Assembly (NCBI GenBank): GCA_044892525.1
Contig: CM097886.1
Location: 82,026,001 to 82,090,000, forward strand
Direction of reading: 5' to 3'
Length of the DNA: 64,000 bases
Source of the DNA: Schmidtea polychroa
Lineage: Eukaryota
The notes below the pieces were generated by a model, which saw nothing but the letters and a program-made list of their open reading frames with translations, did no database searches and had not been told where the DNA came from. Shown here one piece after another: positions 1 through 64,000 of the stretch (positions are counted from its first letter, which is position 1; every line of letters starts with the position of its first letter). The translations under genes were made by a program, and so were the position numbers.

Positions 1-3000
1 TACTATCTACTGACATTTTAAATTTCACAGCAACAAAGGGCAGGGGGTACTGGAAAGAAAGCTCATAGTACACGACTATATTATTTTTTACACGCATTTT
101 ATCGTCCTATTTAAATGGCCAAATCTCGTTTTTAGTATAGCTACATATATGTAGAATTTAATTATTTACAAGTTGGTTTAAATAGAAATTTAAATTTTAA
201 GTTGTACGTTTTACACGCACATGTTTCCTATTAAAATTTGGACTTTTTACCATGTTAAAGGAAAGTATTTAATTTTATAAATTAGTTTAATTAGAAATTG
301 AAAATGGTGTTTATCTGAAATACATATATGTTTTGTTGTAAAATTTACATTTTTCACCTAGTTAAAATAATTTTATTGAATTTGCACTATAATTCTTTAC
401 AAATTGGAATGTCGTAGTGTTTGCCATACACAAATGTCTTGTTGTATATTATTTCAGTTTTTATCTAGTTAAAATAGTATTATTGTGTTTTCACATTTAA
501 CGATGTTTATACGAAATTTAATTCTCTACAATATTGATGAGTCGCAAGTAATCCACATTTTATCTTGGCGTATTATTTCTAGCACAATCCAGAATACAAT
601 GTTGCTTTGCCATTCGATACCCGTTAAATGATCAACGTTGGAACTGTATCGGATGGGTAATTACTCTCAAAAAGTGAGTGTCACTTTGCACATTATAATG
701 GTCGACCATTCAAACGAGTTCGCGGACCATCGTTAGAAGACAATTGTCTGTCTTTATTTTAGGTCCCTTAGTCAGTTGTTTAATCTCTGCGAAGCTGAAA
801 AATTAGGCTAACTAAATTAAATTTTTATTTATTGTCTTCAACCAATGCGAGCAAAGTGTGGGTCACTTACTTTGTATGATTTTAATAATGTTACATTATT
901 TAGGGTTAAACAGATTAGAGTGTTTATAGAACATCTTAGATTTATCTAAAACCTCGCATATGTATTATACCTATAGTAAAGGAGATGATTGGTTACATGA
1001 CTGAGGAATCGGTAAAATATGATAGAAATTGTATTAAAACATCGTCCTTTTTTCTATATTCATGCTAACTTTGATAAACTTTTTATAATATAAGAATGAA
1101 ATTTGATTGTTATTTTTTAATTTTCTCAAATTTTTATATTTTTCAAAATTTGTTTGTTTTAATGCTTATAACTTTGAATTAACGTTGATTTTTAGTTTAT
1201 TAAAATTATATTTGTCGTAGCCATTTCTGGAAGGCTACACTTATAAACTTCCATCTGCCTCATCTTTTCATTTATATTTTTAACCCCATGTTATCTCCTA
1301 CCAGAACTTAAATAATTAAAGACGTTATTGTGAGATTTGAATATTATGTCTTATATTTGTATATATAATAGTGTATATCTAGAGAATTAAGGCTTGTGTT
1401 AAAGAAGTTTTGTAGAACTCGATAGAGTCTCCTGTAAAAAGTATCGGGACAATCGGGGTGTTTGTATGTAAAGTTGTAGAAAAAGTACAAAATAACAATT
1501 CAATTAAATTACAACTTTTATTAACAAATAAATAAATAATACCTCAGAAAATATGATATCGGTATTGTGAATTCGCCTTTTGTCAAAAACCAATCTTTTG
1601 TTTATAATCTTAATAATCAAAACTTGTAATCGTTATATGGAACTTTTCCTTCTATATGAGTTATATTACATTTTTCTTTAATTTAGAAGTTATACGCTTG
1701 ACATGTATGGTCAATTCTATCAATTTTTGATTCAATATTTATCAATTTAAATGGCAATTTTTTATTATTTATGATTTTTTTATTTTCTAATTCTTATATT
1801 TTATTTTATTTCGTCGTCATAATGGATTTGACCATTTTCTAGAATCTTCTATATTATTTTAATGATTTTATATAATTTCGATTTATTTTACTTCCTAATT
1901 TATTTTTATATATAATTTATAATTTTTATATATAATTTAGTTTCTGCTAGTTTCGGAGTTATGATAGATTTCGCCCTTTTCCATTCATTTTAATCGATTT
2001 TCATCATTTTTTATTATAATTTCAATTAATTATTTATTCTTTTTTCTATGAAATCTTTCTATCTCTAGTTTCTATTTTCTTTTTACATCAGGTTAATAGA
2101 AAAATACACGAAAGAAGCTACTTGTTAAAAGACTGAGGCAAGATAATAATCAAAAATATTGAGATGAAAGATTTTTAAAAGGAGAGATATGAGAAAAAAT
2201 CTAAAATATTAAATTTAATTTTATAAAAATTTTAAATTTAAATTAAGAATTGTTGACATGAAATGTTAAATTATAATATTTTAATTACAATATAAATTAT
2301 AATATAAATTTTAGTTTATAAATTTAAATGTTTTATGAATGCTGATATGAATTTATAAATCTGCATCGAAATTAAAAAGTTTCGAAAATTTGTTAAAAAA
2401 TATCGTGATGAAATATATTTTTAATAATTAGATTTATTTAGTTATCAATTTTAAAAATAACCATGGATTGGAATGTAATTCGATTGCTGCTAACATAATA
2501 AATAGAAGTAACTTACTACAATTTCTTTCATAAAAATCCCCTAAAAATATAATTTATGTCACGGTGGGCAAATGCGGCTCTTTGATGAGCTGTGTGGCTC
2601 CCACTGAGATCTGATTTTATAGTAAATATTGAATATGACAATATGTTGTGGGTCTTTGTAAAACAGGGAAAACCTGTATTTAGCTATCGATGACCTCATG
2701 CATGCCCACGCCTGATTTATGTATTAAAAATTTATGAATTATTAAACTAAATAAATGAAACACTCATTTTTTATAAAAAATTTGCAAAGTTTCAAAACTC
2801 TAGCAATTTGAAGTATTTTGAAAAATCTTCATGGGACGCTTTTGTGCCGCAGCACATAGGTTAGGAAACACTGATTTATAGAATATCTTATATTAAACAA
2901 TGTTCTGATTCTTTCAATTCCAATAACTGAAATTTATTACAACAAGCGATTCTGAAAATAGTAATTTTACAATGTAAAACACTGAATACATAAGTTTTTG

Positions 3001-3280
3001 AAACGAGAAATAAATATTCGATGAGTAAAGTAAACAATTGAATAAACAAAAACAATAATTTTATAACGTCAATATTGAATTTTCTAACACTGAATTTCGG
3101 CATTGATAAGAACAAAACATTTCATTTAATACTTTAGCTCGTAAAAAATTTGAATTTAAGGATATACAAATGATTTAATTAAATTCAAATTAATTCGAAA
3201 ATAACATTTTTATGTTTTATTTACTATATAATTTAGAACAAAAAACCAACTTTTAAAAAATTTAATTCCATCAAAAAAAG

Positions 3281-3452
3281 NNNNNNNNNNNNNNNNNNNN
3301 NNNNNNNNNNNNNNNNNNNNNNNNNNNNNNNNNNNNNNNNNNNNNNNNNNNNNNNNNNNNNNNNNNNNNNNNNNNNNNNNNNNNNNNNNNNNNNNNNNNN
3401 NNNNNNNNNNNNNNNNNNNNNNNNNNNNNNNNNNNNNNNNNNNNNNNNNNNN
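3281..3452. other. Assembly gap (172 N)
   Basis: Run of N. Confidence 1.
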
Positions 3453-6424
3453 CCTTTTGCTGCAAATAATGTATTTAATGAAAGAATTTTCGACTATAAG
3501 ATAGTCCTTTTCAATTCCATGGAGTTTAGCTTCTTCTATTTTCTAAAATGCTTTTCGATCTTCTCTTTTATTTGATTTTTCTTACTTCTCATTGGTCAAA
3601 AATAATAATAAACTTTTTTTCTGAAGAAATTAAAATTCTAAAAACTTTTTTTCTTAAATATCCTTTAAAATTCAAAACGACTCATTGAAAAAATTTTTAA
3701 TTTTTAAAGCTTCTTTATTAGATCATTATTAACTTTATTAGGTCATAGAAATCTATTTTAATAAATACTATCTATTTTATATTATTTTAAATTATTATTT
3801 TTTAATTTAATTTTTTTTTAAAAAAAGCTATTCTGAAGGTCAAAAACAACAAATCAAATTGATGATTTCATTGATCTCTTCTTTAGTGTTGATTGTTGAC
3901 CGTCTGTTTATTATGAGAATTTCTTCCTTAAATCTGACATTTTTTTGGTTAGGGGTTTCCTTAGATTTTTTGATAGATTTTTATAATAGATAAAATATAA
4001 TCTTAGAAGATCATTAGGATTTGAAAATCAAAATAGAAACATTTTTAAAAATATTGAAATTGCACATATAAATAGTTATTGGAAACTATATTTTTCCTGG
4101 CTTGTAAATATTAGTGACAGAGCAGGCAACTGTTACAGGTGAACTAGTTACAGGGCTGAAAAATGCCTTGCACAGTCCCGCGCTTCATTGAGCCAGATGA
4201 AATGGGGCTGGTCTCTGACACAGGTTTGATTGTCGGATGGATTCAAGTAAAGTCAAAATATTGTGATCTAATTCTGTCCGAATTGTTATAGTTGATTTCA
4301 TGAGTGTGGAGTGTTATGTGATTTTGTTTTGCGAATTTGGATGATAATGACTTCGCCGGAAAATTTGAATAGGTGAAAACGATAGTGAGGCAATCAAGTT
4401 ATACAACAGATGAAACAATTGGTGATAAAGTTTCGTTCCTATGACACTGATGTTGCTGGGTTGAAAATTTGAAATGATTGACTGTTGAGTTCGACAATTT
4501 GATGTCAATTATAAACGTATGGGTACGGTGAATAGGAATCTCTTTTTAATAATGGGTAATTTTTGTCATTCAATTAAAATTCTTCGCGACGAATCGCTTT
4601 TAAAGCATACATCTTAACGTCACCATAAAACCCCAAACAATCAGTTTCTGTTACAGTAGAAACTCCGGTTACAATTTCATTTTCGAGTTCTCCAATGGTA
4701 TTCGAATTCATCAATTTGACATTTACTAAAATATTCTTCAATGGGATTCAATTGCAGACGATATTGCGGATGAAATAAAATATTGTGTCCATATTCCACT
4801 TTAACATTCCAAAGACCTAAATCCTTGTGGAATGCCACATTATACATAATTATCGTTTAATTCTGCATATTCAACTCACTCATTTTTCTTAATAGCTTTG
4901 CCGAAAATTCAATATACATCTCTTTTGTTTTTGTGTCATATGAAAAATTATTCCTCTCTTAGATATCCCAGCACAAATTAAATAATTTCTAGACCTTAGT
5001 GTTTTTACCACTTTCAAGCAGGAGTTCCCACCAAACTTCTTCGGTAATTCAGTCTAAGTGAGCAACTCAATCCCATTTCATGGACAAAAATCGTTTTGTC
5101 TTCATTAAGTAGAAAATATTTGTTCGCATAATCATATCTCCAAGTTATATTCTCGGGACTATTTCTGGCCGCCGGTATCAAGCTGACCCGTTTTAAGGAA
5201 TAATTTAACTTATTCAAAGATCTCTCTATCGTGGGGAATTATACGACTATTCCCTTTTCGATGTAAATGCGATGTTTAAGTTATTTCAAAGTGAAAGATA
5301 CATCATTTTAAATTTCATCTACTATGAGTGTTTCAACATCGGAGTTTATTTTCCTTGTTTTTGAGACTCTTCGTTTATTCGTAATTTCCAAATCGTTTTG
5401 AGGTCTGCAAAACACTTCTAATCGTCTCCAGTGCCAATGCAATTTCTTGAGGCGACTTTCCAGCTTCATACATATTTATAATAGACTTTCTTGTTTCGTC
5501 TGACATTTGCTTCTCCGGTTATTCATAGGCCTTTCTTTTTTTAGAGATTTTAATTAAATTTAAAAATTATACAAACAATCAATGTGTTAAATTTCATAAT
5601 AAACTGATTATGTGTTTGGTTTGTATATTAATATGTACCTTTTGCTTTTTTAATATAGTTTATTTTTAATGTAGTTTTTTTATTTGTTAATATAGTTTTT
5701 TATATGAGAAATTAAATATAATAGAGAATTGCGACAAATGCAATGACTAAAAACCCAAATATTTTCCGACAAAAGTGAAGGATGCAAATGATTTAATTTA
5801 AATACAACCATTTTTAGATATCCGTTAGTCGAGTTTTCTCCCTACAATTGTGAGTGGCATTATTAATTTTGTCACCTTCTGCTGATCCTGGTGGTCTAAT
5901 GGTTTTACAGCAGTAAGACACGGAGATCTAGATTGGCCTAAAGACATGGATATACATCAATTAGGTCAAAGTTGTCCCGCAATGATATTGAAAAGAGAAG
6001 TAAAAGAAATTGGAGATGTTTTTCGAGGTAAATATCAATTGCGTGAATAGAAACAAGAAAAAAAAGTATTATGATAGAATTCCTATCCACCTTGATCAAT
6101 TAAAAATTTCGCATGGACATATTCAAAGTGTGCACAGACGGCTTCCACAACAAAATCGAGCGTTTGAAGATAATACACCTCGAGATCGAAAGTATTTTGA
6201 ATGTCGACTTTTCTTTTATACTAAAAATAATCACTTTGATTAATTGGTTTTTAGCTGGATTGCTTCTATCTGACAATGGTTTGACAACCGGTTCCTCGAA
6301 CGTTGTGTTGGAGTTTGGCTCGTGCAGAGTGTGAGTTTATTAGCCGTATAGAGGCTTGGATAATAAGAATAATAACAATAATAGGAAAATAATAATAATA
6401 GAAATAGTATAAGTTCAAAAATAG

Positions 6425-6426
<2 letters not shown>

Positions 6427-6497
<71 letters not shown>
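6427..6497. repeat. (AT)n microsatellite
   Basis: About 35 perfect AT units. Confidence 0.98.
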
Positions 6498-6501
<4 letters not shown>

Positions 6502-8065
6502 GCATTTTATAATTACTAAAATTAGATATAATAGAATATAATTTTATATAAATAAGATTAAGTTTTTGGTAAAAACTAGAAAATAATTTTCTGCTAAAAT
6601 CGATTCGGATTAATAGCAATAAAGAAAATATCACTTGAGCTGAAAAATCAATATTGATTAACAGCAGGAGAAAAGAGAGGAAATTATTCATTAACTCCAC
6701 TGAGAAAGAACACGACTACCAGCTGTGCAAAGAAATTAATTGTCTAATACTAAAGAATTAAAGCAGCTGTTGCCTCAGAAATTTGGTATTTAAAGCAAGA
6801 CAAAAGTTAATTCAGTCAGTCAATTTTTGCTCAAGCATTTCTGCTTCGACAAAAATAATCAGAAACACTAAAAGCTATATAAGCTTGTTTGGAAAGTACA
6901 TAAAATTCTTAACCATAAGGTTATTTGAATTTTATTTTATTTAATTAATAGACTCAACTGCACAACCCGACCACGAGAAGCAGCATTTCTGCCTGACTTA
7001 CTCGTTCGATATAAAACTTTAACAGGTTAATGTCTAGGTAACGGTAGATCGAACTTGGTCTACACGATCGCGCAAAATTCGGGAATTCCCTCATCTTGTC
7101 CCATTCTTTTATACAGCGCTGTGAGGCATTAGTTCCATCGTTTGTGCTTTATCTGAGGACGGTTCGAATAACCGATTTCTTTGCTTAGAGTTGAGCGGCA
7201 TTTCTCGGAAAATATTTATTTACTTTTGTATTATTGTGCATAGTTAATAAAGTTTCTATATATACATTCACGCCTTTTTTAATTCATATTAAATTATTTA
7301 TAATTACACTCACATATTTCGTATTGATGTCTTTGGAGTCAGATATAATCTGTGTTAGGAAGAATCAACCCACCTAATCAGAACCTAACAGTTGTATGAA
7401 CCATATCATGATCCTTTGTTAATCCTTCACAATATCCCTAATCATTGTTGGTCTCCATTAATCATGCTGTCATGATGATAGCCTTCCGAGATTCTCATTT
7501 TGTTTATTCTCCAGGTTAATTGAGTAGGGGTTTCCTTCATTTTTCGGGTTCTTCATTAGCTCGGGTTTTTTATTAGCCAATTAATTTATTAACGATTTTC
7601 TGTTTTAACGCATTAGAATGCTTTTCGACCCTTTCTAACCATTTTCTGATAAATACCTAATCACTCTCTTGTTGACCATTACCTAATCTATACCTGTCCC
7701 GTTTTTCCGATTCCATTTCGTTAACTTTACAATTTATTGATTTTTTCGGATTTTTTGCCTTTTGTAACTGCTTTGCTATTTCATACTACTGTTTCCATCA
7801 TAATTTCCTTTGTAATCACTTCTGTGCATGATCACAATTCTATTTTTCATTCGATCTACATTTTATTTAAATTTATTCTAATTTACTGACCCCAACACTT
7901 TTATAACACCCATCATGTAATATAAAACTTTTTCTCTACAATTTACAATAATCAAGATTTTACAGTTACCTCACTCAACTAGTTTATATTATTTCATTAA
8001 TTTAGATCTTTATTCTATTTTTAATTCTATTTTTTTAAATTATTCTATTTTAATGAAATTAACTA

Positions 8066-8302
8066 CTCCCTCTGTCCAAAAATGATAGTCCAGTTTGACG
8101 TTAAACCTTAATTTCTTTTATACGTAACAGTGATATTTAAAATGCAGTTTTGTTATTTGTTCAATCAATAAAATAAAATTATTTAATGTGTTTTTACTGT
8201 AAAAGGTTTTACAAAACCGTTCAATTTTTTATATTCTCTATTGAGAATCATTTTGGAAAAAGGCTAAAATGCAACTGGATTATAATTTTTGGACAGAGGG
8301 AG
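8066..8302. mobile_element. 237-bp Tc1/mariner-type (Stowaway-like) MITE
   Basis: 30-bp TIR CTCCCTCTGTCCAAAAAT(G/T)ATA(G/A)TCCAGTT with 2 mismatches, flanked by TA at 8064-65 and 8303-04. Confidence 0.9.
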
Positions 8303-8606
8303 TATTTGGTTATCATATTAAATCCAGTAACTCTTTGATAATGAATTTAAATAATTTAAGTGCCATTTTCACATGACTATCCAATTTCATTAAAATATGA
8401 AAAATAATTTCAACAGAAATAAGATATCCTGCTATTCTGGAATTATTCAAATTAGTAAGACTGAAATTAATTTTTTACTGATATTCGATCAAATTATACC
8501 TTTACAAATGAAAACAAATTATACGTGTCACTAATTACTAAATAACAATTTGTTTAAATATTCTTTTGTATTTTTTGCAAAAAATTATATATCTTAAAAT
8601 TTATCA

Positions 8607-10849
8607 ATGAATTTTGAAGGTATTCAAGATATATTTTTGCATTTTTTTCACATTTGAGTTATAATTTAATTAGATGCTTATCAAGAATTAAAAGAAATTC
8701 GTGAAAAGGGAGGCAGGGAAAGTGAAAGAGTTATAGAACTGTGGAATGCATGTGTTCGAGACCTATCCTATAAATTGGGCGACGAAAGTATTTTATTTCA
8801 TTTTTATATGACCTTTAACAAATCATTTAGTTTGGATTATATATGAACAAGTTTTTATTTCAGCTTTAGATACTGCTGAAACAGTTATCGCCGTTGTTGG
8901 TATTTTATTTATTTAATTTATACGTTTGAATTTTCTAATTAAATTTAAAATTTTTGAAAGTTACAACTAATAAGATTCTGGGCATCATGAAAACTTATTA
9001 AATATCTATTTGTTCTTGCTAAATTAGAATGTAATTCAAATTTTGGTATTATTAATCACTTTAGTTATTAGAGAATATTATATTATTTAAATTTCTAATT
9101 GTTTATAAATACGAGTTGAGAGTGTTCCAAAAATAAATTTGTACATTTATTAAATTATACTTTAAAATTCTGAAAATTCATTTTGTTGGATATAATCAAT
9201 TTAGTTTTATTTCAATTTTATTTCACAATTCGTGTGATGATTTATATATAATTTTGGCACCATTTGAGCAAATATCACGGATATATGAATTCATCTCTAC
9301 GATTTAAGTTTTTCTCAACCAAGAAGTTTTGAAGCATTCACTTTAATCAAATGCTTGTTTAATTGTTACCTTTTCCACTAGTGCATTCTCTTCTGGTTTG
9401 TTATTTTAATCAGATTCATTATTAATATCCATATTTACTTTTCTAATGATATTTCCAATTTTTCCACTCGTTAATGGTTTCAAAATATTCAATTTTATTA
9501 TCCATCTCAACAAAATCACACGGCATCATGTTTATAATAGGTTCTTCTATGATTCTTCTTGATTCCAAATTACGATTTTTTTTTGATTTACGATCACAAC
9601 AAGGGGTCATTTTAACCTATGTTGCTAGTGCTAATCAATAAAGTCAACCTATTTATGAATATTTCGTATATTTTTAAAATTATAAGAGTCTTGGAAGTGA
9701 AAAAGAATTTCTTCTACATTAAAAACATCAGAGGAGTTGTAGGTAGCGGTTAAAAAGTGTTAAGAGAATAGTTTTCATTCACTATTCGGCATTCAAGTGA
9801 GTATATTATTTGTTTAATCATCATGATACGCTGAACTTTTGTCGGAAATAAATAATAAAATATTCATTCAAAATATGTTTACCAATATTGTTTCTTTTGG
9901 TTAAAATTACAGACTTTTCCTACTTTACCGGATGTTACTGATTAAAATTTTGAATTCCGCGTGACACTCGGAACTTAATTTTTTATGTCATATGCACAAG
10001 GATTCATAATGTATCTTAAAATTATTTTTATATTTGATTTCCGAGTAACTGTTGAACCCAGTGAAACCCAGAAAAATCTTTTATCTTCTAATCTGCTTAT
10101 GTACCTCATAATCTTTTCTATCTATTAGAATTTTTAATTTTCTCAAATTAATTTAAGTAATAACTTTGTAGGAATGTTTCAATGCATTAGAAGTGAAATT
10201 TAAAGGTTCTTCTAGAGTAAAACGTTTGTATGCAATGTTATTAGAATATCAAGAGTGCTATGATGACGCAAAACGAGTGTATGAAAATCTTCTTAAAGAA
10301 GATCCGACAAATGTATTAACAATTAAAAGATTCATTGCTATGTTGAAAGCTCAAAGTAGACCAATAGAAGCCATTAGAGAATTAAATAAATATCTCGAAA
10401 ATTTTATGAGTGACTACGAAGCTTGGGGAGAATTGTGTAATTTGTATTTAGTTGAATGTGATTATAAAAAAGCAGCATTTTGTATGGAAGAATTAATTTT
10501 ATCCAATCCTCATAATCACCTCTATCATCAGATTTATGCAGAGGTAATAATCTGATATATTTAGATATCATTATTAAACAAGTTAGATTAAATATACAGA
10601 AGGTGGCATTGAAAATCTAGAAATAGCCAGATCTTATTTCGCAGAGGCATGTAAATTGAATGAAAAAAATATGAGAGCCCTTTTCGGATTACAATTTGTA
10701 AAAATTATTGCTCTTTAGTTGTTGATTGAAACAGTATTTATTAGACCTCTTTAAATCTTGCTCAAAACAGTAAAGTGTCGAAAGAATTGAAGAAAGAGTG
10801 CCAGAAATCAGTTGTTTGGGCAACTGAAACCATCGACAAGTTGTATGAA
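8607..10849 (+). CDS. EMC2: ER membrane protein complex subunit 2 (TTC35); spliced, last exon not located
   Basis: GT-AG exons 8607-8619, 8674-8787, 8831-8895, 10172-10543, 10587-10697, 10745-10849 join in frame: [74 protein letters not shown] match the human EMC2 sequence as recalled. Confidence 0.95.
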
Positions 10850-12747
10850 GTAAGTTTATATTTTATTACTCAATATTCGGTTATTTTGACTCCTTGTGTT
10901 CTTTGATAATAAATAAACAACACCAAACATGTATAGAAATATTACAAATTTGTACAATTGAATCGTTTCAATAAAAGTCTGATATTATTCATATCTGCTT
11001 TCTGTGATTCTTCAAATTAATTCTTTTCTCTTTAAAGTTCTTTCAGTTATGAAATTTTTCTTGCTGCAATTAATTCCCTTTGTTCGATTATCAATTGCTT
11101 CCTTGTTTCCTACCCTAGGCAAAAGCTGATTATTGACATTGTTTCTTTTATGTCCTTGTATTATATTTTCAATATAAACCAGAAACAAAATATATTATGC
11201 ACATGGCCACCAATGGTTGGGATAGATAAAATCACCAACATTTCACAATCGATATATGGAAACTGGCACTCTATAACGTATGGAGAATTAATTTTTGAAT
11301 TTTATTTTTTCTGATTTACTTAGAATGAATTGAATATATTGTGTAAATGTAAATGTTTTTATTAAATCCTCTTTCCCCACTGAGTTTCTACAATAACAGA
11401 ATTCGACTCAATGTTGGTAACTCTAGACAACTATGATTAAAGACAAAGCATCCCACAGCATTGTCTGTCATCGCTAATGATCAGCAAAACATCAAAAATA
11501 ATGTTTATAGTCAAGCAAAGCTATCGAGTCAGAGTTGGTAAAAAGAATATAACGACCCCAAATTTCATTAAAAGGAGAAATCGCTTTAGTACGAATTTCT
11601 GGGATGAATTTGAAAAGCAGTTTTTAAATGGATTTGAAAAAATTGAAATATATGACCGCTCATCAAAGTGAAATGTGGAACAAGCCGTCGCCATTTATCC
11701 AGAAATTATTCGTGCCGTGGCTAGGTATACGACGGTTATGTTCCTAACACCAGTCAACATGGGACTGTTATTTTCAGCCTTGAAAACAATTAAAATGTAT
11801 TTTATACTACTTTTCTCTGTAGTATTTCTACAAACACTTTGTTCCATTTGAAGATATGACTCAACTTTGAATTCGTTGTTCCACGCCGGAGACTGGAGTC
11901 TCTTTTGACCTAGTTGGTCACCTACTAATTGACAATACGTTCAGCTACCTTCTAACCATTATTTCCAAGAAAACAAGATGGTCCTCATTAAATCTTTCTG
12001 TCGATATGGGCACCTCCAATATGTTATGAGGATGGGTTGCTCTGATATGCATATCAGAATTTTTCAATTACAGAGGGGGTAACCAATTCGTATTTTGTCT
12101 GTCTATTCGACTCTGAGAAATTAGTTATCAAACATATTCGTACCAAAGTCTACCACCAAAAATCCAGTGGTATGATTGAACGCTTTCACCAAACCTTAAA
12201 GACATCTTTAAGAATCCTGTTAGGAAATTCAAGTAGACCAAAGTCCGTCGAGCATTTGTAATCGATACTAGGCAAAGGCATTACCAAGCATCAGAATACA
12301 GATAATTAGTGGCAGAAGAAAACGCTGGGTTGATGGAAATGGTAATGAAGTAAAATGAAAATCAATACAAATCAAATTAGAACCAACACAATACAGATGG
12401 TTAGTTGTAGAAGGGAATACTTGGTTTACAGAATCTGTAATGAAGTGACATAAGATGAAAAAACAATAATAATAAATATCTATAATAATCAAATAGAAAT
12501 TGATAATATAAAGAATAAGGAACAGATGGTTTCAATAAGCGCGTTGACAGTTGTGAATCGTCTTCCTGAAGTCCCGTAAACTAACTAAGTCCGTCCTTGA
12601 TTCTAGCTTGACTAGAACATCTTCATGACCACCGATGTGATGTTATTGGTAATATTCTCTACTTCAGCCCTCTCGATCTTATACAGCAATCAATACTGAG
12701 TAAAATATGTGGATCAAAATTCAAGTCTTAAAATTAAACATCTTACC

Positions 12748-12994
12748 TAAGGTGACCAGATTTTTAGATGGGCGAAGCGGGACAACTTTGAAGGAGGGGG
12801 GTATCAACAAAAATTTTCATATAGAATAAAAATAATATGGTAATATTTTTTGATTTTTAACATAAGTACAATTTATAAATATAAAAAATTGTATAATATT
12901 TTATTCCTTGACATATTTTTTTATTCATTTTGACGCGGGATAAATCGTGAAAAATCGGGACTGTTCCGCCAAAAGCGGGAGTCTGGTCACCTTA
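12748..12994. mobile_element. 247-bp non-autonomous DNA transposon, probably hAT-like
   Basis: Perfect 13-bp TIR TAAGGTGACCAGA / TCTGGTCACCTTA with subterminal CGGGA motifs; no clean 8-bp TSD seen. Confidence 0.65.
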
Positions 12995-15900
12995 AATCTT
13001 TCAAAATTTCAAGAAATAAAATTTAATAAATTGATGAGTCAATTTAATGATGTACACACTAATCGCCACTATAGGAAATGTATCTCAGTGGTGTTTGGTG
13101 TATGTGCAGTTCTTGAGTAAGAACATAATTCACCATATTTGTTGCAAATGTTGTACTCTTCCAAATCATAATAAGTTTTAATTTATGACCTTACTATTCT
13201 TTTCCATATTGTGCTTTTCAATATTACCGCCATATGTTACAACTTCAATAATTCATTGATCTCCGCAGTTTGTGTTTCATAATTACCATTTTTTATACCT
13301 TTTAAAATGCTTTCAGTTGATTTATTGCTAAAGATACATGTTTAATTCAATCCATAGTCCTATAATTTTTCTTCCACTGAATGTAACATTGCGTACGACG
13401 CAATATAAACTTTAAAAATTTTTAAACCGTATCAAAAAGAGTAGAATTTTTTGTCAATTATTCAGTATGGATCTTATGCGTATAAAAAATAATTTATTGT
13501 AGGTTCATATAGTGGGGATACGACTAACACAGATTATATTGGATTATTATATTTATTGAAATGTGCAAAGCGTCATTAATTGATAATATAAATAGATAAG
13601 ATCTTCAGTTACTCGCTTTTCTGTCGATCTTAATTTTTTTTAAATATTTATATGAATTATTTATTTAATTATTATTAATATCTATACATTAATTTAATTT
13701 TGTTAAGTTGCAATTATAATTTTGCAACTAAAAATCTAACTCCGCATGTTCTTCATCAGAACTCAACATAAAACCTTTATTACTATAAATTAAAAATTTT
13801 CGTCGATACAAAATGATACGTTGCTTTTTTATCTTTTTATATTTATATAGATATTTTTTAATAAAAATTTATATTTTCATAATTTGCTATTTGGCCACAA
13901 TTTACATAATTTTAACAAGTGTATCGCCCCAAGCAATGAAGCGAATATGATTAAATCAAATAGAAACCTCTTCTGTTTTCAAATTATCTAACATTTTGCT
14001 TTTCCTTCAGTCCTTTTTTCTTCAATCGATTGCCAACTTGTTTAAAATTTAAATTTGTTTTATAGAACTTTCTCAATTATTGATCCACGAGGAGACGAAA
14101 AATTTTGATACAGTTTGCATATGACTTTGATTGCTATGATGACCTGACATCTTTAATACACGCATGTGGGACCAATGATCAATAGCTACCGTGTAAAATA
14201 CTTATAAATCTTGTTGCCGAATAATGATAACTAAATTTGTTTTTATCGCAGTGGATGTGCATTTAACACTTAATGTGTTAATTAATTTGTATTTTCTAAA
14301 TACTCTGTTTCGGAACCCCTATCGATTTTATATTAATATATTCGTATTCATCTCATCATTTATCTACTCTGAAAAATATCAATTTTTAATTAGTTTCAAT
14401 TTTATTTTTGTGTTTTGCGTTAAATTTTATATATGAATTACTTTGCACATAATTATGCGTATATTAATTTTAAATAATCCAAGATTTTCTAAAATTAGAC
14501 CAGTTGCTTTAAGATCTATATTTTTAATACCGCCCACATTAACTTTAATACGTCAATACTTTATCGAGAACGATCTTTGGTTAATGTATTGTTCTAACTG
14601 CGTGAAGTTTGCGACGTTACATGAAAAATCGTCTTGTAGAAAGACTTTTCTAGCACTCTGATAGATCCAAAAAGAATTGTATATGTATGTAAACAGTGTA
14701 ATATGCTGTTTTGTGTTTTGAACCATTTAACTTTTTAAAAAATTATAATTAATACTTGTTTGAAATATTTCTGTTTTTTATTACATAAATTTATTTTCTA
14801 ACATGACAGTAAGTATTTTAAAAAACATTAATTAAAATTCAAATTCCAAAATAATTTATTTGGCCAATATTCATTAAATTCTATAATATCCAATGTTCCA
14901 CTGGAGAAATTTTTGTTGTCTATGCCCCTAATTTCAAAAGTGAAATATTAAAATATATATCATGTTAAGAAAAGTAAAAAAAAATATGCATAACAAATTT
15001 TTGTCACTGCTTTTATTGAGTGATAAAAAACATTTCTGTAAGTCAATGAGGTTTTGTTATCGCTCTGATCCACATGGTTTTCTCCGATTTCTTAATTTCT
15101 TCAATTTTATTTTTCGTTTTAAAAATGAATTTATTTATTATTTAGTCAGTTACTGTTGATATTGATTCGGTTACAGAGGTTGGTTCAGAATTGACAAGTT
15201 TAATAGACAGATTGGAAATTACTTCCGGGAACAGTGATTAATGCTTATTAGCTATGCTAGTCTCATCAAGTTTTGTGTCCTCGTATAATTTAATTACTTC
15301 ACTGTTTAATGAATGTTGCACATTTTTTCGATATGAAATACTTTATTATTTTCACTTTTGAATTTATGTTAGCATTTTTTCTTGGAACTTAAAGTTCACT
15401 AAAATTATTTGGATTTTATAAATATTGAAATTAACTTGTGTTTGGAGTTTATTTTGTTTTAATTAGTTTTAAATTGTTCAAAAAAATATTTCTACATATC
15501 AATAAAAAATAAAATTTTAATTATAATACATTTCGGGCTCTGTTACACATTCTGATTAATGTCTAAACACGAAATTAGCGTTATAGACATAAACTACAAA
15601 TATTTCCTTATTGTGTATACTTATTAATTTTCTATTCATTTCAAAGATTTCTCTTTATCTTCAGTTTCTATCAAATAATACGCCTTCTCTTTTTTTACTT
15701 TATTATCTACTCCTTTATTAATTTTTGTTTTCCTATTCTTGTCACATTATTTTTATTTTCGTTAACATAATGAACTACTAGGTTTCACTCACTCATTTGA
15801 GCTCAATCATTTTATAACTCATTTTGATTGTTTTATTTTTAGTATATATATATATATATATATATATATTATCCATTTGTTTATCGACTTCAATGGCACT

Positions 15901-17135
15901 TGTATTATGGAGTTTTATTTTAGGTTAATTGTTTAGCCCAGCCACGTATCTAGTAAAATCTGTCTTGAGAGAGCCTGGGTTATATACATGTGTGTAAGGA
16001 TGAGAAGCAAAAAATTTGTTAACTAGTTCACGACGTGTTTTTATTTTAAGTGACGGTATCATAACATTTTCCACCGATGCAGATGGCAACACTGGTGTCG
16101 CATTAAAAAACTAAATGATTCGCAAATTTAACCCAATTAAAGCCATATAAATCCTGACATAATCGCAGAATAGTTACATGTTAAAGAAAATTAAACATGC
16201 ATCATAAAAATAAGTTCGTTTCTTTAAATTATTTTTTAACATCAAATAACTGCTGTTATCGAGTTAGGGTTTTTAACTTAGTTAGACCAAGGCACAACAT
16301 TTGTAAGAAATAATTATGGATTGTCTCAATACAGCTATTTGAACCAAGGCATTGTACTGTAAGTGCTTAGAGGCTGTTGTTTAAATGTTCAAGGTATTTG
16401 CGCTTAGGGTAACTCATTTTAATGTTCTAAAGCTGCTTATAGATTTAGGATAATTCTTTCCTAAAGGTCTTCATGATTATGTTTCTTTGTACCATCTGTG
16501 TAAGCATGGCAACAGTCATGTTGGTAATGTACATTGGCTGAATATCAATAAGCAGTTGAGCTCCACTACTAGAACTACTCATTTCATTTTATGTTTTGTT
16601 GGCGTATGTGGAGAAGCAAAAAAGAATTATACATGCATTTCCATCACACCTATCAAGCATCATGGCTCCGTTATACATTTTCTACACATACTCCAAATGA
16701 TTGATTGCATATTCCCACATATGAGCCCATGGTGATGTTCCATGTTGGTGCTGCTCATACGGGTCGGAAAAAGTTAGCAGGTGAGCCCCTGCCTTAGGAC
16801 TACTCCTAACCCTTTCTCGGTTCGGGTCCACGGTGCCTTAGAAGGACTTACCCACATACATGCGTGTCACTCAGTCTGATCCTGGTCCAAAGGAACGACT
16901 TTCAACTTTAATTACCTTCATTCCGTAGCAGTATCTCATTTATCCTAATTGCACAAACAAATATATGAAAGCTCGACAAAACTGAAATCAAACAGAAAAT
17001 TTTATTGACACTGAAACGATAAAACATCATACTACTAACAGATCAACAGCAGTCAAAAAGATATAACATTAGCAACATTCACAAGATAATTTACAACTCA
17101 ATGAAGAGGAAAATCAAGCTCAATTGTCCGTCACG

Positions 17136-17897
17136 TTAAACAAAGTTATCTCCATCGGCCAGTATCTCATCTATGTCGACCGGTAATCGACTATCCACAA
17201 TGTACTTGATGCCCTCAGCTGGAACGATGCGGAAAACTTCCTTCAAGGGGATTGAATGGGAGGACGTTATCTCTTGGATTTTTGATTTCGCCGCTAATAA
17301 GGACGTCTCGAGTGCTGTCATCGCATCTCGGCGTTTTTGGTTCTTCTCGGCTCGAGTTGGCCGTTTCCGTTTGCGGGTAGTCGGGGGGTTTTCGGTGTCC
17401 GTGGTACCGATTTGTGCTACCAAGATTGGAGCTACGATGGGATCGGTAGATCCACCTGTCTTTGGCTGGTGACTGGACAATACCGGGGCTGGAATGGGCG
17501 GTAGTTGTGAGCCGTGCCCCTGGCAGTGCGAACTGGAAGATGTAGAAGACTGGTGGTGCAGGGGAAAGACATTCATCCCATCCAGAACGGGAAATTCTCG
17601 CACCCGCTTAGCCAATTCTACCTCCGTATATACCTTATGGAGGGCTTCTGATTGCGCTTTGATGGTGAGCCGCTGGCAACGGCTTTCCTCTAGCAGGCTG
17701 TCCCTGCAATGCTCTAATCGGAGAATTTTCTTGCGTTCCTCTTTCATTTGTGGCGGGGAGAACCACGTTCCTTCATAGAGATCAATTCTCTTTTTGAGAG
17801 CCCCGATATATAAATGCAGTTGGGTGATATCCGCGTTCTTGTCCGCACAAGAAAAACACGGGCGGAGTTCTTTGGCGTTGTTGGACGATGTAGCCAT
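17136..17897 (-). CDS. LTR-encoded 253-aa orphan protein (CxxC, coiled coil, basic NLS-like RKRKRP)
   Basis: Intact ATG ORF; ttttctag directly before ATG; AATAAA ~130 nt after the stop (+ strand tttatt 17001-06). Confidence 0.75.
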   Translation of the reverse strand: MATSSNNAKELRPCFSCADKNADITQLHLYIGALKKRIDLYEGTWFSPPQMKEERKKILRLEHCRDSLLEESRCQRLTIKAQSEALHKVYTEVELAKRVREFPVLDGMNVFPLHHQSSTSSSSHCQGHGSQLPPIPAPVLSSHQPKTGGSTDPIVAPILVAQIGTTDTENPPTTRKRKRPTRAEKNQKRRDAMTALETSLLAAKSKIQEITSSHSIPLKEVFRIVPAEGIKYIVDSRLPVDIDEILADGDNFV

Positions 17898-20037
17898 CTA
17901 GAAAATCAATCATTGTTTATATTTACTCGGAAAAACCTCTATCAGTGAGAAAAGAAAAATCAAATTTTTGAGCGTGGCTTTGGAGTTTATCAAGCATACC
18001 ACCCAACGATGACCCACACCCTTCTTCATCCATCTCTATACGCAGTCATTCAGTTGCAAACATTCAAATCTCTTCACCTGATTCGTGTAATTTAAGAAAC
18101 GGAAACGGGGATTCGTACACCAAAATTCTCTCTACACAAACCTCGCCCTTTGGGTTTAATTTCGGATGGGCCATTCCCAGGTAAAACTCGTCTTTTACTT
18201 TATCCCCTTCAACCTTATTCCCCTTAGTATATTTTTATTTAAAAAATTTGCTGATATCATTATGGCAATCCGTCGATGTAGGCGTGCGTAAAATTACAGA
18301 GAAATAATTCACGGCGACGGAATAGATTATTTATGTTTTTATCTCGTGCAAAATTATGGAATTGATCACGTAATCAGTTGAAAATTCTACTCTAAATCTA
18401 CATCTAATTAATTCAAATAACGCGTCGAAATCATCGTCATGGAAAACGTTTACTTGTGATTATGTATTATGATTGACTGTGTAGGTGTGTCATTACTCCT
18501 GGTGGTATCTGTAACTGTATGTTGGCTATCACTGCGAATGATGGTTTATGCTGTTATGAGAAATTATGATATATCGAGTTGTGTAGGGGAAATCCATTCC
18601 TTTACTTCAGCTTATTATCTCACCGTTCTAGAAAAATTCACATCATCATGCCGCTATTACATCACCAAAAATTGTGTATTTACTTTTACACTGCCCTGCG
18701 TAGATTCGACGGTGGTGCGTGTGTATGTGCATGCTCAAGTCGGAATAGTAGTGGTTGCGTAATAGCTTCCTCAAATAAGCAGCCGTAGATGAATTGGAAA
18801 ATCAGATTAATCAATCTGAGTGGGCGACAACTTCATAGATTATTGGGTAAGCTCAACATTATCATCTAATTTCCTTTTACGATATTAATTCAGATCAATG
18901 ACTATCAACTTATCCATTTGACATTTTCTCAGAAAAACTAGCATGTTATCTCTTTCTCCAGGACATTATCAGATATCTCCTGTCGACTAACTCTACGCTG
19001 GCTAATGTAAATCAACTGATTTCGTTATCGTTGGCAACTACTGTCTGCGAGCTCGAAGTAAGAATTTTGATAATTTCCCTGCAAGATGTTTACTTCCCTG
19101 TCAGCGAGAGATTTTTTATCACTGGCAATGGCGACTCACGGACGACAATCAAATCGTAAGAGTACATCGACAATGGATGTAACCGCTAACATCATGACGG
19201 CACAAATTAGACAGAACCTTGCAAACACAGAGCGTCACCGAAAAATCGTTGGATTTACTTGCAATCTATGGTCAACACCGTTCTTTCCTAACTACGTCGA
19301 TCGACCGGCTGAATATCCCAAAAAAAATCTTTCTCCTAACTAGGTGGATTATTATCGTCACGGCCTATCTCGCTCTAAATTGCCTGCATTCGGAATTCAA
19401 ATCATCTCTACATCTACTGGAAATCTCGATTTGACTAAATGAATCGATGGTAAGCTCTATGGACGATCGCGCTTGATGAAGGAAATTTTCACTTATCAAC
19501 TGGATGTTCCACCTACTGAGTTTCTTCACCCCTCACGACACACCCAAGAAGGCATTCATTGCTGCCGCCTCCTTGCACCGTCATGAGGGACCAATCAACT
19601 CGTTTCCATTCAATCAAATCAACAATACAATAATCAAACTGAATGATAGAAAAATGCATAAATAAAATTTACCCGGCGACCGTATCATTTGGACTCCAAG
19701 TATGATGTTGCTCATCCTACGAAATCGAAACCTCATCGTCTCCTTGATGGATATCTAATATGACAAATATCATGCTCTACACATATCACATTCTTCGTTC
19801 AGCATGTTCGTGATTTCTTATGCATACCAACCTTTCCACGGTGGTGTCCTCTACTGCAGTACAATTCCAACTCGTCCACATCATACTGGAAGCTCTCAGA
19901 TGGTACAGTCGCCGGTACCATGAAGAAAGGCAACTTTTCATTTAAATAAATTTATTATATGAAATTGTTTTATTATATTTATGATAATTAACGAAATTAA
20001 ACTAATAACCATAAATAAAACAATTGTCGAGGCATAC

Positions 20038-20115
20038 CTTGAGTTTCGAAAACTGAAGTTAAATCGGTTGAATTTAAAATTTTCCTGAATGGATTTGTAG
20101 TTTGGCCTCTATATA
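20038..20115 (-). promoter_or_regulatory. Candidate TATA box, initiator, ~49-nt leader exon and splice donor (3' LTR copy)
   Basis: Minus strand TATATAG 20115-20109; TCAG with A at 20086, 29 nt from the TATA; AAG|GTATGC donor at 20038/20037. Confidence 0.55.
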
Positions 20116-20192
20116 TTCCTTCCTCGGTTTGGTTTGGAAATCTCTGAACTAGTTCGCTGTAGGCTAATTAAAGGTTCCGAAATCTGTCAAGT

Positions 20193-20263
20193 CTGTAGAA
20201 TATTTTTTAAAAGTGGTCTATAACGAACCAAAGTTTACCTGTAGAATATTTTTTAAAAGTGGT
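20193..20263. repeat. 25-bp direct repeat pair in the putative U3 (period 46 bp)
   Basis: CTGTAGAATATTTTTTAAAAGTGGT at 20193-20217 and 20239-20263; also present in the other LTR. Confidence 0.9.
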
Positions 20264-21042
20264 AATCTACAGATATTTTCCGTTCCTTATATATTATTTT
20301 TCGTCCAATCAGGACACGACTTGTTTGTATTTTTACTATTTATTATTATTTTTATGTTTTTTATTATAATATATTAGATTTTAATGACTTAACTTATTTC
20401 TTATTATTATTTTATTTATTTTCTTATTTTTATTATTTTCCTCCTATTTTTCCTGTGGATTTATTGCTACTTTATTGTAATATAATTTTTTGTTTTAATT
20501 AGACTTAAAGATAGTTTTATTTTTATTTATTTCTTAAATTTCTCGTTTATTTGTTGTCACTTTTTTACTTATTCTATTCTATTTCATCTGCTGGGTCCTA
20601 AATCGCTTTATTTCTAAATCTTAAGGGGTTTATTGGGTTTTATTTAGTTTGTTTTACTTATTCTTATTCTCTTATTGATATTTTATTGTTCCTTTTTGAT
20701 TTATTAGTGAGAATTTGATGGTACTTTATATTTTTATTTTATTTCGTTTATTTTTCAAGGATTACTTTTCTCTTCGCTCCAGTTTTCGAAACTCCGCGTT
20801 TTAGCCCAACAAATCACTCCGGGGCCCGTTAAAATTGCGCCCCGCAATTCACATAATATCATATTTTTAAATCATACCTTCTTTTGGCATAACAACTAAT
20901 TTCACGGTCAACATTCACACAAACATAAAATTAAAATAACTAAATAATACTTTAATTAAACAGATAAAAGGACAAATATAAGCAAGCAGTGGCCACTTTA
21001 GGTGACCGGATTTATACACACAAAGTTTATGAATGGTCGATG

Positions 21043-21678
21043 TCACATGATCTCAAGGTTCGGAATGTTATTACTGTCTTGGTTGGTTGAATTCTGGGTC
21101 GGATGGCTGGTTGAAGTTGTTATCGTGGGGAGCTGGATTGTGACAGGCATTTGGTCGGAAGATAGATTTTGTTGCATTTGGTCGGGTGGGTTTGGTTGTT
21201 GAAAATGTACTGCTCGTTTATGTTTATTTTTCGGTCGTGGGTTCTTTCTTTCGTGTTTCTCGGATAGTGACTGGTTTCTTCTCCATGTTCGATGAATATC
21301 ATACGCTTTCCAGATGACTAGTGCGCAGATGATAAGGGTTTCACTGATGGTAGTATAGAGTAAGACTTGGCTTTCTTTTGCTTCCTTCTTCACGATGATT
21401 TCCTTCAAGGATTGTTGGGTGGTTTGTTCTTGTAAGAGAATTTCGAGCTGTTCGATTTTTTGGGTTTGTAGGTGGAGTTGCATTTGAAGTTTTTGCCAGA
21501 CGGCTTTGTTCCAGTATTGCTTCGGGATGTTGTTGGAGAGCTTTCTTTCGCTTTTCAGTTTGGTTAACGGGTTTTGCTGTTTCTCGGGATTCTCCCAGAG
21601 TGTTGGGATTGGCTGCCACATGGGTATTCCGTTTATCGCTATCATCATTATTGTCACCAGGGTTGCTTCGAACCACAT
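21043..21678 (-). CDS. 211-aa accessory type-I membrane protein, orphan
   Basis: N-terminal hydrophobic MWFEATLVTIMMIAINGI, Q/L-rich coiled coil, TM TLIICALVIW followed by a basic tail; acceptor-like TAG 1-4 nt before ATG. Confidence 0.75.
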   Translation of the reverse strand: MWFEATLVTIMMIAINGIPMWQPIPTLWENPEKQQNPLTKLKSERKLSNNIPKQYWNKAVWQKLQMQLHLQTQKIEQLEILLQEQTTQQSLKEIIVKKEAKESQVLLYTTISETLIICALVIWKAYDIHRTWRRNQSLSEKHERKNPRPKNKHKRAVHFQQPNPPDQMQQNLSSDQMPVTIQLPTITTSTSHPTQNSTNQDSNNIPNLEIM

Positions 21679-21733
21679 ACTACTATACGAAAATTTTTAT
21701 TTACAATTATTTACATTGATCATTCATTTTTAA

Positions 21734-22435
21734 TTATTGCCGGGTTTTCTTTTTACGGGTTTTCTCGGATGTTCTCATCACTCTCGTTTCTGCTTTTATT
21801 ACTCGTTTTCTCAATTCGGGTAATACTTTTAATTGTTTGTCCCTTTCGTCTAACTGTTGCTTTAGGGTTATTATTTTTTCTTTTAGTGTTTTTATTTCTT
21901 GTGTTGCTCTTTCGAGGTTTTTATGGTTCATTATCTGTAGAAAATCATTTTCCCTTTCCCCGTCTTCTTCGTTGTCTATTTCCTGGTATTTGTTGTTCAT
22001 TCGTCTCATTATCTCACATTCTTTCTGTTTTTGGTGTAGTTGGAGTTGTAACTCTTTCAGGCTTTCTTGGTGTTTCCGTGCCTCGGTTTTCCAATAGTCA
22101 CTAATCACTTCGTCGGCCTTTCGACTGGCCCTCTCCTGCCATAATTCTTCCGCGATCTTTTCCCAATTTCTCCCTCGCTTTCTTTGCTCGTGAAGCCATT
22201 CGTTTTCTTCCTCTACTTCTTTCTTTACTCCTTCTAACAAGATATATTCTCTTTTCAATACTTTGATCATTTTTCGATTATCTCTCCACCTTTCTACTAA
22301 TCTTTCGTTTTCCTGTCTCTCTTCTTGTAATTCTTCCTTGATAGTTTTCTTCCTCTCCACTTCATCAACTTCAATTTCCCCCTCTTCTAACTCGATTGTA
22401 GGTGTTATGATGGGTTGTCCGTTTTCAGTGTTCAT
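21734..22435 (-). CDS. 233-aa accessory coiled-coil protein, orphan
   Basis: Intact ATG ORF, E/K/R-rich heptads, same A-rich coding bias as the polyprotein; tattatag|aaaATG. Confidence 0.8.
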   Translation of the reverse strand: MNTENGQPIITPTIELEEGEIEVDEVERKKTIKEELQEERQENERLVERWRDNRKMIKVLKREYILLEGVKKEVEEENEWLHEQRKRGRNWEKIAEELWQERASRKADEVISDYWKTEARKHQESLKELQLQLHQKQKECEIMRRMNNKYQEIDNEEDGERENDFLQIMNHKNLERATQEIKTLKEKIITLKQQLDERDKQLKVLPELRKRVIKAETRVMRTSEKTRKKKTRQ

Positions 22436-22610
22436 TTTCTATAATATATACATAATTAATAATTGCGCTACAGTGCGGCTTATACTTATACATTTATATG
22501 TTATTTTATAATCAGGGTTACAGTCCCTTTCATACTTTTACTGTACCATTAATTTTTTTTGGTTGGGATACAGGTCCCGATTTTTATATTTTTTATCTTT
22601 CCTTTTATCT

Positions 22611-23648
22611 TTATACAAAGGTCTCTTCCTGGCCTACATATCCTTCATCGCTTTCTACTGACGTTTGTAATTGGAGTGCGATGGGATCAAATGGGATGTA
22701 GTACCGGGGAATCTGCGCTCTAAGTTCTTGGACTTCGTCTCTTAGCGCTCTTGACACATTGAGTTCCTCGTCCAATAGGTAGGTTAAATACCTAGTTTCG
22801 TCATCCCGTACCTCTATCTGTTTTTCCAACTCTTCTGCCTTTTCGCCGTTCTCCCATTTCTTGATCTCCTTTTCTAGGTTCTTGATATTTTCGTCGTACA
22901 TCTTTCTCTCGTTTTCCAATTTCTTGTTCTTACCGGCTAGCACTATATTCCTTTGTTCTAGTGCCCCCTTATAGCCGTTATTATCTCTTTCAAGATCTGC
23001 CACCTTGTTTACGAGTTCGACGATTCTACCTGACTGTTGCAGGATCATCTCTTCCATGGCGGTATTCTCCTGTTCCTTTATAGACAGTTTCATGGCTAGA
23101 TGCCTTTCAAATTCCATGGCCTTGGTCTGCCAGGTCTGACTTCGTGCTGCTATTTTCCTGAGCCTTCTTAGCTCTTCTCTCTGATCAAGGTTTTCTTCCC
23201 ATTTCCCTTGATCACTCTCGTGTTCCAACCTCTGCGGCAATTCTCTCATCTCTTTTTGGATTTCCCGATGTTGTTTTTTCCACTTTCTGGCTTCTGCTAA
23301 TAGTTGGCGGGTCTTTCTTTCCTCCTTTTGTTTTTCTATTTCCCGCTTCTTATTCTCATCCGTTAGTCTTTTTCTTGATTCTTGTACTAGCTGCTTCAGG
23401 TAATGCCCGTGCGCCTCTTGCCTGGTATTTTCTAATGCCGACCATTTGGCGGCTCTTTTGCAGGCCTCGGCCTCTGCCCGTAAATTCTGTACTAACCACT
23501 GGAATTGGTGGTTTTCCCATTCTCTCGCTTCTTCGAGGTAATTTCGTGTTTGGTTTGATAATTGTATCATTACTTTGACCCATATTCCCTTATGGATTTT
23601 ATTGACTTTGGTTTCGTGGTTTGGGGCTTCAGTTCCTTCTTGTGTCAT
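22611..23648 (-). CDS. 345-aa accessory coiled-coil protein, orphan
   Basis: Intact ATG ORF of extended heptads; ttatttag|acaaagATG; ends in ETFV. Confidence 0.82.
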   Translation of the reverse strand: MTQEGTEAPNHETKVNKIHKGIWVKVMIQLSNQTRNYLEEAREWENHQFQWLVQNLRAEAEACKRAAKWSALENTRQEAHGHYLKQLVQESRKRLTDENKKREIEKQKEERKTRQLLAEARKWKKQHREIQKEMRELPQRLEHESDQGKWEENLDQREELRRLRKIAARSQTWQTKAMEFERHLAMKLSIKEQENTAMEEMILQQSGRIVELVNKVADLERDNNGYKGALEQRNIVLAGKNKKLENERKMYDENIKNLEKEIKKWENGEKAEELEKQIEVRDDETRYLTYLLDEELNVSRALRDEVQELRAQIPRYYIPFDPIALQLQTSVESDEGYVGQEETFV

Positions 23649-23868
23649 CTTTGTCTAAATAACGATATCATTAACTCAACGTTGTACGCTTATATCTGGT
23701 TTATTATTTATTTATTTTTATAATTCGTTATAGGAGTTGTTTTAGGAGTTTTCCGCTTAAGTTTACCTTTGGTAGATTTGGGGGGAATTTTTCTACACTA
23801 CTATATAATATTTTACTGGATATATACGCCGATATTTACAATTAGTATATACAAAATTATTCGTCTCT

Positions 23869-25258
23869 CTACTCAGTCCTACTCTTCCCGTCTCGTCTCA
23901 CCGCTATTTTTATGTATATAGTGTCGTTTCTCGTCATGTCTTCTACTTTCCGCTGTAGGATGAAATTTGGTGCTCCAGTTGCTGGTCCTTCTTCTTCCAA
24001 GGGCCTTTGGTAACATACGAGGTTTCCCGCTGTATGGAAACTCTGTTCATGAATACTTTGATGGTTCATCATTGCGAGGTCTATTTTTGCTTTGAATGGC
24101 CATTCTATTAACTCGTCGTATGGCCCTTTGCACATCAAGAAGAATACTGAGAAATGCGTTCCGTATGCACTTCCATCCCCATTGGGGTATGTTTTCATTT
24201 TCATTTTATACCCGTTTTTCCATGAGTAGAATGCTGGACTTAGTAATGTTGTATCCTTTTCCATTTCTCGCTCTCTGCATCTTCTCTTTTACTCCCGTTA
24301 TTTTCCATATGTATGGAGCCGTGGGTATTAATTCGTTGAGGTTTAATTCGCTTACTTTTTGATGTAGTTCTTTCACCATAATGTTGCTAGTTTCTACTAG
24401 ATTTGTCTGTATCTTTGTACTTGTTCTCGCCTCTTCAAATGCTTCCTTTTCTTCCAATAGTTCTTTTACCAACGTTTTTAGCGAGACTATTTCTCTTTCT
24501 AAGTTTTCGGTTTTCCTTTCGTTTTCTTGTAATACCGTTGACCATATTTCCGCGTGTGTTGATACGTTTTCTGCTAGATGTTGGGGTAATTCCCCTCGGT
24601 GTAATTGTTTCTGACATCCCCATTTTCCTAACACACACCTTATCTTTTTCCTTTCACACTCTTTTAGATGTTGAGCGAGTTTTATTACTCCGGGTTTATC
24701 GCATTTATTGGGACATTCTCCTCTGAATTCTGCGCACACTTTCTCCTCTTGTATGTTGTGATGTTGCCTGATTAGTTTTTTCCAGGTGTCGGTTTCTCCG
24801 CAATACTCACATTTCTCCAGTCTTTCTTCGCATCGACTTTGATGTTCTGCTTCTTCATTGACTTTAATCTCTTCTTGGCAACGTTTGCATTGACTGATTT
24901 TATACTCACATTGCTCCATATGTTGCCTTACTTCCCATATCACTCCTCGCCAACTACATGGGGTGTTTTTACATCCTAGGTTTGCATTCAACATATCTTT
25001 TACAGCTGCTTTATCTTCGTTTGTATCTCCCAAACTTGTTATCATTGTTTCTTTGCATACTGGGCACCATTGTGGTCCCTTCTTTATTATCTCCTCTACA
25101 CATTCTCTGCACATTCTGCATCCACATCTGGTTTGGTGAGGTTCTCTTAATAAGCTCTTGCATATTCCACACGTTACATGGTTGTGTATTCGAATTGTGG
25201 TGGACTTTCTGACTTGTTCAACAATTTCTTTGAATTCTTCTCGTTGTCGCTTATCCAT
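23869..25258 (-). CDS. TRAF-family homologue (RING, TRAF zinc fingers, coiled coil, MATH) split by a 1-nt frameshift near 24257-24260
   Basis: RING CGICKSLLREPHQTRCGCRMCRECV..CPVCK; CPNKC and GC..HL..H zinc fingers; MATH motifs YIWKI in one frame and LSPAFYS..GYKM..YPNGDG..GTHFSVF..GPYDELIEWPF..YIKI in the next. Removing one A gives a 462-aa TRAF with no introns. Confidence 0.92.
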
Positions 25259-25263
25259 TTCTA

Positions 25264-25298
<35 letters not shown>

Positions 25299-25359
25299 GT
25301 TACTGGTACAGTTTCGTATTTTTATTTACAGTTATTTACATTGCTATTTTAGGTTATAT

Positions 25360-25719
25360 TTATTGGCTGGAAGAGTCGGCCTCTTGTCCGCCTTCTTCCC
25401 TGCTGGTTAACCATTCTGACCAGCCTTCTATCTCCTCTCGCTCCATTTCTTCCGCGATTCTTATTAACTCCTCTTCTTGCACCTGGCTGTATCGTGATAT
25501 TCGGTCTATCTCTCGCTGCATTTGTTCTATTTTTATTCGTTGATCTTCGATTATTCTTACATAACTGAAGCCTTTATTTAAACTTTCGACTAAGCTTCTT
25601 TGTACAGCGAGTCCTTGTTCCTGTAAATTTGAAATCACTTGAGTTAACATTGCACATTGTTGTTTCCACATCTCCTCGGTTGTTGTACTGTGATTTACTT
25701 CCTCGCCTATTCGCTCCAT
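25360..25719 (-). CDS. 119-aa accessory coiled-coil/acidic protein, orphan
   Basis: First ATG at 25719 (the ORF track starts at TTG 25743); amphipathic heptads; lies between the polyprotein stop and TRAF on the same strand. Confidence 0.65.
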   Translation of the reverse strand: MERIGEEVNHSTTTEEMWKQQCAMLTQVISNLQEQGLAVQRSLVESLNKGFSYVRIIEDQRIKIEQMQREIDRISRYSQVQEEELIRIAEEMEREEIEGWSEWLTSREEGGQEADSSSQ

Positions 25720-25887
25720 TCTTAATTTATATATACTTTTCAATCCTTATCTAATTTTATTTTCATATTAATTATCCCCATCATTATATACTATTGATAC
25801 CGCGCTTATATAAAAATATAGAATACTGTTATATAAATAAATATTACCTACTTACTTTTTACAATCTATATACAGTCATAATCCTTT

Positions 25888-26890
25888 CTATATACGTGAG
25901 CTTGGAGGGCGCTGAGCATTCCAGGCCTCCACCCACTGTTCCTGCTTGATATTACTTGGTCGTTTTACATGATGTTGAAAATTTCTTATTCTGGCCATTT
26001 CTAGTTCTCCGCGATGCCGTCTATCTTTGATTATTTTTATTGTCCCCCCCGTTATGATTAAAAAGGCCCCTGTTATTATTATGCCGCTGATCCACATCAT
26101 CTGTTTTACGCTTATAATTTCCGCTTTTTCCTTGCTCGTTAGTGTTGATATTGCTTCTGTGCTTTTTAGATTACCATCTTTGCCATTTCCTTTCATCATT
26201 TCTCGTATTCTTGCTATTTCCTCGTTCATACCTTCCTTTGCCATTTTTTGTATTTTCTCCATCTCCTCCTCGGATACATAATTGTCTTGATGTTTCTCAC
26301 TGTTTTTCTTGCGTTTTCCTTGCTCATCTTTTTCATCATTGATTTTTCTTTTCTTCCCTCTTTTCCCAGGGTATCGTCGACATTCTCTCGCTGTATCTTT
26401 TCTCCAGATGCATATTGTGTATTCTTTTGGAGGTTGTTGCTGTATTACATATTGTAGACAGTCTTCCCCCGGTCTTAATCTTGCAATGCAGACTTTGTGT
26501 TCTTTTCTTGGCTGGAGTTGCGTTATCACTACCTCACCTCCTTTTCCCAGATGTACCTCCTTCCCTTTGACTTTCGTTATTCTCTTTCCGTCTCGATTTC
26601 GATATGCTTCTTGTATTCTTACTTCCGTTATTGGTTCTGCATCTTCATTTTTTAACACTAGTCTCTGATAAGCTCTAGACATACATCTTCCTAATATACA
26701 CCTTTCTTTTAAATCCCATTCTTCTTTTAGATCCCATTGCTGCTCTTGTACTTGTTTTTTCTTTTCTTGTTTTAGTTCTTCCTCTTTGTTGTCCTTATTT
26801 TCCGTTTCTTTGGCTTCTTTTATCGTTCTCATTCCTCCCTGGGCTGTTATCATTTCCACCATTGTTAATACGAGTATCATTATCATCATA
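25888..26890 (-). CDS. Polyprotein C-terminal type-I membrane module
   Basis: Signal-like MMIMILVLTMVEMITAQ, Cys-containing ectodomain, TM MMWISGIIITGAFLIITGGTIKII, basic tail. Confidence 0.65.
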
Positions 26891-29800
26891 TTTGTCTCCA
26901 TTTCTTTGTTGGTAAAAAGTAGACATACCCTCTGTTTTCCATTATTCGTCTTTTCTTCTTGCTTTATTTGGTTTCTCGGGTTGTTTTCCTCTTTTTTCCT
27001 ACTCGCGTCGTTATTTTCTTGATTATTCTCCTCTGATTTCTCTTTCTCTTTATTCCCGTTTCGACTTTTTCCATTATTATCGTCGTCTTTATCGTCTTTA
27101 TCTCCCCCGCTATCGTTTAAAATGTCGTCCTCGACATTTATATCATTCAACAATCTGCGGTATGCCGTTAGCACCCTGTTTCTTGCTAATTTTGCTTCGA
27201 ATTCGAACTCCTTTCTGCCTGTTGCTACATGTCTCTTTCTATTCCATTCTTTCACTAATTCTCTTAATTGTATCCGACGATGTTTCCCGATTCGCTTTTG
27301 TTCGTTTAGATTCTGCGTGAATTTGAGATCTTCCCTGTTTAATACGATCATTATGATTTTCGGAGTTCCTCCTTTTGTTAGTGTATTTTTAACCATAGCA
27401 TTTTCTCCGTTTTCGTAGAACTCATTTATATTTATTGCATATTTATTGCTTTGTGGTATTCTCCATGTTAGCAATAACTTCATGGCTTCTAAGTTCATCC
27501 GTATCGTGTTCCATTGGAATTGTGACGTGTTTTTACAGATATTTTCTACCTCAGCTCTTATAGCATTTTTACAAATGAATCTAATCATTTCCAAGTTTGG
27601 TTGTATCGTTGCCCAATCCATGGTAGATTTTCCTTCGTTTGATATTTCGTCAAGTCTCGAACCTGATTGATGTAGTATATGTAAGGTTTTCGGGTGTATC
27701 TTTGTTATTGCTGCATACATCATTGCTGTTTCTCCTTGTTCATTTTTTGTATTAGATTTTTCTCCGAAGTCTCTAAGGATTCTTATGATGGTTATTGCTC
27801 TGTTTTCTTTTGCTGCTAAAATGGCTTGTTGTAATGGTGTTCTTGAGTCTTTTGTTGGTAAGGTGAATGCTAGTGGTATAAATGTTTTTATTTTTCCTAT
27901 GTCTAGATTTGTGGTCTGATCTCTTGCGTAGGTGTGTACTGTTTTGGTTATTTTTGCTAGTATCGCTTCATCTGATAGATCTTGCATTTCTTCAAAGAAT
28001 ACTTCTTTAGCCTTGCGTACTACTATCTCTTGGTCGGAGTTTATTGTCTTTGGTTTACTTGTTGTTGCTATATCGGTTATTGGTTGATCGACTTGTTCCT
28101 CAGACTCTCTTGCTTTTACTTTCTTTATTTTTATCTTTTTCTTGTTCGAACTGTTAATGCGTTCCTCCGCCGTTAGAACTTGAATAATACTTAGGTAGTT
28201 TTCTCGAATGTTATTCATAGTTTCCATCATATGTAAAACACTCACGGTGTCCCAAAATTTTACTTGTACTTTATCGGTAAATTGAGATATAGCTTTTTCG
28301 AAGTTGGTAATTCGTTTTCTGATTAGTTGTTCGTCTTTGTGATTTGAGAACTTTATGCCACGTTGTAGTAGTTGATTTGGAATTTCGAATAGGTGATGTC
28401 CTCTCATCGCTTCTCTCATCAAGGTGTTTTCCCCTTTGGTAAATGTTTCGTTTATATCTACCATATAATCGTTTTTTATCGGGTTCCTCCATGCAATTAG
28501 TATTCCAGTAATTGTTGTTAATTTCTCTTTGATTGCAGTTAATAGCCCGTCATACATGTTTCCTATCTCTCTATTATCCTCGTATGATATTAGATCTACT
28601 AAGATTATGAAGGCTTCCGTACTTTTCCCTTCGATTGCATGATGTAGTGCATTTTTCTGGCTGTGGTCTTGTGTGGTTATCTTTGACCCAGTTTCAAGTA
28701 ATGCGATGATAATATCTTTAGCTTTATCCCGATTGGCTGCAATCATTAGTGGAGTGTAACCTTGGTTGTTTTCTTGATCCGTCGAAATGTTACAATCGCG
28801 AAATGCTTCGATCGTTTCCAGTATTTGTTCATTATTCCCGACCTTTAAAAGTTTGTGCAACGGTGTATCTCCATAATGGTCTGTGATCGTGAATAATATA
28901 GGCCATTGACCTTTAACTACCCTGAGCAATGGGTGTGTTCTTTCTCGATTTGCATAGTTTTCTATCATTGTTAGCAGACCTCCCAATATCTCAAAATCTA
29001 ATCTGTCTTTTGCCCATCCAGGCATTTTAACTTTTACTTCCTTTATGATTTTCTCGGCTTCTGATGGTTGTAACCCTAATCGATTACCTGTTGGTTCGTT
29101 TATCTGCTGTAACATGTTTATTCTATACGTTTGTGATCTTGTCGTTAATGTACGTCCTTCTGGCTGACTGGTGGCGGTTTTCGGAATTGGCTTACATCGT
29201 GCAACATTTACGTATATTGGTCTTGTAAAAGGGTTGTTCACTAATCGTACTCTTACATTAGTTTCTCCGACGAATAGAATCTCATACGGACCTTTACCGT
29301 TTCGTTGTAATTTTTTGGTGGTTCCTGGAATTAATTCTGGTGTTTCGATCATCACCCAATCGCCTGTTTGAAACGTATGCTGTTTGACGTTTTTCTTTCT
29401 ATCATGTAGATCTTTGTAACTTTCTTGATAAAATTTTATATTCAATCCTGCAGTTTCCCAGATTTCCTGCATTCTTTCCTTGAACTTGGTTACATAATCG
29501 TCTATTTCCATGTATTGTGATATTGGTGGCTGATATTCTAAATCCATTGGCATATTGCATTCTCTGCCGTACATCAACTTAAACGGACTCATCTTTGTGG
29601 ACGCGTGAATCGACATTCTGTAAGCCATTAAACATAATTTTATATACTCGTCCCAGTCGCGTTGATGACGATCGACATAATTTGATAACATTTGAATCAG
29701 TGTTCCATTGAATCTTTCTGTCATACCATTAGTTTGTGGATGGTACGGTGATGTTCTTAATTTTGCGATCTTGAAGTAGTTGGTGACTTCGCTCATTATT

Positions 29801-32800
29801 TCGCTCATGAAATTTGTTCCTTGATCAGTTAATATCTGTTTTGGTGTTCCATATCGACAGCATATCTCCTCTACTAGTATTTTTGCGATTGTTTTTGCTT
29901 TCTGATCTGCCATAGCGAATGCTTCGGGGAATTTCGTCAAATAATCTGTGATTACCAATATATATATATTTCCTCTATCTGATTCTGGTAGTGGACCGAC
30001 TACGTCCATTGGTATCATTGTCATTGGTTCTGCTGGTACTGGCATTGGCTTTAATGGTGCTCTCCATTTTGTTCCCGTGTTTTTCCTGGTTGCGCAAGTT
30101 ATGCAATTTTTCACCCATTCCGTTACATCCTCGGTCAATGTAGGCCAAAAATACTTTTGTTTCATTCGTGCCAACGTCTTTTTAGATGACATATGTCCTC
30201 CGAGTCTTCCGTCATGGTATTGTGTTAGCAGCTCTTTACGTCTATTCTCGGGAATGCACATCAGTCTTTTCTCGCCATCCATTATCAACAACCAGTCTTT
30301 CTCGATAATATATCGATGTCGATGTTTATCCATATGCTCCTTCAGTTTTTGATCTTTCTCATATACCTCTGCTTTCCCTGTTTTCACATATTCAATGATT
30401 TGCTTCAACTCTGTATCCTCTTGTTGGTCTTTCCGTAATTGGCAAAAATCTAAATCTTCTGCTACCATCAGACATATTCGTTGCATTTCGTGGTCTACTA
30501 AATCTGGAAAGATAAATCTGGACATACAATCCGCATTGGCATTCGCTCTTCCCGCTTTGAATTTTATGAACGGTGAATATTCTTGTAACTGCATTGCCCA
30601 TCGCATCAATCTACTTGAAGCTTCTTTGTGTTGACCAAGCCATACTAATGGTTGATGATCCGTGGTGATACATATTTCGTGTCCCCATAACAAATATCGA
30701 AAATGTTTAATTGCTTGTATGATTGCTAACGCTTCTCTCTCGGTTACGGAATAGTTTTTCTCGTGCTTTTTAAACGTTCTGCTGTAGTATCCAATCACTC
30801 TTTCTTTTCCCTCTTCATCCAATTGTCCTAATATTGCTCCGGCTGCATATCCACTTGCATCTGTTGCTAATAAGAACGGTTTCTTGAAATCAGGATGTAC
30901 TAGTATTGGGGCTTCAATTAATTTATCTCGCAATGTCTCAAACGCTTTTTGTTGTTCTGCACCCCAAATAAATGAAATATCCTTTTTCACTAATTCCTGT
31001 ATTGGTTTCGCAATGCCTGCATAGTTTTTGATGAATTTTCGATAATATCCGCATAATCCGAGAAATTCTTGAACTTGGGTGACAGTTTTTGGTGCTGGAC
31101 ATGTTTTTATTTTTTCTATGTTTCTTGGATCTGGTTCTTTGCCTTTTGCTGACACTATGTGTCCTAAGAACGTAACTTTTTCTTTTGCCCAATCACATTT
31201 GGATGGTTTAAGTTTCAGTTTCCATTGTCGTAATCGAACGAACACGTTTCTGATATCTTCCAAATGTTGTTCGAATGTTGCTGAATATATTAATAAATCA
31301 TCAATATATACCATACACTGCTTGATCCCGTGTGTGACAAAATTCATACATCTCTGGAATGATGCTGGGGCATTGGTCAGTCCGAACGGCATTTTCCTGA
31401 ATTGGTATAGATCTCGGCCCAATGTGAATGCTGTTTTCTCTTTGTCTTCCTCTTTAACTTTGATCTGCCAATATCCGCTTTTTAGATCTAAAGATGTAAA
31501 ATATGCGGCCCCCTGCAGCATAAGTAACATCTCATTGATGTCTGGTAATGGGTATGTGTCTCTTTTTGTTACTGCATTTAATTTCCGATAATCGATACAG
31601 AATCTCTGAGTACCATCTTTTTTCTTCACCATGACTACTGGAAATTGCCATGGCGAACAACTTGGTTCGATCACTTGTGCATCTAGCATTTTTTGTACTT
31701 CGGCTTCGGCTATCTCTTTTTGCTTCTCTGCTAGTTTGTATGGACGTAGTGCGATTGGAGTTTCGTCTATTAATGGTATTGCGTGTAGTGTAACATCGCA
31801 TGCTCCCAAATCTAAATCCGAAATTGCGAATATATCTTTATATTCTATCAATAATTGTTGAAGTCTTTCCTTTTCTTCTCCCGTTAGCAAGGTGCTATCA
31901 ATTATCCATAATTCGTCAGCTTTCGTTGTTTCGTTGGTGATTTTTGGTAATTCGATGTCTATCATGGGTGTCAATCTACCCAATCTTTCATTTTCATATA
32001 TGATCTTATCTTCTTCCTCGAAATTTGTGATGTTAATTGGTATTTCCCCGTCTTCATTTATTGTTATTATTTCTCTTGCTAATGGTAATTCTCGTCGTTT
32101 TTCGAATGATTTGCTTGGCTCAAAAATGACTTCTCCTTCCATTCCTGTATCCACTTTTATTTGACATATCATCTGTGATTTTGCGGGTACAATTATTTTC
32201 TCCGGACATCTAATTATTGCGTTCATCTTGCATATTCTACCCATTTTGTCTTTTAGACACATTGTTGTTAAATCGATTACTACTTCCTTGAACAATTCCG
32301 GCATTAAATCCGTTCCGATTATACATGGTTCACTCAGTTTGGGTATCACCGCTAGATACGTTTCAATTTCGTTATCCTGATATCGTAACGTAGTCCACCA
32401 TCTTCCTACTACGTCTACGGTTTCTTTACTGCATGCAATAATATGGATAGTTGTTTGTTCGATATCTTTCCAACATTTACTGGGTATTTGGTTTATTGCT
32501 ATTGCTGATACATTTGCTCCGGTATCTATCATTGCACTTGTCTCTTTCCCGTTGATTTGGATCATGACTGTTACTGCCGCACCTCCTGGTGAACTCATCA
32601 CTGCTATTGTTCTTACGTCGTCCGCTTGGTCTACACTTTTCGTTCTTCGGGTCGGCATATAGTTCATATCTGGTTGACTTGGTAATTGTGGATACATATT
32701 TGGTGTCATGGTCAAAGCGGTTTGTTGTCCAACGATATCTGGTGGTATATAACTTCCGTTGGCTATCCAGGTATTTGTTTTTTCTTTTTCCCAATATGGT

Positions 32801-35800
32801 GCTGTTTCTATTGGCTTTTCATTCGGGTTTCTACTTGGATATGGGTATTTGTCATTCCCGTTGTCGTCATCATCACTATCGCTGCTGTTTGATCGATTCC
32901 TAAATCTGTCTAAGAATTTTGGTTTGTTCTTTTTCAGTTGCGTCCTTGTTGCTTCATCATACATTGTTTTCCGAAATCGTCTACCGACTTCCTCGTCGGT
33001 TCCTTTTATTTTTGTCAATATTTTGATCAATCGTTTTATTCTATGTATGTCCTTAGAATGACCGTGCAACACCATTGTTTTTGCCAAAAATGGTAGAAAA
33101 CCTACTATCAATTTCCAATTTACCTTCTTTTCTCTCTTATAGATATCAAAACACGCTAACATTTGAGTCAATATTACTCTAACAATCTGTATAATAAGAA
33201 TGATTCCCAATATTCCTGCCATCATTTGGCCGAACACTAGAAATCTTCCCCACATTGCTTTCATCATGTTTGACGTGGCTTGTTGAAAATGATCGGGTGA
33301 CAATAATAGTTCGTAATTGGGGCCTGACTGGAAATTCGTTCCCCCAGTTATGGTAACCATATTCGATAGAATGGATTCCCGTCTTGCTGGGAATAATACG
33401 TTTAATCGTGCCGTTTCTAAATCCTCGGGTGAGTACATACCGGCCTTTGACACATCAATTGGTTTGAAATCTTGTTCTGTTGCGAGTTCTATCAGTCCAA
33501 ACTTTTTAGGCTCTTGTACTTCGGTTTTTACTGGTAACATTATCCATTTCCCATCGGGTTTTTCATATAACGGTCCGTATGCATTTGAACAGTTAAAGGT
33601 GTTCGGATAAAATCCAATTGGGTTCATTATCCTAGTGACGGGTTGAACGAATCTGTTTCGCCCTTTGTAGCTAATTTCTAACTCGTTTGCACATTTCCCT
33701 GGTGGAATTGTGGGCTTTCTTGGCAGTCGCGCAAATGTCTTGGTACATGCATATGTATACATTACCTCTCCCACCATTCTACCAAAATGTCCATCCGGTA
33801 ACGGGAGTGATGGCATTGTGTTATCTGGGTGTGTTATTGCGATGGCTAATTTTGTTTTTAGTATCTCTTTATTCAATGAACAGTCATTTTGTATAAGATC
33901 GTAATACACTTTTTGCATTGTCGTTTGTCCTCGGTGAAATAAAAAGTCCATTTTGTTATTGGCGTACAGGTACAATTTTACGTCCTCTGTTGCTACCTTT
34001 CCCACTGCTCGGTCTATTACTTGCCTGGACATGTAGATACCTGCGTAGTTCGTTCGATATACTATACTGTCACATTTGGTGGTCTCTTTCTCTCTGATAA
34101 ATCTCATACCGATATCTGGGTCATCTGTAATTAATGCCGTTGGTGTTTTTTGGGTTGTGAGTCTCTTTTCTTTGGGGGATGGCGGAACTGGTTTCCCATT
34201 TCGCATCCTTACGTTTCCATTCTCTTCATCGTCATCCTCGTTTTCGTAAATTTCTCCTTTTACTTCATTGAATAGAGCACTTTTTAACAATTGGAGTCGG
34301 CATTTTTGGGTGTTAGCTTCATATATTATAGTCGAAATTCCCGTTCTACACACGTTTTCCGTAGCTCGGCATGCTGGGTTGGTTTTCATTTGATAGTTGT
34401 TTGCGTCGAATTGTGCTTCGTATTCCTTCAACTCCACTGTGTAGGACTCAATTACTACTACTCCTGATATCACCTCTCCTCTGATCGTATATGTGCCTCC
34501 GTTACATGATCCATCAGTTGATTTTACTCGTCCGGCGACATAGATACTTTCTGTCTTGATCATTCCGCTTTGTCCGTGTATTGTTACTCCATCCCTGATT
34601 CTCATCGCTCCGGTTCTAAAAAGCTCTTTACAGTCTTCCCGTTGTATAGGTACTATTTCTTTATCTAATCCAGGTAATATGAGGGTTGAATATGAGTATT
34701 GTCCACAGTAATATGCCAACACTTTCTTCGATACTACGCATTCTCTAGCTTGCGTTCTAATGAAATCTGATTCTTGGTATACGTGATAGGAGACTTTCTT
34801 CTTTACTATATCTAATTTATTCGGAGATGCCTGTCTACATTCCTCTATATCTCTCAGGGAGTATCTTTCTCCTATTATCGAATTGTCACAGTCGTAAATT
34901 GTAAATCCAGCTGCTCCACTGGTGCAGAGCATCCATATCATCATGGTCATCATTAGTGAATTAATCGACGCTTTTCTGCTGGCTGGGTCTTTCAATGGCA
35001 ATTCCCATTCCAGCTCGTTTAGCAATTTCTTCAACCGAATTTGCATTGATCTCTCTTGCTCGTTTTTTCGTGGCGCTTGTATGAGTCTTTTCCACCCACC
35101 GGCGCGGATAATATGTGGTTCGATTGTATTTTCAATGATTGTGACGGTCATTTCTACATGATTTGCGAATTGTTTGTTAGGTATTTTCCTTGCTGCTAAT
35201 CCCATCAAATTGTACATTAGATACGTTAATACTACTAAATGATGTTCGTCGTCGTTTGCGTTTAAAGTTAATTGTTCAATTACTCTTCTTGTCTCTTCCC
35301 AATCGGTTTTAGTGGTTTTGGTCTTCTCTTTGATTAATTTCGGAATTATTCCGGATATTGTATTCCATAGTTGTCTGGCGTCTACGCTTGCTACTTTTCG
35401 TTGCCATAACCGTCTCAATTGCGGGTTCGTTATTATTAGCATATCTTTTACTAGCTCTCGTATCCATTTTTCGCCTCTTTCGATAGTTGGCTGGGCCTCT
35501 TTTAGATCCCACACTATTTTATCCAGTTTCTCCAATCTGACTTGTCCTTGTTCTTGTTTCAACTGTTCTCTGGTTTTAAATTCCGGTTTTTCTCCTTGCT
35601 TCTTGGGTCTCCCTTTTGCCCGTTTCTCCATCATTGTTCCGGCTTCCCTGGTATTTTCATAATTCGGGTTTCTCTCGTTATCCGTTCTTGGCAATGAGCT
35701 ATCGTTGTTTCTCAGCCATTCGTTCCATTCGTCTATTATTTTGTCCGTTTGACCTTCTGGTGTTGCTTTCGTTGGTACTTTCTGTCGTTGGAATTGTTCG

Positions 35801-38800
35801 TCGGTTTCGGTTTCTGTTGTATTATCGATAATCCCCTTGATACTTAGCTTATTTGGCTGCTGATAGCTAGTTGACGGTTGGCTTGTTGTCCATATTTCGG
35901 CTCCTGTCGGCCATCTTACCAGAATTGGTGATCTTTCTCCAGCTCCTTCATCGCTGTCTTCCAATATAATTTCCTCGATTTCCTCGGTTTCATTCGATTT
36001 ACTCGTCACTTTGTTAGGGCTTGGTGTACTCAAGCTACCTTTCGTAGGTTTACCGGATTTGCTCTTCCTTTTAATCGGTTTTCCCAATGTTTCTGCCATT
36101 GTCAATACATTGATCTCCCCCAATCTCATGGGTGTTATTCCGACATCTGCATTATCATCCAACGATTTTCCGAATAGTTGTAGGTGAAATGGAGTTTCGT
36201 ATGCTAATTTCTTTTTTAACTCTCTGATCTTTGTTGTTGGATGTACTTCTGTATCCTCAATGCTTTTGTCGGGATACTTGACTCGGATACGATACCTTTC
36301 CTGGGTATCTTGTGCCCATTCTTGGTTTCTCCATTTCCTAATAATTTGTTCTAGCTGTTCTGGGTACCATTCGTTATATTGTCTGTATTCCTCAATCGCT
36401 TTCGCCATTTCTCTTAGATTGTGGATATTCTCTGATGTCTTTAGGATGATGTTAGCCAATGCTATTACTTGACGTTTTTGATTTTTTGCTCCCGTTGCTA
36501 AGATATCACCTAATTGTTTATATCTTTCCTTCTCTTCTCGTTCTCGAGCTTCCATCGCTTCTTCGCTGTCCATATCGGCATATTCGCGTTCTTTCTTTCT
36601 CATCGCATGAATATGTCTGGTTTCCGTTTCACTTTCCGATGTAACATCCGTTTCGCTTTCGTCGTCCGATGTCGATTCTATTTCGTCCTCTTCGTATTTT
36701 GGAGGTTCATCTTCCTCTTCTTCTGATTCGCTTTCTATCTCACCAATGTCTGTTTCCACGAAAATCCCTTTCCTGATTTCCCATTCTTTGTTTTCGGCAT
36801 TCCACATCCTTTCCCATGGGGTTCGTCTGCAGGATCTAACACTTAGTTTCTTTATTTTTCCTTGAAGCTCTTTTTCTTTTAGCCACTGTTGATGAATTTC
36901 AATTATCTCTACTGATTTTTGATATAGCGTTTTCATCCTGTCTCGTATTTCTTTCTGGTATGTTATATCTCTTGTTCGGAATTCGTCCATGGGCAATATT
37001 CTGATGATTTGATGATTATCCCACATTCCCATTTCGCTTAGCGAGGTGTCGTCTTCGGCCCGTAATATTATTTTATCGTACATCATGACTACATCATCTA
37101 TCATCCCGTCGCTACTCTCGCTTCGTACTTTTTCCGTTATCTCTTGGTTTATCTTGGTTACTAAGTCATCCACCGTACTCTGATTACTCATCTTTATTCG
37201 TCGTTTCTCCTCGTTTGGTAACCATATGGTTATTTCTAATTTCTGCGGTTGCGTTTCTTTTACTCTTCCGTATTTGTGGATCAAATTTATGGTTCTCCAA
37301 TCACTCATCCTGAGCAATTCTGTATCTCGTAATCGGCTCATTAGCTCATGCATGTCTGCAGTTCGTCTTGTTATGAGCAAATCCCAGTTATCCTCAACTT
37401 GTTCTTGGATTTGCTTGATTAATTTATCTAGATTTCGTCGCAAGGTGCATTGTTTTATTTGTTCCAGCTTCAGCTTGATGTTAAAGTCATACTCGGCCTT
37501 GGCGTCTTTAGCCCATTCGTGAATATTTGCTGGTTGCTTCTCTTTATACAATTTCAATATTTGAGTTTCTCCTGGCCAGATCAATGCATCTATTAGGTGC
37601 ATGTCTGGTTTGATTTGTTCTCCTTGATATTGATACAGGTATTCTTTCTTTCTCGAGCTGCCCAAATGTTCTCTTATCCAATCGAAAAGATCGTCTGTAA
37701 CTGCATTTTTTATCCATATTCTCTCGAGTCCTTTACTTGTTCCGATTTTTATTACATAACGTGTTGTCTCCGCTTGTTTCATTTTTTCCATATACTTCTT
37801 TATTATCGCTTTTTCCTCGTTTGGTATTAGATCTTTTTCGTTTCTTTCTAGTTTCATTATCTTTTGTATGAAGCGTCTGTATGGTATGATGTCAATGAAT
37901 TCCTGGTTTCTTACCACCACTGGAAGTATTTCCTTTACTTGTTTTATCGATTCTTCTCTTTCTTTTCTCAATTTCATTTCGATATTCTCGTCTTCGCTTT
38001 CACTTGTTACGTCGCTTTCACTCTCCTCTTCATCTGTTCCGATCTTCTCTCTTAGTTGGTTGATATTTTCATTTAACTGCAATATTTCTCCACCAAGGCT
38101 ACTCACATAATCCTCATCGTCATCTGTTGACAATACCTTCTTTGTCGTCCTCATCATATTAATTCGTAAATTTCTCATTCTTGGTACTTTCTTTAACTTT
38201 TTGTTCTCGAATAACGTTAGCTCCTCTGAGTTCGATTCTCGTATCATATCATGATTTAGATGATTAATCTGTTTTTCATTTTCGTTATTCTCTGCTTCTG
38301 CTTCTGTTTTTGTTTTCTCATTTTCTCTTTCGATTTTATCTTTTATCTTTTTCCAAAATATTTTCTGAATTCTCTGATTTCCTTTCAGCGGTGTTGTTGA
38401 ATTTTCCTTTTTTGCTGCTGTAATTGTTTCCTTCGGTTTCTCTGGTTCGCTCGTAGGTACAACTCTTGGATTTTTACCATAGTTGTAACAATATTGCTCC
38501 TTTATCTCCTTTACCATCCTCATCATATTTATTCGTAGTGGTTGTTCTTGTCGCTGTTGAATTCGCTCTCTTTTTATCCTCTCTTCTTCAGCTTGTAGTC
38601 TTTGCCATTCTTGTGCATGTTGTTGCACTTCATAATTGTTAAGATTCTCGGTGCTTCTCATCATGCGTATATTCTGGGTTTGTTGTGGTACTTGCTCTTG
38701 TCTCGGTCTCATCATTTGTTGCATCATCTGCTTCATTTGTGAAATTTCTTGCATCACATTCATTTGCTTTCCCTCACTAGGATTACTTTGTCGTTGCGGA

Positions 38801-40314
38801 TTTGGTGCATAGTTATTATTTCGCTGTGGTGGTCGTTGCTGTTGGCTCCTTTCTCGACAGTCTCTTGAGATATGACCTGGTTGACCGCAGTTAAAACATC
38901 CTCTCGATTGGCATATATTTTCCGTGTGTCCTCGTCGTCCACACCTATTGCAATTTGCGTTTCGGTAACAATCTCTATCCCAATGTCCTGGTTTACCGCA
39001 TGTTCGGCATTGTTTGTTATCGTTCATATTTCGTCGATTATTAAAGTTGTTTCCATTGTTCGAGTTGTTGCGTTCACTGTTATTCCCGTTTGATCGTCCT
39101 TGTGGTGGTTTGAAGATTTGATGTGCTCCTGGTATAAACTGATTCATCTTGGGTTCATGATTATTGTTATCCCCATTTTCCGTTTTCACCGTTGCTGTTG
39201 CGATTCTTCCCTCCTCTTGCATGACGTTCATTTGTGCTGGGAGGTGTAGTTCGCATCTTGTGGCCCAATCTATGGCTTCTTCTAGTGTTTTACACATTTG
39301 ACATCCCACCGAGGCCCTTACCTCTTCTCGGCGTAGTCCTTCTATGAAGTACCCAATTAAGTTTTCCTCCGGCAAGTTTCCGTTCATGGCCTTCTTTGCC
39401 AATCTTCGCAATTCACTTGCGTATAACGTAATTGACTCGTTTGCTCTTTGTTTTCTACTTGCCAGTTCACCTAACGCTTGATTTATCGGTTTGCTAGCTC
39501 CGAATGTTTTTCTCAAAAATGTTTTGATGTTTTCCCAATTGTCCAATTTCGTATTTCTTTCTTTTGCTTCTAGATACACTTCGAGTGCGCTATCGCACAA
39601 AAACAGAGGCATTCGTTTACTAATTACTTTGGACGTCCATCCACACACATCGATATAGACTTCAAAGTTGGTTATGAACGTTGCCAACTTGTTCGCATTC
39701 CCGTTGAACGGTTCGCCTCTAAATTTCTCTTTATATTCGTCGGTTTTTGCTACATTCATCTTGATTGGTTCTTGAAATGCTATTATTTCTTTTAAATTTT
39801 CTAGTGATGTAGCCAAACTATGGACGGATAATTCTTCTGTTGACCCGGTTAGGTTGTTTGTTATATCGGATAGACTTTCTCTACTTCTAGATCGACTGGG
39901 CGTATGTCCGGCTGTGGGGTTTTCTTGATCGTATATCGGTGTTTTGTGGGGTCTTTTTGCTCCTTGTGATATTCCTCTCTGCTGCCTAAATGATCGTCCT
40001 CTTTTGAGTTGATCTAATTCGTCTCCTGAAAATAATACGTCTCCTGGCTTACTTGAAGATCTAAGGTTGGGTTTATCCGTGATTTTCCTTTTACTCTTTT
40101 CTGTCTTTTCACGTGGATTTTCTACGGTTAGCGTCTGCTGAATTGGTCGAGTTTGGTTCTGATATTGTTTTCCTTTGTGCGGGTTCTGAATTGCTTTTCC
40201 TGGGTTGTTTGTATATTCTCTGGATTCCTCTTGAGCTGCTTCTGAATTGACTTGGTTGGATTGATGTCTACAATGAAAATATGATATCGTGTTGCCTTTG
40301 CTTACACGAATCAA
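25888..40314 (-). CDS. 4,808-codon Gag-UBL-Bcl2-Env-PR-RT-RH-IN-ANK-TM polyprotein
   Basis: Single stop-free frame of 14.4 kb; the first ATG is only at codon 186 (39759), so the true start is unresolved. Confidence 0.95.
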   Translation of the reverse strand: MIRVSKGNTISYFHCRHQSNQVNSEAAQEESREYTNNPGKAIQNPHKGKQYQNQTRPIQQTLTVENPREKTEKSKRKITDKPNLRSSSKPGDVLFSGDELDQLKRGRSFRQQRGISQGAKRPHKTPIYDQENPTAGHTPSRSRSRESLSDITNNLTGSTEELSVHSLATSLENLKEIIAFQEPIKMNVAKTDEYKEKFRGEPFNGNANKLATFITNFEVYIDVCGWTSKVISKRMPLFLCDSALEVYLEAKERNTKLDNWENIKTFLRKTFGASKPINQALGELASRKQRANESITLYASELRRLAKKAMNGNLPEENLIGYFIEGLRREEVRASVGCQMCKTLEEAIDWATRCELHLPAQMNVMQEEGRIATATVKTENGDNNNHEPKMNQFIPGAHQIFKPPQGRSNGNNSERNNSNNGNNFNNRRNMNDNKQCRTCGKPGHWDRDCYRNANCNRCGRRGHTENICQSRGCFNCGQPGHISRDCRERSQQQRPPQRNNNYAPNPQRQSNPSEGKQMNVMQEISQMKQMMQQMMRPRQEQVPQQTQNIRMMRSTENLNNYEVQQHAQEWQRLQAEEERIKRERIQQRQEQPLRINMMRMVKEIKEQYCYNYGKNPRVVPTSEPEKPKETITAAKKENSTTPLKGNQRIQKIFWKKIKDKIERENEKTKTEAEAENNENEKQINHLNHDMIRESNSEELTLFENKKLKKVPRMRNLRINMMRTTKKVLSTDDDEDYVSSLGGEILQLNENINQLREKIGTDEEESESDVTSESEDENIEMKLRKEREESIKQVKEILPVVVRNQEFIDIIPYRRFIQKIMKLERNEKDLIPNEEKAIIKKYMEKMKQAETTRYVIKIGTSKGLERIWIKNAVTDDLFDWIREHLGSSRKKEYLYQYQGEQIKPDMHLIDALIWPGETQILKLYKEKQPANIHEWAKDAKAEYDFNIKLKLEQIKQCTLRRNLDKLIKQIQEQVEDNWDLLITRRTADMHELMSRLRDTELLRMSDWRTINLIHKYGRVKETQPQKLEITIWLPNEEKRRIKMSNQSTVDDLVTKINQEITEKVRSESSDGMIDDVVMMYDKIILRAEDDTSLSEMGMWDNHQIIRILPMDEFRTRDITYQKEIRDRMKTLYQKSVEIIEIHQQWLKEKELQGKIKKLSVRSCRRTPWERMWNAENKEWEIRKGIFVETDIGEIESESEEEEDEPPKYEEDEIESTSDDESETDVTSESETETRHIHAMRKKEREYADMDSEEAMEAREREEKERYKQLGDILATGAKNQKRQVIALANIILKTSENIHNLREMAKAIEEYRQYNEWYPEQLEQIIRKWRNQEWAQDTQERYRIRVKYPDKSIEDTEVHPTTKIRELKKKLAYETPFHLQLFGKSLDDNADVGITPMRLGEINVLTMAETLGKPIKRKSKSGKPTKGSLSTPSPNKVTSKSNETEEIEEIILEDSDEGAGERSPILVRWPTGAEIWTTSQPSTSYQQPNKLSIKGIIDNTTETETDEQFQRQKVPTKATPEGQTDKIIDEWNEWLRNNDSSLPRTDNERNPNYENTREAGTMMEKRAKGRPKKQGEKPEFKTREQLKQEQGQVRLEKLDKIVWDLKEAQPTIERGEKWIRELVKDMLIITNPQLRRLWQRKVASVDARQLWNTISGIIPKLIKEKTKTTKTDWEETRRVIEQLTLNANDDEHHLVVLTYLMYNLMGLAARKIPNKQFANHVEMTVTIIENTIEPHIIRAGGWKRLIQAPRKNEQERSMQIRLKKLLNELEWELPLKDPASRKASINSLMMTMMIWMLCTSGAAGFTIYDCDNSIIGERYSLRDIEECRQASPNKLDIVKKKVSYHVYQESDFIRTQARECVVSKKVLAYYCGQYSYSTLILPGLDKEIVPIQREDCKELFRTGAMRIRDGVTIHGQSGMIKTESIYVAGRVKSTDGSCNGGTYTIRGEVISGVVVIESYTVELKEYEAQFDANNYQMKTNPACRATENVCRTGISTIIYEANTQKCRLQLLKSALFNEVKGEIYENEDDDEENGNVRMRNGKPVPPSPKEKRLTTQKTPTALITDDPDIGMRFIREKETTKCDSIVYRTNYAGIYMSRQVIDRAVGKVATEDVKLYLYANNKMDFLFHRGQTTMQKVYYDLIQNDCSLNKEILKTKLAIAITHPDNTMPSLPLPDGHFGRMVGEVMYTYACTKTFARLPRKPTIPPGKCANELEISYKGRNRFVQPVTRIMNPIGFYPNTFNCSNAYGPLYEKPDGKWIMLPVKTEVQEPKKFGLIELATEQDFKPIDVSKAGMYSPEDLETARLNVLFPARRESILSNMVTITGGTNFQSGPNYELLLSPDHFQQATSNMMKAMWGRFLVFGQMMAGILGIILIIQIVRVILTQMLACFDIYKREKKVNWKLIVGFLPFLAKTMVLHGHSKDIHRIKRLIKILTKIKGTDEEVGRRFRKTMYDEATRTQLKKNKPKFLDRFRNRSNSSDSDDDDNGNDKYPYPSRNPNEKPIETAPYWEKEKTNTWIANGSYIPPDIVGQQTALTMTPNMYPQLPSQPDMNYMPTRRTKSVDQADDVRTIAVMSSPGGAAVTVMIQINGKETSAMIDTGANVSAIAINQIPSKCWKDIEQTTIHIIACSKETVDVVGRWWTTLRYQDNEIETYLAVIPKLSEPCIIGTDLMPELFKEVVIDLTTMCLKDKMGRICKMNAIIRCPEKIIVPAKSQMICQIKVDTGMEGEVIFEPSKSFEKRRELPLAREIITINEDGEIPINITNFEEEDKIIYENERLGRLTPMIDIELPKITNETTKADELWIIDSTLLTGEEKERLQQLLIEYKDIFAISDLDLGACDVTLHAIPLIDETPIALRPYKLAEKQKEIAEAEVQKMLDAQVIEPSCSPWQFPVVMVKKKDGTQRFCIDYRKLNAVTKRDTYPLPDINEMLLMLQGAAYFTSLDLKSGYWQIKVKEEDKEKTAFTLGRDLYQFRKMPFGLTNAPASFQRCMNFVTHGIKQCMVYIDDLLIYSATFEQHLEDIRNVFVRLRQWKLKLKPSKCDWAKEKVTFLGHIVSAKGKEPDPRNIEKIKTCPAPKTVTQVQEFLGLCGYYRKFIKNYAGIAKPIQELVKKDISFIWGAEQQKAFETLRDKLIEAPILVHPDFKKPFLLATDASGYAAGAILGQLDEEGKERVIGYYSRTFKKHEKNYSVTEREALAIIQAIKHFRYLLWGHEICITTDHQPLVWLGQHKEASSRLMRWAMQLQEYSPFIKFKAGRANANADCMSRFIFPDLVDHEMQRICLMVAEDLDFCQLRKDQQEDTELKQIIEYVKTGKAEVYEKDQKLKEHMDKHRHRYIIEKDWLLIMDGEKRLMCIPENRRKELLTQYHDGRLGGHMSSKKTLARMKQKYFWPTLTEDVTEWVKNCITCATRKNTGTKWRAPLKPMPVPAEPMTMIPMDVVGPLPESDRGNIYILVITDYLTKFPEAFAMADQKAKTIAKILVEEICCRYGTPKQILTDQGTNFMSEIMSEVTNYFKIAKLRTSPYHPQTNGMTERFNGTLIQMLSNYVDRHQRDWDEYIKLCLMAYRMSIHASTKMSPFKLMYGRECNMPMDLEYQPPISQYMEIDDYVTKFKERMQEIWETAGLNIKFYQESYKDLHDRKKNVKQHTFQTGDWVMIETPELIPGTTKKLQRNGKGPYEILFVGETNVRVRLVNNPFTRPIYVNVARCKPIPKTATSQPEGRTLTTRSQTYRINMLQQINEPTGNRLGLQPSEAEKIIKEVKVKMPGWAKDRLDFEILGGLLTMIENYANRERTHPLLRVVKGQWPILFTITDHYGDTPLHKLLKVGNNEQILETIEAFRDCNISTDQENNQGYTPLMIAANRDKAKDIIIALLETGSKITTQDHSQKNALHHAIEGKSTEAFIILVDLISYEDNREIGNMYDGLLTAIKEKLTTITGILIAWRNPIKNDYMVDINETFTKGENTLMREAMRGHHLFEIPNQLLQRGIKFSNHKDEQLIRKRITNFEKAISQFTDKVQVKFWDTVSVLHMMETMNNIRENYLSIIQVLTAEERINSSNKKKIKIKKVKARESEEQVDQPITDIATTSKPKTINSDQEIVVRKAKEVFFEEMQDLSDEAILAKITKTVHTYARDQTTNLDIGKIKTFIPLAFTLPTKDSRTPLQQAILAAKENRAITIIRILRDFGEKSNTKNEQGETAMMYAAITKIHPKTLHILHQSGSRLDEISNEGKSTMDWATIQPNLEMIRFICKNAIRAEVENICKNTSQFQWNTIRMNLEAMKLLLTWRIPQSNKYAININEFYENGENAMVKNTLTKGGTPKIIMIVLNREDLKFTQNLNEQKRIGKHRRIQLRELVKEWNRKRHVATGRKEFEFEAKLARNRVLTAYRRLLNDINVEDDILNDSGGDKDDKDDDNNGKSRNGNKEKEKSEENNQENNDASRKKEENNPRNQIKQEEKTNNGKQRVCLLFTNKEMETNMMIMILVLTMVEMITAQGGMRTIKEAKETENKDNKEEELKQEKKKQVQEQQWDLKEEWDLKERCILGRCMSRAYQRLVLKNEDAEPITEVRIQEAYRNRDGKRITKVKGKEVHLGKGGEVVITQLQPRKEHKVCIARLRPGEDCLQYVIQQQPPKEYTICIWRKDTARECRRYPGKRGKKRKINDEKDEQGKRKKNSEKHQDNYVSEEEMEKIQKMAKEGMNEEIARIREMMKGNGKDGNLKSTEAISTLTSKEKAEIISVKQMMWISGIIITGAFLIITGGTIKIIKDRRHRGELEMARIRNFQHHVKRPSNIKQEQWVEAWNAQRPPSSRI
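27320..28900 (-). CDS. Polyprotein domain: two blocks of ankyrin repeats
   Basis: YGDTPLHKLL, QGYTPLMIAA, QKNALHHAI (28350-28900) and SRTPLQQAI, QGETAMMYAA, EGKSTMDWAT (27320-27860). Confidence 0.85.
29200..30240 (-). CDS. Polyprotein domain: integrase (HHCC, DDE core, GPY)
   Basis: YHDGRLGGH..KYFWP..CITC; MDVVGPLP; LTDQGTNF; YHPQTNGMTERFN; KGPYEI. Confidence 0.97.
30520..31800 (-). CDS. Polyprotein domain: reverse transcriptase and RNase H
   Basis: RFCIDYRKLN, LDLKSGYWQI, MPFGLTNAPASFQ, YIDD (31297-31308), FLGH; ATDAS, YSVTEREALAI, TDHQPL, NANADCMSR. Confidence 0.98.
32290..32580 (-). CDS. Polyprotein domain: aspartic protease
   Basis: AMIDTGANVSAI and C-terminal IIGTDL motif. Confidence 0.95.
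33070..34965 (-). CDS. Polyprotein domain: signal peptide plus chuvirus-like (class III) envelope glycoprotein
   Basis: SLMMTMMIWMLCTSGAAG|FTIYDC..YSL.DIEEC, YYCG, AGRV..DGSC.G, C.LNKEIL, GEVMYTYAC, ELEISY..FVQPVTRI, AGMYS.EDL..LFP, WGRFLVFG..GILGI TM: the Cys and motif order I recognise from chuvirus G proteins. Confidence 0.85.
35080..35470 (-). CDS. Polyprotein domain: Bcl-2-like helical domain
   Basis: IENTIEPHIIRAGGW resembles Bcl-xL BH2 LNDHLEPWIQENGGW; a hydrophobic BH1-position helix HLVVLTYLMYNL lies upstream but lacks NWGR. Confidence 0.7.
36100..37764 (-). CDS. Polyprotein domains: three ubiquitin-like folds
   Basis: 37550-37764, 36994-37242, 36100-36297; the third reads RIRVK..EVHPTTKIRELKKKL..LQLFGKSLDD vs ubiquitin EVEPSDTIENVKAKI..LIFAGKQLED. 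Confidence 0.65.
38857..39759 (-). CDS. Polyprotein domain: Gag capsid-like region and three CCHC zinc knuckles
   Basis: PFNG..FITNFE..GW, KQRANESITLYASELRRLA, FIEGL, TLEEAI; knuckles CRTCGKPGHWDRDC, CNRCGRRGHTENIC, CFNCGQPGHISRDC at 38857-39009. Confidence 0.95.
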
Positions 40315-40992
40315 TCATTCCTTTTTGCCACATTCAAGCACAGACACCGTTTTAGGGCCTCTGTTATACTTCTCTTCATTTCCCCTCATACGCTTCTTCG
40401 CGGAATATAATTACCCATCAACCCATATTTTTCGTCGATTTTAAATTATCTATTTGGGGTAGTAACAATTATCTATATAGTCGTATAAATTATCTATAGT
40501 TAGCATTTATAATATCGATAGGTCGTTGTCAGTTACTGCTTATTACCTCCCATATTTTCTTAATCCTTTTACGCGGTTCCGCTATTTTACTTAATCTTTC
40601 ATCTCTGTTTCCCCTTATTTGGTTCTACTCTGTAACCAAAACAAAATTCGTTTAACCGGTTTAAACCAAAAAAATTCTGTAGAACTTTGTCTACTTATCT
40701 GGGATCCCTTTTAATTAATTAATCACCTTCCTCTTTTACTCATCATTTATTCTCACTTATTCTTTATTTTCATTATCTCTTTAATTCATTTTCCTTTTCA
40801 GTTTCTCTTTCTCACTGAAAAAAAAAGTTTCGTCATTACCTCCCACGAGCTCGTTTAATCCTTTCTAAATTCAAATACTATATTTCAAACTCAATTTGCT
40901 TCTAGCTAGCTTTAATATTCCATCTCACTAGTAATTTAAATGTTATCAACTTGTAGCTTGAATGCTATCTCACTATTACTTTAGGCCTTTAC

Positions 40993-41430
40993 GACTGGCT
41001 GGCACTTTTCAACAGCTCAATCTTCTTCATCTCCGAACTGGCTGGACTTTTCACAGCTCAGTTTTAATTTTCCCTGACCGGCTGGACTTTTCAACAGCTC
41101 GGCCTTAATATCTCCGACTGGCTGGACTTTTCACAGCTCAGTTTCAATTTCCCTGACCGGCTGGACTTTTCAACAGCTCGGCCTTAATATCTCCGACTGG
41201 CTGGACTTTTCACAGCTCAGTTTCAATTTCCCTGACCGGCTGGACTTTTCAACAGCTCGACCTTAATATCTCCGACTGGCTGGACTTTTCACAGCTCAGT
41301 TTCAATTTCCCTGACCGGCTGGACTTTTCAACAGCTCGGCCTTAATATCTCCGACTGGCTGGACTTTTCACAGCTCAGTTTCAATTTCCCTGACCGGCTG
41401 GACTTTTCAACAGCTCGGCCTTAATATCTC
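40993..41430. repeat. Tandem array in the 5' leader: 79-bp dimer (39+40) x5 plus one degenerate monomer
   Basis: Core GGCTGGACTTTTCA(A)CAGCTC 11 times; unit starts 41116, 41195, 41274, 41353 are exactly 79 apart. Confidence 0.97.
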
Positions 41431-42012
41431 TAAACTCTGCGTGCTTCCGTTCCTTTTCTGTCTTTATTCTATACTGTCATCTTCCTATTTTTACTTTTAT
41501 TTGTCGACTTAATCTGTACCGCTTTGGAAGGTTTCCCCTTTCCCCCCTTGCTCAAAACGCAAAACGATCGCATTGATCCATTTCTACATTGGTATGGTGA
41601 TCAGCCATACCGCAGAAACTTTTCAATATTCGCGATGGTACCTCGCCTTACATCTCTTACTCGGGGTGATCGGTTGTCCCTTCCCAAATGGTTCCAATAT
41701 CGTACCTCCCGAAGGTGGCTCGGTTTATTCCCCCTTTAACACTATGATGGGACTAGTTCCACTTTAAAAAATCAATTTAAATTTTTAAAATGCCCTTTCT
41801 TCATGGTGAAAATTATAACAACACAAATCAATTTATAACTTCGTATAATGAAATGAATACACAAAAAGGATTTATTAGTTATTTACTCCACATTACAGAT
41901 AATATATGCTATCATTATAAAACATTACCGAATTAATTCAGAACAAAAATAAAAAAATGTTTAATCTAATTGTTAATCATCCAATTTCCTTCACCGAGCG
42001 ACGATCGCGTAC

Positions 42013-42492
42013 CTAACTGAAGTAGATTGTGTGCTTCTCTTTTATTACACATGTGCACATAGAACAACGGATTAAACTGGCGGCGCATTCGTCACAATGG
42101 CTAAGGTGCCCACAAGGTAGAATCAGAATTTTGACAGGTCGCATCCTGCAAATGTTACAAGTTCTCAAGGCCGCTGCTTTCTCTACTATTGATGTTCGTA
42201 TCCGCTGAGACAGAGTTTTGACTTGTTCGCGTATCTTCACATATTCGATGTTCAGAGCGGGGTCGTCGAGACGTTGCTGAAACCATTGGTAATGAATAGA
42301 CAAGTCGGTATCGGTATTTGTTGATCCTAATCTGTCGGTTAGAAAGTTCTGTTTGGATATCAGCGGTGCGTTGTGGCTTTGTTGTTCTAGCAGTTCTATT
42401 TGTTTCAGTTTTTCCCTTAATGTTTTTATTGAATCATTTTCTATTTCGACGAACCGGCTTAGCTGTTGTAGATGTTGTCTAGCTTCTGACAT
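42013..42492 (-). CDS. 159-aa coiled coil plus IAP/Mdm2-type C-terminal RING protein, upstream of gag
   Basis: CNIC..ILILPCGHLSHCDECAASLIRCSMCTCVIKEKHTIYFS-stop; catttag|atATG; AATAAA ~140 nt downstream. Confidence 0.88.
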   Translation of the reverse strand: MSEARQHLQQLSRFVEIENDSIKTLREKLKQIELLEQQSHNAPLISKQNFLTDRLGSTNTDTDLSIHYQWFQQRLDDPALNIEYVKIREQVKTLSQRIRTSIVEKAAALRTCNICRMRPVKILILPCGHLSHCDECAASLIRCSMCTCVIKEKHTIYFS

Positions 42493-42931
42493 ATCTAAAT
42501 GAATGCGTTGTTATTATTTTGTTCCTACTGATATTAAAAATAATATTATTATGTTTGTATTTAATATTCGTTGGCTTTTATGCGTTAGTGTTTTAACTTT
42601 TGTATTTTATTCGATCTTTGAAATTCCCCTTTCATCTTTTTGCTTTAATCACTTACTTTCTTTCGTCCCCCCTTTTATTTTAACCCGTTAAAATTAATCC
42701 CAATAACCAATTCCCGTTTTCTTTTCTCATCATACTTCATCACATTCATTCCAACTCATTTAGGTTCGTTTCATTCACCACATGCTCTATTTCAAACTCA
42801 GACAGTTCGTATCATTTCATTGTACTATCATTCGTTTCAGCCCCGATTCCATTTTTATCATTATTAATTAAATTGTTAATCTAACACATCATAACACAAA
42901 ATTAGACAATCAAACAAATCAATATATATAT

Positions 42932-42949
42932 ATCCCGGCTGAGCCCCCA
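42932..42949 (-). promoter_or_regulatory. Primer-binding site, tRNA-Pro type
   Basis: Minus strand TGGGGGCTCAGCCGGGAT, 16/18 identical to the classical tRNA-Pro PBS TGGGGGCTCGTCCGGGAT, 7 nt from the 5' LTR. Confidence 0.85.
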
Positions 42950-43495
42950 AAAATCATGTTGGCGTATGTGGAGAAGGAAAAAAGAATTATACATGCATTT
43001 CCATCACACCTATCAAGCATCATGGCTCCGTTATACATTTTCTACACATACTCCAAATGATTGATTGCATATTCCCACATATGAGCCCATGGTGATGTTC
43101 CATGTTGGTGCTGCTCATACGGGTCGGAAAAAGTTAGCAGGTGAGCCCCTGCCTTAGGACTACTCCTAACCCTTTCTCGGTTCGGGTCCACGGTGCCTTA
43201 GAAGGACTTACCCACATACATGCGTGTCACTCAGTCTGATCCTGGTCCAAAGGAACGACTTTCAACTTTAATTACCTTCATTCCGTAGCAGTATCTCATT
43301 TATCCTAATTGCACAAACAAATATATGAAAGCTCGACAAAACTGAAATCAAACAGAAAATTTTATTGACACTGAAACGATAAAACATCATACTACTAACA
43401 GATCAACAGCAGTCAAAAAGATATAACATTAGCAACATTCACAAGATAATTTACAACTCAATGAAGAGGAAAATCAAGCTCAATTGTCCGTCACG

Positions 43496-44256
43496 TTAAA
43501 CAAAGTTATCTCCATCGGCCAGTATCTCATCTATGTCGACCGGTAATCGACTATCCACAATGTACTTGATGCCCTCAGCTGGAACGATGCGGAAAACTTC
43601 CTTCAAGGGGATTGAATGGGAGGACGTTATCTCTTGGATTTTTGATTTCGCCGCTAATAAGGACGTCTCGAGTGCTGTCATCGCATCTCGGCGTTTTTGG
43701 TTCTTCTCGGCTCGAGTTGGCCGTTTCCGTTTGCGGGTAGTCGGGGGGTTTTCGGTGTCCGTGGTACCGATTTGTGCTACCAAGATTGGAGCTACGATGG
43801 GATCGGTAGATCCACCTGTCTTTGGCTGGTGACTGGACAATACCGGGGCTGGAATGGGCGGTAGTTGTGAGCCGTGCCCCTGGCAGTGCGAACTGGAAGA
43901 TGTAGAAGACTGGTGGTGCAGGGGAAAGACATTCATCCCATCCAGAACGGGAAATTCTCGCACCCGCTTAGCCAATTCTACCTCCGTATATACCTTATGG
44001 AGGGCTTCTGATTGCGCTTTGATGGTGAGCCGCTGGCAACGGCTTTCCTCTAGCAGGCTGTCCCTGCAATGCTCTAATCGGAGAATTTTCTTGGTTCCTC
44101 TTTCATTTGTGGCGGGGAGAACCACGTTCCTTCATAGAGATCAATTCTCTTTTTGAGAGCCCCGATATATAAATGCAGTTGGGTGATATCCGCGTTCTTG
44201 TCCGCACAAGAAAAACACGGGCGGAGTTCTTTGGCGTTGTTGGACGATGTAGCCAT
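43496..44256 (-). pseudogene. Frameshifted copy of the LTR-encoded ORF
   Basis: ttgcgttcc (17731-) is ttggttcc (44091-) here, splitting the ORF into 60-aa and 209-aa pieces. Confidence 0.85.
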
Positions 44257-46396
44257 CTAGAAAATCAATCATTGTTTATATTTACTCGGAAAAACCTCTA
44301 TCAGTGAGAAAAGAAAAATCAAATTTTTGAGCGTGGCTTTGGAGTTTATCAAGCATACCACCCAACGATGACCCACACCCTTCTTCATCCATCTCTATAC
44401 GCAGTCATTCAGTTGCAAACATTCAAATCTCTTCACCTGATTCGTGTAATTTAAGAAACGGAAACGGGGATTCGTACACCAAAATTCTCTCTACACAAAC
44501 CTCGCCCTTTGGGTTTAATTTCGGATGGGCCATTCCCAGGTAAAACTCGTCTTTTACTTTATCCCCTTCAACCTTATTCCCCTTAGTATATTTTTATTTA
44601 AAAAATTTGCTGATATCATTATGGCAATCCGTCGATGTAGGCGTGCGTAAAATTACAGAGAAATAATTCACGGCGACGGAATAGATTATTTATGTTTTTA
44701 TCTCGTGCAAAATTATGGAATTGATCACGTAATCAGTTGAAAATTCTACTCTAAATCTACATCTAATTAATTCAAATAACGCGTCGAAATCATCGTCATG
44801 GAAAACGTTTACTTGTGATTATGTATTATGATTGACTGTGTAGGTGTGTCATTACTCCTGGTGGTATCTGTAACTGTATGTTGGCTATCACTGCGAATGA
44901 TGGTTTATGCTGTTATGAGAAATTATGATATATCGAGTTGTGTAGGGGAAATCCATTCCTTTACTTCAGCTTATTATCTCACCGTTCTAGAAAAATTCAC
45001 ATCATCATGCCGCTATTACATCACCAAAAATTGTGTATTTACTTTTACACTGCCCTGCGTAGATTCGACGGTGGTGCGTGTGTATGTGCATGCTCAAGTC
45101 GGAATAGTAGTGGTTGCGTAATAGCTTCCTCAAATAAGCAGCCGTAGATGAATTGGAAAATCAGATTAATCAATCTGAGTGGGCGACAACTTCATAGATT
45201 ATTGGGTAAGCTCAACATTATCATCTAATTTCCTTTTACGATATTAATTCAGATCAATGACTATCAACTTATCCATTTGACATTTTCTCAGAAAAACTAG
45301 CATGTTATCTCTTTCTCCAGGACATTATCAGATATCTCCTGTCGACTAACTCTACGCTGGCTAATGTAAATCAACTGATTTCGTTATCGTTGGCAACTAC
45401 TGTCTGCGAGCTCGAAGTAAGAATTTTGATAATTTCCCTGCAAGATGTTTACTTCCCTGTCAGCGAGAGATTTTTTATCACTGGCAATGGCGACTCACGG
45501 ACGACAATCAAATCGTAAGAGTACATCGACAATGGATGTAACCGCTAACATCATGACGGCACAAATTAGACAGAACCTTGCAAACACAGAGCGTCACCGA
45601 AAAATCGTTGGATTTACTTGCAATCTATGGTCAACACCGTTCTTTCCTAACTACGTCGATCGACCGGCTGAATATCCCAAAAAAAATCTTTCTCCTAACT
45701 AGGTGGATTATTATCGTCACGGCCTATCTCGCTCTAAATTGCCTGCATTCGGAATTCAAATCATCTCTACATCTACTGGAAATCTCGATTTGACTAAATG
45801 AATCGATGGTAAGCTCTATGGACGATCGCGCTTGATGAAGGAAATTTTCACTTATCAACTGGATGTTCCACCTACTGAGTTTCTTCACCCCTCACGACAC
45901 ACCCAAGAAGGCATTCATTGCTGCCGCCTCCTTGCACCGTCATGAGGGACCAATCAACTCGTTTCCATTCAATCAAATCAACAATACAATAATCAAACTG
46001 AATGATAGAAAAATGCATAAATAAAATTTACCCGGCGACCGTATCATTTGGACTCCAAGTATGATGTTGCTCATCCTACGAAATCGAAACCTCATCGTCT
46101 CCTTGATGGATATCTAATATGACAAATATCATGCTCTACACATATCACATTCTTCGTTCAGCATGTTCGTGATTTCTTATGCATACCAACCTTTCCACGG
46201 TGGTGTCCTCTACTGCAGTACAATTCCAACTCGTCCACATCATACTGGAAGCTCTCAGATGGTACAGTCGCCGGTACCATGAAGAAAGGCAACTTTTCAT
46301 TTAAATAAATTTATTATATGAAATTGTTTTATTATATTTATGATAATTAACGAAATTAAACTAATAACCATAAATAAAACAATTGTCGAGGCATAC

Positions 46397-46474
46397 CTTG
46401 AGTTTCGAAAACTGAAGTTAAATCGGTTGAATTTAAAATTTTCCTGAATGGATTTGTAGTTTGGCCTCTATATA
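46397..46474 (-). promoter_or_regulatory. Candidate element promoter, leader exon and splice donor (5' LTR)
   Basis: TATATAG 46474-68, TCA(+1 at 46445)G, AAG|GTATGC at 46397/96. Confidence 0.55.
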
Positions 46475-48508
46475 TTCCTTCCTCGGTTTGGTTTGGAAAT
46501 CTCTGAACTAGTTCGCTGTAGGCTAATTAAAGGTTCCGAAATCTGTCAAGTCTGTAGAATATTTTTTAAAAGTGGTCTATAACGAACCAAAGTTTACCTG
46601 TAGAATATTTTTTAAAAGTGGTAATCTACAGATATTTTCCGTTCCTTATATATTATTTTTCGTCCAATCAGGACACGACTTGTTTGTATTTTTACTATTT
46701 ATTATTATTTTTATGTTTTTTATTATAATATATTAGATTTTAATGACTTAACTTATTTCTTATTATTATTTTATTTATTTTCTTATTTTTATTATTTTCC
46801 TCCTATTTTTCCTGTGGATTTATTGCTACTTTATTGTAATATAATTTTTTGTTTTAATTAGACTTAAAGATAGTTTTATTTTTATTTATTTCTTAAATTT
46901 CTCGTTTATTTGTTGTCAATTTTTTACTTATTCTATTCTATTTCATCTGCTGGGTCCTAAATCGCTTTATTTCTAAATCTTAAGGGGTTTATTGGGTTTT
47001 ATTTAGTTTGTTTTACTTATTCTTATTCTCTTATTGATATTTTATTGTTCCTTTTTGATTTATTAGTGAGAATTTGATGGTACTTTATATTTTTATTTTA
47101 TTTCGTTTATTTTTCAAGGATTACTTTTCTCTTCGCTCCAGTTTTCGAAACTCCGCGTTTTAGCCCAACAGTTTTAAGAGTGCCGATAGAAGCCTCTATG
47201 TCACTTCATTATCTATCCTTTTCTTAGATTTCTCCTTGTTCATTTAATTATCGTCCTCATTACTTGATGCCATTCAATTTTACAGAAAGTTTGCAGAGGG
47301 ATCCATACTTATTTCCCGTTTTTAAAGTTTTGTTCTAGATTTTCTACAATAATTAATGTTAAATTCAAAGATTTCTATAGGGATCTATCCTTATTTCTCA
47401 TTTTGACTTATGCGGAACCTAAATACTAATTTAACCTAGACAGTCTTAATGCTTTGAGATAATTGCTAACCTACGCCTCAGAATCCCCAACACTCGTGAC
47501 ACAGCCATTCTGGGTGTTTTTGTTTCCTCTGCTGAGTCGACCTATGTGACCAAAACCAATTTTCTACCAGGCGGTATATCTGGCTGTACTGTCCGGGTCT
47601 CGGGTGAACACACTCGTCTTTGCTTGCTCCATCCGGATTCCAAACCATTCTATCTAGGCTTCGAATAGACCTCGTTGAGCTACCCTATTCACACTGTTTG
47701 GGTACATCTACCTGCGAACCAGATGGTGACCTTTGTTATGATAATCCTCAAAGTCTCGAGGAACTTCACTTTTAAATTCGTTCTCTTGATTTAGGAGGCT
47801 AACCTAAATTTTTTAGGAGGTCTAAAAAACTTTCATAAATTTGAGCTGTCCCTGAACCATGATTAAGTTTCATAGAAATGAGAAAAAAATTAAATAAATA
47901 ATCATTCGTAGTTTTTTATATTATTAATTATTTTTTTAATTTATTTTCCTAGTTCGCAGATTTTTCGAATGCGTTGTTTCTCTCTTAACTATGCTGGTGA
48001 TTCCAACTTCTTGTGTTTAACATTTTTAATATACGCGTTTCATTTATCCTCAATCTGTTGTGTGAATGATGTTGTTTAAATGAGTCGGAAATTCAACATG
48101 GACACTGCATCAAGTCTAATTAAAATCTATGATTATACATTAAATAATACAAAGTAAAGTACACAACACATTGAGGATCAAAAAACGCGTATAATAATAA
48201 TGATAAACGCAAGAAGTTACAATTATAAACATAGTTAAGAGGGAAACAACGCATTCGAAAAAGATGTCAACTCAAAAAAAAGAGAATAAATAAAAAAATG
48301 AATTAGTAAAATCAAGAATAAAAAATGATAATTAGTCAAGTTTACATATGAAGGACAATAATGTAATTAATGGCTCATAATGAGGAGCTATGACAAAAAT
48401 GCAGAAATTAAGAGAGAAAATATTTAAAATAATTATATATGATTACGGTAAAACATCAATAAAAATCAGTAAAATAACGAAATAACAAGAAAATGGTATT
48501 ATTATATA

Positions 48509-49159
48509 CAGTAAACCCTCCAACTGCGCGGTTTTTCATTGCGCGGTTTCGCAATTGCGCGGCCAAACCTTTAATACCAAAATTTCGATCTGCGCGCTAA
48601 AAATTTCGTAGCTGCGCGGTTTTTTTATTGTTTTTGTCTATTTTAACAAGAAAAATCTGACAGCAGCTTTAGCACCATATGCTGAAATTTATAAAGAAAA
48701 ACAAAAAGCTGGTAAGCAATCAGTGTTAACAAGCTTTTTTCAAAAAATTATACAATCACAGCCAATAGAATCAAGCTCATCAGCATGTAGCAGTGATTAA
48801 TATAACGTTACTTATGTTAATTTTTATTTATGTTTAGTCGTTGAATTGAGACTATTTTTTAGTTCTTGTATTGTTTTTTATAATTTTTATTTATGTTAAA
48901 TTTTTATTAATTTTTATAATAGTAATATTAATTATGTAAAAGCAATGAATTGAGACTGTTTTTATTAGTTTTTATGTTTATATAAATGTAAATATGTATA
49001 TTAGTCGTTGAATAAAGACTTTATTATATTTTTTAATATTTTTGTAATATCTGGAACCTAACCCCATAATTACATATAAAATCGGGTTCACAGTGCGCGG
49101 TTTCGGTTTGCGCGTTGTTTTTGTGGAACGTATCTACCGCGCAGTTGGAGGGTTTACTG
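48509..49159 (+). mobile_element. 651-bp Tigger/pogo-like non-autonomous element
   Basis: Perfect 24-bp TIR CAGTAAACCCTCCAACTGCGCGGT, TA on both sides; internal AALAPYAEIYKEKQKAGKQSVLTSFF resembles a Tigger transposase C-terminus. Confidence 0.9.
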
Positions 49160-50236
49160 TAATTTGATTGTTTTAAAAAATCAATAAAATGAACAATAAC
49201 AAATAATGCGAAGAGTACTGAATCACACGTGTACTGAAAATAAAAAAATAATTATAGTAAAAAAAATAATTGAATTTAAAATAATCTACATAAGCCTGGG
49301 AACATTTGAGAATGTGTGTGGTGCCTGCCCAAAGTTTTTTCTCAATTATGTACACCCTGACATCACAAAGCGATAGAGAATGCAGGGGCGGGCATAAACA
49401 ATTTGTATAAATATTAACCAAAATTACATTATTTCAACCTCTTACACATTTTTAATCTCAGTTTTCTGTACTATACAAATTATGTTTTAGGTTCTTGTGT
49501 GTGATTATGTTTATGCTTGAGAAAGTATAATAAAAGCGAACACACTTTAAAAGTATTACAAATTTTATTTATTTACAACAAAATTATTTTTAAAAAATAC
49601 AAACTAACTAACGTATCTTCTTTAAATTCCTAAATGTTTTCATATTTTCACTTGACTTTTTTACTTGGCAATAGTTAATTTTATAATCACTTCTAATCGA
49701 TATTTCATGTATTTTACTTATTAATTTTTATTTTTTGAATTATATCATGCTTCTTATAATTATGATCTCTACAAAATAATAATAATAATCACAATAATAA
49801 AAAATCACATTCAACAATAATAATTATAATAATCACATTCAACAATAATAACAATAATAAATATAAAAAGCACGTACAACACACCCATGATTATTATCAC
49901 TAGGAAATTTTGACTTCAAAATTATTAATATAACATGAATATCATTATAATCAGATTATTTTTATTTTGAATTTCATCTGAATATTTTTCAAATATTGTA
50001 AACAAAGTTTAAGGAAGAAAATTTGTATAATTTGATGACATTTGTTTTACAATTTTCAAAAATTATTCATTTGTGATTGGAAGTTTTTCCTCTATGAAAC
50101 ACGAAGTAATTATTTGTAAAATAATTAATAATTTCTAATCGTTGTTTAAATAATTATATACTTATCAAAATTCATTCTTTTTAAACCAGGTTTTGAAAAA
50201 AGATCTTATTTAAAAATTGATATTACATTTTCTTTT

Positions 50237-53200
50237 ATGGCAGAAAAAATATGGAATAAAGTTATTTTTTAGAAATTATTATACTTATATTAATGGATTT
50301 AGTTCACGAAAGATATTAAAAGCTTGATTCCTAATATTGATAATACAGTGTTAAATAAGTTAAAGAGTAACTTCTTCGAAATGCCAGACGACTATATTTC
50401 TTCCAGAATGTGCTCAGATTTAATGGTTGATACTTTGAAAAATATTAATGAAAATAAATTAAAAGTCTACATACATTTACTGGAGTTTAAAAAAACAATG
50501 AAAAATGCCAAGAAACTAAAAAGACCACATTCTACAGTCGTAGTAAGATCAATTTATTTCATTAATTATACTGAGAAATAGTCGGTAGTTGAAAGTAAGA
50601 AAAGGAAAATAGTCGAAGAAATTCCTCAAAACCTTACAAATATTGAGTTAGAACCAGAAATTCATGACCCTAAAGAATACATTACAAATATATCAGAGTC
50701 CACAAAACCATTAAATGGTATTAAATTTTAAATTCTATTAGTTACTGACATTTTATATACAGATAATAATAATTCAATTGATACTAACTTATTCAATTCG
50801 AATGAAGGCAACTCCAACAATATAAAAAATGATAAAATTGAAAAATATATTACGAAATTAGAATTTGCTTTACAGGTAAATACATTATTTTAATATTAAT
50901 TTTAAGCGAAAATAGAAATTCCTCTTAATATTTGTTAAATTATTTAATTAATAACATTTAAATGTCGAATGAAACTCGAAATATGTTAGATTTTTTAATT
51001 AATTAAAAAGTTTTGTAATTTGCATGTTCACATTATTTGGAAAAGAAGTTTTTCGGCATGTTAAAGTAATAATTTATAAATCTCACATTACTAGATTTAT
51101 GGTAGCATTTAATTATTATTCTTTGTGAAAGACATAAAATGATTTAGCTATGAAATATATAAATCACCCGGTTTGTCCCAGTGTGAACAACCGTAAAAAG
51201 TACCCCATGTGACCAAATACTAACATCCACTATAAATGAAACCCCTAAAGTTATCTATTATATAATTAGCAACTGTTTACTCTCTAATAGAGAAACTCTT
51301 TAAATAAAATAAATTATAAAAATCTACGGATTTTAACAAAAATAATTCTACGACAAAGAGGGTTAGGATGACCAAATGGGTTGATTTTAGGAGGATTGCC
51401 CTTAGTTAATATACCAGATTATCATTTTTCTACCCTAATTATATAAAAAAAACTCAACCGATCTTATAATGATTTAAATATGAAAGAATTAATCTGATTG
51501 GCCCATTTAAATTATATAATTATTGGGTAAATTTATTGCTGTTAACATATGCTCGTAATTCAAAATTACATTTAAACGATACTCCGGAAAGAAAATTGTG
51601 TATTTAATATAAGAATAATTTAACTAACATATAAATTTTGTGTCCATCTTTTTATCGATTAAGTATCCTTGAACATTCTTAACTTTTAATATCGGCTAAG
51701 GATGTCCGCAGAAATATGGCTCTTTCATTCCCGCTTCCTCCTTGTCCACTTTTGTTCGCATGTGACTTACTCTCTTCCATTGTTGTCAGCAATATAGCAC
51801 TTGTAATAGTTGGTACTCTCGATATACTAAGTTCACTGATCTCATGGAAACTTGTAGCTCAAATAAAAGAAAAATATTTATTCAGAACATAAAACTACAG
51901 TTGGAATCACACAGAAAGGAAAATCAATTGACTGTAAGTTGCGAACAATTTGCAAACAATTGACAGACCATCACATATGCTTTCAGATGCAGAAGTTGTT
52001 AATGTAGTTGACAGAATAGGGATTTTAGATTCATGGTCCGCACGTAGAAGGAACCCAAGATGCTATACGACATCTGGATCAGTTCATTCCTGGTATATGC
52101 TGTGTAATGCATTTTATATGTGTAATACATCTTATTAATTCTGTATTGAACCTTGGTAATTTTAAAATATTAAACATACTGGAATACACACAATCGTCTC
52201 AAAACAAAATATAACACAAAGTGCTAGCTTTCCGTTCTTTTTTTATCAAATATTTCGTATTAACTGTGTTGTTGAGGTGAACGAGTGGTAATGTGATTCG
52301 GGCACAGTCGATAAAAATGTTGCAATGACAGTTAAGCAATTAAATACTTTATTCAAAAACACGCAAATATCTCTGATAAGCAACAGGAAATTTAATAACT
52401 GTAATATCCGGACTTTTGAGTGAATTCTGGGTATATTGTGCCATCGCAAAGTTTTCGCTGTAGAAATTAAACAATTGTAAATAATGATGAAAAATAAAAT
52501 CCGAATAGATATATAGGAAATCACAAACCACTTTTGACTTTATTTGAAATTCACTAATAATATTAGTATTATATAAAAATATCAAAAGTCATAATTACAA
52601 TTTTATCAGACATTTTACTGAATGTAATCTCAGTAAATTAAATAAATAAAAAATATTGATTTTTAGTTTGAAATGAAGATAATGGAAATTGTTAATTTGT
52701 ATCAATAATATAAGAAAATATTATATATATAAGAATTATAGGTCACCAAAGAACAAATTGAAAAGTTTGAGGAACAAGAAATGACTCTTGATGATCTGGA
52801 TAATGAAAATAGTTCATTTATAGTTTTGGATAAATTAAAATCGCATTATGTAAAAGTCTGGAAGAGAATATCTAAATTACGAGAAACAAATTCTAGTCTC
52901 CACAAACAATATTTGAAGTTATTTAATTTCAACGGTTGGAAATACAGGATTTCAATAATAATCGATATTAATTTTTATTTAGGATCAAATTATCCAGAGT
53001 TAAATGATGAAATCAATAATTTTGTAAAAAGGAAAAAGTTTCCCGATTTTCACGATATAAAAGGAATTGTATTTTCATTCAATGTTAAGAAATCATTAAA
53101 ATTAAGGTAACTATATTTGTCGCCGGCGTAAATTTTATCGAAAAATAATCGCTACTTCCTTTTCAGCGCTCAAAGGCTCAATGAAATGGCTATTGATATT

Positions 53201-55838
53201 TTCACGCAAATTGGAAATCAATTGAAAAAGTTAAGAATTAATGAATTTGTTCAAAACTTCGGTAATCATTTAACCGATCAAGTGAAGTAAATTCATGCTT
53301 ATAATAACAAAAGAAAATAGTCTCATATTCAGATATGAAAATGATCCGATAATCCAAGACGAGCAATTGAGAAAAGTTTTGCATAAAAATCATATCCAAG
53401 GAGAGATTAATTTAGATAATGTGAGAATTATTTATTTTTTATTTTAACGATATTTATTATAACGATAATTGTTTATAACAGTGCTTCTCGAAGTGGTGGT
53501 CCGCGGACCGGTGCAAGTCAGTGAGTCAACAGTGACCGGTCCGCAGAACATTTTTGTAAATTTTATTTTATTTTTAAGCGTTAAAATATTTACAATACCA
53601 CAAACAGCACATCCGCCACATTAGTGTATTCGTTAATAATTTTTTTATATTGTTTATTTGTTACATTTTTAATAAATATTATTTATTAAAATTTATGTTT
53701 TTAGATTAGGAAAAAATAACCGGTTCGCGACACACAAAAAGTTTGAGAGGCACTGGTTTATAACACTGTAAATAATTTATATAACAATACAATAATAATA
53801 ACAAATCGACAAAATTACTCAATTATGTCAACTATTATCATTTTATTGTCACAAAAATTACAATAGTGGCCAAGTTTGTTGCGCTCTACGATAATAGGTA
53901 CTAGCTTAGTTGTTGTTCTGTCAGGAACTGTAGACATAAAACAATCACCTGTCTCACTACAAATTCCACCAATTACCCGTTGCTTTACCCAACTTTATTC
54001 TTCGGCCGTTTCAACATGCTTTCATTTATTTCAAAAGTTGTATTTGGTACTCGGTTAACATGATTGGTAATGAATTTATTTGCATATTGTTCTTGAAGAT
54101 AGTTATTCCAATCTATTACCGTTTCCTTTGCTGTGTTGGGGTTCATTAGGAACCAGTGAAAAGAAAAATAATAAAAATAGGATATTTTAGATAATAAGAA
54201 TAATAAATTATAATTAAATATTACTATTTATAGAAATAAGACATTAAAAATTACTAAATTTAGTAATTAAACAACAATAACTTGAGAAAATCAAGACAGT
54301 TGGCACACGGTACGCATAGAATGGAAATTACTCAAGTCAGACGATAAACCAATACAAAAACCAGAGTTACCAAAACCATTATAGATTAATAGCAATTAGG
54401 GTAGATTAAATAAATCAAACCAAGCTTTTCATTTGGAATTATTAGAGGATTTAGTTCAGTTGGCTCATTTAGGGCAAGCTTTGATTCTTAGAAATAACCT
54501 TTAGGGCGGTTTTCTGTTCTTTAAAAAGCAGTCAGTTTTATTGTACAAGTAAAATAACTTTGTAAAATATTTAAACCATATCGTTATTTATTTATTTACC
54601 TACACGTGTATTATGTAATTGGAGTCAGAACAGTAATCTGTGTTAGTTCGAAATAGAAAACGAACCTAACAGCTGTTCTCGACTTAGAAACACAAAACGT
54701 TTGCTTGCTAACTCTTTAGACTAACAATAAATGACTAGCAATATCTTCATCAACGTAGGACATGAACCTTGCAGCCATGTGCCTTTTCAAACGGGGATTT
54801 CTTGCTGATAAATCCCTTGGCAGCATCTGTAACAATTACATGACTGTTAGTACAGTTTAAAATCAACCTTATTTACTTTTATAAAAATTTATTTTTAACT
54901 AAATTAAAATTTAACATTGACCCCAATTCCCTGCAATAAATTCATTCATTCAGGATTGACTACCCCATAGCATATTATGTTCTAGTTAAAATTGAGATTT
55001 GTATGTCGGTTTGATAAGTGAAGGATTTAAATAAATATACTTGGAAAATTTCCAGGTAATGAAAAATTTTGTCACAATGCACGAAAATGGACAAAATTTA
55101 GAGTCGGGTTCTGATATATCCACAGAACATTCATCAGATTCAGAAGTGCTTATAGAAGAATCAGTTGAAGATATAACAATATCCCAGGTTACAGTATCAG
55201 ATACTACAATTGACACTTCCATTGAAGTGGGAAATCAAAATAACTTATTGATTGCAGCAGAAATTGATGCTTGTAATTCTTCTGTATCAAAGTCATCCAA
55301 CGTGAACGCCTCAGAAATCTCGCTTGATGAAATATCTAATGGGGTTTTATCCCTTATACCTGTAGAAATTGCTCCCGACAATACTAATAATCAATTAACC
55401 GTCGAATTGAATATACAGAAATTTATTGAGAAACCATCAGAAGAATATCTAAATGAAATCAGTTCAACAACTTTCCGATTTAATGTTGAACAAATGAAAC
55501 ATGGGGATAAAAGTCGATATTACAAGGAGACCATCATCCTCAACTCCGATGATAGCAATGAATCAGATGGATCTGATTCTGAGGACGATAACGACAAGAC
55601 TAGTCGTTATACTTACAGTTCTAAATTAGACGATTTCATTTTGTCTAAGTTGTTTATTGTTTTCATTTTCGATTTTTAATAATTTCATTGCAGTCCTAAA
55701 CCAAAGAAACCGGAAATTAAAGAAATTTTAATCAATTTAGATGATTATGAGGATGATGAAGATATTATTTTAGTGGATCCACCAGTCGCATTAAATCAGA
55801 AAATTAACGATTCCTACAAGTTAGATGGAAACCTCTGA
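50237..55838 (+). CDS. DAXX: Death domain-associated protein 6 / H3.3 chaperone, multi-exon
   Basis: Helical-bundle exon (YISSRMCSDL..KVYIHL); histone-binding exons 52742-53430 (EQEMTLDDLDNENSSF, YPELN, FPDFHDI, NFGNHLTD); acidic exon 55038-55622; last exon with SIM-like DIILVD ending TGA at 55838. Confidence 0.88.
53479..53755. mobile_element. 277-bp hAT (Charlie-like) MITE in a DAXX intron
   Basis: Imperfect TIR CAGTGCTTCTCGAA / TTTGAGAGGCACTG with a perfect 8-bp TSD GTTTATAA (53471-78, 53756-63). Confidence 0.92.
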
Positions 55839-57178
55839 AAGATAATGGTAATATCCAGTTTATCGCTTGCAGATTGTCTGGATATGTGATGGCAATGAAT
55901 AATAATTTATTTGATGTTTTGTATTTTTTTAATTAAATTAAAATTTTCATTTTAATTAATACAATTAAAATTTATATTAGATCATTTTTGGGAATAAAAG
56001 ATATATTGATAACACTGTACCTCAACATTATCGCGTGCAAATCCCACCAAGACATCTACAATTCACTCTTGAATTTCTTTTTTAGATACCTTGATAAGTT
56101 CCACTGTAGGACCAACACATTCCACTACAAAGAAAAGTCGCATTATTACTAAGAAAAAGCAATAAGAAACCATTCTGGCATAACAAAAATACAAGAAATC
56201 CTAGAAAATTGCTGCAACTTACATTTTTGATTACATAATTGCTATGGAGGTGCCCACTTTTTTTCTGGGATTTTCAATACAAAAATTTTTTTTCAGACTA
56301 TAGTGAGGGAGTTTCGATGGAACCTGAGAATTTCAATAGAAAAATGTAGTCCTCGCTAAAAAGCATAGAATTTTCAGACTATAGTGAGGAGGTCACCTTG
56401 GTCATGGGGTTTTCAATACAAAAAGGGTGGTTTTCAATAGAAAAAGGTAGTCTTCACTAAAAAGCATGGTAAATTTTAAAATTAAGTAATCAATGGTCTA
56501 AAATTTTTAAATTAAAGTAAATCACGGGTTCAGATTTTTTTGCAAAATGGATTTTGCTAAATCGACACCCATGAGTTTGTAGAATAATGAATAGTTACAA
56601 TACGTCAAAAAACTAGCAGTATATCTACGATTCCCTTTCATCCGCATTACATATTTGCTCAATTTCTCTTTTTACGCAATTTAGAAAAAAATTCACTGTT
56701 TACGAAAAATTCTATTTACGAATTTTTGTTTAAATTTACTAAGTTAATTAAATCTTTAATGTTCTTGAATTATTTATGTAATAGATATATTTTGTCTGTT
56801 ATGAATAAAAAAATACATTGTTTTTGAATTACGAATGTTTTCTTCAATAATATGAATTGATTAGATTTTTGAATTTATAAATTACCGTTTTTAATCATAA
56901 TTATTGGCCGATAATTAAAATAAAAATTCACCTAACGAAATTTCTATTTACGCTTAATTTTTTGGGAACGAATTAATTCGTTAACAGAGGGATTGGTGTA
57001 TATTGATTGTGGCTAATTAAAGAAATCAAAATTAAATAAATCATTCTTCATCAAAACGATTTGGAAACCATGTTAGTTAACTTCCTGATATTCAACATTA
57101 GAATTAATGAACAAAAAATCAAGATAAAATTGAAATAAGATTTACTATATATTTCGTATTTTCAGAACCTAATCATAA

Positions 57179-58052
57179 TCATATGTCGTCAATAATCAGG
57201 GGAAATACATCAATGACTTTAAAATGTGTTTCTAAAGTATTATTTTCTTCTTTGAGCAAAAATCCACATTGATTTTTAGGATTAATTAATTTTAGAACTT
57301 TTTCAAACTTTTCGAATTCAACCAAAGAGCGTTCTCTACTGATTCTACGAAGTTGAAAGGGTGTTCCGAATCCATGAATTCGGCAATTAAAATTTTGAAT
57401 AAAATTAGAAATAATAGTCTCTGATACTGGCCATAGTTCAGCTTTACCATTATGACCCGAATCTAACCAATATATATCACGAATATTGGTAAACCATTTA
57501 AAGACTTTAAGATCTTGAACTTGAGATAAATCATAAAGCAATTGGGTTAAAACTGCACAACCTTTACTAAAACCAATCAAATGAAGGGGTAAATCAATTT
57601 TGGGGGAAACGGTAAATGATTGATCTTCTAATAGCATTTTTACGCATGAACTAATCAGACTTTGGAGATGATTTGCAGCACCTTTTAGTGGATCGAATCT
57701 ATATATTGGATGGCCTTCTTCAATCATATCAACAAAGTTATTAAATATTGCAAATGTAGAATGTTTATAAATATCTGGTCGAATTGCATAGACATGAACT
57801 GAACAATTGTTTTTCTTATATCTTTCATATAATTTACTAGCAGTTGATTCAAGACTAAAAGTATTATACATTTTCATGTTCTCATTTAGATCCTACTTAA
57901 TTTAATATTAAACTTACTATAATAAATAATTCTACTTGGATATCACCGCCAATATAAATTACATTAAGATTAGAATTTTCTTTTCCTCCAACAAAAACTA
58001 TATCATTGCATCCTTTGAACCCATAAACATTTTTTAAAATCTTAATTTTCAT
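57179..58052 (-). CDS. C2orf69: UPF0565 / C2orf69-like protein, 2 exons, ~276 aa
   Basis: Exon 1 58052-57936 (..ND..VIYIGGDIQ), 43-nt GT-AG intron, exon 2 57892-57179 (FSLE, IRP, LIGFSKGCAVLTQL, WLDSGHNG..W, GTPFQ, HF). Confidence 0.85.
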
Positions 58053-59380
58053 TTAAAACTTAGAAAGAACAAATTTACATGATAAATATTTAAACAAGAT
58101 AAAAATCTTTAACCTAAATTTTCGCGCATATTCAAAAGAATATTGAAGTAGGTATAAATAAATTATTATTTACTCTAGTCTTTTTAATATTATAGTTAAT
58201 AAAGAATTAAATAGTTTTTAATATTTTAATAAAGCATAGGTTGGTGTTTGAATAGTTTATGGCTTAGATTTAAATTAATGAAGCTGGTGCTCATTTAAGT
58301 GTTAATATCCCATGTAAAGGTGAGCTCTATTACTAAGACTGATAAATCTAGATTCTATTAGTTATTAATACTTCTGTTGGTGTTTACGGGGAAGATAAAA
58401 CAAAATATCTTGTTACAAGGATGTGTGTACATGGTGTTCAAAGATTTTGTAAACCGCCATATAATTATTTCAACACGGCCCGTACCCATGGTTACGGACA
58501 TGTTGGAGATGTACAAAGCTGTCGAGAGCTAAAGGACAAGTTAGCTTCTGCATTAAAACTATTCCCCCTTAGGCTCTCTAAACGGGTTGAAGACTACATA
58601 TATCATTTTGCCAGAATCGCAGTGCGTGTCGCTATCACAGGAGTCAGTGCAGCCCATGGCTTATAACTATTTTTAAATATAAACAGAACGCCAAACAAAA
58701 CAAGTAACAAATTTTGATATTGTTGGCAATCAAAATAAAACAACAAGAATTAAAAACATTTAAATTTTTGAATTATCAGTTGAGTTATCAGTTGAGTGTT
58801 TTTTGTTCTTTTTTTTCTCTCTTTCTGCATCGGCCAACAACTGATCTAGGTTGAACAAGTTGTTCGAACCTAGTTGTCATGAGAAATCTATACCCTAGGC
58901 CTGCAAATCCAATTCAGGCAGATTAACCTCCACTTTGTTCTCTTAATGGCATTCCTCTCCGAACGAAATATTTGTTTTCGTTTGGGGCTAGGCGGCACTA
59001 TCTTGGCTAAAGGTCTTGTGGTGCAGAGATCCACCACGATTGATTTGAGGACCGAGCTCGAAGTTGTGGGTACTGAGGTTGGCGAGACTGAATCAAATAT
59101 AGAACACCCTACCACGCTGAAGATCGAGCTGCCACTGTGCCTTTTGCCTGATGATTGGGAAATAAAAGATTGACTTTAACTGCGGAGGAGAGGTTGTGAA
59201 TCCGCGCTTCGAGCTTGTGTTTGGTGTATACCTAATACAGAGCCTGTAATTTCTTCTGTATCAGTGTGCTGAGCCCGACTTTCCTCGATGAGGTTTCCCC
59301 GTCAATGATCAAGTCAGAATACTTTCTGAGTGGTCTGCTTCATTTGACCTGGAGTAAACTTTCTTCCATCAAGTCTGTCT

Positions 59381-60203
59381 ATTTTAGCGCGAAAAAGGCA
59401 AGTTTTTAGTAGCAAAAAATATTGCAAAATATGGCAAGCCGTTTTCAGAAGGAGACTTTTTAAAGAAATGTATGTTAGATGTATGTAAAGTGTTGTGTCC
59501 CAAAATTAAATATAAATTAGAAAGTCTAGGTCTCTCTGATCACACTGTTGCCTGTAAAATAAATGAAATAAATAATAGTTTGAATAAACAATTATCGGTT
59601 AAAATAAAATCGTCATATTTTTTTGCAATCGCATTAGATAAGAGCTGTGACATTATGGATACATCTCAACTTTTAATTTTTGTTGTTGTAATAACAATGG
59701 GGTTTTGAAATTATAGAAGAACTTGTATCAATGATACCTATGAAAGAAACTACAACTGGAGAAGATCTATTCCAATAAGTTGAACAATGCATCATAAAAT
59801 ATAATATAGAATGAAATAATTTATTTAATAAAAAAATTCCAAATAATACTAAACTCGAAAGGAAAATGTTGATACTATACTATATATGCGAGCAAACATT
59901 TTCCATGGTGAACAGTAATAAATCCCTTGTACGGTCCAGATTAACTGACGAGAATTTAGAAGCGGTAATGAGAGTGGTAACGACATGTATGGAACCAGAA
60001 TTGGAAAATATAAAACAACATTCTCTTGTCCAAATTTTTAATTTATAAGATTATTACATTTTTTGTATACCTTTATATCTATATAGCAATATTTATTAAA
60101 TTACAATGTGTGTTGTTATTTCATATTTTCATTCAACATTTTGCCAGCGAGGTGTTCATTAATAAAAATATAGTCCTCCTTTGAAAAAGTTTGGACATGC
60201 CTG
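59381..60203 (+). pseudogene. Degenerate hAT (Charlie/GTF2IRD2-like) transposase remnant with right end
   Basis: KPFSEGDFLKKCM, FAIALDKSCDIMDTSQLLIFV, CEQTFS..NKSLVRSRLTDENL with stops and deletions; terminal TTTGGACATGCCTG. Confidence 0.85.
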
Positions 60204-62134
60204 CGTTAGACTAACATTTTAGTAACTTCTTGAAAGTGTTTTTTGAAACCTATAGGTTTATGAATATGTAGAAAATGAAAACTTTAAACTAAGTTTTGTT
60301 TTTCTACATTTTCATATAACTGAAGGTTGCAAAGTAATTTTTCAAAAAATCACTAGTAAAGAGTTTTGGTTGTTTTCATAATAACCAATAAAATTGATAA
60401 ATATTTTTGAAAAATTCTTTTTACAGGGTTGCAGTATATTTTGAATTTTAAAATAATAAATTTCCAAAATAACATTTTAAATTATTTGAAATAAACAAAC
60501 AAATTTTTATCACGGATATTTTCTTTTGCAAAACCATAAAAATCTTAAATCAAAATTCAGTCAATTCATAATTGAATACAAACATGAAATGTCAGAATTT
60601 TCTGCTATTCACAATTTATTAAAATTTAAATGATAAAGGACATTAAATTATTTGATTCTAAATAAAATTTAGGAATATCAGTTCTCCTAGACATCTTTTT
60701 ATCGTAATATAAAAAATTATATTTAAATATTTTTTTAAATATTTTATATGAAAAAAATGTTTTAATTACAGTAGTTGTTCTCTTTCTGTGATAAATGGGG
60801 TTCTAAAAAAGTCATTAAAAGCAAATTTCACAATCATCGAACAAATTAGAGATTAGAATTTTTTAATATACAAGTATATTTTTGTTATATATATTTTTTA
60901 TACATGGATTTATATCAAAGAAGCAATAAAAATTTCAAAAATCCAAGTATCATTCAAACAAATATTTTTAATCATTATACTAATAAAAATGTAAAAATTG
61001 AAACAAAAATTTTCTTTTTTCGGCAATCTATTAATAATTATGATTCCGGATATAACCGAAGTAATTTTTTTAAAAATGCTAAAGTAAAAACAATTATAAT
61101 AAAAAGTCTTTACTTTCGTTTTGATAACATTTAGTAAAAGTAAATATTTATAATATATACATTGTATATGTCAATTCGTAATTTGGTTTTAGTTGCAAAA
61201 TAATTTTATAACGCGTAAGAGAGATTTTTATATGACTTTTTTCTATAAATCTGGAATTGTAAGTTCCATTTTTATTTCTGAATTTATAGGTTCTTATGTA
61301 ACTTTTTCTTAATTTCGAACTTAAGGTGGAAATGTGAATTTAGAAGTTCAGATACATTTACAAATAATTCTTCAAAGATTAGATTTCATGGTTATGTAGA
61401 TTTATGGTGATTGTTATTTAATATATCCCAAACGGTAAATCATGTTTATACACAAAGCATGGCAAATATGACTTCTAGGTGCGGACACTAAGCTCTATAA
61501 CTACGAATTGCTGAAATACCAAGAAATACGAATCCCTTTCTCAAGATGAAGTTAAAAAACATTTTATGTTGTTTTAATTAGCTTTATTTTTTCCAACTTA
61601 AACATATTTTTTAAAGTTAAATTATTAAAAAACATTTTTTTCATGAATTTCTCGACTCACAGAATAAAATAGTATAGTAAAAATGTTGTAGTGATAATCA
61701 TGAAATAAAGAACGATTCTGTAACATCAATTTTAGTGGTAACAAATTAAATAATATAGTAATGATTCAGTAGCAGTAGTGATATATTAGTAACTCCAGTA
61801 AAACAATCTTGAAATAGAAATAATTTAGTGTTGATAATATAGAAACAAGGAACAATCTGATAACATCCAGTTACAATAATGTGAATATAGAGAGAAATTA
61901 CATTCAATAGTTGTAATTTTTTAATCCGTAACGACGACATCAATTTAAACATTAATCAACAACGATTACTAAACTTGAAGTTCGTAGGATAGTTCAGGCA
62001 CGAAACCGACATGGGTCACTCAAACCACAATTCTATCATTAGGTGTATAAGCCATACAAACTACTAAAGGTGTCTAGACTAAGGAAATATAAAATACGCC
62101 ATATGAAAGGTACTAGTAAGACATTGATCTAGAG

Positions 62135-62300
62135 CAGGGATCTCAAACACGTGGACCGCAGCGTTGTATTTTGCGGCCCTCAATGAACGTATGTCTGTGA
62201 ACAATTTTTCTCTTCCATGAAGATTATCAAATTGCAATTAAGATCAAGGCTTACTGATGAGAATTTGTAAGCATTTCTGAGACTGATTTCATCGCTGGAC
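62135..62300 (+). mobile_element. hAT remnant (left end plus RLTDENL fragment)
   Basis: CAGGGATCTCAAAC after TCTAGAG, GCGGCCC subterminal motif, degenerate RLTDENL coding. Confidence 0.55.
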
Positions 62301-63115
62301 ATTAAAACTTGTCAGCGGATGAAAATGTTAAACTTTTCTTTTATAATACAATAAATACATGTTCTTTTCATTTTTATAAATAACTTCAACCAAAGTTTTA
62401 ACATTATTACAAAGAATGAGTAGGTTTATCTATTGTAAACTACCCTCCCGATCACCTTAGCAAAAGATATTCCTAATAACGTTTCTTTAAATTTTCGAAT
62501 TTATTTACAATTTCCACTAATTTTTTTCGCTTTATATACCTCACGTTACCAACAATTATTTCAGTTTCCCATGTCAAGTCAACATTAATCCTTCGATTTC
62601 TTTATTAGATAATTTTAATTTCCCATACCAAATCAAACATTAATTCACTTATCAAATTCAAACAAATCTTTATATTTTAAATTCAATCTTAACAAACGAA
62701 AATCTTATTTATTACATTTGAATTTTTTTTAATACAAAATGAAAATTTTATTATTTTACTATTAAATCAGAAAGTAATTAAAACATTTTACTTCATTATT
62801 TATAAAAAATTTTCAAGTGTTTAAACTTTTTTTTTACAGACAATTTCTTGCAATAATAAATAATTGAAAAATAACTTTTATAAATAAAATTAAAATGGTT
62901 AAAAGAAATCTTTATAAAAACGTAATCTGACAATAAAAATTCTTAAAGTTCTTTATCTGTAATTATTATTATCATAATTTTAATAAATACAACGCAAGCA
63001 TCGGTCACGTTAAAAAAGTTAATATGTGCCGGTGCATTTTAAATGCCAAACACGTTTTTGGTTGTGCGTCTTTTATAAAATATTGATTATTTTTAACCAA
63101 TCATGGTAACTAAAA

Positions 63116-63257
63116 NNNNNNNNNNNNNNNNNNNNNNNNNNNNNNNNNNNNNNNNNNNNNNNNNNNNNNNNNNNNNNNNNNNNNNNNNNNNNNNNNNNNN
63201 NNNNNNNNNNNNNNNNNNNNNNNNNNNNNNNNNNNNNNNNNNNNNNNNNNNNNNNNN
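63116..63257. other. Assembly gap (142 N)
   Basis: Run of N. Confidence 1.
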
Positions 63258-63821
63258 CATATTGGTCTCTTTTTTGTAGAAACTAAAAAACAAATTTTAG
63301 TTGAATTAAAGGTTTATAAAATTAATTTGAAAATAAGCTACTAAGCTATTAAATTTATAATAATTTTCAGAAAAATGGATTTTATTGTGTTAAATATTTT
63401 CAAATATAAATATTTTTTTAAAAATAAATTTGATTATTGAATAATTTTTCACAGTATAAATAAATATATAAAAGAAAAATTTATTTTACATATTTGATTA
63501 ATAATACAATTTTTTATTATCTATGGGCAAAATGTTGATTGAAAAAAAAATCTATTTGAAAATAAAAAATATAATAAATATATTAGCAAAATCATTTAAT
63601 TTTTTTCTCACTTTTGATGATTTTTATTTTCTAATTTTTTTTTCTTTTATTATGACTATGTAACACAATAAAAATTATAAAGTTTAAATAACAACGCCAG
63701 TAATCTAGAAATCTTTTTTATATAACCCTAACCCTAATAGGTCGCGTTCATAGTCTTTTTAACCGTTTGCGAACGGAATTCGTATCGTATAAGCCATTTA
63801 AGGCCAGTACTGCTGGCCTAC

Positions 63822-63940
63822 CGTCCGCAAACGGTTAAAACTCAATAATGCGTTTGGTTTGATACATATGTATAAAAAAATGAAAAACATTTTATGTGCC
63901 AATGAAAATCTGTCCGCGTGCCATAAATTTGTCATACCTG
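63822..63940 (-). mobile_element. Possible hAT terminal fragment
   Basis: Minus strand CAGGTATGACAAAT..GGCACGCGG resembles Charlie-type ends; no partner end found. Confidence 0.35.
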
Positions 63941-64000
63941 ATTTAAAGAAAAATGAAATTGTAGATAATAAATATATACGAAACTCATACAAATATATTT

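Follow-up and report, generated by a model that had tools for sequence, protein, structure and literature searches.

The 64,000-nucleotide stretch of the Schmidtea polychroa genome analysed here (the window) raises the question of what a very large, virus-like LTR retroelement is and how it copies itself and expresses its genes. A sequence-only reading had described a very young, 30.6-kb giant LTR retroelement with precise termini and a 4-bp target-site duplication (TSD), and had proposed exact LTR alignment, a genome-wide copy count and an RT phylogeny as checks. Repeat and end analysis confirmed this structure. The element spans 16597..47170 (30,574 bp) on the minus strand, as do all features given below except the TSD and the leader array, which are unstranded. 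The 5' LTR has 4,214 bp (42957..47170) and the 3' LTR 4,215 bp (16597..20811); both have TG...CA termini, and an identical 4-bp duplication flanks the two ends (left copy 16593..16596, right copy 47171..47174). The three LTR differences noticed by eye were resolved by alignment of both LTRs into 2 substitutions and one 1-base indel (99.93% identity). The near-identical LTR pair and the same TSD on both sides agree with the claim of youth, and the insertion is likely to be very recent. An 18-nt primer-binding site (42932..42949) starts 7 nt past the LTR and is complementary to the 3' end plus CCA of host tRNA-Pro(TGG) over all 18 nt. The leader contains a 79-bp tandem array of 5.5 copies (40993..41430), which has a relative with a 73-bp period in family C, one of two families (B and C) compared here with that of the window element (family A).

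Young repeats are difficult to assemble, and the two frameshifts described below are possibly base errors. Nevertheless, it is very improbable that a collapse of repeats in the assembly produced the whole element or the near-identity of its LTRs: the TSD copies match, the LTRs of the window copy match each other even though its body is ~3%, and its LTR 5-6%, divergent from those of copies with the same LTR type, and 15 further copies share the map, each with its own TSD. Dozens of near-identical copies lie at separate sites of the genome, and a genome-wide count gave 291 matches to the LTR end and 76 junction sites of the family type. Among 15 fetched copies, which are the best matches and thus biased toward young intact ones, 4-bp TSDs were found in all 15 and ORF1 is open in 10; the LTR pairs measured in 14 copies are identical in 6 and differ by 1-3 substitutions in the others. 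The family is likely still transposing.

The intact 14.4-kb ORF with complete PR/RT/RH/IN motifs, as first described, is indeed a single frame with its catalytic residues present. ORF1 (25888..40314; 14,427 bp) has 4,808 codons from stop to stop and 4,623 from the first ATG at 39759, and ~100 codons 5' of this ATG are conserved too. Gag (38845..39759) comprises a retrotrans_gag domain and three CCHC knuckles. Profile search placed three ubiquitin-like domains in 36085..37767 (37540-37767, 36985-37251 and 36085-36303); the profile matches ubiquitin/ISG15 chains with a single-domain E of 6e-6, the match of a single sequence alone being weak. A model of aa 841-1770 computed with AlphaFold without an alignment reached a pLDDT of 37 and was discarded. 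The Bcl-2-like domain that follows (35005..35562, BH2 region matched) was also assigned by profile search, weakly, with E 0.0017 against Bcl-xL; PF00452 is matched by 5 of 6 members (best 1.2e-5), the window copy alone scoring 0.026, below the cut-off, and a phmmer search with the single sequence returned no relevant solved structure.

Pol (29185..32568) consists of protease, RT, RNase H and integrase, all of which meet or nearly meet Pfam cut-offs, and an SH3-like tail. DTG, YIDD, D-E-D, HHCC and D,D(35)E (aa 3437/3497/3533) are present, and the PR-RT-RH-IN order with intact catalytic motifs is the Ty3/gypsy layout. A segment of ~95 aa between PR and RT is conserved (dN/dS 0.03 against family C) and has no Pfam match. 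Pol is followed by an ankyrin-repeat region (27055..28818; Ank_2, E 3.3e-15) and a C-terminal membrane module (25891..26889) made up of a signal-like hydrophobic segment, a predicted beta-sandwich, a transmembrane segment and a short tail. The beta-sandwich call is weak: the domain model has low confidence (pLDDT 58), VIA gave many FN3/Ig rows (Z 5.5-6.8), Foldseek returned no match at E <=0.001, and the module profile matched no PDB sequence. The ESM Atlas held no usable match for this module or for the LTR gene described below. The module has a dN/dS of 0.10 against family C, and ORF1 domains in general fall between 0.01 and 0.10 in this comparison where dS is measurable.

The earlier gene map had left out a viral fusion glycoprotein, which lies in frame between gag and protease and matches PF24664 at aa 2054-2393 (E 5.2e-72). 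This Env (33169..34983) has a putative internal signal, recognised by eye and scoring below the hydrophobicity cut-off, followed by the ectodomain and a transmembrane segment. By phmmer the ectodomain had no sequence match to relevant solved structures. Purifying selection acts on env and on the cargo. Env might nevertheless have been retained for a different function, for example to hold Gag and Pol at the same membrane, in a purely intracellular retrotransposon that forms no infectious particle. A single polyprotein would yield Gag, Env and Pol at 1:1:1, which budding retroviruses do not make; aa 1800-2400 hold only one N-glycosylation sequon, and the literature examined contains no particle reports for such elements. 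We regard this alternative as possible, if less likely, since the ectodomain is strongly constrained (dN/dS 0.06 against family C), has a fusion-glycoprotein match and lies in a region with 16 cysteines (aa 1780-2520), and since flatworm GAG-ENV-POL elements are treated as bearing intact gB-type fusogens in the available part of PMC13524379.

The suspected relation to Burro elements, and the virus-like complexity, both hold up. Burro elements have been described as >30 kb in length with one ~4,900-5,100-aa polyprotein and MATH, BIR and Smc-like cargo (PMC6431247, section 7), the polyprotein comprising gag, SUMO-like, Bcl-2-like, env, PR-RT-RH-IN and ankyrin parts (PMC6431247), and ORF1 has the same inventory. 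In the RT-RNase H tree, the window copy groups at 100/100 with family B, a Burro1-like family of the same genome, inside an env-before-pol clade at 97/98. Family B has the gene order of the window element, with MATH in ORF1 and a BIR-RING gene between TRAF and a coiled-coil gene. The assignment of the element to Burro-clade Ty3/gypsy is supported in this way through family B, whose inventory matches the published description of Burro1. The best single-copy pol identities are 47-52%, and seven of these proteins have env before RT; protein searches gave 3 matches for aa 1850-3600 and 1 relative for env, none of them a named planarian relative.

Burro1/GYPSM1 and Burro-2 to -4 of Schmidtea mediterranea (PMC6431247) resemble the window element in being >30 kb, in their multi-kb LTRs and tandem repeats, and in a ~4,800-aa polyprotein with gag and three CCHC knuckles, ubiquitin/SUMO-like and Bcl-2-like domains, env before PR-RT-RH-IN, and ankyrin; RING, MATH and coiled-coil cargo are also shared. 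Giant size, virus-like organisation, in-frame env and apoptosis/ubiquitin cargo are therefore not new, having been published for Burro (PMC6431247). The suggestion that the family may be known holds for this outline, whereas the gene set differs from the Burro1-type map: in a Pfam scan, none of the ORFs covered had a BIR and ORF1 lacked MATH, the only MATH domain being in a free-standing downstream TRAF gene. Pfam did not detect the dUTPase-like segment that published Burro elements have between PR and RT (PMC6431247), a position where the window element has the conserved segment of ~95 aa. Four Burro families have been named (PMC6431247), and the window family may be an orthologue of catalogued Burro-2, -3 or -4 whose map and signals are already in print. 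We consider this rather unlikely. A Burro-like element of Dugesia tigrina likewise has an ORF1 without MATH and carries MATH on an accessory ORF, but its MATH ORF lies upstream and its gag contains two knuckles, against a downstream TRAF and three knuckles here (PMC6431247).

Other systems share some features. Platyhelminth GAG-ENV-POL errantiviruses with HSV/gB-type env have the same gene order in the part of PMC13524379 available, where one row, S. mediterranea errantivirus 1, resembles the env start of the window by eye; the two S. mediterranea rows there span about 14.8 kb, compared with 30,574 bp here. Plant Ogre elements also have large LTRs and extra ORFs, but their internal region is much shorter, and env and apoptosis cargo are not described for them in PMC6431247. 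The smaller, 17.7-kb relatives in the same genome contain no match to the window accessory genes inside the element. Lentiviruses and foamy viruses likewise carry a gene within the LTR, and they have the spliced accessory genes and host-modulating proteins that are proposed for the window element. With its gypsy-type pol, its env inside the polyprotein and its lack of a polypurine tract (PPT), however, the element differs from complex retroviruses and does not belong to the Retroviridae.

Seven extra same-strand ORFs had been counted, a number that stands if TRAF and the LTR gene are each counted once; TRAF and the 5'-LTR copy of the LTR gene are, however, frameshifted. The LTR gene encodes 253 aa and belongs to no known family; its copy in the 3' LTR (17136..17897) is open, the one in the 5' LTR (43496..44256) frameshifted. 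The gene is under purifying selection, with pN 0.17 and pS 0.88 against an alternative-LTR copy. Upstream of ORF1 lies a gene of 159 aa (42013..42492) with a coiled coil and a C-terminal RING (zf-C3HC4_3, E 4.8e-8) but no BIR, which has orthologues in families B and C. Five genes follow ORF1. The first and the last two encode proteins of 119 aa (25360..25719, coiled-coil-like), 233 aa (21734..22435, coiled-coil-like) and 211 aa (21043..21678, an N-terminal hydrophobic segment and one transmembrane segment); between them are TRAF (23869..25258; RING, zinc fingers, coiled coil and MATH) and a coiled-coil-like gene of 345 aa (22611..23648). In the window copy, TRAF occupies two frames (25258-24206 and 24264-23869), but it is a single frame of 462-472 codons in 15/15 copies of one set and 9/11 of a second, one copy being common to both; that of natural copy L003 matches TRAF3/TRAF2 with E about 1e-28. 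In comparison with family C, each of the seven accessory genes has a pN lower than its pS; dN/dS is 0.07 for TRAF and 0.46 for the 211-aa gene, the least conserved (25% identity).

Short motifs that frame most of these genes likely act as RNA-processing signals. A YAG acceptor stands just before 15 of 22 accessory ATGs (6/7 in the window element alone; 7/22 have none nearby), compared with 436 of 2,191 other ATGs (Fisher p 1.5e-6). UGUAHAUA occurs 14-30 nt after 13 of 16 internal stops, the other 3 having no motif within 60 nt; the 22 sites observed compare with a mean of 1.3 over 1,000 shuffles, none of which gave more than 5. Starts and stops that are orthologous among families A, B and C are dependent observations, so that pooled p-values for acceptors and motifs overstate the significance. 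In the window element, 7 of 8 sense UGUAHAUA sites lie 14-30 nt past a stop: one 14 nt past that of ORF1 (25867..25874), and pairs after the 119-aa gene (25323..25340), TRAF (23833..23853) and the 233-aa gene (21698..21715). The RING, 211-aa and LTR genes have no such motif behind their stops. UGUA pairs are also compatible with 3'-end processing (CFIm). A forkhead DNA site is less likely, given that the sites show a strand bias and that position 5 can be either A or T. AATAAA was ruled out as a spacer signal, not being enriched in the spacers.

The accessory block might be an operon, cut by spliced-leader (SL) trans-splicing into single-gene mRNAs with 3' ends in spacers marked by UGUA pairs. 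The spacers measure 55-220 nt, below the 300-nt flatworm operon threshold, acceptors lie at the ATGs, and no strong splice donor common to the leaders of A, B and C was found. SL trans-splicing is reported for planarians, and flatworm spliced leaders end in AUG (PMC12582326, in the part available). This AUG would be out of frame at 9 of 15 acceptors (offset 1 or 2), however, AATAAA is not enriched, and internal cleavage would compete with production of full-length genomic RNA. The operon is thus a tentative option. As the route to the accessory mRNAs, cis-splicing from a shared leader would have about an even chance, SL trans-splicing a clearly smaller one, and internal promoters a smaller one still.

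No PPT was found directly before the 3' LTR. Its place is taken by an element (20812..20849) consisting of a 7-bp inverted repeat with a 3-nt centre, a U-tract and a GC palindrome-like block. Within the final 20 nt, purine runs reach at most 4 nt in family A (that of the window element) and 3 nt in family B, against 11 nt in a smaller relative; the smaller relatives have a normal PPT, with which the pre-LTR layout aligns. The same pre-LTR sequence is present in 15/15 fetched copies. The palindrome has 1,190 genomic sites, against 0 for the control, and stands before the 3' LTR in 6/6 unfiltered matches. A gag-only satellite matches the window element by blastn in this region (53 nt, 94%) and nowhere else. 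A hairpin is indistinguishable from a protein site on DNA, because the palindrome stem never varies in the giant families. Pairing with tRNA-Pro or the primer-binding site was considered by eye only and dropped. A PPT is a usual, not a defining, feature of Ty3/gypsy elements, membership resting on pol.

We suggest that the window element is probably a copy of a Burro-clade Ty3/gypsy family, with env between gag and pol, that likely still transposes and likely makes enveloped particles. One RNA would give one polyprotein. The internal signal would thread Env into the ER and be left as a membrane anchor of the preceding Bcl-2-like domain; Pol would remain cytoplasmic behind the Env tail, likely released by the element's protease at a recurring motif, and the second signal and transmembrane segment would yield an additional surface protein. 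tRNA-Pro would prime minus-strand DNA, and plus-strand DNA would likely begin at the GC block, a replacement for the G-run of an ancestral PPT, assisted by the conserved upstream palindrome. Accessory genes would likely be expressed from separate spliced mRNAs, with an acceptor just 5' of each ATG and likely PUF/Pumilio-type control via sites just past the stops. The TRAF, RING, ubiquitin-like, Bcl-2-like and ankyrin parts would likely damp host-cell death and immune signalling. A bolder view, which we consider improbable, would make Burro elements infectious invertebrate retroviruses with PPT-free second-strand priming via a structured GC element, a Pumilio-gated cell-death/ubiquitin operon cut by the SL machinery, and a gag-only satellite sharing the cis-element.

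The cis-signals (PPT replacement, acceptors and UGUAHAUA) are more unusual than the size or organisation of the element. To our knowledge, the PPT is treated as a near-universal requirement of LTR reverse transcription; the present clade, which has many identical LTR pairs and about 1,190 junction sites in a single genome, manages without one. PPT-free priming is testable, because PPT-bearing relatives share the same genome for comparison. The acceptor-ATG-stop-UGUAHAUA units offer a concrete model for expressing five genes behind a 14-kb frame. Neither the PPT replacement, the acceptor/UGUAHAUA pattern, the LTR gene nor the C-terminal membrane module is mentioned in section 7 of PMC6431247, and literature listings, the primary Burro papers aside, showed no paper that deals with the loss of a PPT, with acceptors or with PUF sites for Burro elements; PMC6880638 contained nothing pertinent. 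TRAF expansion is reported for planarians (PMC6109357), and element-borne TRAF/MATH genes may inflate it. Mutualism has been reported for Burro1 (the available part of PMC13465017, citing Lee et al. 2026); the window family multiplies without a BIR-RING gene and would thus provide a natural control for that report.

The giant LTR retroelement on the minus strand at 16597-47170 (30,574 bp), recognised in the sequence-only reading, was borne out in its LTRs, its TG...CA termini, a 4-bp target duplication (TSD) on both sides and a single uninterrupted frame of 14,427 bp (ORF1). The LTRs are 4,215 and 4,214 bp long; of the three differences noted between them by eye, alignment shows two to be substitutions and the third a single-base indel. 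The extra ORFs are also present, with the qualification that the TRAF gene of this copy is broken across two frames and the LTR gene carries a frameshift in the 5' LTR. The interior has a strong strand bias and a GC content of mostly 35-41%, compared with 17-36% in the flanks. Seven nt past the 5' LTR lies an 18-nt primer-binding site (PBS), which pairs without mismatch to the 3' terminus of host tRNA-Pro(TGG), as read from its gene with CCA added. Long tandem arrays of tRNA-Pro genes (period 475 bp) are found on contig G000:C1 at ~130.9 and 133.1 Mb; the T-arm pattern at ≤1 mismatch has 2,277 matches, some of which may be the primer sites of elements. The insertion looks intergenic, because 35 of the 37 frames scanned in the flanks matched no Pfam model; pieces of host genes in the flanks are an EMC2 TPR at 10172-10552 (plus strand, E 4e-27) and C2orf69 at 57182-57892 (minus strand, E 7e-30). 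Adjoining the element is an inverted repeat (47904-48319, arms of 137 nt, 74% complementary), likely a decayed MITE.

The structure is real, and its kind is already known. The earlier guess of a Burro family known in outline agrees with a published account of Burro size, cargo and in-frame env, in which a provirus nature was suggested (PMC6431247). The accessible portions of three further papers catalogue flatworm GAG-ENV-POL elements with gB-type env (PMC13524379), report second-hand that stem cells are protected by Burro1 B-IAP (PMC13465017), and show PIWI control of BURRO1 (PMC8532177). In a midpoint-rooted RT-RNase H tree of 32 rows, which contain no named Burro reference, the window element forms a clade (100/100) with two giant families of the same genome, B and C; this is nested in a 97/98 clade together with smaller families that have gag, env and pol and with unnamed proteins in which env precedes pol. 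Such relationships point to a planarian host. A BIR search gave 150 scored matches among 309 candidates, mostly in frames of 392-393 codons; the three examined all lie in family B (~36 kb), which has a BIR-RING gene and whose ORF1 contains MATH. Family B has the inventory published for Burro1 and the gene order of the window element, plus the BIR-RING gene after TRAF. Family C, of which one copy was examined, is 81% identical in DNA and has exactly the gene map of the window element. By its gene inventory and its grouping with family B, the window element is a probable variant lineage of Burro that differs from Burro1 in being BIR-less. In one family-B copy the 3' LTR is interrupted by an unrelated gypsy element of 5.3 kb; there is also a variant LTR gene that is distant kin of that in the window (26%, E 9e-6). 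In the smaller families (~15-18 kb, LTRs of 0.6-1.1 kb, ORF of ~3,320 aa) a Bcl-2-like segment precedes env, the polypurine tract (PPT) is normal and the hairpin upstream is of a related kind; 2,580 first-look env candidates were counted genome-wide.

No PPT was found before the 3' LTR: the longest purine run in the last 20 nt is 4 in the window family and 3 in family B, whereas a smaller relative has a run of 11. The position of the tract is occupied by a pre-LTR element in which a 7-bp inverted repeat, interrupted by 3 nt at its centre, is combined with a U-tract and a GC block; this element is identical in 15 of 15 copies and conserved in families B and C. Genome-wide, the inverted repeat has 1,190 sites (control, 0), near the count of the PBS 15-mer (1,093 matches). 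Since the hairpin, U-tract and position correspond in alignment with the smaller families, whose PPT G-run falls opposite the GC block, the PPT was apparently replaced and not just moved elsewhere, and second-strand priming would take place at the pre-LTR element. A 15.6-kb element on G000:C1 (~5,728,800-5,744,400), with 1.6-kb LTRs that are 99.9% identical, encodes a 760-aa gag (31% identity) and has the same PBS and pre-LTR element; the latter is its sole blastn match to the window element. No pol was found in it, and it is likely a non-autonomous satellite. That such satellites are numerous is suggested by several distances of 11-13 kb between PBS and palindrome.

The accessory cassette carries two repeated signals, which, like the absent PPT, hold for the Burro1-like family too. 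Of 22 accessory starts, 15 have a YAG that ends 0-6 nt 5' of the first ATG (in the window, 6 of 7), compared with 436 of 2,191 other ATGs and, where the context is AT-rich, 35 of 235. Nine of these 15 acceptors do not share the frame of the ATG and are therefore not simply part of a preceding stop codon. The motif UGUAHAUA, which has the form of the Pumilio/PUF element, occurs eight times in sense and once in antisense in the window element, seven of the sense sites lying 14-30 nt after a stop. Across families A (the window family), B and C it follows within 60 nt 13 of the 16 ORFs that have a further ORF downstream, and the sites number 22 where shuffled sequences have 1.3, although orthologues make these counts non-independent. 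We prefer the reading that the accessory genes are expressed as separate spliced mRNAs under PUF-type control, as predicted from these signals. Alternatively, the UGUAHAUA sites might shield long 3' UTRs from decay, or might serve 3'-end formation; AATAAA is not enriched in the spacers.

ORF1 matches Pfam models for gag, CCHC knuckles (three by pattern search), viral fusion glycoprotein (env; PF24664, E 5e-72, aa 2054-2393), protease, RT, RNase H, integrase and ankyrin repeats, and the catalytic residues of its enzymes are present. Between gag and env, profile searches placed three ubiquitin-like domains, and there is a weak Bcl-2-like match confined to the BH2 region. Three hydrophobic segments (aa 2364, 4476 and 4744), with a signal-like stretch seen by eye at ~aa 1778-1803, suggest that the chain contains two membrane proteins. 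The second is modelled as a beta-sandwich, with FN3/Ig likeness at Z ≤6.8 only. A four-residue hydrophobic motif, picked by eye, recurs ten times (aa 362, 518, 549, 595, 718, 1401, 2304, 2570, 3732 and 4027; 1.6 in shuffles), several times at domain borders. About 100 codons 5' of the first ATG (39760-40314) are kept in family C (72% aa; pN 0.15, pS 0.44), which also shares an acceptor-like site at ~40,266; ORF1 may begin in a spliced exon or at a non-ATG codon.

Genome-wide copy number was assessed by counts of a family-specific junction motif (76) and of an LTR-end 15-mer (291), and by a 1-kb pol probe; the last scored 40 places among 1,045 first-look candidates, one being the window copy and the other 39 matching at 98-99%. 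Among 15 copies taken from the best matches to both pol and TRAF, a choice biased toward young copies, the 4-bp TSD is present in all, the PBS in 14 (in the other, a microsatellite takes its place and one LTR has a deletion), ORF1 is uninterrupted in 10 and TRAF in 15, and LTR pairs are identical in 6 of the 14 measured. In the body, identity between these and the window copy is 96.6-97.0%, so that the latter is not a collapse of them. Two of the 15 have another LTR interior (77-80% where alignable; LTR gene 73% identical) and bodies about as near the window copy as the rest, likely an LTR swap by recombination. Evenly spaced LTR-end or PBS matches on G000:C1 (~72.65-72.70 and ~39.42-39.47 Mb; steps of 26.4 and 15.8 kb) suggest head-to-tail tandem elements with common LTRs.

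Substitution patterns indicate that the accessory cargo is under selection. Between the window element and family C, dN/dS is 0.01-0.10 for ORF1 domains (RNase H saturated), with 0.06 for env, 0.10 for the C-terminal module and 0.07 for TRAF. The remaining accessory genes, mostly too saturated for a ratio, have pN 0.17-0.49 and pS 0.68-0.86, and the LTR gene against its alternative-LTR counterpart has pN 0.17 and pS 0.88. The unbroken TRAF of another copy resembles human TRAF3/TRAF2 (E about 1e-28). Outside a small element, and on the other strand from it, lies a TRAF-like sequence (32% over MATH), a candidate host or mobilised TRAF.

A literature search, which left Grohme et al. 2018 and Lee et al. 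2026 uncovered (these may show some of it), found no paper on PPT replacement or the cassette signals. The predicted working mode resembles that of complex retroviruses, but the element lies outside Retroviridae. Its size and gene count are of modest interest only; the testable new points are the absent PPT and the repeated acceptor and post-stop signals.

Follow-up and report, generated by a model that had tools for sequence, protein, structure and literature searches.

The question raised by this locus is how a retroelement of 30.6 kb expresses the seven accessory ORFs that accompany its polyprotein. The first-pass annotation had proposed that one leader in the LTR is spliced to many acceptors over up to about 25 kb, or else that a polycistronic RNA is cut by spliced-leader (SL) trans-splicing. 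Our own preference, held tentatively and a little short of even confidence, is for cis-splicing in the manner of complex retroviruses, in which alternative acceptors yield a nested set of mRNAs and any of several candidate donors may serve.

The window, the whole stretch of 64,000 nt that was analysed, contains a Burro-type giant Gypsy-like LTR retroelement at positions 16597-47170 on the minus strand. Its main parts are the following.
42957 to 47170, minus strand: 5' LTR, 4214 nt, TG...CA
16597 to 20811, minus strand: 3' LTR, 4215 nt
42932 to 42949, minus strand: primer-binding-site-like sequence just inside the 5' LTR
25888 to 40267, minus strand: polyprotein frame with gag, CCHC knuckles, env-like fusion domain, protease, RT, RNase H, integrase and ankyrin repeats (Pfam)

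The two LTRs of 4.2 kb were 99.93% identical (2 mismatches and 1 indel), and a target-site duplication of 5 nt flanked the element on both sides. The primer-binding-site-like sequence may resemble one for tRNA-Pro. The polyprotein frame of 4623 aa held Retrotrans_gag at residues 51-144, PF24664 at 1869-2208 and RVP at 2398-2489, followed by RT, RNase H and integrase. Besides possible damage at the polyprotein start, this copy carried two frame breaks. The flanks of the element had 17-36% GC, and host introns in the window were 43-60 nt long. Taken with the type of element, these features suggest a planarian host.

Burro elements, very abundant in planarian genomes, are the largest Gypsy-type retroelements known. 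The giant elements described from planarians are Burro1/GYPSM1 and Burro-2 to -4 (PMC6431247). The present element shares with them a length of more than 30 kb, multi-kb LTRs, a single giant polyprotein with the env-like fusion domain between gag and protease, accessory ORFs and extra host-like domains, here ankyrin repeats, TRAF/MATH and RING by Pfam. It differs in that TRAF/MATH is encoded by a downstream accessory gene, whereas it lies within ORF1 in S. mediterranea Burro1 and upstream in D. tigrina (PMC6431247). The BIR, BCL2-like, SUMO-like and dUTPase-like domains reported for Burro1-4 were not found by Pfam in the element; several of the extra domains of Burro1-4 came from HHpred, which is more sensitive than Pfam (PMC6431247). 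The Burro section of that paper makes no statement on how the accessory ORFs are expressed.

The accessory ORFs and their acceptor-like sites are given below, with the rank that each site took, out of 436 non-coding AGs, when scored by a model built from 10 hand-placed host introns.
42013 to 42492, minus strand: RING-finger ORF, 159 aa (PF13920)
42495 to 42496, minus strand: RING acceptor-like AG, 2 nt before the ATG, rank 58 of 436
25360 to 25719, minus strand: accessory ORF of 119 aa (codon bias)
25721 to 25722, minus strand: weak AAG site of the 119-aa ORF, 1 nt before the ATG, rank 48 of 436
23869 to 25258, minus strand: TRAF-like gene, RING then MATH (PF00097, PF21355)
25261 to 25262, minus strand: TRAF acceptor-like AG (TTNYAG), 2 nt before the ATG, rank 5 of 436
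22611 to 23648, minus strand: accessory ORF of 345 aa, rich in charged residues
23655 to 23656, minus strand: acceptor-like AG of the 345-aa ORF, 6 nt before the ATG, rank 15 of 436
21734 to 22435, minus strand: accessory ORF of 233 aa (codon bias)
22439 to 22440, minus strand: acceptor-like AG of the 233-aa ORF (TTNYAG), 3 nt before the ATG, rank 7 of 436
21043 to 21678, minus strand: accessory ORF of 211 aa (codon bias)
21680 to 21684, minus strand: tandem AGs (21683, 21680) of the 211-aa ORF, 4 and 1 nt before the ATG, ranks 40 and 32 of 436
17136 to 17897, minus strand: LTR ORF, 253 aa, frame favoured by codon bias
17898 to 17899, minus strand: acceptor-like AG of the LTR ORF (TTNYAG), abutting the ATG, rank 19 of 436, with a copy at 44257

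In this copy the TRAF-like gene is split over two overlapping frames (25258-24206 and 24264-23869, with the frame change near 24260), and the 5' LTR copy of the LTR ORF (ATG 44256) is frameshifted near 44094. The homologous N-terminal part of P0011 starts at the Met that matches the RING ORF start; the 345-aa ORF had a single homolog, P0001, at 30% identity, and the LTR ORF gave no Pfam match, homolog or convincing Atlas match.

All seven AG-ATG contexts reported earlier were found in the sequence, and the claim of an acceptor before nearly every accessory ATG held: a TAG ended 0-6 nt before the ATG in six of the seven ORFs, the AAG site of the 119-aa ORF being weak. The same proximity of a TAG, within 6 nt, was seen for 23/130 further non-coding ATGs in the element, 89/1129 ATGs in the host flanks, 11/166 Met codons of the polyprotein and 4/97 control ORFs (minimum 50 aa, defined alike). 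At the highest background (backgrounds were reported as 8-18%) the binomial P was 1.8e-4, and none of 20000 mononucleotide or 5000 dinucleotide shuffles gave six hits. Position -5 was T in all six TAG sites, compared with 27/90 TAGs in non-coding sequence (P 7e-4, or 0.002-0.004 against backgrounds richer in T), and in 7/7 when the AAG site is counted; TT at -6,-5 occurred in three of the six, with a P of only 0.04-0.07 on T-richer backgrounds. The full UUNYAG motif, an acceptor pattern of flatworms (PMC12582326), was present in 3/7 and is shared with cis acceptors.

Under the host-trained model the accessory sites fell within the top 1-13% of the 436 AGs, and host acceptors themselves ranked at 0-32% when left out one at a time. 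Several AGs outside the candidate set scored higher, among them 42525 and 42528, which lie 30 nt above the RING site. Branch-point motifs were not enriched (YTRAY 10-45 nt upstream in 3/7 vs 105/417). The sites lack a C-rich tract, as do most host acceptors in the window, and resemble the AT-rich acceptors of the host introns there. Given the statistics together with this likeness, we consider it well supported by the sequence that they are spliceosomal 3' splice sites.

Translation of the accessory genes by scanning is unlikely, given their great distance from the 5' end of the RNA and the number of ATGs ahead of them. From the LTR TATA region to the LTR ORF there are 50 ATGs, and for six of the seven ORFs splicing would remove an ATG situated less than 100 nt upstream. 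A leader would have to come from a donor, for which the following candidates and promoter-like patterns were observed.
46391 to 46396, minus strand: donor AAG/gtatgc, 5/7 U1 matches, nearest upstream ATG 550 nt away, copy at 20037 in the 3' LTR
46397 to 46445, minus strand: 49-nt candidate leader exon, ATG-free
46592 to 46597, minus strand: donor-like CAG/gtaaac (GT 46597), 5/7 U1 matches, ATG-free for 349 nt upstream
43206 to 43275, minus strand: donor-like AAG/gtaatt (43275, 6/7) and TGG/gtaagt (43211, 5/7) near the LTR 3' end, both with ATGs 6 nt upstream
42651 to 42656, minus strand: donor-like AAA/gtaagt, 6/7 U1 matches, 300 nt past the LTR, in the place of the retroviral major donor
46645 to 46668, minus strand: candidate upstream LTR promoter, ATTGG (reverse CCAAT) at 46668 and TATA-like box at 46652, as pattern matches

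The AAG/GTATGC site (exon end 46397, GT at 46396) and the 49-nt stretch above it were found as first described, but the site is neither the sole donor candidate nor the strongest. Among 353 GT sites between 47160 and 40390, 15 agreed with U1 in at least five of the seven positions; 46396 scored 5, and three others (43275, 42656 and 40726) scored 6. Only two of the 15, 46597 and 46396, had no ATG for more than 300 nt upstream. The first of these sits in an inverted repeat and was absent from the first-pass annotation. Site 46396 ends a 550-nt ATG-free stretch and the AG-to-ATG phases vary (0,2,1,2,0,0,1), which suits a non-coding, ATG-free leader; the ATG-free test for 46396 was post hoc, with P 0.009 over the whole stretch and 0.375 when counted from the TATA box. 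A second TATA-like box matched at 46474, and with an AG at 46444 the 49-nt stretch could be an internal exon instead. One LTR leader joined to all acceptors is plausible from these patterns; that 46396 is the single common donor we regard as unlikely.

The start of the polyprotein frame offered an independent hint of cis-splicing, in the phase match of a donor and an acceptor.
40727 to 40814, minus strand: predicted 88-nt exon with the polyprotein start codon (ATG 40746), acceptor 40815, donor 40726
40268 to 40269, minus strand: acceptor-like AG (TTNYAG) at the polyprotein frame's upstream end, 47 nt past the stop that bounds it

The first in-frame ATG of the polyprotein frame appears only at 39759. 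Relatives align from 40257 and 40242, and coding signal and homology begin just below acceptor 40268. Acceptor 40815 ranked 8 of 436 in the host-trained model, and donor 40726, whose phase fits acceptor 40268, was alone among the spacer's 100 GTs in reaching at least 5 U1 matches. The chance rate of this gag phase match is 16-21%. It therefore seems that translation of the polyprotein begins on a small exon of its own; this likely exon and the acceptor at the frame were missing from the earlier annotation. A damaged start codon would be a simpler alternative, because this copy has the two other frame breaks.

On nested cis-splicing, the host spliceosome would most likely take a short leader at the 5' end, lying in the LTR or immediately past it, and join it to one of some eight alternative acceptors, all of them only a few bases ahead of a start codon. 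The anatomy of the element, the acceptor-like enrichment, the donor-like candidates and the phase match for gag are observed; the use of any junction, the choice of donor and the 3' ends are inferred. The resulting mRNAs would probably share a poly(A) site in the 3' LTR, unspliced RNA would be the genome, and the polyprotein too would probably need splicing, from exon 40814-40727 to acceptor 40268. The best presumptive 3' end is given here.
17001 to 17006, minus strand: AATAAA with a T/GT-rich tail after the LTR ORF, best poly(A) site, copy at 43366

Downstream of this AATAAA the T content was 52%, vs 25-40% after the checked AATAAA sites in the 3' gaps; a second T-rich context followed the RING ORF at 41876, and none was found in the 3' gaps checked. 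The short gaps claimed earlier were borne out for the five downstream gaps (55, 101, 168, 175 and 220 nt). That most contain AATAAA was also true (4/5), but only at chance level, as 53-88% of each gap's shuffles contain one. Donor-like sites occurred in six of the seven gaps (P 0.027; 0.077 without a duplicated motif), in four of them 81-164 nt above the ATG. The duplicated motif is as follows.
25318 to 25340, minus strand: 23-nt motif, second copy at 21693-21715, about 20 nt after two stop codons

It carries tandem GTAAAT donor-like sites and AATAAA, and gave 2 matches vs 0.04 expected with a pattern itself drawn from these copies. Several points stand against the cis reading. Local introns downstream of internal promoters would explain the gap donor-like sites just as well, the R region would exceed 3 kb if genomic RNA began at 46620-46445, and introns up to 25-28 kb would have to skip many cryptic sites.

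An internal promoter for each accessory gene, with the AG ending a short local 5'-UTR intron or being incidental, is possible but doubtful. Foamy-virus accessory genes use such a promoter. Among invertebrate LTR elements there is precedent in the env of Oikopleura Tor3b/4b (PMC4402516). The donor-like sites in four gaps could then belong to ordinary local introns, and three of the five downstream gaps contain TATAAGC, at distances of 46, 49 and 91 nt upstream of the ATG, so that these gaps hold three of its four sense-strand copies in the element; its P, however, was only 0.16 under a shared k-mer null. The planarian Initiator matrix gave no sense match within 120 nt of any of the seven ATGs, a weak test because only 10-40% of promoters have an Initiator (PMC10558129). 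The 55-nt gap is too short for a promoter plus a host-sized intron (minimum seen 43 nt), and promoters without introns leave the TAG enrichment unexplained. Trans-splicing of the host SL onto each AG of a polycistronic RNA has to be taken seriously, since the process occurs in planarians, although we rate it as somewhat less probable again. It exists in Schmidtea (PMC10899757, PMC12582326), and flatworm operons of up to nine same-strand genes, less than 300 nt apart and with UUNYAG-type acceptors, are described in PMC12582326 and PMC8629364. The element shares the same-strand arrangement, with all five downstream gaps below 300 nt and near the 100-nt peak, and its acceptors partly fit UUNYAG or YTNCAG; a mixed mode is conceivable, as cis and trans splicing share acceptors in flatworms (PMC12582326). 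Those operons, however, are host gene clusters, whereas here the gap AATAAA are at chance level and without T-rich tails, and competing cis donors are present as candidate sites in 6/7 gaps and many upstream. An upstream cis donor has been argued to out-compete the SL in flatworms (PMC4558846). Flatworm SLs moreover end in AUG, which would be out of frame at four of the seven sites (3/7 in frame is chance) and would create upstream reading frames at the RING, TRAF and 119-aa ORFs, with lengths of 11, 28 and 48 codons respectively.

That the TAGs are due to chance, or are a by-product of start-codon context, gap ancestry or stops before the ATG, with translation by reinitiation, leaky scanning or internal entry, is improbable. 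There are only seven sites, one short upstream frame ends at the 233-aa ORF's TAG, and the sites may be non-independent, since the TRAF and 233-aa contexts are nearly identical and two gaps share the 23-nt motif. Against this, P was about 2e-4 across controls, the T bias at -5 comes on top, and the enrichment was specific to TAG (6/7, with TAA 1/7 and TGA 0/7), which was in frame with the ATG in only three of six. The gene-start modules were little alike in local alignment (best z 3.0, 28 pairs), and no protein paralogy was found among the accessory ORFs. A more speculative arrangement, also doubtful, would be a retroelement operon or cassette array, in which a 30-kb RNA yields at least eight single-gene mRNAs by host SL, or each ORF is a cassette exon (acceptor just before the ATG, donor 19-165 nt after the stop), and gag-pol comes only from spliced RNA, apart from the packaged genome.

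HIV-type retroviruses use multiple acceptors. With complex retroviruses the element shares, at the sequence level, several acceptor-like sites before accessory start codons, immediately before them in 6/7, and its mRNAs may likewise have a common 3' end. It differs in being Gypsy-type, with about eight acceptors over 25-28 kb, a polyprotein that may need splicing, no Rev/Rem-like export system identified and no single dominant donor. The adenovirus major late transcription unit, of a DNA virus, joins a non-coding leader to many acceptors before ATGs and has several internal poly(A) sites. The element would resemble it in attaching a single non-coding leader, which may consist of several exons, to its many acceptors, but the adenovirus unit has real internal poly(A) sites, and a retroelement must also retain full-length RNA. 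For MMTV sag, the acceptor closely precedes the ORF in the 3' LTR (PMC3026287), as does the acceptor-like AG of the LTR ORF here. Oikopleura Tor3a env is spliced from the 5' LTR transcript and Tor3b/4b env comes from an internal promoter (PMC4402516); these are likewise invertebrate env-bearing LTR elements, with one such downstream gene vs seven here. Since Tor elements use both modes, sequence alone cannot decide between them.

In the literature searched we found neither the expression mode of Burro accessory genes nor an example of an LTR element using host SL or operon machinery. One Burro element is reported, second-hand in PMC13465017, to aid regeneration via an accessory anti-apoptotic gene. 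The map of predicted acceptors and donors makes the expression question answerable directly from existing planarian RNA-seq. SL3 is reported to be stem-cell-enriched. If the SL reading is true, an LTR element would be exploiting host operon machinery, and SL3 could tie accessory-gene output to neoblasts. If cis-splicing is true, a retrotransposon would have independently evolved complex-retrovirus-style expression over 25-28 kb, which would fit the view of Burro as a provirus-like element.

A 30.6-kb LTR retroelement occupies the minus strand from 47170 to 16597, with a 5-nt target-site duplication on both sides and LTRs (42957-47170 and 16597-20811) of 99.93% identity (2 mismatches and 1 indel). 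Its 4623-aa frame contained, in this order, gag, CCHC knuckles, a Monjiviricetes-type fusion domain, protease, RT, RNase H, integrase and ankyrin repeats. The accessory ORF upstream of this polyprotein encodes a RING protein of 159 aa; those downstream are of 119 aa, TRAF-like, 345 aa, 233 aa and 211 aa, and a further ORF of 253 aa is found within the LTR (LTR ORF). With the two TRAF parts counted separately, the annotated frame was the best-scoring one in 8/8 ORFs under a codon model for which the polyprotein served as training set. The primer-binding-site-like sequence is presumably that of tRNA-Pro. The spacer that separates RING from gag holds a 79-nt tandem repeat (40993-41430) of 5.5 copies, 96% alike, and tandem repeats are also marked in the published Burro maps. 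Planarian Burro elements have the same layout in the accessible part of PMC6431247, and the element family is already known. On this ground the host is probably a planarian. The distant elements P0002 and P0003 (3771 and 3865 aa; 33–38% identity in the fusion region) likewise carry gag-env-pol in a single frame. Before the 3' LTR, at 20812-20850 (minus strand), short GC-rich palindromes were found in place of a classical polypurine tract.

The TRAF gene is in two frames in this copy, its RING and MATH parts overlapping at 24206-24264 (minus strand), which may be due to mutation, assembly error or a programmed shift; an intron was ruled out by eye, because conserved MATH sequence would be lost. 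The LTR ORF is frameshifted in the 5' LTR copy only, by a one-base indel near 44094 compared to 17734 in otherwise near-identical LTRs. Mutual paralogy of the accessory ORFs was rejected, as blastp among 9 ORFs gave no matches. A protein-database search for leader-derived N-termini gave exact matches for 0/9 ORFs, one homolog for the 345-aa ORF and none for the LTR ORF among 396 candidates, and the ESM Atlas leads for the latter were all sub-threshold. Scans against Rfam and for tRNAs and bacterial promoters yielded no useful result.

In six of the seven accessory ORFs a TAG ended 0–6 nt upstream of the ATG. The G of the acceptor-like AG before each of the seven ATGs is at 44257/17898 (LTR ORF, 5' and 3' LTR copies), 42495 (RING), 25721 (119 aa), 25261 (TRAF), 23655 (345 aa), 22439 (233 aa) and 21683/21680 (211 aa). 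The first-pass annotation had placed a splice acceptor before nearly every accessory ATG, and the AG-ATG contexts quoted in it matched the sequence exactly. The same arrangement was found at 23/130 other non-coding ATGs of the element, at 89/1129 host ATGs and at 11/166 Met codons of the polyprotein, resulting in P = 1.8e-4 against the highest of these backgrounds. The cut-off of 0–6 nt was set post hoc; with 3 nt the count was 5/7 and P was similar. The enrichment also withstood shuffling, where a count of six was reached in 0/20000 mononucleotide and 0/5000 dinucleotide shuffles. Two trivial causes were rejected: identically defined ORFs elsewhere gave 20/265, 4/97 and 0/28, which speaks against a bias of ORF definition, and TAG alone was enriched (TAA 1/7, TGA 0/7), which speaks against a generic stop codon before the ATG. 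Given the TAG, a T at -5 was present in 6/6 sites versus 27/90 in the background (P 7e-4, up to 0.004 with other backgrounds) and TT at -6,-5 in 3/6 (P 2e-4 to 0.07, depending on the background). These positions match UUNYAG, reported as the flatworm acceptor motif in the accessible part of PMC12582326. The planarian Initiator was rejected as origin of the TAG motif, its invariant core being GTTT; the single near match, at the 345-aa site, falls on the other strand and has a core mismatch. No branch-point enrichment was detected at the sites (3/7 versus 105/417). We conclude that the pattern of acceptor-like sites is real at the sequence level.

As a control we used introns of the host genes flanking the insertion. 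These genes, with their introns of 43–48 nt, and further features of the flanks, were:

10172-10850, plus strand, EMC2, host gene beside the insertion with very short introns
52742-55840, plus strand, DAXX-like, host gene beside the insertion with very short introns
57179-58030, minus strand, C2orf69-like, host gene beside the insertion with very short introns
4680-5518 (minus strand), 12046-12258 (plus strand) and 47897-48333, degenerate fragments of Tc1-like transposase, one weak integrase fragment and, adjoining the 5' LTR, an inverted-repeat element

In EMC2, DAXX and C2orf69 we positioned ten acceptors manually and checked them by frame continuity; the host exon scan covered 145/213 GC-filtered frames. 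Seven of the eight complete host introns were 43–60 nt long, and most ended in an AT-rich TAG or CAG without a C-rich tract. Because host acceptors mostly do without such a tract, it is no argument against the element sites that they have no classical pyrimidine tract. In a host-trained model, a small one that in part favours AT-rich sequence, the element acceptors ranked 5, 7, 15, 19, 32/40, 48 and 58 of 436 non-coding AGs, and the host acceptors, left out one at a time, fell in the top 0–32%.

Donors were scored by the well-known U1 consensus. The single donor of the first-pass annotation, AAG-GTATGC at 46396 in the 5' LTR, matched U1 at 5/7 positions, and 15 of the 353 GT sites in 47160-40390 were equal or better, including 46597, 43275, 43211, 42656 and 40726; as stated, the claim is unsupported. 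It speaks for 46396 that the 550 nt upstream of it were without an ATG (shuffle P 0.009, post hoc; 0.375 when counted from the TATA box at 46652), whereas the stronger donor-like sites near the LTR end had ATGs 6–74 nt upstream. The phases between AG and ATG vary, and therefore a shared leader could contain no ATG; 46597 and 46396 are consistent with this. A transcript start upstream of 46396 would, if it is also the genomic start, give an R of more than 3 kb, which would count against a leader ending at 46396. Candidate start positions are 46620, 46445 and a point near 43372. At 43345-43374 (minus strand) TCAGTG immediately precedes an AATAAA (43366) with a GT-rich tail; TCAGT is the initiator of Gypsy LTRs. 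A short conventional R could thus be present here, and the LTR ORF would then be situated in U3, like sag of MMTV as far as described in the accessible part of PMC3026287. Donor-like sites were found in 6/7 gaps (P 0.027), or in 5/6 without a duplicated motif (P 0.077); the sites at 25855, 25339, 23766 and 44436 are candidate donors of local introns. This 23-nt motif (25318-25340 and 21693-21715, minus strand, each about 20 nt past a stop codon) is readable as tandem GTAAAT donors, as UGUA plus AAUAAA, or as forkhead-like sites. An imperfect inverted repeat at 46578-46652 (minus strand) runs from a TATA-like box through the donor at 46597, with a z of -4.2 for its RNA fold, and a 24-nt direct repeat is found in the same region. 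A single ATG is present in the LTR's initial 750 nt (47170-46421, minus strand) versus 3–10 per 250 nt over the next 1.5 kb, a difference that is largely compositional.

Upstream of its first ATG (39759) the polyprotein frame is open for a further 555 nt, up to a stop at 40317-40315, and coding similarity of relatives covers this stretch, with alignments beginning at 40257 and 40242. A TTNYAG acceptor-like site (40268) is located 47 nt below the stop, and over the 24 codons above the stop the polyprotein frame scored worst in the codon model. Among 100 GTs of the spacer only 40726 had at least 5 U1 matches. It ends a predicted 88-nt exon (40814-40727), opened by a strong acceptor at 40815 and containing an ATG in matching phase, which is preceded by two short upstream frames; the phase match of 40726 and 40268 alone is expected in 16–21% by chance. 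This exon (minus strand) lies between one of the spacer's best acceptors and its best donor. That the polyprotein begins on a coding exon of its own, 40814-40727 joined to 40268 by removal of 459 nt, seems to us slightly more likely than not; a damaged start codon in this copy is a possible alternative. Apart from the predicted exon, nothing within the element hints independently at cis-splicing. The AUG of the spliced leader (SL) was rejected as the missing gag start, since at 40268 it would be in phase 2 and hence not in frame. N-terminally of one point near 40268, four near-identical gag relatives diverge into three peptide sequences, which may stem from gene model, frameshift or transcript and were not counted as evidence. 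In the related protein P0011, from a sister family with the same gene order, the RING accessory ORF is fused directly to gag (compared with 42028-42486 and 39094-39858 in the window); this may be a deletion, a gene-model artefact or a splice.

Between the TATA region of the LTR and the LTR ORF 50 ATGs intervene, and in 6/7 ORFs an upstream ATG is at most 100 nt away; some replacement of the 5' end is therefore needed. The most likely reading of the sequence, to which we give slightly less than an even chance, is that a 5' leader would be cis-spliced to alternative acceptors and that the mRNAs would share a common 3' end in the LTR. Adenovirus and HIV are textbook comparisons. Lee et al. 2026 (Dev Cell) reportedly concerns a Burro1 mutualism. 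The literature searched, mostly at title level and exclusive of Lee et al. 2026 and Grohme et al. 2018, which may map Burro transcripts, gave no description of Burro splicing or of an SL-resolved LTR element, and 'splic' did not occur in the accessible part of PMC8532177, according to which Burro RNA is high in smedwi-2 RNAi animals.

Internal promoters, whether or not combined with short local introns, are a rather unlikely explanation: TATAAGC is present in 3/5 gaps (P 0.16) and Tor3b/4b offer a precedent in the accessible part of PMC4402516, but a planarian Initiator match was absent at 7/7 sites (matrix from the PMC10558129 supplement). Somewhat less likely again is trans-splicing of the host SL, which occurs in Schmidtea according to the accessible part of PMC10899757 and with which the gap sizes, resembling flatworm operons, are consistent. 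However, the terminal AUG of the SL would be out of frame at 4/7 sites, cis donors are said to beat the SL in the accessible parts of PMC4558846 and PMC8629364, and intercistronic poly(A) signals were not above chance. AATAAA, noted for most gaps in the first-pass annotation, was found in 4/5 downstream gaps, but also in 53–88% of shuffles; the gap sites checked were without the T-rich tail found at 43366/17006 and 41876. Mixed use of cis- and SL-splicing is common in flatworms (accessible part of PMC12582326), and therefore the modes are not mutually exclusive. Chance or translation-only models appear improbable, given the TAG excess over all backgrounds. Of the originally inferred single leader with many acceptors, the acceptor pattern (6/7) stands, whereas the single donor (15/353) and the AATAAA signals are unsupported in the form given. 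The acceptor pattern can be tested with existing RNA data.

Follow-up and report, generated by a model that had tools for sequence, protein, structure and literature searches.

A recently inserted, Env-bearing retroelement of the gypsy type, planarian and of a lineage other than Burro1, lies in the 64,000-nucleotide stretch of Schmidtea polychroa DNA analyzed here (the window; contig CM097886.1), and we lean slightly toward the reading that its captured cargo tunes host ubiquitin and death signaling so that the cells expressing it survive. Because earlier publications already cover the family, its cargo, and the survival hypothesis, and report a mutualism for Burro1, the original finding adds little. 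New here are a swappable site for TRAF parts, a repeated cut-type motif in the polyprotein, and acceptor-like sites before five of the six accessory genes. Literature searches listed no further paper on these points, which is no proof of absence; Grohme 2018 and Lee 2026 may already deal with this family, its cut motif, or its splicing. A young sister lineage without a BIR provides a contrast case: it bears on whether the benefit reported for Burro1 comes from that one gene or extends to Burro cargo in general, and on whether the Bcl-2–like and TRAF modules work.

The Burro elements of Schmidtea mediterranea and Dugesia (Jurka 2007; Grohme et al. 2018) are described in a 2019 review, which attributes the same motifs to Burro and proposes meddling with host apoptosis and ubiquitination (PMC6431247). 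According to PMC13465017, Lee et al. 2026 (Dev Cell, doi 10.1016/j.devcel.2026.03.001) report that the B-IAP protein of Burro1, which has a BIR and a RING, protects the stem cells of planarians against apoptosis by caspases and promotes regeneration. Burro elements are silenced by planarian PIWI; Burro1 RNA rose in gut cells that had differentiated, and stem cells showed minimal transposon release after smedwi-2 RNAi (PMC8532177). Host TRAF-like proteins are required for cell survival in planarians (PMC7586133).

Structure and Family Assignment

The element spans 30,574 bp (16597–47170, minus strand) and houses all the named modules (23869–42492, minus strand); the features below are on the minus strand, except for the tandem repeat, which has no strand. 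Its 5′ LTR (42957–47170; 4,214 bp, TG...CA ends) is 99.93% identical by self-BLAST to the 3′ LTR (16597–20811; 4,215 bp), the pair differing by two substitutions and one 1-base gap, and a 4-bp target-site duplication flanks both element ends. A primer-binding-site–like stretch, read from the sequence at 42932–42949 (7 nt inward of where the 5′ LTR ends), may resemble a tRNA-Pro site. The leader ahead of the polyprotein contains 5.5 copies of a 79-bp tandem repeat (40993–41430). No clear polypurine tract precedes the 3′ LTR, and an Rfam scan for structured RNA gave zero matches. Insertion into a host gene was considered and rejected: the EMC2-like exons stop near 10900, which makes the insertion site look intergenic.

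This element almost certainly belongs to the Burro family, because its anatomy fits the description in PMC6431247 point by point, including the in-frame env (gag-env-pol) and three CCHC knuckles. Burro elements exceed 30 kb with long LTRs (here, 30,574 bp, 4.2-kb LTRs, and a target duplication), have a single polyprotein of ~4,800–5,100 aa in which an in-frame env separates gag from pol, as here, and carry ubiquitin-like, ankyrin, and MATH_TRAF motifs, all present in this copy. The likeness comprises a length above 30 kb, 4-kb LTRs, a polyprotein of about 4,800 aa, a three-knuckle Gag, and the in-frame env, as well as ubiquitin-like, ankyrin, MATH_TRAF, and RING motifs, a weakly matching BCL2-like candidate, accessory ORFs, and a tandem repeat. 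Besides the missing BIR, one difference is the place of MATH, which is here in a downstream full TRAF gene, whereas it is in the polyprotein in Burro1 and in an upstream ORF in the Dugesia tigrina element. Two traits of Burro1 (GYPSM1) are missing: the polyprotein has no MATH, in contrast with ORF1 of Burro1, and there is no B-IAP with BIR and RING.

Polyprotein and Candidate Cleavage Motif

The polyprotein frame (25888–40314) has 4,808 codons from stop to stop, and its first ATG, at 39759, gives 4,623 aa. Gag (38854–39759) has a capsid-like domain (Retrotrans_gag, E = 1.4e-9) and three CCHC knuckles (zf-CCHC, E = 2.1e-10). An Env-like fusion glycoprotein (33055–34959; Monjiviricetes_fusion, E = 5.2e-72) sits between Gag and Pol in the same frame and includes a transmembrane helix at aa 2366–2382 by hydropathy. 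Pol (29125–32595) contains aspartyl protease, reverse transcriptase, RNase H, and integrase in the gypsy order. The spacer between protease and reverse transcriptase, where Burro elements have a dUTPase-like region, gave no Pfam match with a 100-aa query, PMC6431247 having used HHpred. The C-terminal membrane module (25891–26892) has hydrophobic stretches at aa 4475–4491 and 4739–4755 with a cysteine-containing middle, and it belongs to no family. The Met/Trp-rich stretch preceding Env (aa 1786–1803) is below the hydropathy threshold used and may be a signal or an anchor.

A repeated candidate cut motif, picked after inspection of the sequence, occurs 11 times in the polyprotein, against a mean of 0.70 in shuffled sequences (maximum 6; 5,000 shuffles), and three times in the relative P0001, against 0.17 expected from shuffles. 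Its matches are at the end of the capsid, after the nucleocapsid, after the protease, between RNase H and integrase, after the integrase, and ahead of both signal-like stretches. The motif probably marks protease cuts that free modules. The element's own aspartyl protease would cut the polyprotein at these sites, releasing a product with two ubiquitin-like domains (about aa 720–1237), another with a ubiquitin-like and the Bcl-2–like domain (about aa 1238–1786), and an ankyrin product (about aa 3734–4465).

Ubiquitin-Like Domains and Ankyrin Arrays

Three ubiquitin-like domains are placed between Gag and Env, and a beta-grasp fold is found only in the second (36985–37248; aa 1023–1110), which is modeled with a pLDDT of about 70–85, has a Foldseek match at E = 1.2e-4, and aligns structurally with Z 9.6, rmsd 2.9, and 76 aligned residues. 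The third (36085–36309; aa 1336–1410) is weaker: it matches the Pfam ubiquitin profile at E = 0.016 and scores 0.90 in Atlas, has no match in a PDB sequence search, and falls in an alignment gap in P0001. The first (37540–37764; aa 851–925), weakly supported, shows just a similar pattern of strands and helix at a pLDDT of 33–49 and has no match to the Pfam ubiquitin profile, with 52% and 39% identity to two relatives. The claim of several ubiquitin-like domains thus holds for the second, is tentative for the third, and for the first comes down to a low-confidence pattern. None of the three ends in a di-glycine, so they are integral domains and not modifiers. A BAG1-like unit of a ubiquitin-like domain plus helices was considered and dropped, as the ubiquitin-like part alone aligned.

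The two ankyrin arrays described previously are present (28585–28887, Ank_2 E = 3.9e-15; 27550–27876, Ank_2 E = 2.5e-8), each with about three repeats. An IκB character is not apparent: among the PDB matches listed, neither array shows a specific affinity to IκB. In a ranking that favors long repeat proteins, Bcl-3 is in position 55 among the best 60 of 151 matches of the first array, and there is no IκB-family chain among the best 60 of 65 matches of the second. Recent internal duplication of the ubiquitin-like domains or the ankyrin arrays was discarded, as there is no self-match at E = 1. The planarian secretory cell nidovirus also has a giant polyprotein that gained about three ankyrin repeats, likely from its host (PMC6211748), but it is an RNA agent and not a retroelement, and its likeness to the ankyrins of the element is by description only.

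Bcl-2–Like Domain

Directly ahead of the Env-like region, a helical domain (35035–35559; aa 1586–1760) occupies the position of the Bcl-2–like motif of Burro elements, and it matches Pfam Bcl-2 (PF00452) at E = 0.099 with the whole protein and at E = 0.0087 with a trimmed query, i.e., at 17 bits, under the curated cut-off of 31.4 bits. An unrelated bacterial family outscores Bcl-2 on the same stretch (E = 4.5e-5), and there is neither a PDB sequence match nor an Atlas lead. A BH2-like GGW is found at aa 1739–1741, and the position of the BH1 arginine has His here and Arg in P0001, both judged by eye against the BH motifs.

The structural model, built from two sequences, has nine helices and a pLDDT of 42. 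With Foldseek, the Bcl-2 family makes up 20 of the 40 best rows, none of them significant (best E 0.59 overall, 0.95 for Bcl-xL), and a direct comparison of this low-confidence model with Bcl-xL gives Z 5.4, rmsd 7.0, and 86 aligned residues. A wide PDB fold search returned no Bcl-2 chain among the best 50 rows (top Z 7.5, helical repeats), and BFVD returned nothing significant. These results speak neither for nor against a Bcl-2 fold. The Bcl-2–like domain claimed previously therefore remains weak by profile score, model confidence, and fold search, yet it is conserved like Gag in P0001.

Accessory Genes

The gene upstream of the polyprotein (42013–42492; 159 aa) codes for a helical N-terminal part and a C-terminal RING of the IAP type that runs up to the last residue. 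The RING is confirmed by Pfam (zf-C3HC4_3, E = 4.8e-8) and by the PDB, where the 10 best of 37 matches are the RINGs of cIAP1, cIAP2, XIAP, and BIRC7 (best E = 1e-9). It retains all metal ligands and the C-terminal tail, and the XIAP matches extend to the last residue. The BIR zinc motif is absent from the coding strand of the element in a motif scan, and Pfam finds no such domain in the ORFs, nor in another 26 frames of at least 40 aa from the leader and 5′ LTR. A hidden BIR was rejected, the single loose motif match being on the noncoding strand and containing a stop. Because an IAP needs at least one BIR, this protein is not an IAP; the preliminary description was right about the RING. By the same token, the one Burro1 cargo shown to work has no full counterpart here: in comparison with B-IAP, the element shares an IAP-type RING on a Burro element but has a 159-aa protein without BIR. 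A word-index search found no relatives of this gene at 87–279 aa, which is not evidence of absence. When isolated, the RINGs of IAPs are able to degrade other IAPs.

Downstream of the polyprotein, a TRAF gene has an N-terminal part (24206–25258; TRAF6 E = 1.9e-15, TRAF5 6e-13) with a RING in which Cys replaces the usual His, zinc fingers that are 36% identical to those of the relative P0003, and a coiled-coil–like stretch, followed by a MATH domain (23869–24288; Pfam E = 1.8e-26, TRAF3 E = 4e-24). The TRAF claim thus stands for RING, zinc fingers, and MATH but not for a single gene product, since a three-frame reading puts the N-terminal part and MATH in different frames, with the switch at about 24290–24230. 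The order RING, zinc fingers, coiled coil (by eye), and MATH is kept, as in TRAF2/3/5/6 and planarian Smed-TRAF-1/2 and -2A/B, whereas the single continuous frame is not; in contrast with cellular TRAFs, the gene is intronless, element-borne, and two-frame, and its MATH does not keep a run of serines seen in the alignment to TRAF3, which has a role in receptor binding. As read, the gene of this copy would encode a RING–zinc-finger protein without MATH, and the frame break could be an assembly error or a change peculiar to this copy.

The remaining accessory genes are a helical protein of 119 aa without family (25360–25719), two charged, coiled-coil–like proteins of 345 aa (22611–23648; no family) and 233 aa (21734–22435; no family over the cut-off), and a protein of 211 aa with one signal-like and one membrane-like hydrophobic stretch (21043–21678). 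An acceptor-like T[AT]TAG, a motif also chosen after inspection, is found 0–6 nt upstream of the ATG in five of six accessory genes and in 4 of 225 other ATGs of noncoding DNA; a plain [TC]AG precedes the ATG in the same proportion of accessory genes (5/6) and in 55 of the 225 other ATGs in the noncoding DNA of the element. The RING gene, the TRAF gene, and three more would be expressed from spliced or trans-spliced short mRNAs.

Relatives and Conservation

Three relatives (P0001, P0002, and P0003), 30%–50% identical to the element, were found, one in a search with aa 1330–1790 (only 7,999 candidates scored) and two with aa 790–1790; a homolog search at polyprotein length found none. P0002, about 30% identical, has a MATH domain within its polyprotein, directly behind aa ~1180, P0003 has TRAF zinc fingers just after the same position, and the polyprotein of P0001 has neither. 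To judge from these sequences, the relatives appear to carry TRAF parts at one swappable site, newly described here.

Between the element and P0001, the N-terminal half of the Bcl-2–like domain is 59% identical (67/114, one sequence pair and the first half of the domain only) and the Gag capsid 58% (102/177), with 52% and 48% for the first and second ubiquitin-like domains. The linker preceding Bcl-2 is 15% identical in a global alignment and about 34% in a local BLAST. Because linkers within Gag are also 47%–54% identical, identity alone only loosely separates function from close kinship. Third-position GC (0.32–0.43) indicates that the cargo has the codon use of gag and pol, so the cargo is old, and its frames are nevertheless open; base composition gives no sign of recent capture. 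In a copy this young, an open frame is itself no sign of selection. Within the family, we consider selective retention of the modules likely.

Function of the Cargo

Large DNA viruses bear host-derived mimics of Bcl-2, IAP, and ankyrin proteins, whereas the cargo here would be vertically inherited and cut from a Gag-Env-Pol polyprotein. The cargo had been presented as a coherent toolkit for host-cell survival or damped defense. It is less coherent than that, as the modules are spread over three predicted products of the polyprotein plus two accessory genes that stand apart. The toolkit idea is itself in print and has precedents in the B-IAP of Burro1 and in the dependence of planarian cell survival on host TRAF-like proteins (PMC7586133), but this copy has no BIR, a broken TRAF, and an unproven Bcl-2, and the silencing of Burro elements by PIWI and the minimal release of transposons in stem cells also weigh against it; a pro-survival or defense-damping action is, on balance, marginally favored. 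The captured modules would keep a cell that makes Gag, Env, and integrase from being killed or cleared, and the Bcl-2–like product would be the likeliest survival factor. TRAF and the BIR-less RING would more likely work as adaptors or decoys, or pair with host TRAFs and IAPs in dimers, than block caspases. The first gainer would be the element; a net benefit of this lineage to the host is doubtful, a benefit to the worm being reported for Burro1 only.

The fusion of ubiquitin-like domains between Gag and Env, the RING E3 type of both best-supported accessory cargoes, the generic nature of the ankyrins, and the targeting of Burro elements by piRNAs (PMC8532177) would also fit cargo serving the life cycle of the element. 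Ubiquitin-like, RING, TRAF, and ankyrin modules would then act in particle assembly, trafficking, or budding, or in proteasomal removal of host restriction factors, such as piRNA-pathway proteins, on the model of retroviral accessory proteins. We give this a minority chance, because the IAP-type RING, TRAF, and Bcl-2–like domain come from one pathway neighborhood and the cargo of a sister element is reported, according to PMC13465017, to block apoptosis.

A mutualism like that reported for Burro1 is another reading, in which expression in stem cells would raise survival via Bcl-2–like and TRAF proteins or via a RING joined to the B-IAP of Burro1, replacing the BIR. The Gag-like conservation of the Bcl-2–like domain and the action of IAP RINGs as dimers (PMC3172091) are consistent with this, but the missing BIR, the broken TRAF of this copy, and the minimal release of transposons in stem cells (PMC8532177) make it possible at best.

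Alternatively, the cargo could be passive, i.e., decaying pieces of host genes acquired by template switching, with the BIR-less RING and split TRAF as relics. The TRAF frame switch, the missing BIR, and the coming and going of the third ubiquitin-like domain and MATH among relatives point this way; the intact RING ligands and tail, the open frames of old cargo, and the TRAF parts kept in two of three relatives at 30%–50% identity to the element make it improbable. Very improbable is a pro-death or dominant-negative role, by which the BIR-less RING and a MATH-less TRAF would titrate or destabilize host IAPs and TRAFs and cause death or blocked signaling: it agrees with the domain content of this copy and with PMC3172091, where cIAP1 binds TRAF2 via BIR1 and cIAP activity needs RING dimers, but the TRAF break is perhaps private or an assembly error, and host-cell killing is no help to an element that depends on inheritance.

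If the favored survival reading is extended, Burro lineages, as a family of endogenous elements that bear Env, might exchange host death and signaling modules through a fixed polyprotein slot and a spliced or trans-spliced cassette, this lineage having a second, BIR-free route to survival; we put this forward tentatively. Such a route would comprise a protease-released Bcl-2–like protein, a full TRAF, and a RING partnering other IAPs, and the Env signal stretch might keep the Bcl-2–like protein in the ER membrane if the cut at aa ~1786 were skipped. Were this true, such elements could explain a sizable share of the planarian MATH/TRAF expansion (121 domains; PMC6109357). Planarian gene counts for TRAF, IAP-RING, and ankyrin may include element-borne copies.

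Anatomy of the Element

All modules lie inside one LTR element of the Burro family on the minus strand (16597-47170, 30,574 bp), whose LTRs (16597-20811 and 42957-47170) have TG...CA ends; a 4-bp target duplication stands on both flanks. The LTR pair differs by 2 substitutions and one 1-base gap over 4,215 columns. Because the LTRs are nearly identical and the ends and duplication are preserved, the insertion is evidently very young. The polyprotein frame (40314-25888, minus strand, 4,808 codons) encodes, according to Pfam, Gag, a fusion glycoprotein of Monjiviricetes type (E = 5e-72), protease, reverse transcriptase, RNase H, integrase, and ankyrin repeats. Gag has three CCHC knuckles, and there are one accessory gene upstream and five downstream of the polyprotein. 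This layout closely matches the Burro elements of Schmidtea mediterranea as excerpted from PMC6431247: >30 kb, an ORF1 of 4,873 aa, three CCHC knuckles, env in frame between gag and pol, and RING, MATH_TRAF, BIR, ankyrin, BCL2-like, and ubiquitin/SUMO-like motifs. The closeness of the match points to a planarian host. Judging by layout, the element is not Burro1, having no MATH in its polyprotein and no BIR.

Ahead of the first ATG, 185 codons are open in the polyprotein frame (39760-40314, minus strand), and the relative P0001 is extended by about as much at its N-terminus; the start may be non-ATG or spliced. At the C-end (25891-26892, minus strand) lies another membrane module, in which a cysteine-containing middle follows a signal-like stretch and precedes a membrane-like one; it matches no known family and could be a second surface protein. 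Both LTRs hold a minus-strand ORF with a CxxC near its start and a basic run, and no Pfam match. It has 253 codons from Met in the 3′ LTR (17136-17897) and, because of a one-base difference near 17734/44093, 211 in the 5′ LTR (43496-44131). Between the RING gene and Gag (40993-41430) there is a 79-bp tandem repeat (5.5 copies, 96% matches) whose unit itself consists of two similar halves; it has no Rfam match.

Cargo Modules

The preliminary description saw in this one element a coherent toolkit of Bcl-2-like, IAP-type RING, TRAF, ankyrin, and ubiquitin-like parts. This is largely right, except that the Bcl-2 part is weak, the IAP part lacks a BIR, and the TRAF gene is broken. The latter has all its parts, i.e., RING and zinc fingers in the N-part (best match TRAF6, E = 1.9e-15) and a MATH domain (TRAF3, E = 4e-24), but these are split over two frames. 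The switch, at about 24290-24230, is a mutation or an assembly error, the sequence being compatible with either. An (AT)n microsatellite (25268-25296) adjoins the acceptor-like site and ATG of this gene on their upstream side. TRAF-like host proteins of planarians are required for survival (PMC7586133, excerpt).

The upstream 159-aa gene has a C-terminal RING, and in the PDB sequence search IAP RINGs are the 10 best of 37 matches (best E = 1e-9), those of XIAP extending to the last residue. The IAP-type RING is thus borne out, but without a BIR: Pfam finds none in the nine main ORFs or in 26 further frames taken from the leader and 5′ LTR. When the entire element was scanned for the motif in all six frames, a single loose match came up; it holds a stop and lies on the non-coding strand. 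Because the canonical IAP-TRAF link requires BIR1 (PMC3172091, excerpt), absent here, the RING more probably acts as a partner or decoy. Hence, the burden of survival would rest on the Bcl-2-like domain, which is unproven.

This domain (aa 1586-1760) is the weakest of the modules. Its Pfam match has E = 0.099 in the whole protein and E = 0.0087 when trimmed (17 bits, cut-off 31.4), and an unrelated bacterial family reaches E = 4.5e-5 on the same stretch. The PDB sequence search gives no match, and the Atlas score (0.77) is uninformative. The model has a pLDDT of 42; 20 of the 40 Foldseek matches listed are Bcl-2-family chains over 131-159 columns, none of them significant and the family being over-represented in PDB. 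Re-alignment gives Z 5.4 and rmsd 7.0. By eye, the domain shows a GGW resembling BH2, whereas at the BH1 arginine position the element has His and P0001 Arg.

Pfam confirms two ankyrin arrays, and their first PDB matches are ankyrins, channels, and designed repeats. The arrays are real, but their IkB-like character is less apparent: Bcl-3 (IkB family) ranks only 55 among the 60 matches listed for array 1, and no IkB-family protein is among the 60 listed for array 2, in a ranking that favours long repeat proteins. Among three ubiquitin-like candidates, the second is well founded, its model having a beta-grasp fold (pLDDT about 70-85; Foldseek E = 1.2e-4; structural alignment Z 9.6, rmsd 2.9, 76 aligned). 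The third (aa 1336-1410) is weak (Pfam E = 0.016, Atlas 0.90, no match in the PDB sequence search), and the first is a pattern only, at low model confidence. None of the three has a terminal di-glycine.

Relatives and Constraint

Three relatives were found. P0001 shares 44% identity with the element across Gag and ubiquitin-like 1-2; it has no ubiquitin-like 3 and stops inside the Bcl-2-like domain. P0002 and P0003 are the two matches of one homologue search. Directly after the segment matching aa ~1180, P0002 has a MATH domain (E = 3e-28) and P0003 has TRAF-type zinc fingers, which share 35% and 36% identity, respectively, with the element's own TRAF parts. TRAF pieces thus recur in this family, and their differing places fit repeated retention. 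Residues identical to P0001 amount to 67/114 in the Bcl-2-like N-half, 102/177 in the capsid, 39/75 in ubiquitin-like 1, and 42/88 in ubiquitin-like 2. In the linker before the Bcl-2-like domain they are 27/175 by global alignment (about 34% locally), and two Gag linkers also reach 47% and 54%. This one pair, at the protein level only, suggests that the modules may be under constraint. Cargo codon use is that of gag and pol, which marks the cargo as old captures.

Processing and Expression

A five-residue motif (typically R-I-N-M-M), picked after seeing the sequence, occurs 11 times in the polyprotein (mean 0.70 and maximum 6 over 5,000 shuffles) and 3 times in P0001 (0.17 in shuffles). Sites lie at the capsid end (361), past the nucleocapsid (517), past the protease (2693), between RNase H and integrase (3279), and past the integrase (3731); those at 1783 and 4462 precede two signal-like stretches. 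A looser pattern gives 2569, ahead of the protease. These are places where a retroviral-type protease should cut, whereas the match at 163 looks like chance. Cleavage at the remaining sites (594, 717, and 1234) would release one product with ubiquitin-like 1-2 and another with ubiquitin-like 3 and the Bcl-2-like domain; a third would consist of the ankyrin arrays.

T[AT]TAG stands <=6 nt ahead of 5/6 accessory ATGs versus 4/225 of the remaining ATGs in non-coding parts of the element (5/6 versus 55/225 for plain [TC]AG). These acceptor-like sites point to short mRNAs, cis-spliced or leader-trans-spliced, from which the accessory genes would be made. Trans-splicing is reported from flatworms. 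Two accessory genes are followed, past their stop codons, by AT-rich stretches that are nearly identical (21693-21735 and 25318-25360) and have AATAAA on the minus strand. These may be internal polyadenylation signals, as would suit an operon-like cassette. The 211-aa accessory gene (21043-21678, minus strand) matches no family; signal-like and membrane-like stretches flank its glutamine-rich coiled-coil-like part.

Function

Burro elements were proposed to be integrated proviruses that may meddle with host apoptosis and ubiquitination (PMC6431247, excerpt). PMC13465017 reports, on the work of Lee et al. 2026, that stem cells express Burro1 and that its BIR+RING protein shields them from caspase-mediated death and helps regeneration. 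Burro elements are silenced by PIWI; under smedwi-2 RNAi, Burro1 RNA rises in differentiated gut cells, with little release in stem cells (PMC8532177, excerpt). The idea that such an element keeps its host cell alive has thus been proposed in print before and, for Burro1, reported as shown. For the present element we infer, at every functional step, that the modules would tune ubiquitin and death signalling of the host and thereby let the cell that expresses them survive; this is the best-supported function. A second, BIR-free survival route, in a family swapping cargo through a fixed slot and possibly feeding the planarian MATH expansion (121 domains; PMC6109357, excerpt), seems to us rather unlikely.

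Flanking DNA

The flanks have ~20-35% GC and short-intron host genes. EMC2-like exons (10172-10900, plus strand, Pfam E = 4e-27) end about 5.7 kb ahead of the element, and a C2orf69-like gene lies at 57179-57892 (minus strand, Pfam E = 6.7e-30). Exons at 52742-53447 (plus strand), one of them without a Pfam match at E 0.01, presumably resemble the histone-binding part of Daxx; this death and chromatin gene probably lies near the element by chance. The frame 59388-59708 (plus strand), without a Pfam match, resembles what we take to be a hAT-type transposase remnant. Assembly gaps (N runs; 3281-3452 and 63116-63257) are both outside the element, and a 137-nt inverted repeat pair (47904-48319) may be a small DNA element.

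Follow-up and report, generated by a model that had tools for sequence, protein, structure and literature searches.

The polyprotein of a young Gypsy-type LTR element in the genome of Schmidtea polychroa contains, directly ahead of its env, a domain that is homologous to Bcl-2 by profile comparison, almost certainly adopts the Bcl-2 fold according to structure prediction, and differs from human Bcl-2 at all four positions known to be needed for Bax binding. The element lies within the stretch of 64,000 nt that was analysed (64 kb; hereafter the window). We propose that the env signal retains this diverged and likely captured domain at the cytosolic side of the ER, where it likely dampens host-cell death through a remodelled, non-canonical groove, a reading to which, taken as a whole, we give even chances. 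That Bcl-2-like cargo occupies this position in Burro elements is already known: section 7 of PMC6431247, which cites Jurka 2007 and Grohme et al. 2018 for Burro and GYPSM1, the planarian giant Gypsy-like elements, describes Burro elements as having a BCL2-like motif immediately ahead of env. Thus, the novelty implied in the earlier note on this DNA was anticipated, and with the domain and its position already in print, the present result is mostly confirmation. The same section contains no fold test, groove analysis or anchor idea for the Burro motif; what is added here is support for the fold and the observation that the four Bax-binding residues of human Bcl-2 all differ. In the literature searched, we found no paper on a shared anchor or an altered groove; Grohme et al. 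2018 and Lee et al. 2026 (Dev Cell) may cover fold or function.

The element spans positions 16597-47170 of the window (30,574 nt), and its two 4.2-kb LTRs are 99.93% identical over 4,215 nt. The following features, all on the minus strand, define its layout:

42957..47170, minus strand: 5' LTR, with TG..CA ends and a 4-bp target duplication (GTTT); a primer-binding-site-like sequence follows it
42013..42510, minus strand: accessory RING-finger ORF (Pfam zf-C3HC4_3, E 5e-8)
25888..40314, minus strand: polyprotein ORF of 4,808 aa, with Gag, ubiquitin-like regions, Bcl-2-like domain, Env, PR, RT, RNase H, IN and ankyrin repeats
23869..25321, minus strand: TRAF-like accessory gene with RING, zinc finger and MATH; this copy has it in two overlapping frames
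16597..20811, minus strand: 3' LTR, paired with the 5' LTR and with TG..CA ends

Pfam families follow each other along the polyprotein in the order Gag, zinc knuckles, Monjiviricetes-type fusion glycoprotein, protease, RT, RNase H, integrase and ankyrin repeats. The Gypsy order PR-RT-RH-IN, a length of ~30 kb and long LTRs, as well as an env placed in frame between gag and pol and directly behind the BCL2-like motif, are characteristic of Burro-type elements; judged by these sequence features, the element is a Gypsy-type LTR element with Burro architecture. Its likeness to Burro1-4 and GYPSM1, which is one of described architecture and not of reference sequence, includes a length of more than 30 kb, a polyprotein near 4,800 aa (4,873 quoted for Burro), a Gag with three CCHC knuckles, a Ubi/SUMO-like region, the BCL2-like motif, an in-frame env between BCL2 and PR, ankyrin repeats and MATH/TRAF cargo (PMC6431247). 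Weak matches to ubiquitin-like, UBX and Ras-binding families (E 0.004-0.08) upstream of the Bcl-2 domain (36115-36312 and ~36900-37800, minus strand) fit the Ubi/SUMO-like region named for Burro. In contrast to Burro and GYPSM1, the TRAF-like gene here forms an ORF of its own downstream of the polyprotein, and a six-frame scan of the element, which a spliced BIR might escape, revealed no BIR pattern; a RING ORF is present, whereas the B-IAP of Burro1 consists of BIR plus RING. The element family is young and abundant, all 150 scored genome matches (of 953 candidates) being 93-100% identical over the Bcl-2-like domain.

Several other features were recorded in the element and around it. In most of the 150 scored copies, the MATH domain lies in an open frame of ~479 aa, in contrast to the split TRAF-like gene of the window copy. 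Four accessory ORFs, mostly coiled-coil-like, are located between the polyprotein and the 3' LTR (21043-23654 and 25360-25746, minus strand), and each LTR contains one ORF (17136-17897 and 43496-44131, minus strand); no confident Pfam family was found for those of the accessory and LTR ORFs that were scanned. The 5' leader of the element carries a 79-nt tandem repeat array (40984-41457). With its signal-like segment at aa 4476-4494, a region that contains Cys and a transmembrane helix at aa 4744-4762, the C-terminal module of the polyprotein (26029-26889, minus strand; no Pfam family match) looks like a second type I membrane protein. Copy pairs ~26.4 kb apart (G000:C1:72655113 and 72681506; G000:C2:107339233 and 107365645) are spaced as tandem elements with a common LTR would be. 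Outside the element, the window contains a host-type gene fragment matching C2orf69 (57179-57892, minus strand; E 7e-30).

The domain itself was delineated as follows:

35068..35481, minus strand: Bcl-2-fold domain core, aa 1612-1749, by profile and structure matches
35215..35286, minus strand: degenerate BH1 region, with DDEH (35242-35253) where NWGR is expected, the register being taken from profiles
35092..35136, minus strand: BH2 region IENTIEPHIIRAGGW, aa 1727-1741, with His at the position of Bcl-2 W188

The longer motif DDEHHLVVL reads from 35253 to 35227 on the minus strand (aa 1688-1696 of the 4,808-aa ORF). The earlier note had located both this motif and IENTIEPHIIRAGGW in the polyprotein upstream of env, which is where we found them, and had assigned the domain to 35080..35470, nearly the same span as that of the structural match (model residues 24-161, corresponding to 35068-35481).

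Taken alone, the window sequence scores weakly against Pfam PF00452 (13.6-16 bits with a cut-off of 31.4; E 0.018-0.099), and a single-sequence phmmer search against the PDB returned no Bcl-2 protein and one unrelated match (E 1.5). Three word-seeded homolog searches found nothing, and the ESM Atlas gave no usable match. A low Pfam score and the lack of a PDB sequence match would fit a chance likeness, in which a GGW motif happens to lie in a generic helical region, and so would the single-sequence AlphaFold model (pLDDT 49.7), for which Foldseek gave only designed helical repeats and which we discarded as uninformative. The relatives of the element, however, point elsewhere. Genome searches with the Bcl-2 and env families yielded three more lineages (L061/L064; L097/L102; L104/L137/L139), ~14-21% identical to the window domain, and an element profile was assembled from 23 sequences at <95% identity, out of 52 distinct segments, aligned without any cellular protein. 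Searched against the PDB, this profile retrieved Bcl-2 or Bcl-xL in all 60 of the matches listed (133 at E<=10; best E 5.5e-4), and in hhalign it matched 7 non-Burro Bcl-2-like genes of the same genome with a probability of 95.6 (E 1.3e-8, 64 columns). Pfam Bcl-2 was matched by 21 of the 23 profile members at E<=0.1, and the sister lineages reach 28-31 bits on it at the same position. In the converse comparison, a profile of the 7 non-Burro genes gave the region 13.8 bits, the top score among all 160-aa windows of the polyprotein and one that none of 1,948 scored shuffles (2,000 made) reached, the shuffle maximum being 11.2. Homology to the Bcl-2 superfamily over BH1-BH2 is thus settled by the profile of the relatives, the single sequence being weak and under the Pfam cut-off, and on these profile comparisons the domain is homologous to Bcl-2. 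Given the shuffle test, the profile matches, the scores of the sister lineages and the Foldseek and VIA comparisons described below, the chance reading appears largely refuted, and we regard its probability as negligible.

An AlphaFold2 model computed with the 23-sequence alignment was of moderate confidence (pLDDT 62.2, pTM 0.61). In a Foldseek comparison of the kind that the earlier note had suggested, all 34 PDB rows listed belonged to the Bcl-2 family and not to an unrelated fold (best E 7e-3, none at E<=0.001). The top viral rows were Bcl-2-type proteins of herpesvirus, asfarvirus, iridovirus, poxvirus and adenovirus (best E 0.067), with unrelated rows mixed in lower. VIA, which re-ranks Foldseek's own matches, aligned the model to KsBcl-2 with a Z of 12.8 and an rmsd of 2.3 over 125 aligned residues, although helical bundles can often give Z values below ~13; its 50 rows were all Bcl-2 family. 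Identity between the domain and its structural matches is 8-16%. The case for a Bcl-2 fold rests on the agreement of the structure matches with the sequence profile, and in view of this agreement we consider the predicted fold almost certain.

To place the domain among proteins from elsewhere, a HMMER search of 1.84 billion representatives was used, which gave 13 matches at E<=0.001 (P0002-P0014). In five of these (P0002, P0005, P0006, P0007 and P0010), the domain is accompanied by a hydrophobic segment and the start of an env, as judged by eye for P0002; P0012 is Gag plus a Bcl-2-like domain, P0003, P0009 and P0014 are short fragments, and P0004, P0011 and P0013 look like cellular Bcl-2 proteins. 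The remaining match, P0008, a repeat protein that lacks BH2, is likely false. In a tree of 10 element and 7 non-Burro sequences (81 columns), the element rows fall on one side of a branch with support of 86/89, among long branches. By this comparison, there may have been a single origin. The element likely captured its domain from a cellular gene.

Multicopy Bcl-2-like genes with a hydrophobic tail of their own were also encountered in this genome (L046-L060; L085:746-6163; L088:849-9233; L090:4965-9509). These genes adjoin a protein-primed type DNA polymerase, an integrase, an A32-like ATPase and a small TBP gene and, by gene content, sit in Maverick/Polinton-like elements; one type of them has an intron-like insert before BH2. 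Together with the Burro-type carriers, two unrelated mobile classes in this genome thus bear Bcl-2 cargo.

Over 157 codons, the domain differs from that of one subfamily-B copy by 76 synonymous and 14 non-synonymous changes; the amino acid identity of the two is 94%, a pattern similar to that of PR and CA. Between L061 and L064, dN/dS is 0.11 in the domain and 0.36 in the linker behind it. By these substitution counts, the domain is under purifying selection, and it is very likely functional. In the window lineage, purifying selection covers the whole polyprotein, linkers included, and therefore does not single out the Bcl-2 domain.

With the cellular Bcl-2 family (Bcl-xL, Bcl-2, Bfl-1/A1, Bak), the element domain shares the helical fold, the BH1-BH2 spacing and the GGW of BH2. 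However, it has DDEH for NWGR and His for the first Trp of BH2, it is embedded in a polyprotein, and its C-terminal hydrophobic segment is the signal sequence of another protein. The earlier reading that the NWGR of BH1 has been replaced is supported, since DDEH is in register with NWGR in the profile columns; IENTIEPHIIRAGGW, taken there as a close parallel of BH2, keeps GGW and the BH1-BH2 spacing of the family. The same columns are occupied by RWSR, CWSK, NWVK and NMGR in cellular-type proteins. Across the 23 in-genome sequences, GGW is invariant (23/23), the Trp position of BH1 is taken by K, R, D or E, the Gly position by D or E without exception (23/23), and the Arg position by V, H or K, so that the Gly and Arg of the canonical motif are absent, as in the DDEH of the window. 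The first Trp of BH2 is retained in 18 of the 23 sequences and is His in the window lineage (3/23).

In human Bcl-2, the substitutions W144A, G145E, R146A and W188A each abolish Bax binding (literature table, PMC6825947), and the Gly and Arg of NWGR are described as key for BH3 contact (PMC9027176). The window residues corresponding to W144, G145, R146 and W188 are D, E, H and H. With all four Bax-binding positions replaced, ordinary BH3 capture by the element domain appears doubtful. This doubt is tempered by poxvirus Bcl-2 proteins that have no recognisable BH motifs and still bind BH3 proteins (PMC11209288), and by the varied Gly position outside this genome, where it is not always acidic (GR in P0009; S, N or T in others; the motif reads TKER in the cellular-type P0004).

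Replacement of the four positions would also be compatible with a fold repurposed for a non-apoptotic task. The domain could then be a signalling adaptor that acts together with the TRAF-like, RING and ubiquitin-like cargo, in the manner of the poxvirus Bcl-2-fold inhibitors of NF-kB, or it could connect Gag and env structurally at the ER. Repurposing is further favoured by the place next to the env signal, which is constant across lineages of ~20% identity, and by the presence of TRAF-like and RING genes in the same element. However, viral Bcl-2 proteins without BH motifs can still be anti-apoptotic (PMC11209288), and P0004, a cellular-type protein with a tail, has TKER at the NWGR site, so that loss of NWG need not imply a new job. 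We consider such repurposing rather improbable, and a pro-survival role of the predicted domain somewhat probable. The viral Bcl-2 proteins (KsBcl-2, BHRF1, A179L and the BH-motif-less poxvirus F1L and M11L) resemble the element domain as a captured fold in a mobile genome and were the best structural matches, whereas they differ in being free-standing genes of DNA viruses, with NWGR kept in KsBcl-2 (PMC9027176). By sequence, the domain is thus likened to a captured viral Bcl-2, yet lacks the NWGR of canonical pro-survival members.

The region between the domain and env, env itself and two candidate processing sites were annotated as follows:

36103..36114, minus strand: INVL, possible protease site (rank 23) that would set the N-terminus of the Bcl-2-containing piece
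35002..35061, minus strand: predicted amphipathic helix in the linker that joins BH2 to the signal segment, seen in the low-confidence model
34906..34977, minus strand: predicted internal signal sequence of env, from hydropathy (basic n-region, hydrophobic core, small-residue c-region)
34954..34965, minus strand: INSL, aa 1784, where the signal segment has its cytosolic edge; a possible site of the element protease (rank 38 of 4,799)
33169..34905, minus strand: Env ectodomain and transmembrane helix (aa 2364-2382), a Monjiviricetes-type fusion glycoprotein (Pfam PF24664, Monjiviricetes_fusion, E 5e-72)

The uncharged run ahead of env begins 40 aa after GGW and the hydrophobic core 46 aa after it, in keeping with the distance of ~40 aa previously given for the env signal. 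Small residues before the conserved YDC would place the cleavage point of the signal, and the env N-terminus, FTIYDC, is at aa 1804. In 4 of the 4 lineages examined, a GGW-ending Bcl-2-like domain lies 20-50 aa before a basic-then-hydrophobic segment, followed in frame by the env start, and the same order of domain, hydrophobic segment and env is found in the five outside proteins named above. Net charge ahead of the hydrophobic run was +2 to +4 in all 6 sequences tested. The window segment is weakly hydrophobic, with a best 17-aa Kyte-Doolittle mean of 1.4 versus 2.3-2.8 in other lineages, and the uncharged run is merely 12-14 aa in the L061/L064 lineage. The linker helix is 95% identical between subfamilies; by eye, it has BH3-like hydrophobic spacing without Gly-Asp, and it could fold back into the groove of its own domain.

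The window segment opens with several Met (MMTMM), as might be expected if env had a separate message, spliced or with an internal start at this Met cluster, the domain and the signal then not necessarily belonging to one chain. However, the L064/L073 subfamily has no Met before the hydrophobic run, which makes a separate message less likely, and the frame is continuous in all lineages examined; we regard this reading as very improbable. Contigs from four sequencing runs, in which none of the 15 joints listed (with 25 further joints beyond the listing) fell at the env signal, are neutral with respect to a spliced env message.

In one continuous polyprotein, cleavage by signal peptidase after an internal signal would leave that signal on the upstream piece in tail-anchor orientation. 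At the flavivirus capsid-prM junction, the internal signal of the glycoprotein is left in this manner on the upstream capsid and a second protease removes the anchor, the signal being cleared in a way comparable to that of HCV core. At the HCV core-E1 junction, the signal peptide of the glycoprotein likewise stays on the upstream cytosolic protein and is then cut off by SPP (PMC7601889). In both systems, the upstream protein is a capsid and its anchor is removed by a second protease, whereas in the element it is a predicted Bcl-2-fold domain. The idea of a shared anchor, raised in the earlier note, is consistent with the topology. The polyprotein would be threaded into the ER at the internal env signal and signal peptidase would free env. 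The signal would then remain, if only temporarily, as a C-terminal tether on the upstream piece, which may comprise aa ~1403-1803 should the element protease act at INVL. Such a signal-derived anchor would place the domain at the ER, not at mitochondria. The constant order across lineages and the positive net charge ahead of the segment speak for the tether, whereas the low hydropathy in the window, the short uncharged run in L061/L064 and the possible cut at INSL speak against a lasting one. The hydrophobic segment that could serve as a C-terminal anchor is present, weak and possibly cut off; we consider a transient ER tether likely and the prospects of a lasting one somewhat short of even.

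Alternatively, the Bcl-2-fold piece might be released in soluble form, through a protease cut at INSL or clearing by SPP, with the hydrophobic segment serving env only. A junction-type motif occurs 15 times in the polyprotein versus 6.2 expected, a number reached in 3 of 1,000 shuffles for a pattern chosen after inspection, and this recurring motif is probably the site of the element protease. One copy, INSL, starts the signal segment and is kept in subfamily B, and the second signal-like segment (aa 4476-4494) likewise has a junction motif 13 aa upstream. The weak hydrophobicity of the window segment and the freeing of HCV core by SPP (PMC7601889) also speak for soluble release. However, with a ranking matrix trained on six canonical junctions, INSL comes just 38th of 4,799 positions, and no match to the pattern was found at its place in L061, L064, L101 or L104. 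As for INVL, its first residue differs in subfamily B. On balance, we judge soluble release to be unlikely.

Under the tethered arrangement that we prefer, the Bcl-2-fold piece would engage host death or stress proteins from the ER. In its strongest form, this proposal holds that one hydrophobic segment is used twice: it inserts env and then persists as a tail anchor that keeps at the ER a Bcl-2-fold protein with a groove tuned away from BH3 binding; we see this full combination as rather unlikely, though plausible. If it is true, a module for cell survival or signalling would be installed where particles assemble each time that envelope protein is made, and the constant order of Bcl-2, signal and env in lineages that are ~20% identical would reflect the coupling imposed by the double use. 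For Burro1, an anti-apoptotic role that protects stem cells is reported for a different cargo, B-IAP (cited in PMC13465017). In the literature searched, the Bcl-2-like cargo of Burro elements is merely named, whereas the IAP cargo of Burro1 is reported to protect planarian stem cells. The Bcl-2-like cargo may give these elements a second means of keeping the stem cells of the host alive, or it may represent the Bcl-2 fold in a new use.

What the first reader, a model, noticed from the sequence alone, without database searches (positions are those of the whole stretch)
33070..34965. Complete chuvirus-like envelope glycoprotein embedded in frame between Gag and protease (gag-env-pol order)
Seen: an internal signal peptide, a ~610-aa Cys-rich ectodomain, a TM anchor and a tail sit upstream of PR in the same stop-free ORF. 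Known: env genes of errantiviruses, retroviruses and the Bel/Pao elements that captured chuvirus G lie 3' of pol. Inference: the polyprotein would be threaded through the ER and cut by signal peptidase and PR, as flavivirus and alphavirus polyproteins are. This would give an enveloped, possibly cell-to-cell mobile retroelement with an architecture I do not know from any described family. An acidic/basic insertion ending PKEKR|L (34162-34255) could be a maturation loop.
Basis: partly seen in the sequence, partly recalled or inferred. Interest (0 to 1): 0.93.

Follow-up and report, generated by a model that had tools for sequence, protein, structure and literature searches.

The report
Burro-type giant retroelement with in-frame envelope
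The window holds an intact 30.6-kb giant Ty3/gypsy retroelement whose single 4,808-codon reading frame really does carry a chuvirus-like, herpes-gB-fold envelope glycoprotein between Gag and protease, but this gag-env-pol layout was already published for the planarian 'Burro' elements and for related worm and bryozoan elements.

Summary
The finding lies on the minus strand, inside one stop-free ORF (40314..25888, 4,808 codons). That ORF belongs to a 30,574-bp LTR element (16597-47170) with 4,215-bp LTRs that are 99.93% identical, TG..CA termini and a 4-bp target duplication.

Residues 1784-2415 match Pfam PF24664 (Monjiviricetes fusion glycoprotein) at E=2e-74. All 14 ectodomain cysteines are conserved with free-standing viral G proteins. 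An AlphaFold2 model (pLDDT 86) matches only herpesvirus gB in the PDB (E~1e-14) and chu-like virus glycoproteins in BFVD (E~1e-39). The segment is therefore a class III fusogen, placed Gag-...-Env-PR-RT-RH-IN-ankyrin.

Ten diverged metagenomic polyproteins have env in front of pol in one ORF. All 15 embedded relatives aligned keep a hydrophobic stretch with a signal-peptidase-type site, and most lack a Met there. This fits co-translational ER threading. The proposed KEKR maturation site is not conserved.

[quoted passage not shown] It was described again for GAG-ENV-POL gB-type elements of flatworms, nematodes and bryozoans (bioRxiv 2023, eLife 2026; Sacco 2022). How Env is actually expressed is still untested.

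The parts
16597..47170 (-). Whole LTR retroelement, 30,574 bp, flanked by a 4-bp target-site duplication AAAC (47171-47174 and 16593-16596)
   Evidence: Self-BLAST of the window; LTR ends and flanks read directly; no other copy or fragment in the flanks
42957..47170 (-). 5' LTR, 4,214-4,215 bp, termini TGTTGG...CCAACA
   Evidence: 99.93% identical to the 3' LTR, with 2 mismatches and 1 gap; termini read
16597..20811 (-). 3' LTR
42933..42949 (-). Candidate primer-binding site (TGG-initiated 17-mer, 7 nt downstream of the 5' LTR); inference only
   Evidence: Read; no matching tRNA was tested
40993..41430 (.). Array of 5.5 copies of a 79-bp tandem repeat in the leader between the 5' LTR and ORF1
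   Evidence: tandem repeats are drawn in the published Burro map (PMC6431247)
25888..40314 (-). ORF1, 4,808 codons without a stop (first ATG at 39759): Gag-...-Env-PR-RT-RH-IN-ankyrin polyprotein. Zero stops or frameshifts
39328..39609 (-). Gag capsid-like domain (Retrotrans_gag, aa 236-329)
   Evidence: Pfam PF03732, E=1.4e-9
38857..39009 (-). Three CCHC zinc knuckles (aa 436-486)
   Evidence: Pfam zf-CCHC; regex count of 3
35092..35247 (-). Weak Bcl-2-like match just upstream of Env (aa 1690-1741); inconclusive
   Evidence: Pfam PF00452, E=0.1, below cut-off; single-sequence AF2 pLDDT 46, unusable; a BCL2-like motif at this place is reported for Burro
34906..34956 (-). Internal signal-peptide-like stretch of Env (aa 1787-1803), predicted cut after AAG
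   Evidence: Sequence features. All 15 embedded relatives aligned have a hydrophobic stretch at this place, most with small residues at -3/-1, and most without a Met
33235..34905 (-). Env ectodomain (aa 1804-2360, about 557 aa, 14 Cys), class III fusion glycoprotein fold
   Evidence: PF24664, E=2e-74; 14 Cys invariant or at least 90% conserved in 72 sequences; AF2 pLDDT 85.9; Foldseek to gB and chu-like virus G
34162..34255 (-). Variable acidic/basic surface loop ending KEKR; not a conserved cleavage site
   Evidence: Low pLDDT at 241-270; the loop is present but its sequence and the dibasic motif are not conserved in relatives
33148..33234 (-). Env transmembrane anchor (aa about 2361-2389), followed by basic residues (KREKK)
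   Evidence: Kyte-Doolittle peak 2.5-2.8; helix 557-611 in the model; conserved in relatives
32569..33147 (-). Env cytoplasmic tail and linker to PR (about 190 aa), with a conserved post-TM amphipathic motif and a YPQL motif
32293..32568 (-). Aspartic protease (aa 2583-2674, DTGA)
   Evidence: Pfam RVP; motif found
31153..31629 (-). Reverse transcriptase (aa 2896-3054, YIDD)
   Evidence: Pfam RVT_1, E=4e-36
30577..30966 (-). RNase H (aa 3117-3246)
   Evidence: Pfam RT_RNaseH and RT_RNaseH_2
29737..30255 (-). Integrase (H2C2 zinc finger plus catalytic core, aa 3354-3526)
   Evidence: Pfam PF17921 and PF00665
25891..29217 (-). C-terminal extension of ORF1 after IN: ankyrin repeats (from aa 3833), a charged region, and two hydrophobic stretches near the end
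   Evidence: Pfam Ank_2, E=5e-18, 3 stretches; hydropathy
23869..25258 (-). TRAF-like accessory gene (RING finger plus MATH domain), present as two overlapping ORFs in different frames (one break, or an unrecognised intron)
   Evidence: Pfam zf-C3HC4, and TRAF-mep_MATH at E=1.5e-26; ORF list
21043..23648 (-). Three further accessory ORFs (345 aa and 233 aa charged, predicted coiled-coil by eye; 211 aa with a hydrophobic stretch). No Pfam match

Best explanation
This is a young, fully open copy of a Burro-type giant Ty3/gypsy (Metaviridae) LTR retroelement. The host is most likely a dugesiid planarian. Its single ORF1 encodes Gag, several accessory domains, a complete class III fusion glycoprotein of the chuvirus/Monjiviricetes G family, and then PR-RT-RNase H-IN-ankyrin.

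The most likely mechanism is inferred, not shown. Env is made as part of the polyprotein. The internal hydrophobic stretch (aa 1787-1803) acts as a signal sequence and is cut by signal peptidase after AAG. The ectodomain enters the ER lumen. The single TM anchor stops transfer, so the tail and PR-RT-IN stay in the cytosol, where the element's own protease frees them. The topology is the same as in flavivirus or alphavirus structural polyproteins. The trimeric gB-like Env would then give capsids an enveloped, cell-to-cell route.
For: Shown by tools:
- The ORF is intact and the domain order is as stated.
- LTRs are 99.93% identical, with TG..CA ends and a 4-bp TSD.
- PF24664 matches at E=2e-74.
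- The representative library holds 1,030 homologues. The nearest (29-47% identity) are long polyproteins; the next tier is 620-720-aa stand-alone glycoproteins aligned end to end.
- All 14 ectodomain Cys are conserved.
- The AF2 model has pLDDT 85.9 and a 48-residue central helix.
- The top 50 PDB fold matches are all herpesvirus gB, E down to 2e-14. The top BFVD matches are chu-like virus glycoproteins, E down to 6e-39, TM up to 0.64.
- A profile built from the alignment hits 33 gB chains at weak E-values, from about 0.01 to 0.4.

For the polyprotein route:
- Env lies N-terminal to PR-RT-IN in one ORF in 10 diverged relatives, and Gag lies N-terminal to Env in 4 of the relatives compared.
- All 15 relatives aligned keep a hydrophobic stretch, most with small -3/-1 residues, right before the conserved (A/G)(Y/F)DC motif. 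Most have no Met there.
- Basic residues follow the TM, and there is only one strong TM between the signal stretch and PR.
- There is no 2A-like motif.

Identity as Burro-type:
- Size, ORF1 length, three CCHC knuckles, ankyrin, RING/MATH-TRAF, leader tandem repeats and the in-frame env all match the published description (PMC6431247).
- BURRO1 RNA is expressed, enriched in intestine, and held down by SMEDWI-2/piRNAs (PMC8532177).
Against: - No protein-level or RNA-level data were available, so the cleavage sites, ER insertion and stoichiometry are inferred.
- This copy has four Met codons at the start of the signal stretch, which would also suit separate initiation.
- Only one N-glycosylation sequon lies in the ectodomain, which is few for a viral glycoprotein.
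- Identity to the Burro reference sequence and the host species could not be tested. No near-identical protein is in the searched collections.
- Some Burro1 features were not found here: MATH inside ORF1, BIR, and a dUTPase-like region.
- The Bcl-2-like match is below threshold.
Confidence: 0.8

Rival explanations
1. Env is not made from the full polyprotein. It is made from a spliced or internally initiated sub-genomic mRNA that starts at the Met cluster at the head of the signal peptide, as retroviral env is. The in-frame continuity with Gag would then be incidental, and the product would be Env or Env-Pol, trimmed by PR.
For: Four Met codons (MMTMM) sit exactly at the start of the hydrophobic stretch in this copy, and several sit there in relative P0007. 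Retroviruses and Drosophila errantiviruses express env from spliced RNA (established knowledge). In locus L004, gag is called as a separate ORF upstream of an env-pol ORF.
Against: Most relatives have no Met near the signal stretch. No stop separates env from PR in any of the 10 env-pol polyproteins compared. Such an mRNA would therefore still give an Env-Pol fusion and still need the same membrane topology. No splice evidence could be obtained here.
Confidence: 0.25
2. The env segment is a relic with no present role. It was captured once and is carried along, and the element spreads only inside cells, as an ordinary LTR retrotransposon does.
For: Only one N-glycosylation sequon is present. 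The published work gave no sign that blocking BURRO1 RNA or reverse transcription changed the smedwi-2 phenotype, although that does not bear on Env. The thousands of genomic copies could be explained by intracellular retrotransposition alone.
Against: There is no stop in 632 codons inside a 4,808-codon open frame. All 14 ectodomain Cys, the TM and the post-TM motif are conserved with exogenous viral G proteins and with relatives at 24-47% identity. The confident full-length fold indicates long-term purifying selection.
Confidence: 0.1
3. The gag-env-pol order is an assembly artefact, or a nested insertion of an endogenous chuvirus glycoprotein gene into an ordinary gypsy element.
For: Giant repeats are hard to assemble. 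The window has two N runs elsewhere. Endogenous chuvirus G copies are common in invertebrate genomes (PMC7642597, PMC10084718).
Against: The frame is continuous across both junctions. The same order recurs in independent contigs from several samples at 24-47% identity. It is also published for Burro and other GAG-ENV-POL elements.
Confidence: 0.02

Closest known systems
Burro / GYPSM1 giant Ty3/gypsy elements of the planarian Schmidtea mediterranea, and the Burro-like element of Dugesia (Girardia) tigrina (Jurka 2007; Grohme et al. 2018; Arkhipova & Yushenova 2019, PMC6431247)
   Same: - Total length over 30 kb with multi-kb LTRs.
- One ORF1 of about 4.8-5.1 thousand aa.
- Gag with three CCHC knuckles.
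- Env in frame between a BCL2-like region and PR.
- PR-RT-RH-IN followed by ankyrin repeats.
- RING, MATH_TRAF and coiled-coil accessory modules.
- Tandem repeats in the leader.
- AT-rich host DNA.
   Different: ORF1 here is 4,808 codons, against 4,873 reported for Burro1. MATH_TRAF lies in downstream accessory ORFs rather than inside ORF1. No BIR or dUTPase-like match was found. Sequence identity to the reference could not be tested. The 2019 paper likened the env to gypsy Env (F-type); here the fold is clearly gB-type class III.
GAG-ENV-POL 'errantiviruses' with HSV/gB-type ENV in Platyhelminthes, Nematoda and Bryozoa (PMC13524379), and the non-canonical nematode ERVs of Sacco et al. 2022 (cited there)
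   Same: Ty3/gypsy pol; a gB-like class III ENV placed between gag and pol; a conserved cysteine framework; a furin site that is not always conserved.
   Different: Those elements were searched for as separate ORFs, with gaps of up to 2 kb allowed, and they are of ordinary size. Here everything is fused in one giant ORF with many accessory domains. That paper does not mention Burro or Schmidtea.
Glycoproteins of Jingchuvirales (chuviruses) and other Monjiviricetes, Pfam PF24664
   Same: Same sequence family, aligned end to end at 21-27% identity. Same cysteines, same TM and post-TM motif, same predicted fold.
   Different: In those viruses G is a stand-alone protein with an N-terminal signal peptide, encoded by a negative-strand RNA genome. 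Here it is embedded in a retroelement polyprotein and carries a longer variable loop.
Mosquito Bel/Pao elements with a captured chuvirus glycoprotein (Dezordi et al. 2020, PMC7642597)
   Same: An LTR retroelement that captured a chuvirus-like class III glycoprotein.
   Different: That is another superfamily (Bel/Pao). Here the Pfam domains and nearest Pol relatives are Ty3/gypsy.
Flavivirus and alphavirus structural polyproteins (works-like comparison only)
   Same: Internal signal and stop-transfer sequences thread a single polyprotein through the ER membrane. Host signal peptidase cuts on the lumenal side and a viral protease cuts on the cytosolic side.
   Different: There is no homology. 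Those are RNA viruses with class II fusogens. For this element the processing is inferred, not shown.

Membership tests
Class III viral fusion glycoprotein (herpesvirus gB / rhabdovirus G / chuvirus G; Pfam PF24664) | Sequence match to the family profile above the curated cut-off | tested here: met
   251 bits against a cut-off of 27, E=2.2e-74, two stretches (the better one covers profile positions 244-579 of 653)
Class III viral fusion glycoprotein (herpesvirus gB / rhabdovirus G / chuvirus G; Pfam PF24664) | Fold match to a solved class III fusogen | tested here: met
   AF2 model pLDDT 85.9. The Foldseek top 50 PDB hits are all gB, with E from 2e-14 to 8e-12, probability 1.00 and about 640 aligned columns. 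TM is only 0.2-0.36, as expected for multi-domain proteins in different conformations
Class III viral fusion glycoprotein (herpesvirus gB / rhabdovirus G / chuvirus G; Pfam PF24664) | Long central helix (domain III) for a trimeric coiled coil | tested here: met
   Helix 331-378 in the model. The weak profile hits to gB fall on this region. Trimer formation itself was not modelled
Class III viral fusion glycoprotein (herpesvirus gB / rhabdovirus G / chuvirus G; Pfam PF24664) | Signal peptide at the N-terminus of the ectodomain and a single C-terminal TM anchor | tested here: met
   Hydropathy, the -3/-1 rule and conservation in 15 relatives. No dedicated predictor was available
Class III viral fusion glycoprotein (herpesvirus gB / rhabdovirus G / chuvirus G; Pfam PF24664) | Two internal hydrophobic fusion loops at the tip of domain I | not tested
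   Model coordinates cannot be read with these tools
Class III viral fusion glycoprotein (herpesvirus gB / rhabdovirus G / chuvirus G; Pfam PF24664) | Membrane-fusion activity | not testable with these tools
   Needs bench work
Burro giant Ty3/gypsy retroelements of dugesiid planarians | Total length over 30 kb with multi-kb LTRs | tested here: met
   30,574 bp; LTRs of 4,215 bp
Burro giant Ty3/gypsy retroelements of dugesiid planarians | One ORF1 of about 4.8-5.1 thousand aa: Gag with CCHC knuckles, env in frame before PR, RT-RH-IN, ankyrin | tested here: met
   4,808 codons; domain order from Pfam; three CCHC knuckles, as reported for S. mediterranea
Burro giant Ty3/gypsy retroelements of dugesiid planarians | BCL2-like motif directly upstream of env | tested here: inconclusive
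   Pfam Bcl-2, E=0.1, 13.6 bits against a cut-off of 31.4; AF2 single-sequence pLDDT 46; no PDB sequence hit
Burro giant Ty3/gypsy retroelements of dugesiid planarians | RING / MATH_TRAF / coiled-coil accessory modules | tested here: met
   RING and MATH are in ORFs downstream of ORF1. Their placement differs from Burro1, but the literature says it varies
Burro giant Ty3/gypsy retroelements of dugesiid planarians | dUTPase-like region between PR and RT; BIR domain | tested here: not met
   No Pfam match, even at E<=1, in aa 2675-2895. No BIR anywhere in ORF1 at E<=0.01. These were HHpred-level calls in the literature, so a negative hmmscan result is weak evidence
Burro giant Ty3/gypsy retroelements of dugesiid planarians | Nucleotide or protein identity to the Burro/GYPSM1 references; planarian host | not testable with these tools
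   No planarian genome or Repbase entry is within reach. The exact-protein look-up found nothing, and the nearest proteins are at most 49% identical
Ty3/gypsy (Metaviridae) LTR retrotransposon | PR-RT-RNase H-IN order, gypsy-type integrase zinc finger, LTRs with TG..CA ends and a 4-6 bp TSD | tested here: met
   The nearest Pol relatives carry Ty3/412/K02A2.6-like names
   The Pfam domains are the gypsy-type ones (RVP, RT_RNaseH_2, Integrase_H2C2), and env lies 5' of PR in the same ORF

The most novel reading that the evidence does not exclude
A whole, old clade of Ty3/gypsy elements expresses its envelope only as an internal piece of a Gag-Env-Pol (or Env-Pol) polyprotein. It would use an internal signal peptide that needs no start codon of its own and may double as a membrane anchor for the upstream (BCL2-like) domain. 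That is a flavivirus-like processing scheme not demonstrated for any reverse-transcribing element. The layout is published. The expression mechanism and its conserved signals are, as far as the papers read here show, not.
Probability: 0.5. Interest if true: 0.55.

Novelty: already known. Interest (0 to 1): 0.3.

Why it matters
The element shows that a retroelement can carry a complete class III viral fusogen inside its main polyprotein. It is young and fully open, in a host family where Burro RNA is expressed in somatic tissue and held down by piRNAs.

- The env is gB-type class III, not F-type as the 2019 text suggested.
- The internal signal peptide and its cleavage-type site are conserved across diverged relatives that lack a start codon there.
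- The proposed dibasic maturation site is not conserved.

How Env is released from the polyprotein remains an open question that can be tested.

Tried and rejected
1. A search with the env segment alone among proteins of similar length found nothing through the word index. The index-free search then found 1,030 relatives.
2. phmmer of env against PDB sequences gave no hit. Only the profile and the fold search reached gB.
3. An exact look-up of ORF1 from its first ATG found nothing on record, so the source genome could not be named.
4. The Bcl-2-like region gave four negatives. The Pfam match is below threshold. There is no meaningful PDB hit. Relatives show no homology upstream of env.
5. The KEKR loop as a maturation site was rejected because it is not conserved.
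6. A 2A-like self-cleaving motif is absent.
7. Grohme et al. 2018 and Sacco et al. 2022 are not held in the library. They are cited only through papers that cite them.
8. The supplements of PMC13524379 are not held, so the flatworm species in that study could not be checked.
9. The consensus line printed by the alignment tool was not used.
Full report
**What is there.**
The finding's coordinates lie on the minus strand, inside one stop-free reading frame, 40314..25888. It has 4,808 codons and its first ATG is at 39759. Self-comparison of the window shows two direct repeats of 4,215 bp, at 16597-20811 and 42957-47170. They are 99.93% identical, with 2 mismatches and 1 gap. Read on the minus strand they begin TGTTGG and end CCAACA. 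The same four bases, AAAC, flank them on both sides. The unit is therefore a 30,574-bp LTR retroelement that inserted recently. It sits in AT-rich DNA (GC 0.23-0.30 outside, 0.37-0.41 inside). The flanks hold no other copy or fragment.

**Domain order.**
Pfam places the following along ORF1:
- Retrotrans_gag at aa 236-329.
- Three CCHC knuckles at aa 436-486 (also counted).
- Monjiviricetes_fusion (PF24664).
- Retroviral protease at aa 2583-2674, with DTGA.
- Reverse transcriptase at aa 2896-3054, with YIDD.
- RNase H at aa 3117-3246.
- Integrase zinc finger and core at aa 3354-3526.
- Ankyrin repeats from aa 3833.

ORF1 has no stops or frameshifts. Downstream of it, on the same strand, lie accessory ORFs. 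One is a TRAF-like gene with a RING finger and a MATH domain (E=1.5e-26). It is present as two overlapping ORFs in different frames, which means one break or an unrecognised intron. Three further ORFs have no family match.

**Check of the observation.**
Residues 1784-2415 (34965..33070) score 251 bits against PF24664, whose cut-off is 27, at E=2.2e-74. The segment starts with a positively charged stretch, then a 13-17-residue hydrophobic stretch, then AAG|F. An ectodomain of about 557 residues follows, with 14 cysteines and one N-glycosylation sequon. The strongest hydrophobic segment of the whole ORF follows (Kyte-Doolittle 2.5-2.8), then KREKK, then a 190-residue tail that runs into the protease. 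The acidic/basic loop at 34162-34255 is present.

**What the glycoprotein is.**
- An index-free HMMER search of 1.84 billion representatives found 1,030 relatives at E<=1e-3 and 490 at E<=1e-10.
- The nearest relatives (29-47% identity) are long polyproteins with the match inside them. The next tier is several dozen proteins of 620-720 aa, mostly 21-27% identical and aligned end to end, which is the size of chuvirus-type G proteins. One such cluster carries the UniRef name 'Glycoprotein' in a beetle genome.
- In an alignment of the window's segment with 71 of these proteins, nine of its ectodomain cysteines are invariant and the other five are at least 90% conserved.
- AlphaFold2 on that alignment gave a confident model: mean pLDDT 85.9, pTM 0.62, and a 48-residue central helix. 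The only long low-confidence stretch in the ectodomain is the acidic/basic loop.
- Foldseek against the PDB returned herpesvirus gB for all 50 top matches (E from 2e-14 to 8e-12, probability 1.00).
- Foldseek against BFVD put glycoproteins of chu-like and related negative-strand RNA viruses on top (E from 6e-39 to 1e-29, TM up to 0.64), followed by rhabdo-like G proteins and gB.
- A sequence profile of the alignment hits 33 gB chains at weak E-values, from about 0.01 to 0.4, over the central-helix region.

The segment is a chuvirus-family G protein with the class III (gB-like) fold. No match to the F-type gypsy Env family appeared in the Pfam scans.

**Do relatives share the order?**
Yes. Five polyproteins of 2,855-3,865 aa from ENA and JGI metagenomes match env at 37-40% identity and pol at 42-44%. 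In all of them env lies in front of PR-RT-RH-IN in the same ORF. Further representatives, and a 4,844-aa cluster member, behave the same way. In all, ten proteins have env N-terminal to pol. Gag lies N-terminal to env in four of the relatives compared. None of those examined has env after pol. Pfam on two of them gives CCHC, then fusion glycoprotein, then protease, RT, RNase H and integrase. In one locus gag is called as a separate ORF in front of an env-pol ORF. The layout is thus an old, conserved trait of a clade. It is neither an artefact nor a one-off.

**How it most likely works (inferred).**
The order of signals is topologically coherent. Gag and the accessory domains are cytosolic. A signal-like stretch comes next, with its positive side towards Gag. 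The ectodomain is lumenal. One stop-transfer anchor follows, with basic residues on its far side. The tail and the enzymes are then cytosolic again. An alignment of the junctions in 15 embedded relatives shows, in every one, a hydrophobic stretch directly before the conserved (A/G)(Y/F)DC motif, most with small residues at -3/-1. A Met is present there only in this copy and a few others. That favours an internal signal sequence cut by signal peptidase over a separate start codon. No 2A-like motif exists.

The element's protease, or a host enzyme, must cut between the anchor and PR. Where it cuts is unknown. The main rival is a spliced sub-genomic mRNA starting at the MMTMM cluster. It cannot be excluded without RNA data, but it would still yield an Env-Pol fusion with the same topology. 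The loop exists in relatives, but its sequence varies and none carries the dibasic motif. KEKR is also not a canonical furin site.

**Comparison with what is known.**
- Arkhipova and Yushenova (2019, PMC6431247) describe the Burro elements of Schmidtea mediterranea. They have an internal region of up to 25 kb, a total over 30 kb, thousands of copies and a 4,873-aa ORF1. Gag has three CCHC knuckles. RING, Smc-like, MATH_TRAF, BIR, BCL2-like and ankyrin motifs are present.
[quoted passage not shown] - The window's element fits this description feature by feature. Three things differ. MATH_TRAF sits in downstream ORFs. BIR and the dUTPase-like region were not detected. The Bcl-2-like match is only E=0.1.
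- A second paper (PMC13524379, eLife 2026, preprint 2023) reports Ty3/gypsy elements with gB-type ENV arranged GAG-ENV-POL in Platyhelminthes, Nematoda and Bryozoa. It cites Sacco et al. 2022 for nematode elements formed by capture of an RNA-virus glycoprotein gene.
- BURRO1 RNA is expressed, enriched in intestine and de-repressed when SMEDWI-2 is lost (PMC8532177).
- I could not test identity to the Burro reference or name the host. No near-identical protein is in the collections, and no planarian genome is within reach of the tools.

**Verdict.**
The claim that the architecture is undescribed is wrong, so the finding is already known.

- The env is gB-type, not F-type.
- The internal signal peptide and its cleavage-type site are conserved across relatives that mostly lack a start codon there.
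- The dibasic loop is not a conserved maturation site.

The expression and processing of Env from such a polyprotein is still untested. That is the one part that would interest a specialist.

All queries were contiguous stretches as they stand. The N runs at 3281-3452 and 63116-63257 were left alone.

Noticed in passing
window 23869-25258 (-): A TRAF-like accessory gene (RING finger, then a MATH/TRAF-C domain at E=1.5e-26) lies inside the element, downstream of ORF1. It is split into two overlapping ORFs in different frames. It looks like a captured host signalling or ubiquitination gene. In the published Burro1 the MATH domain is inside ORF1.
   Followed up: partly
window 25891-29217 (-), ORF1 aa 3700-4808: About 1,100 residues follow the integrase. 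They hold ankyrin repeats (three Pfam stretches) and a long Lys/Glu-rich region. Two hydrophobic stretches lie near the C-terminus (aa 4476-4495 and about 4741-4763) and could form a second membrane-inserted module.
   Followed up: no
window 32692-32703 (-), ORF1 aa 2541-2544: A YPQL motif, which has the form of a YPxL late-budding motif, lies in the Env tail about 40 residues before the protease. That is the position p6 occupies in retroviral Gag. A PPKY motif is at aa 1204. Neither was checked for conservation.
   Followed up: no
window 17136-17897 (-), and the equivalent place in the 5' LTR: The 3' LTR carries a 253-aa ORF with no family match. The same ORF is shorter (209 aa) in the otherwise 99.93% identical 5' LTR, so it is probably not constrained.
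   Followed up: partly
window 40993-41430: 5.5 copies of a 79-bp tandem repeat (96% matches) lie in the roughly 2.6-kb leader between the 5' LTR and ORF1.
   Followed up: no
window 20001-42000: The internal region has a very strong strand asymmetry: AT skew of -0.22 to -0.47 on the plus strand, so the sense strand is A-rich. The flanks have none.
   Followed up: no
L002 (1-10000) and L004 (17000-24900): Two metagenome contigs from sample ERZ25039515 carry relatives of the element next to bacterial-type genes (MacB/ABC transporter, TetR, Mnh antiporter, luciferase-like). Another relative (P0010) is deposited as a protein of a Flavobacteriaceae MAG. These are probably chimeric contigs or mis-binned eukaryotic DNA.
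   Followed up: no
P0004 / L003 (aa 1822-1910 and 2209-2304): This relative has two aspartic protease domains between Env and RT: a DDI-like 'gag-asp_proteas' domain directly after the Env tail, and then the retroviral one.
   Followed up: no
P0155 (4,844 aa): A second giant polyprotein exists among the metagenomic relatives. About 1,200 residues of unknown content lie between its Env and its protease, so gigantism and accessory-domain gain are not limited to the window's element.
   Followed up: partly
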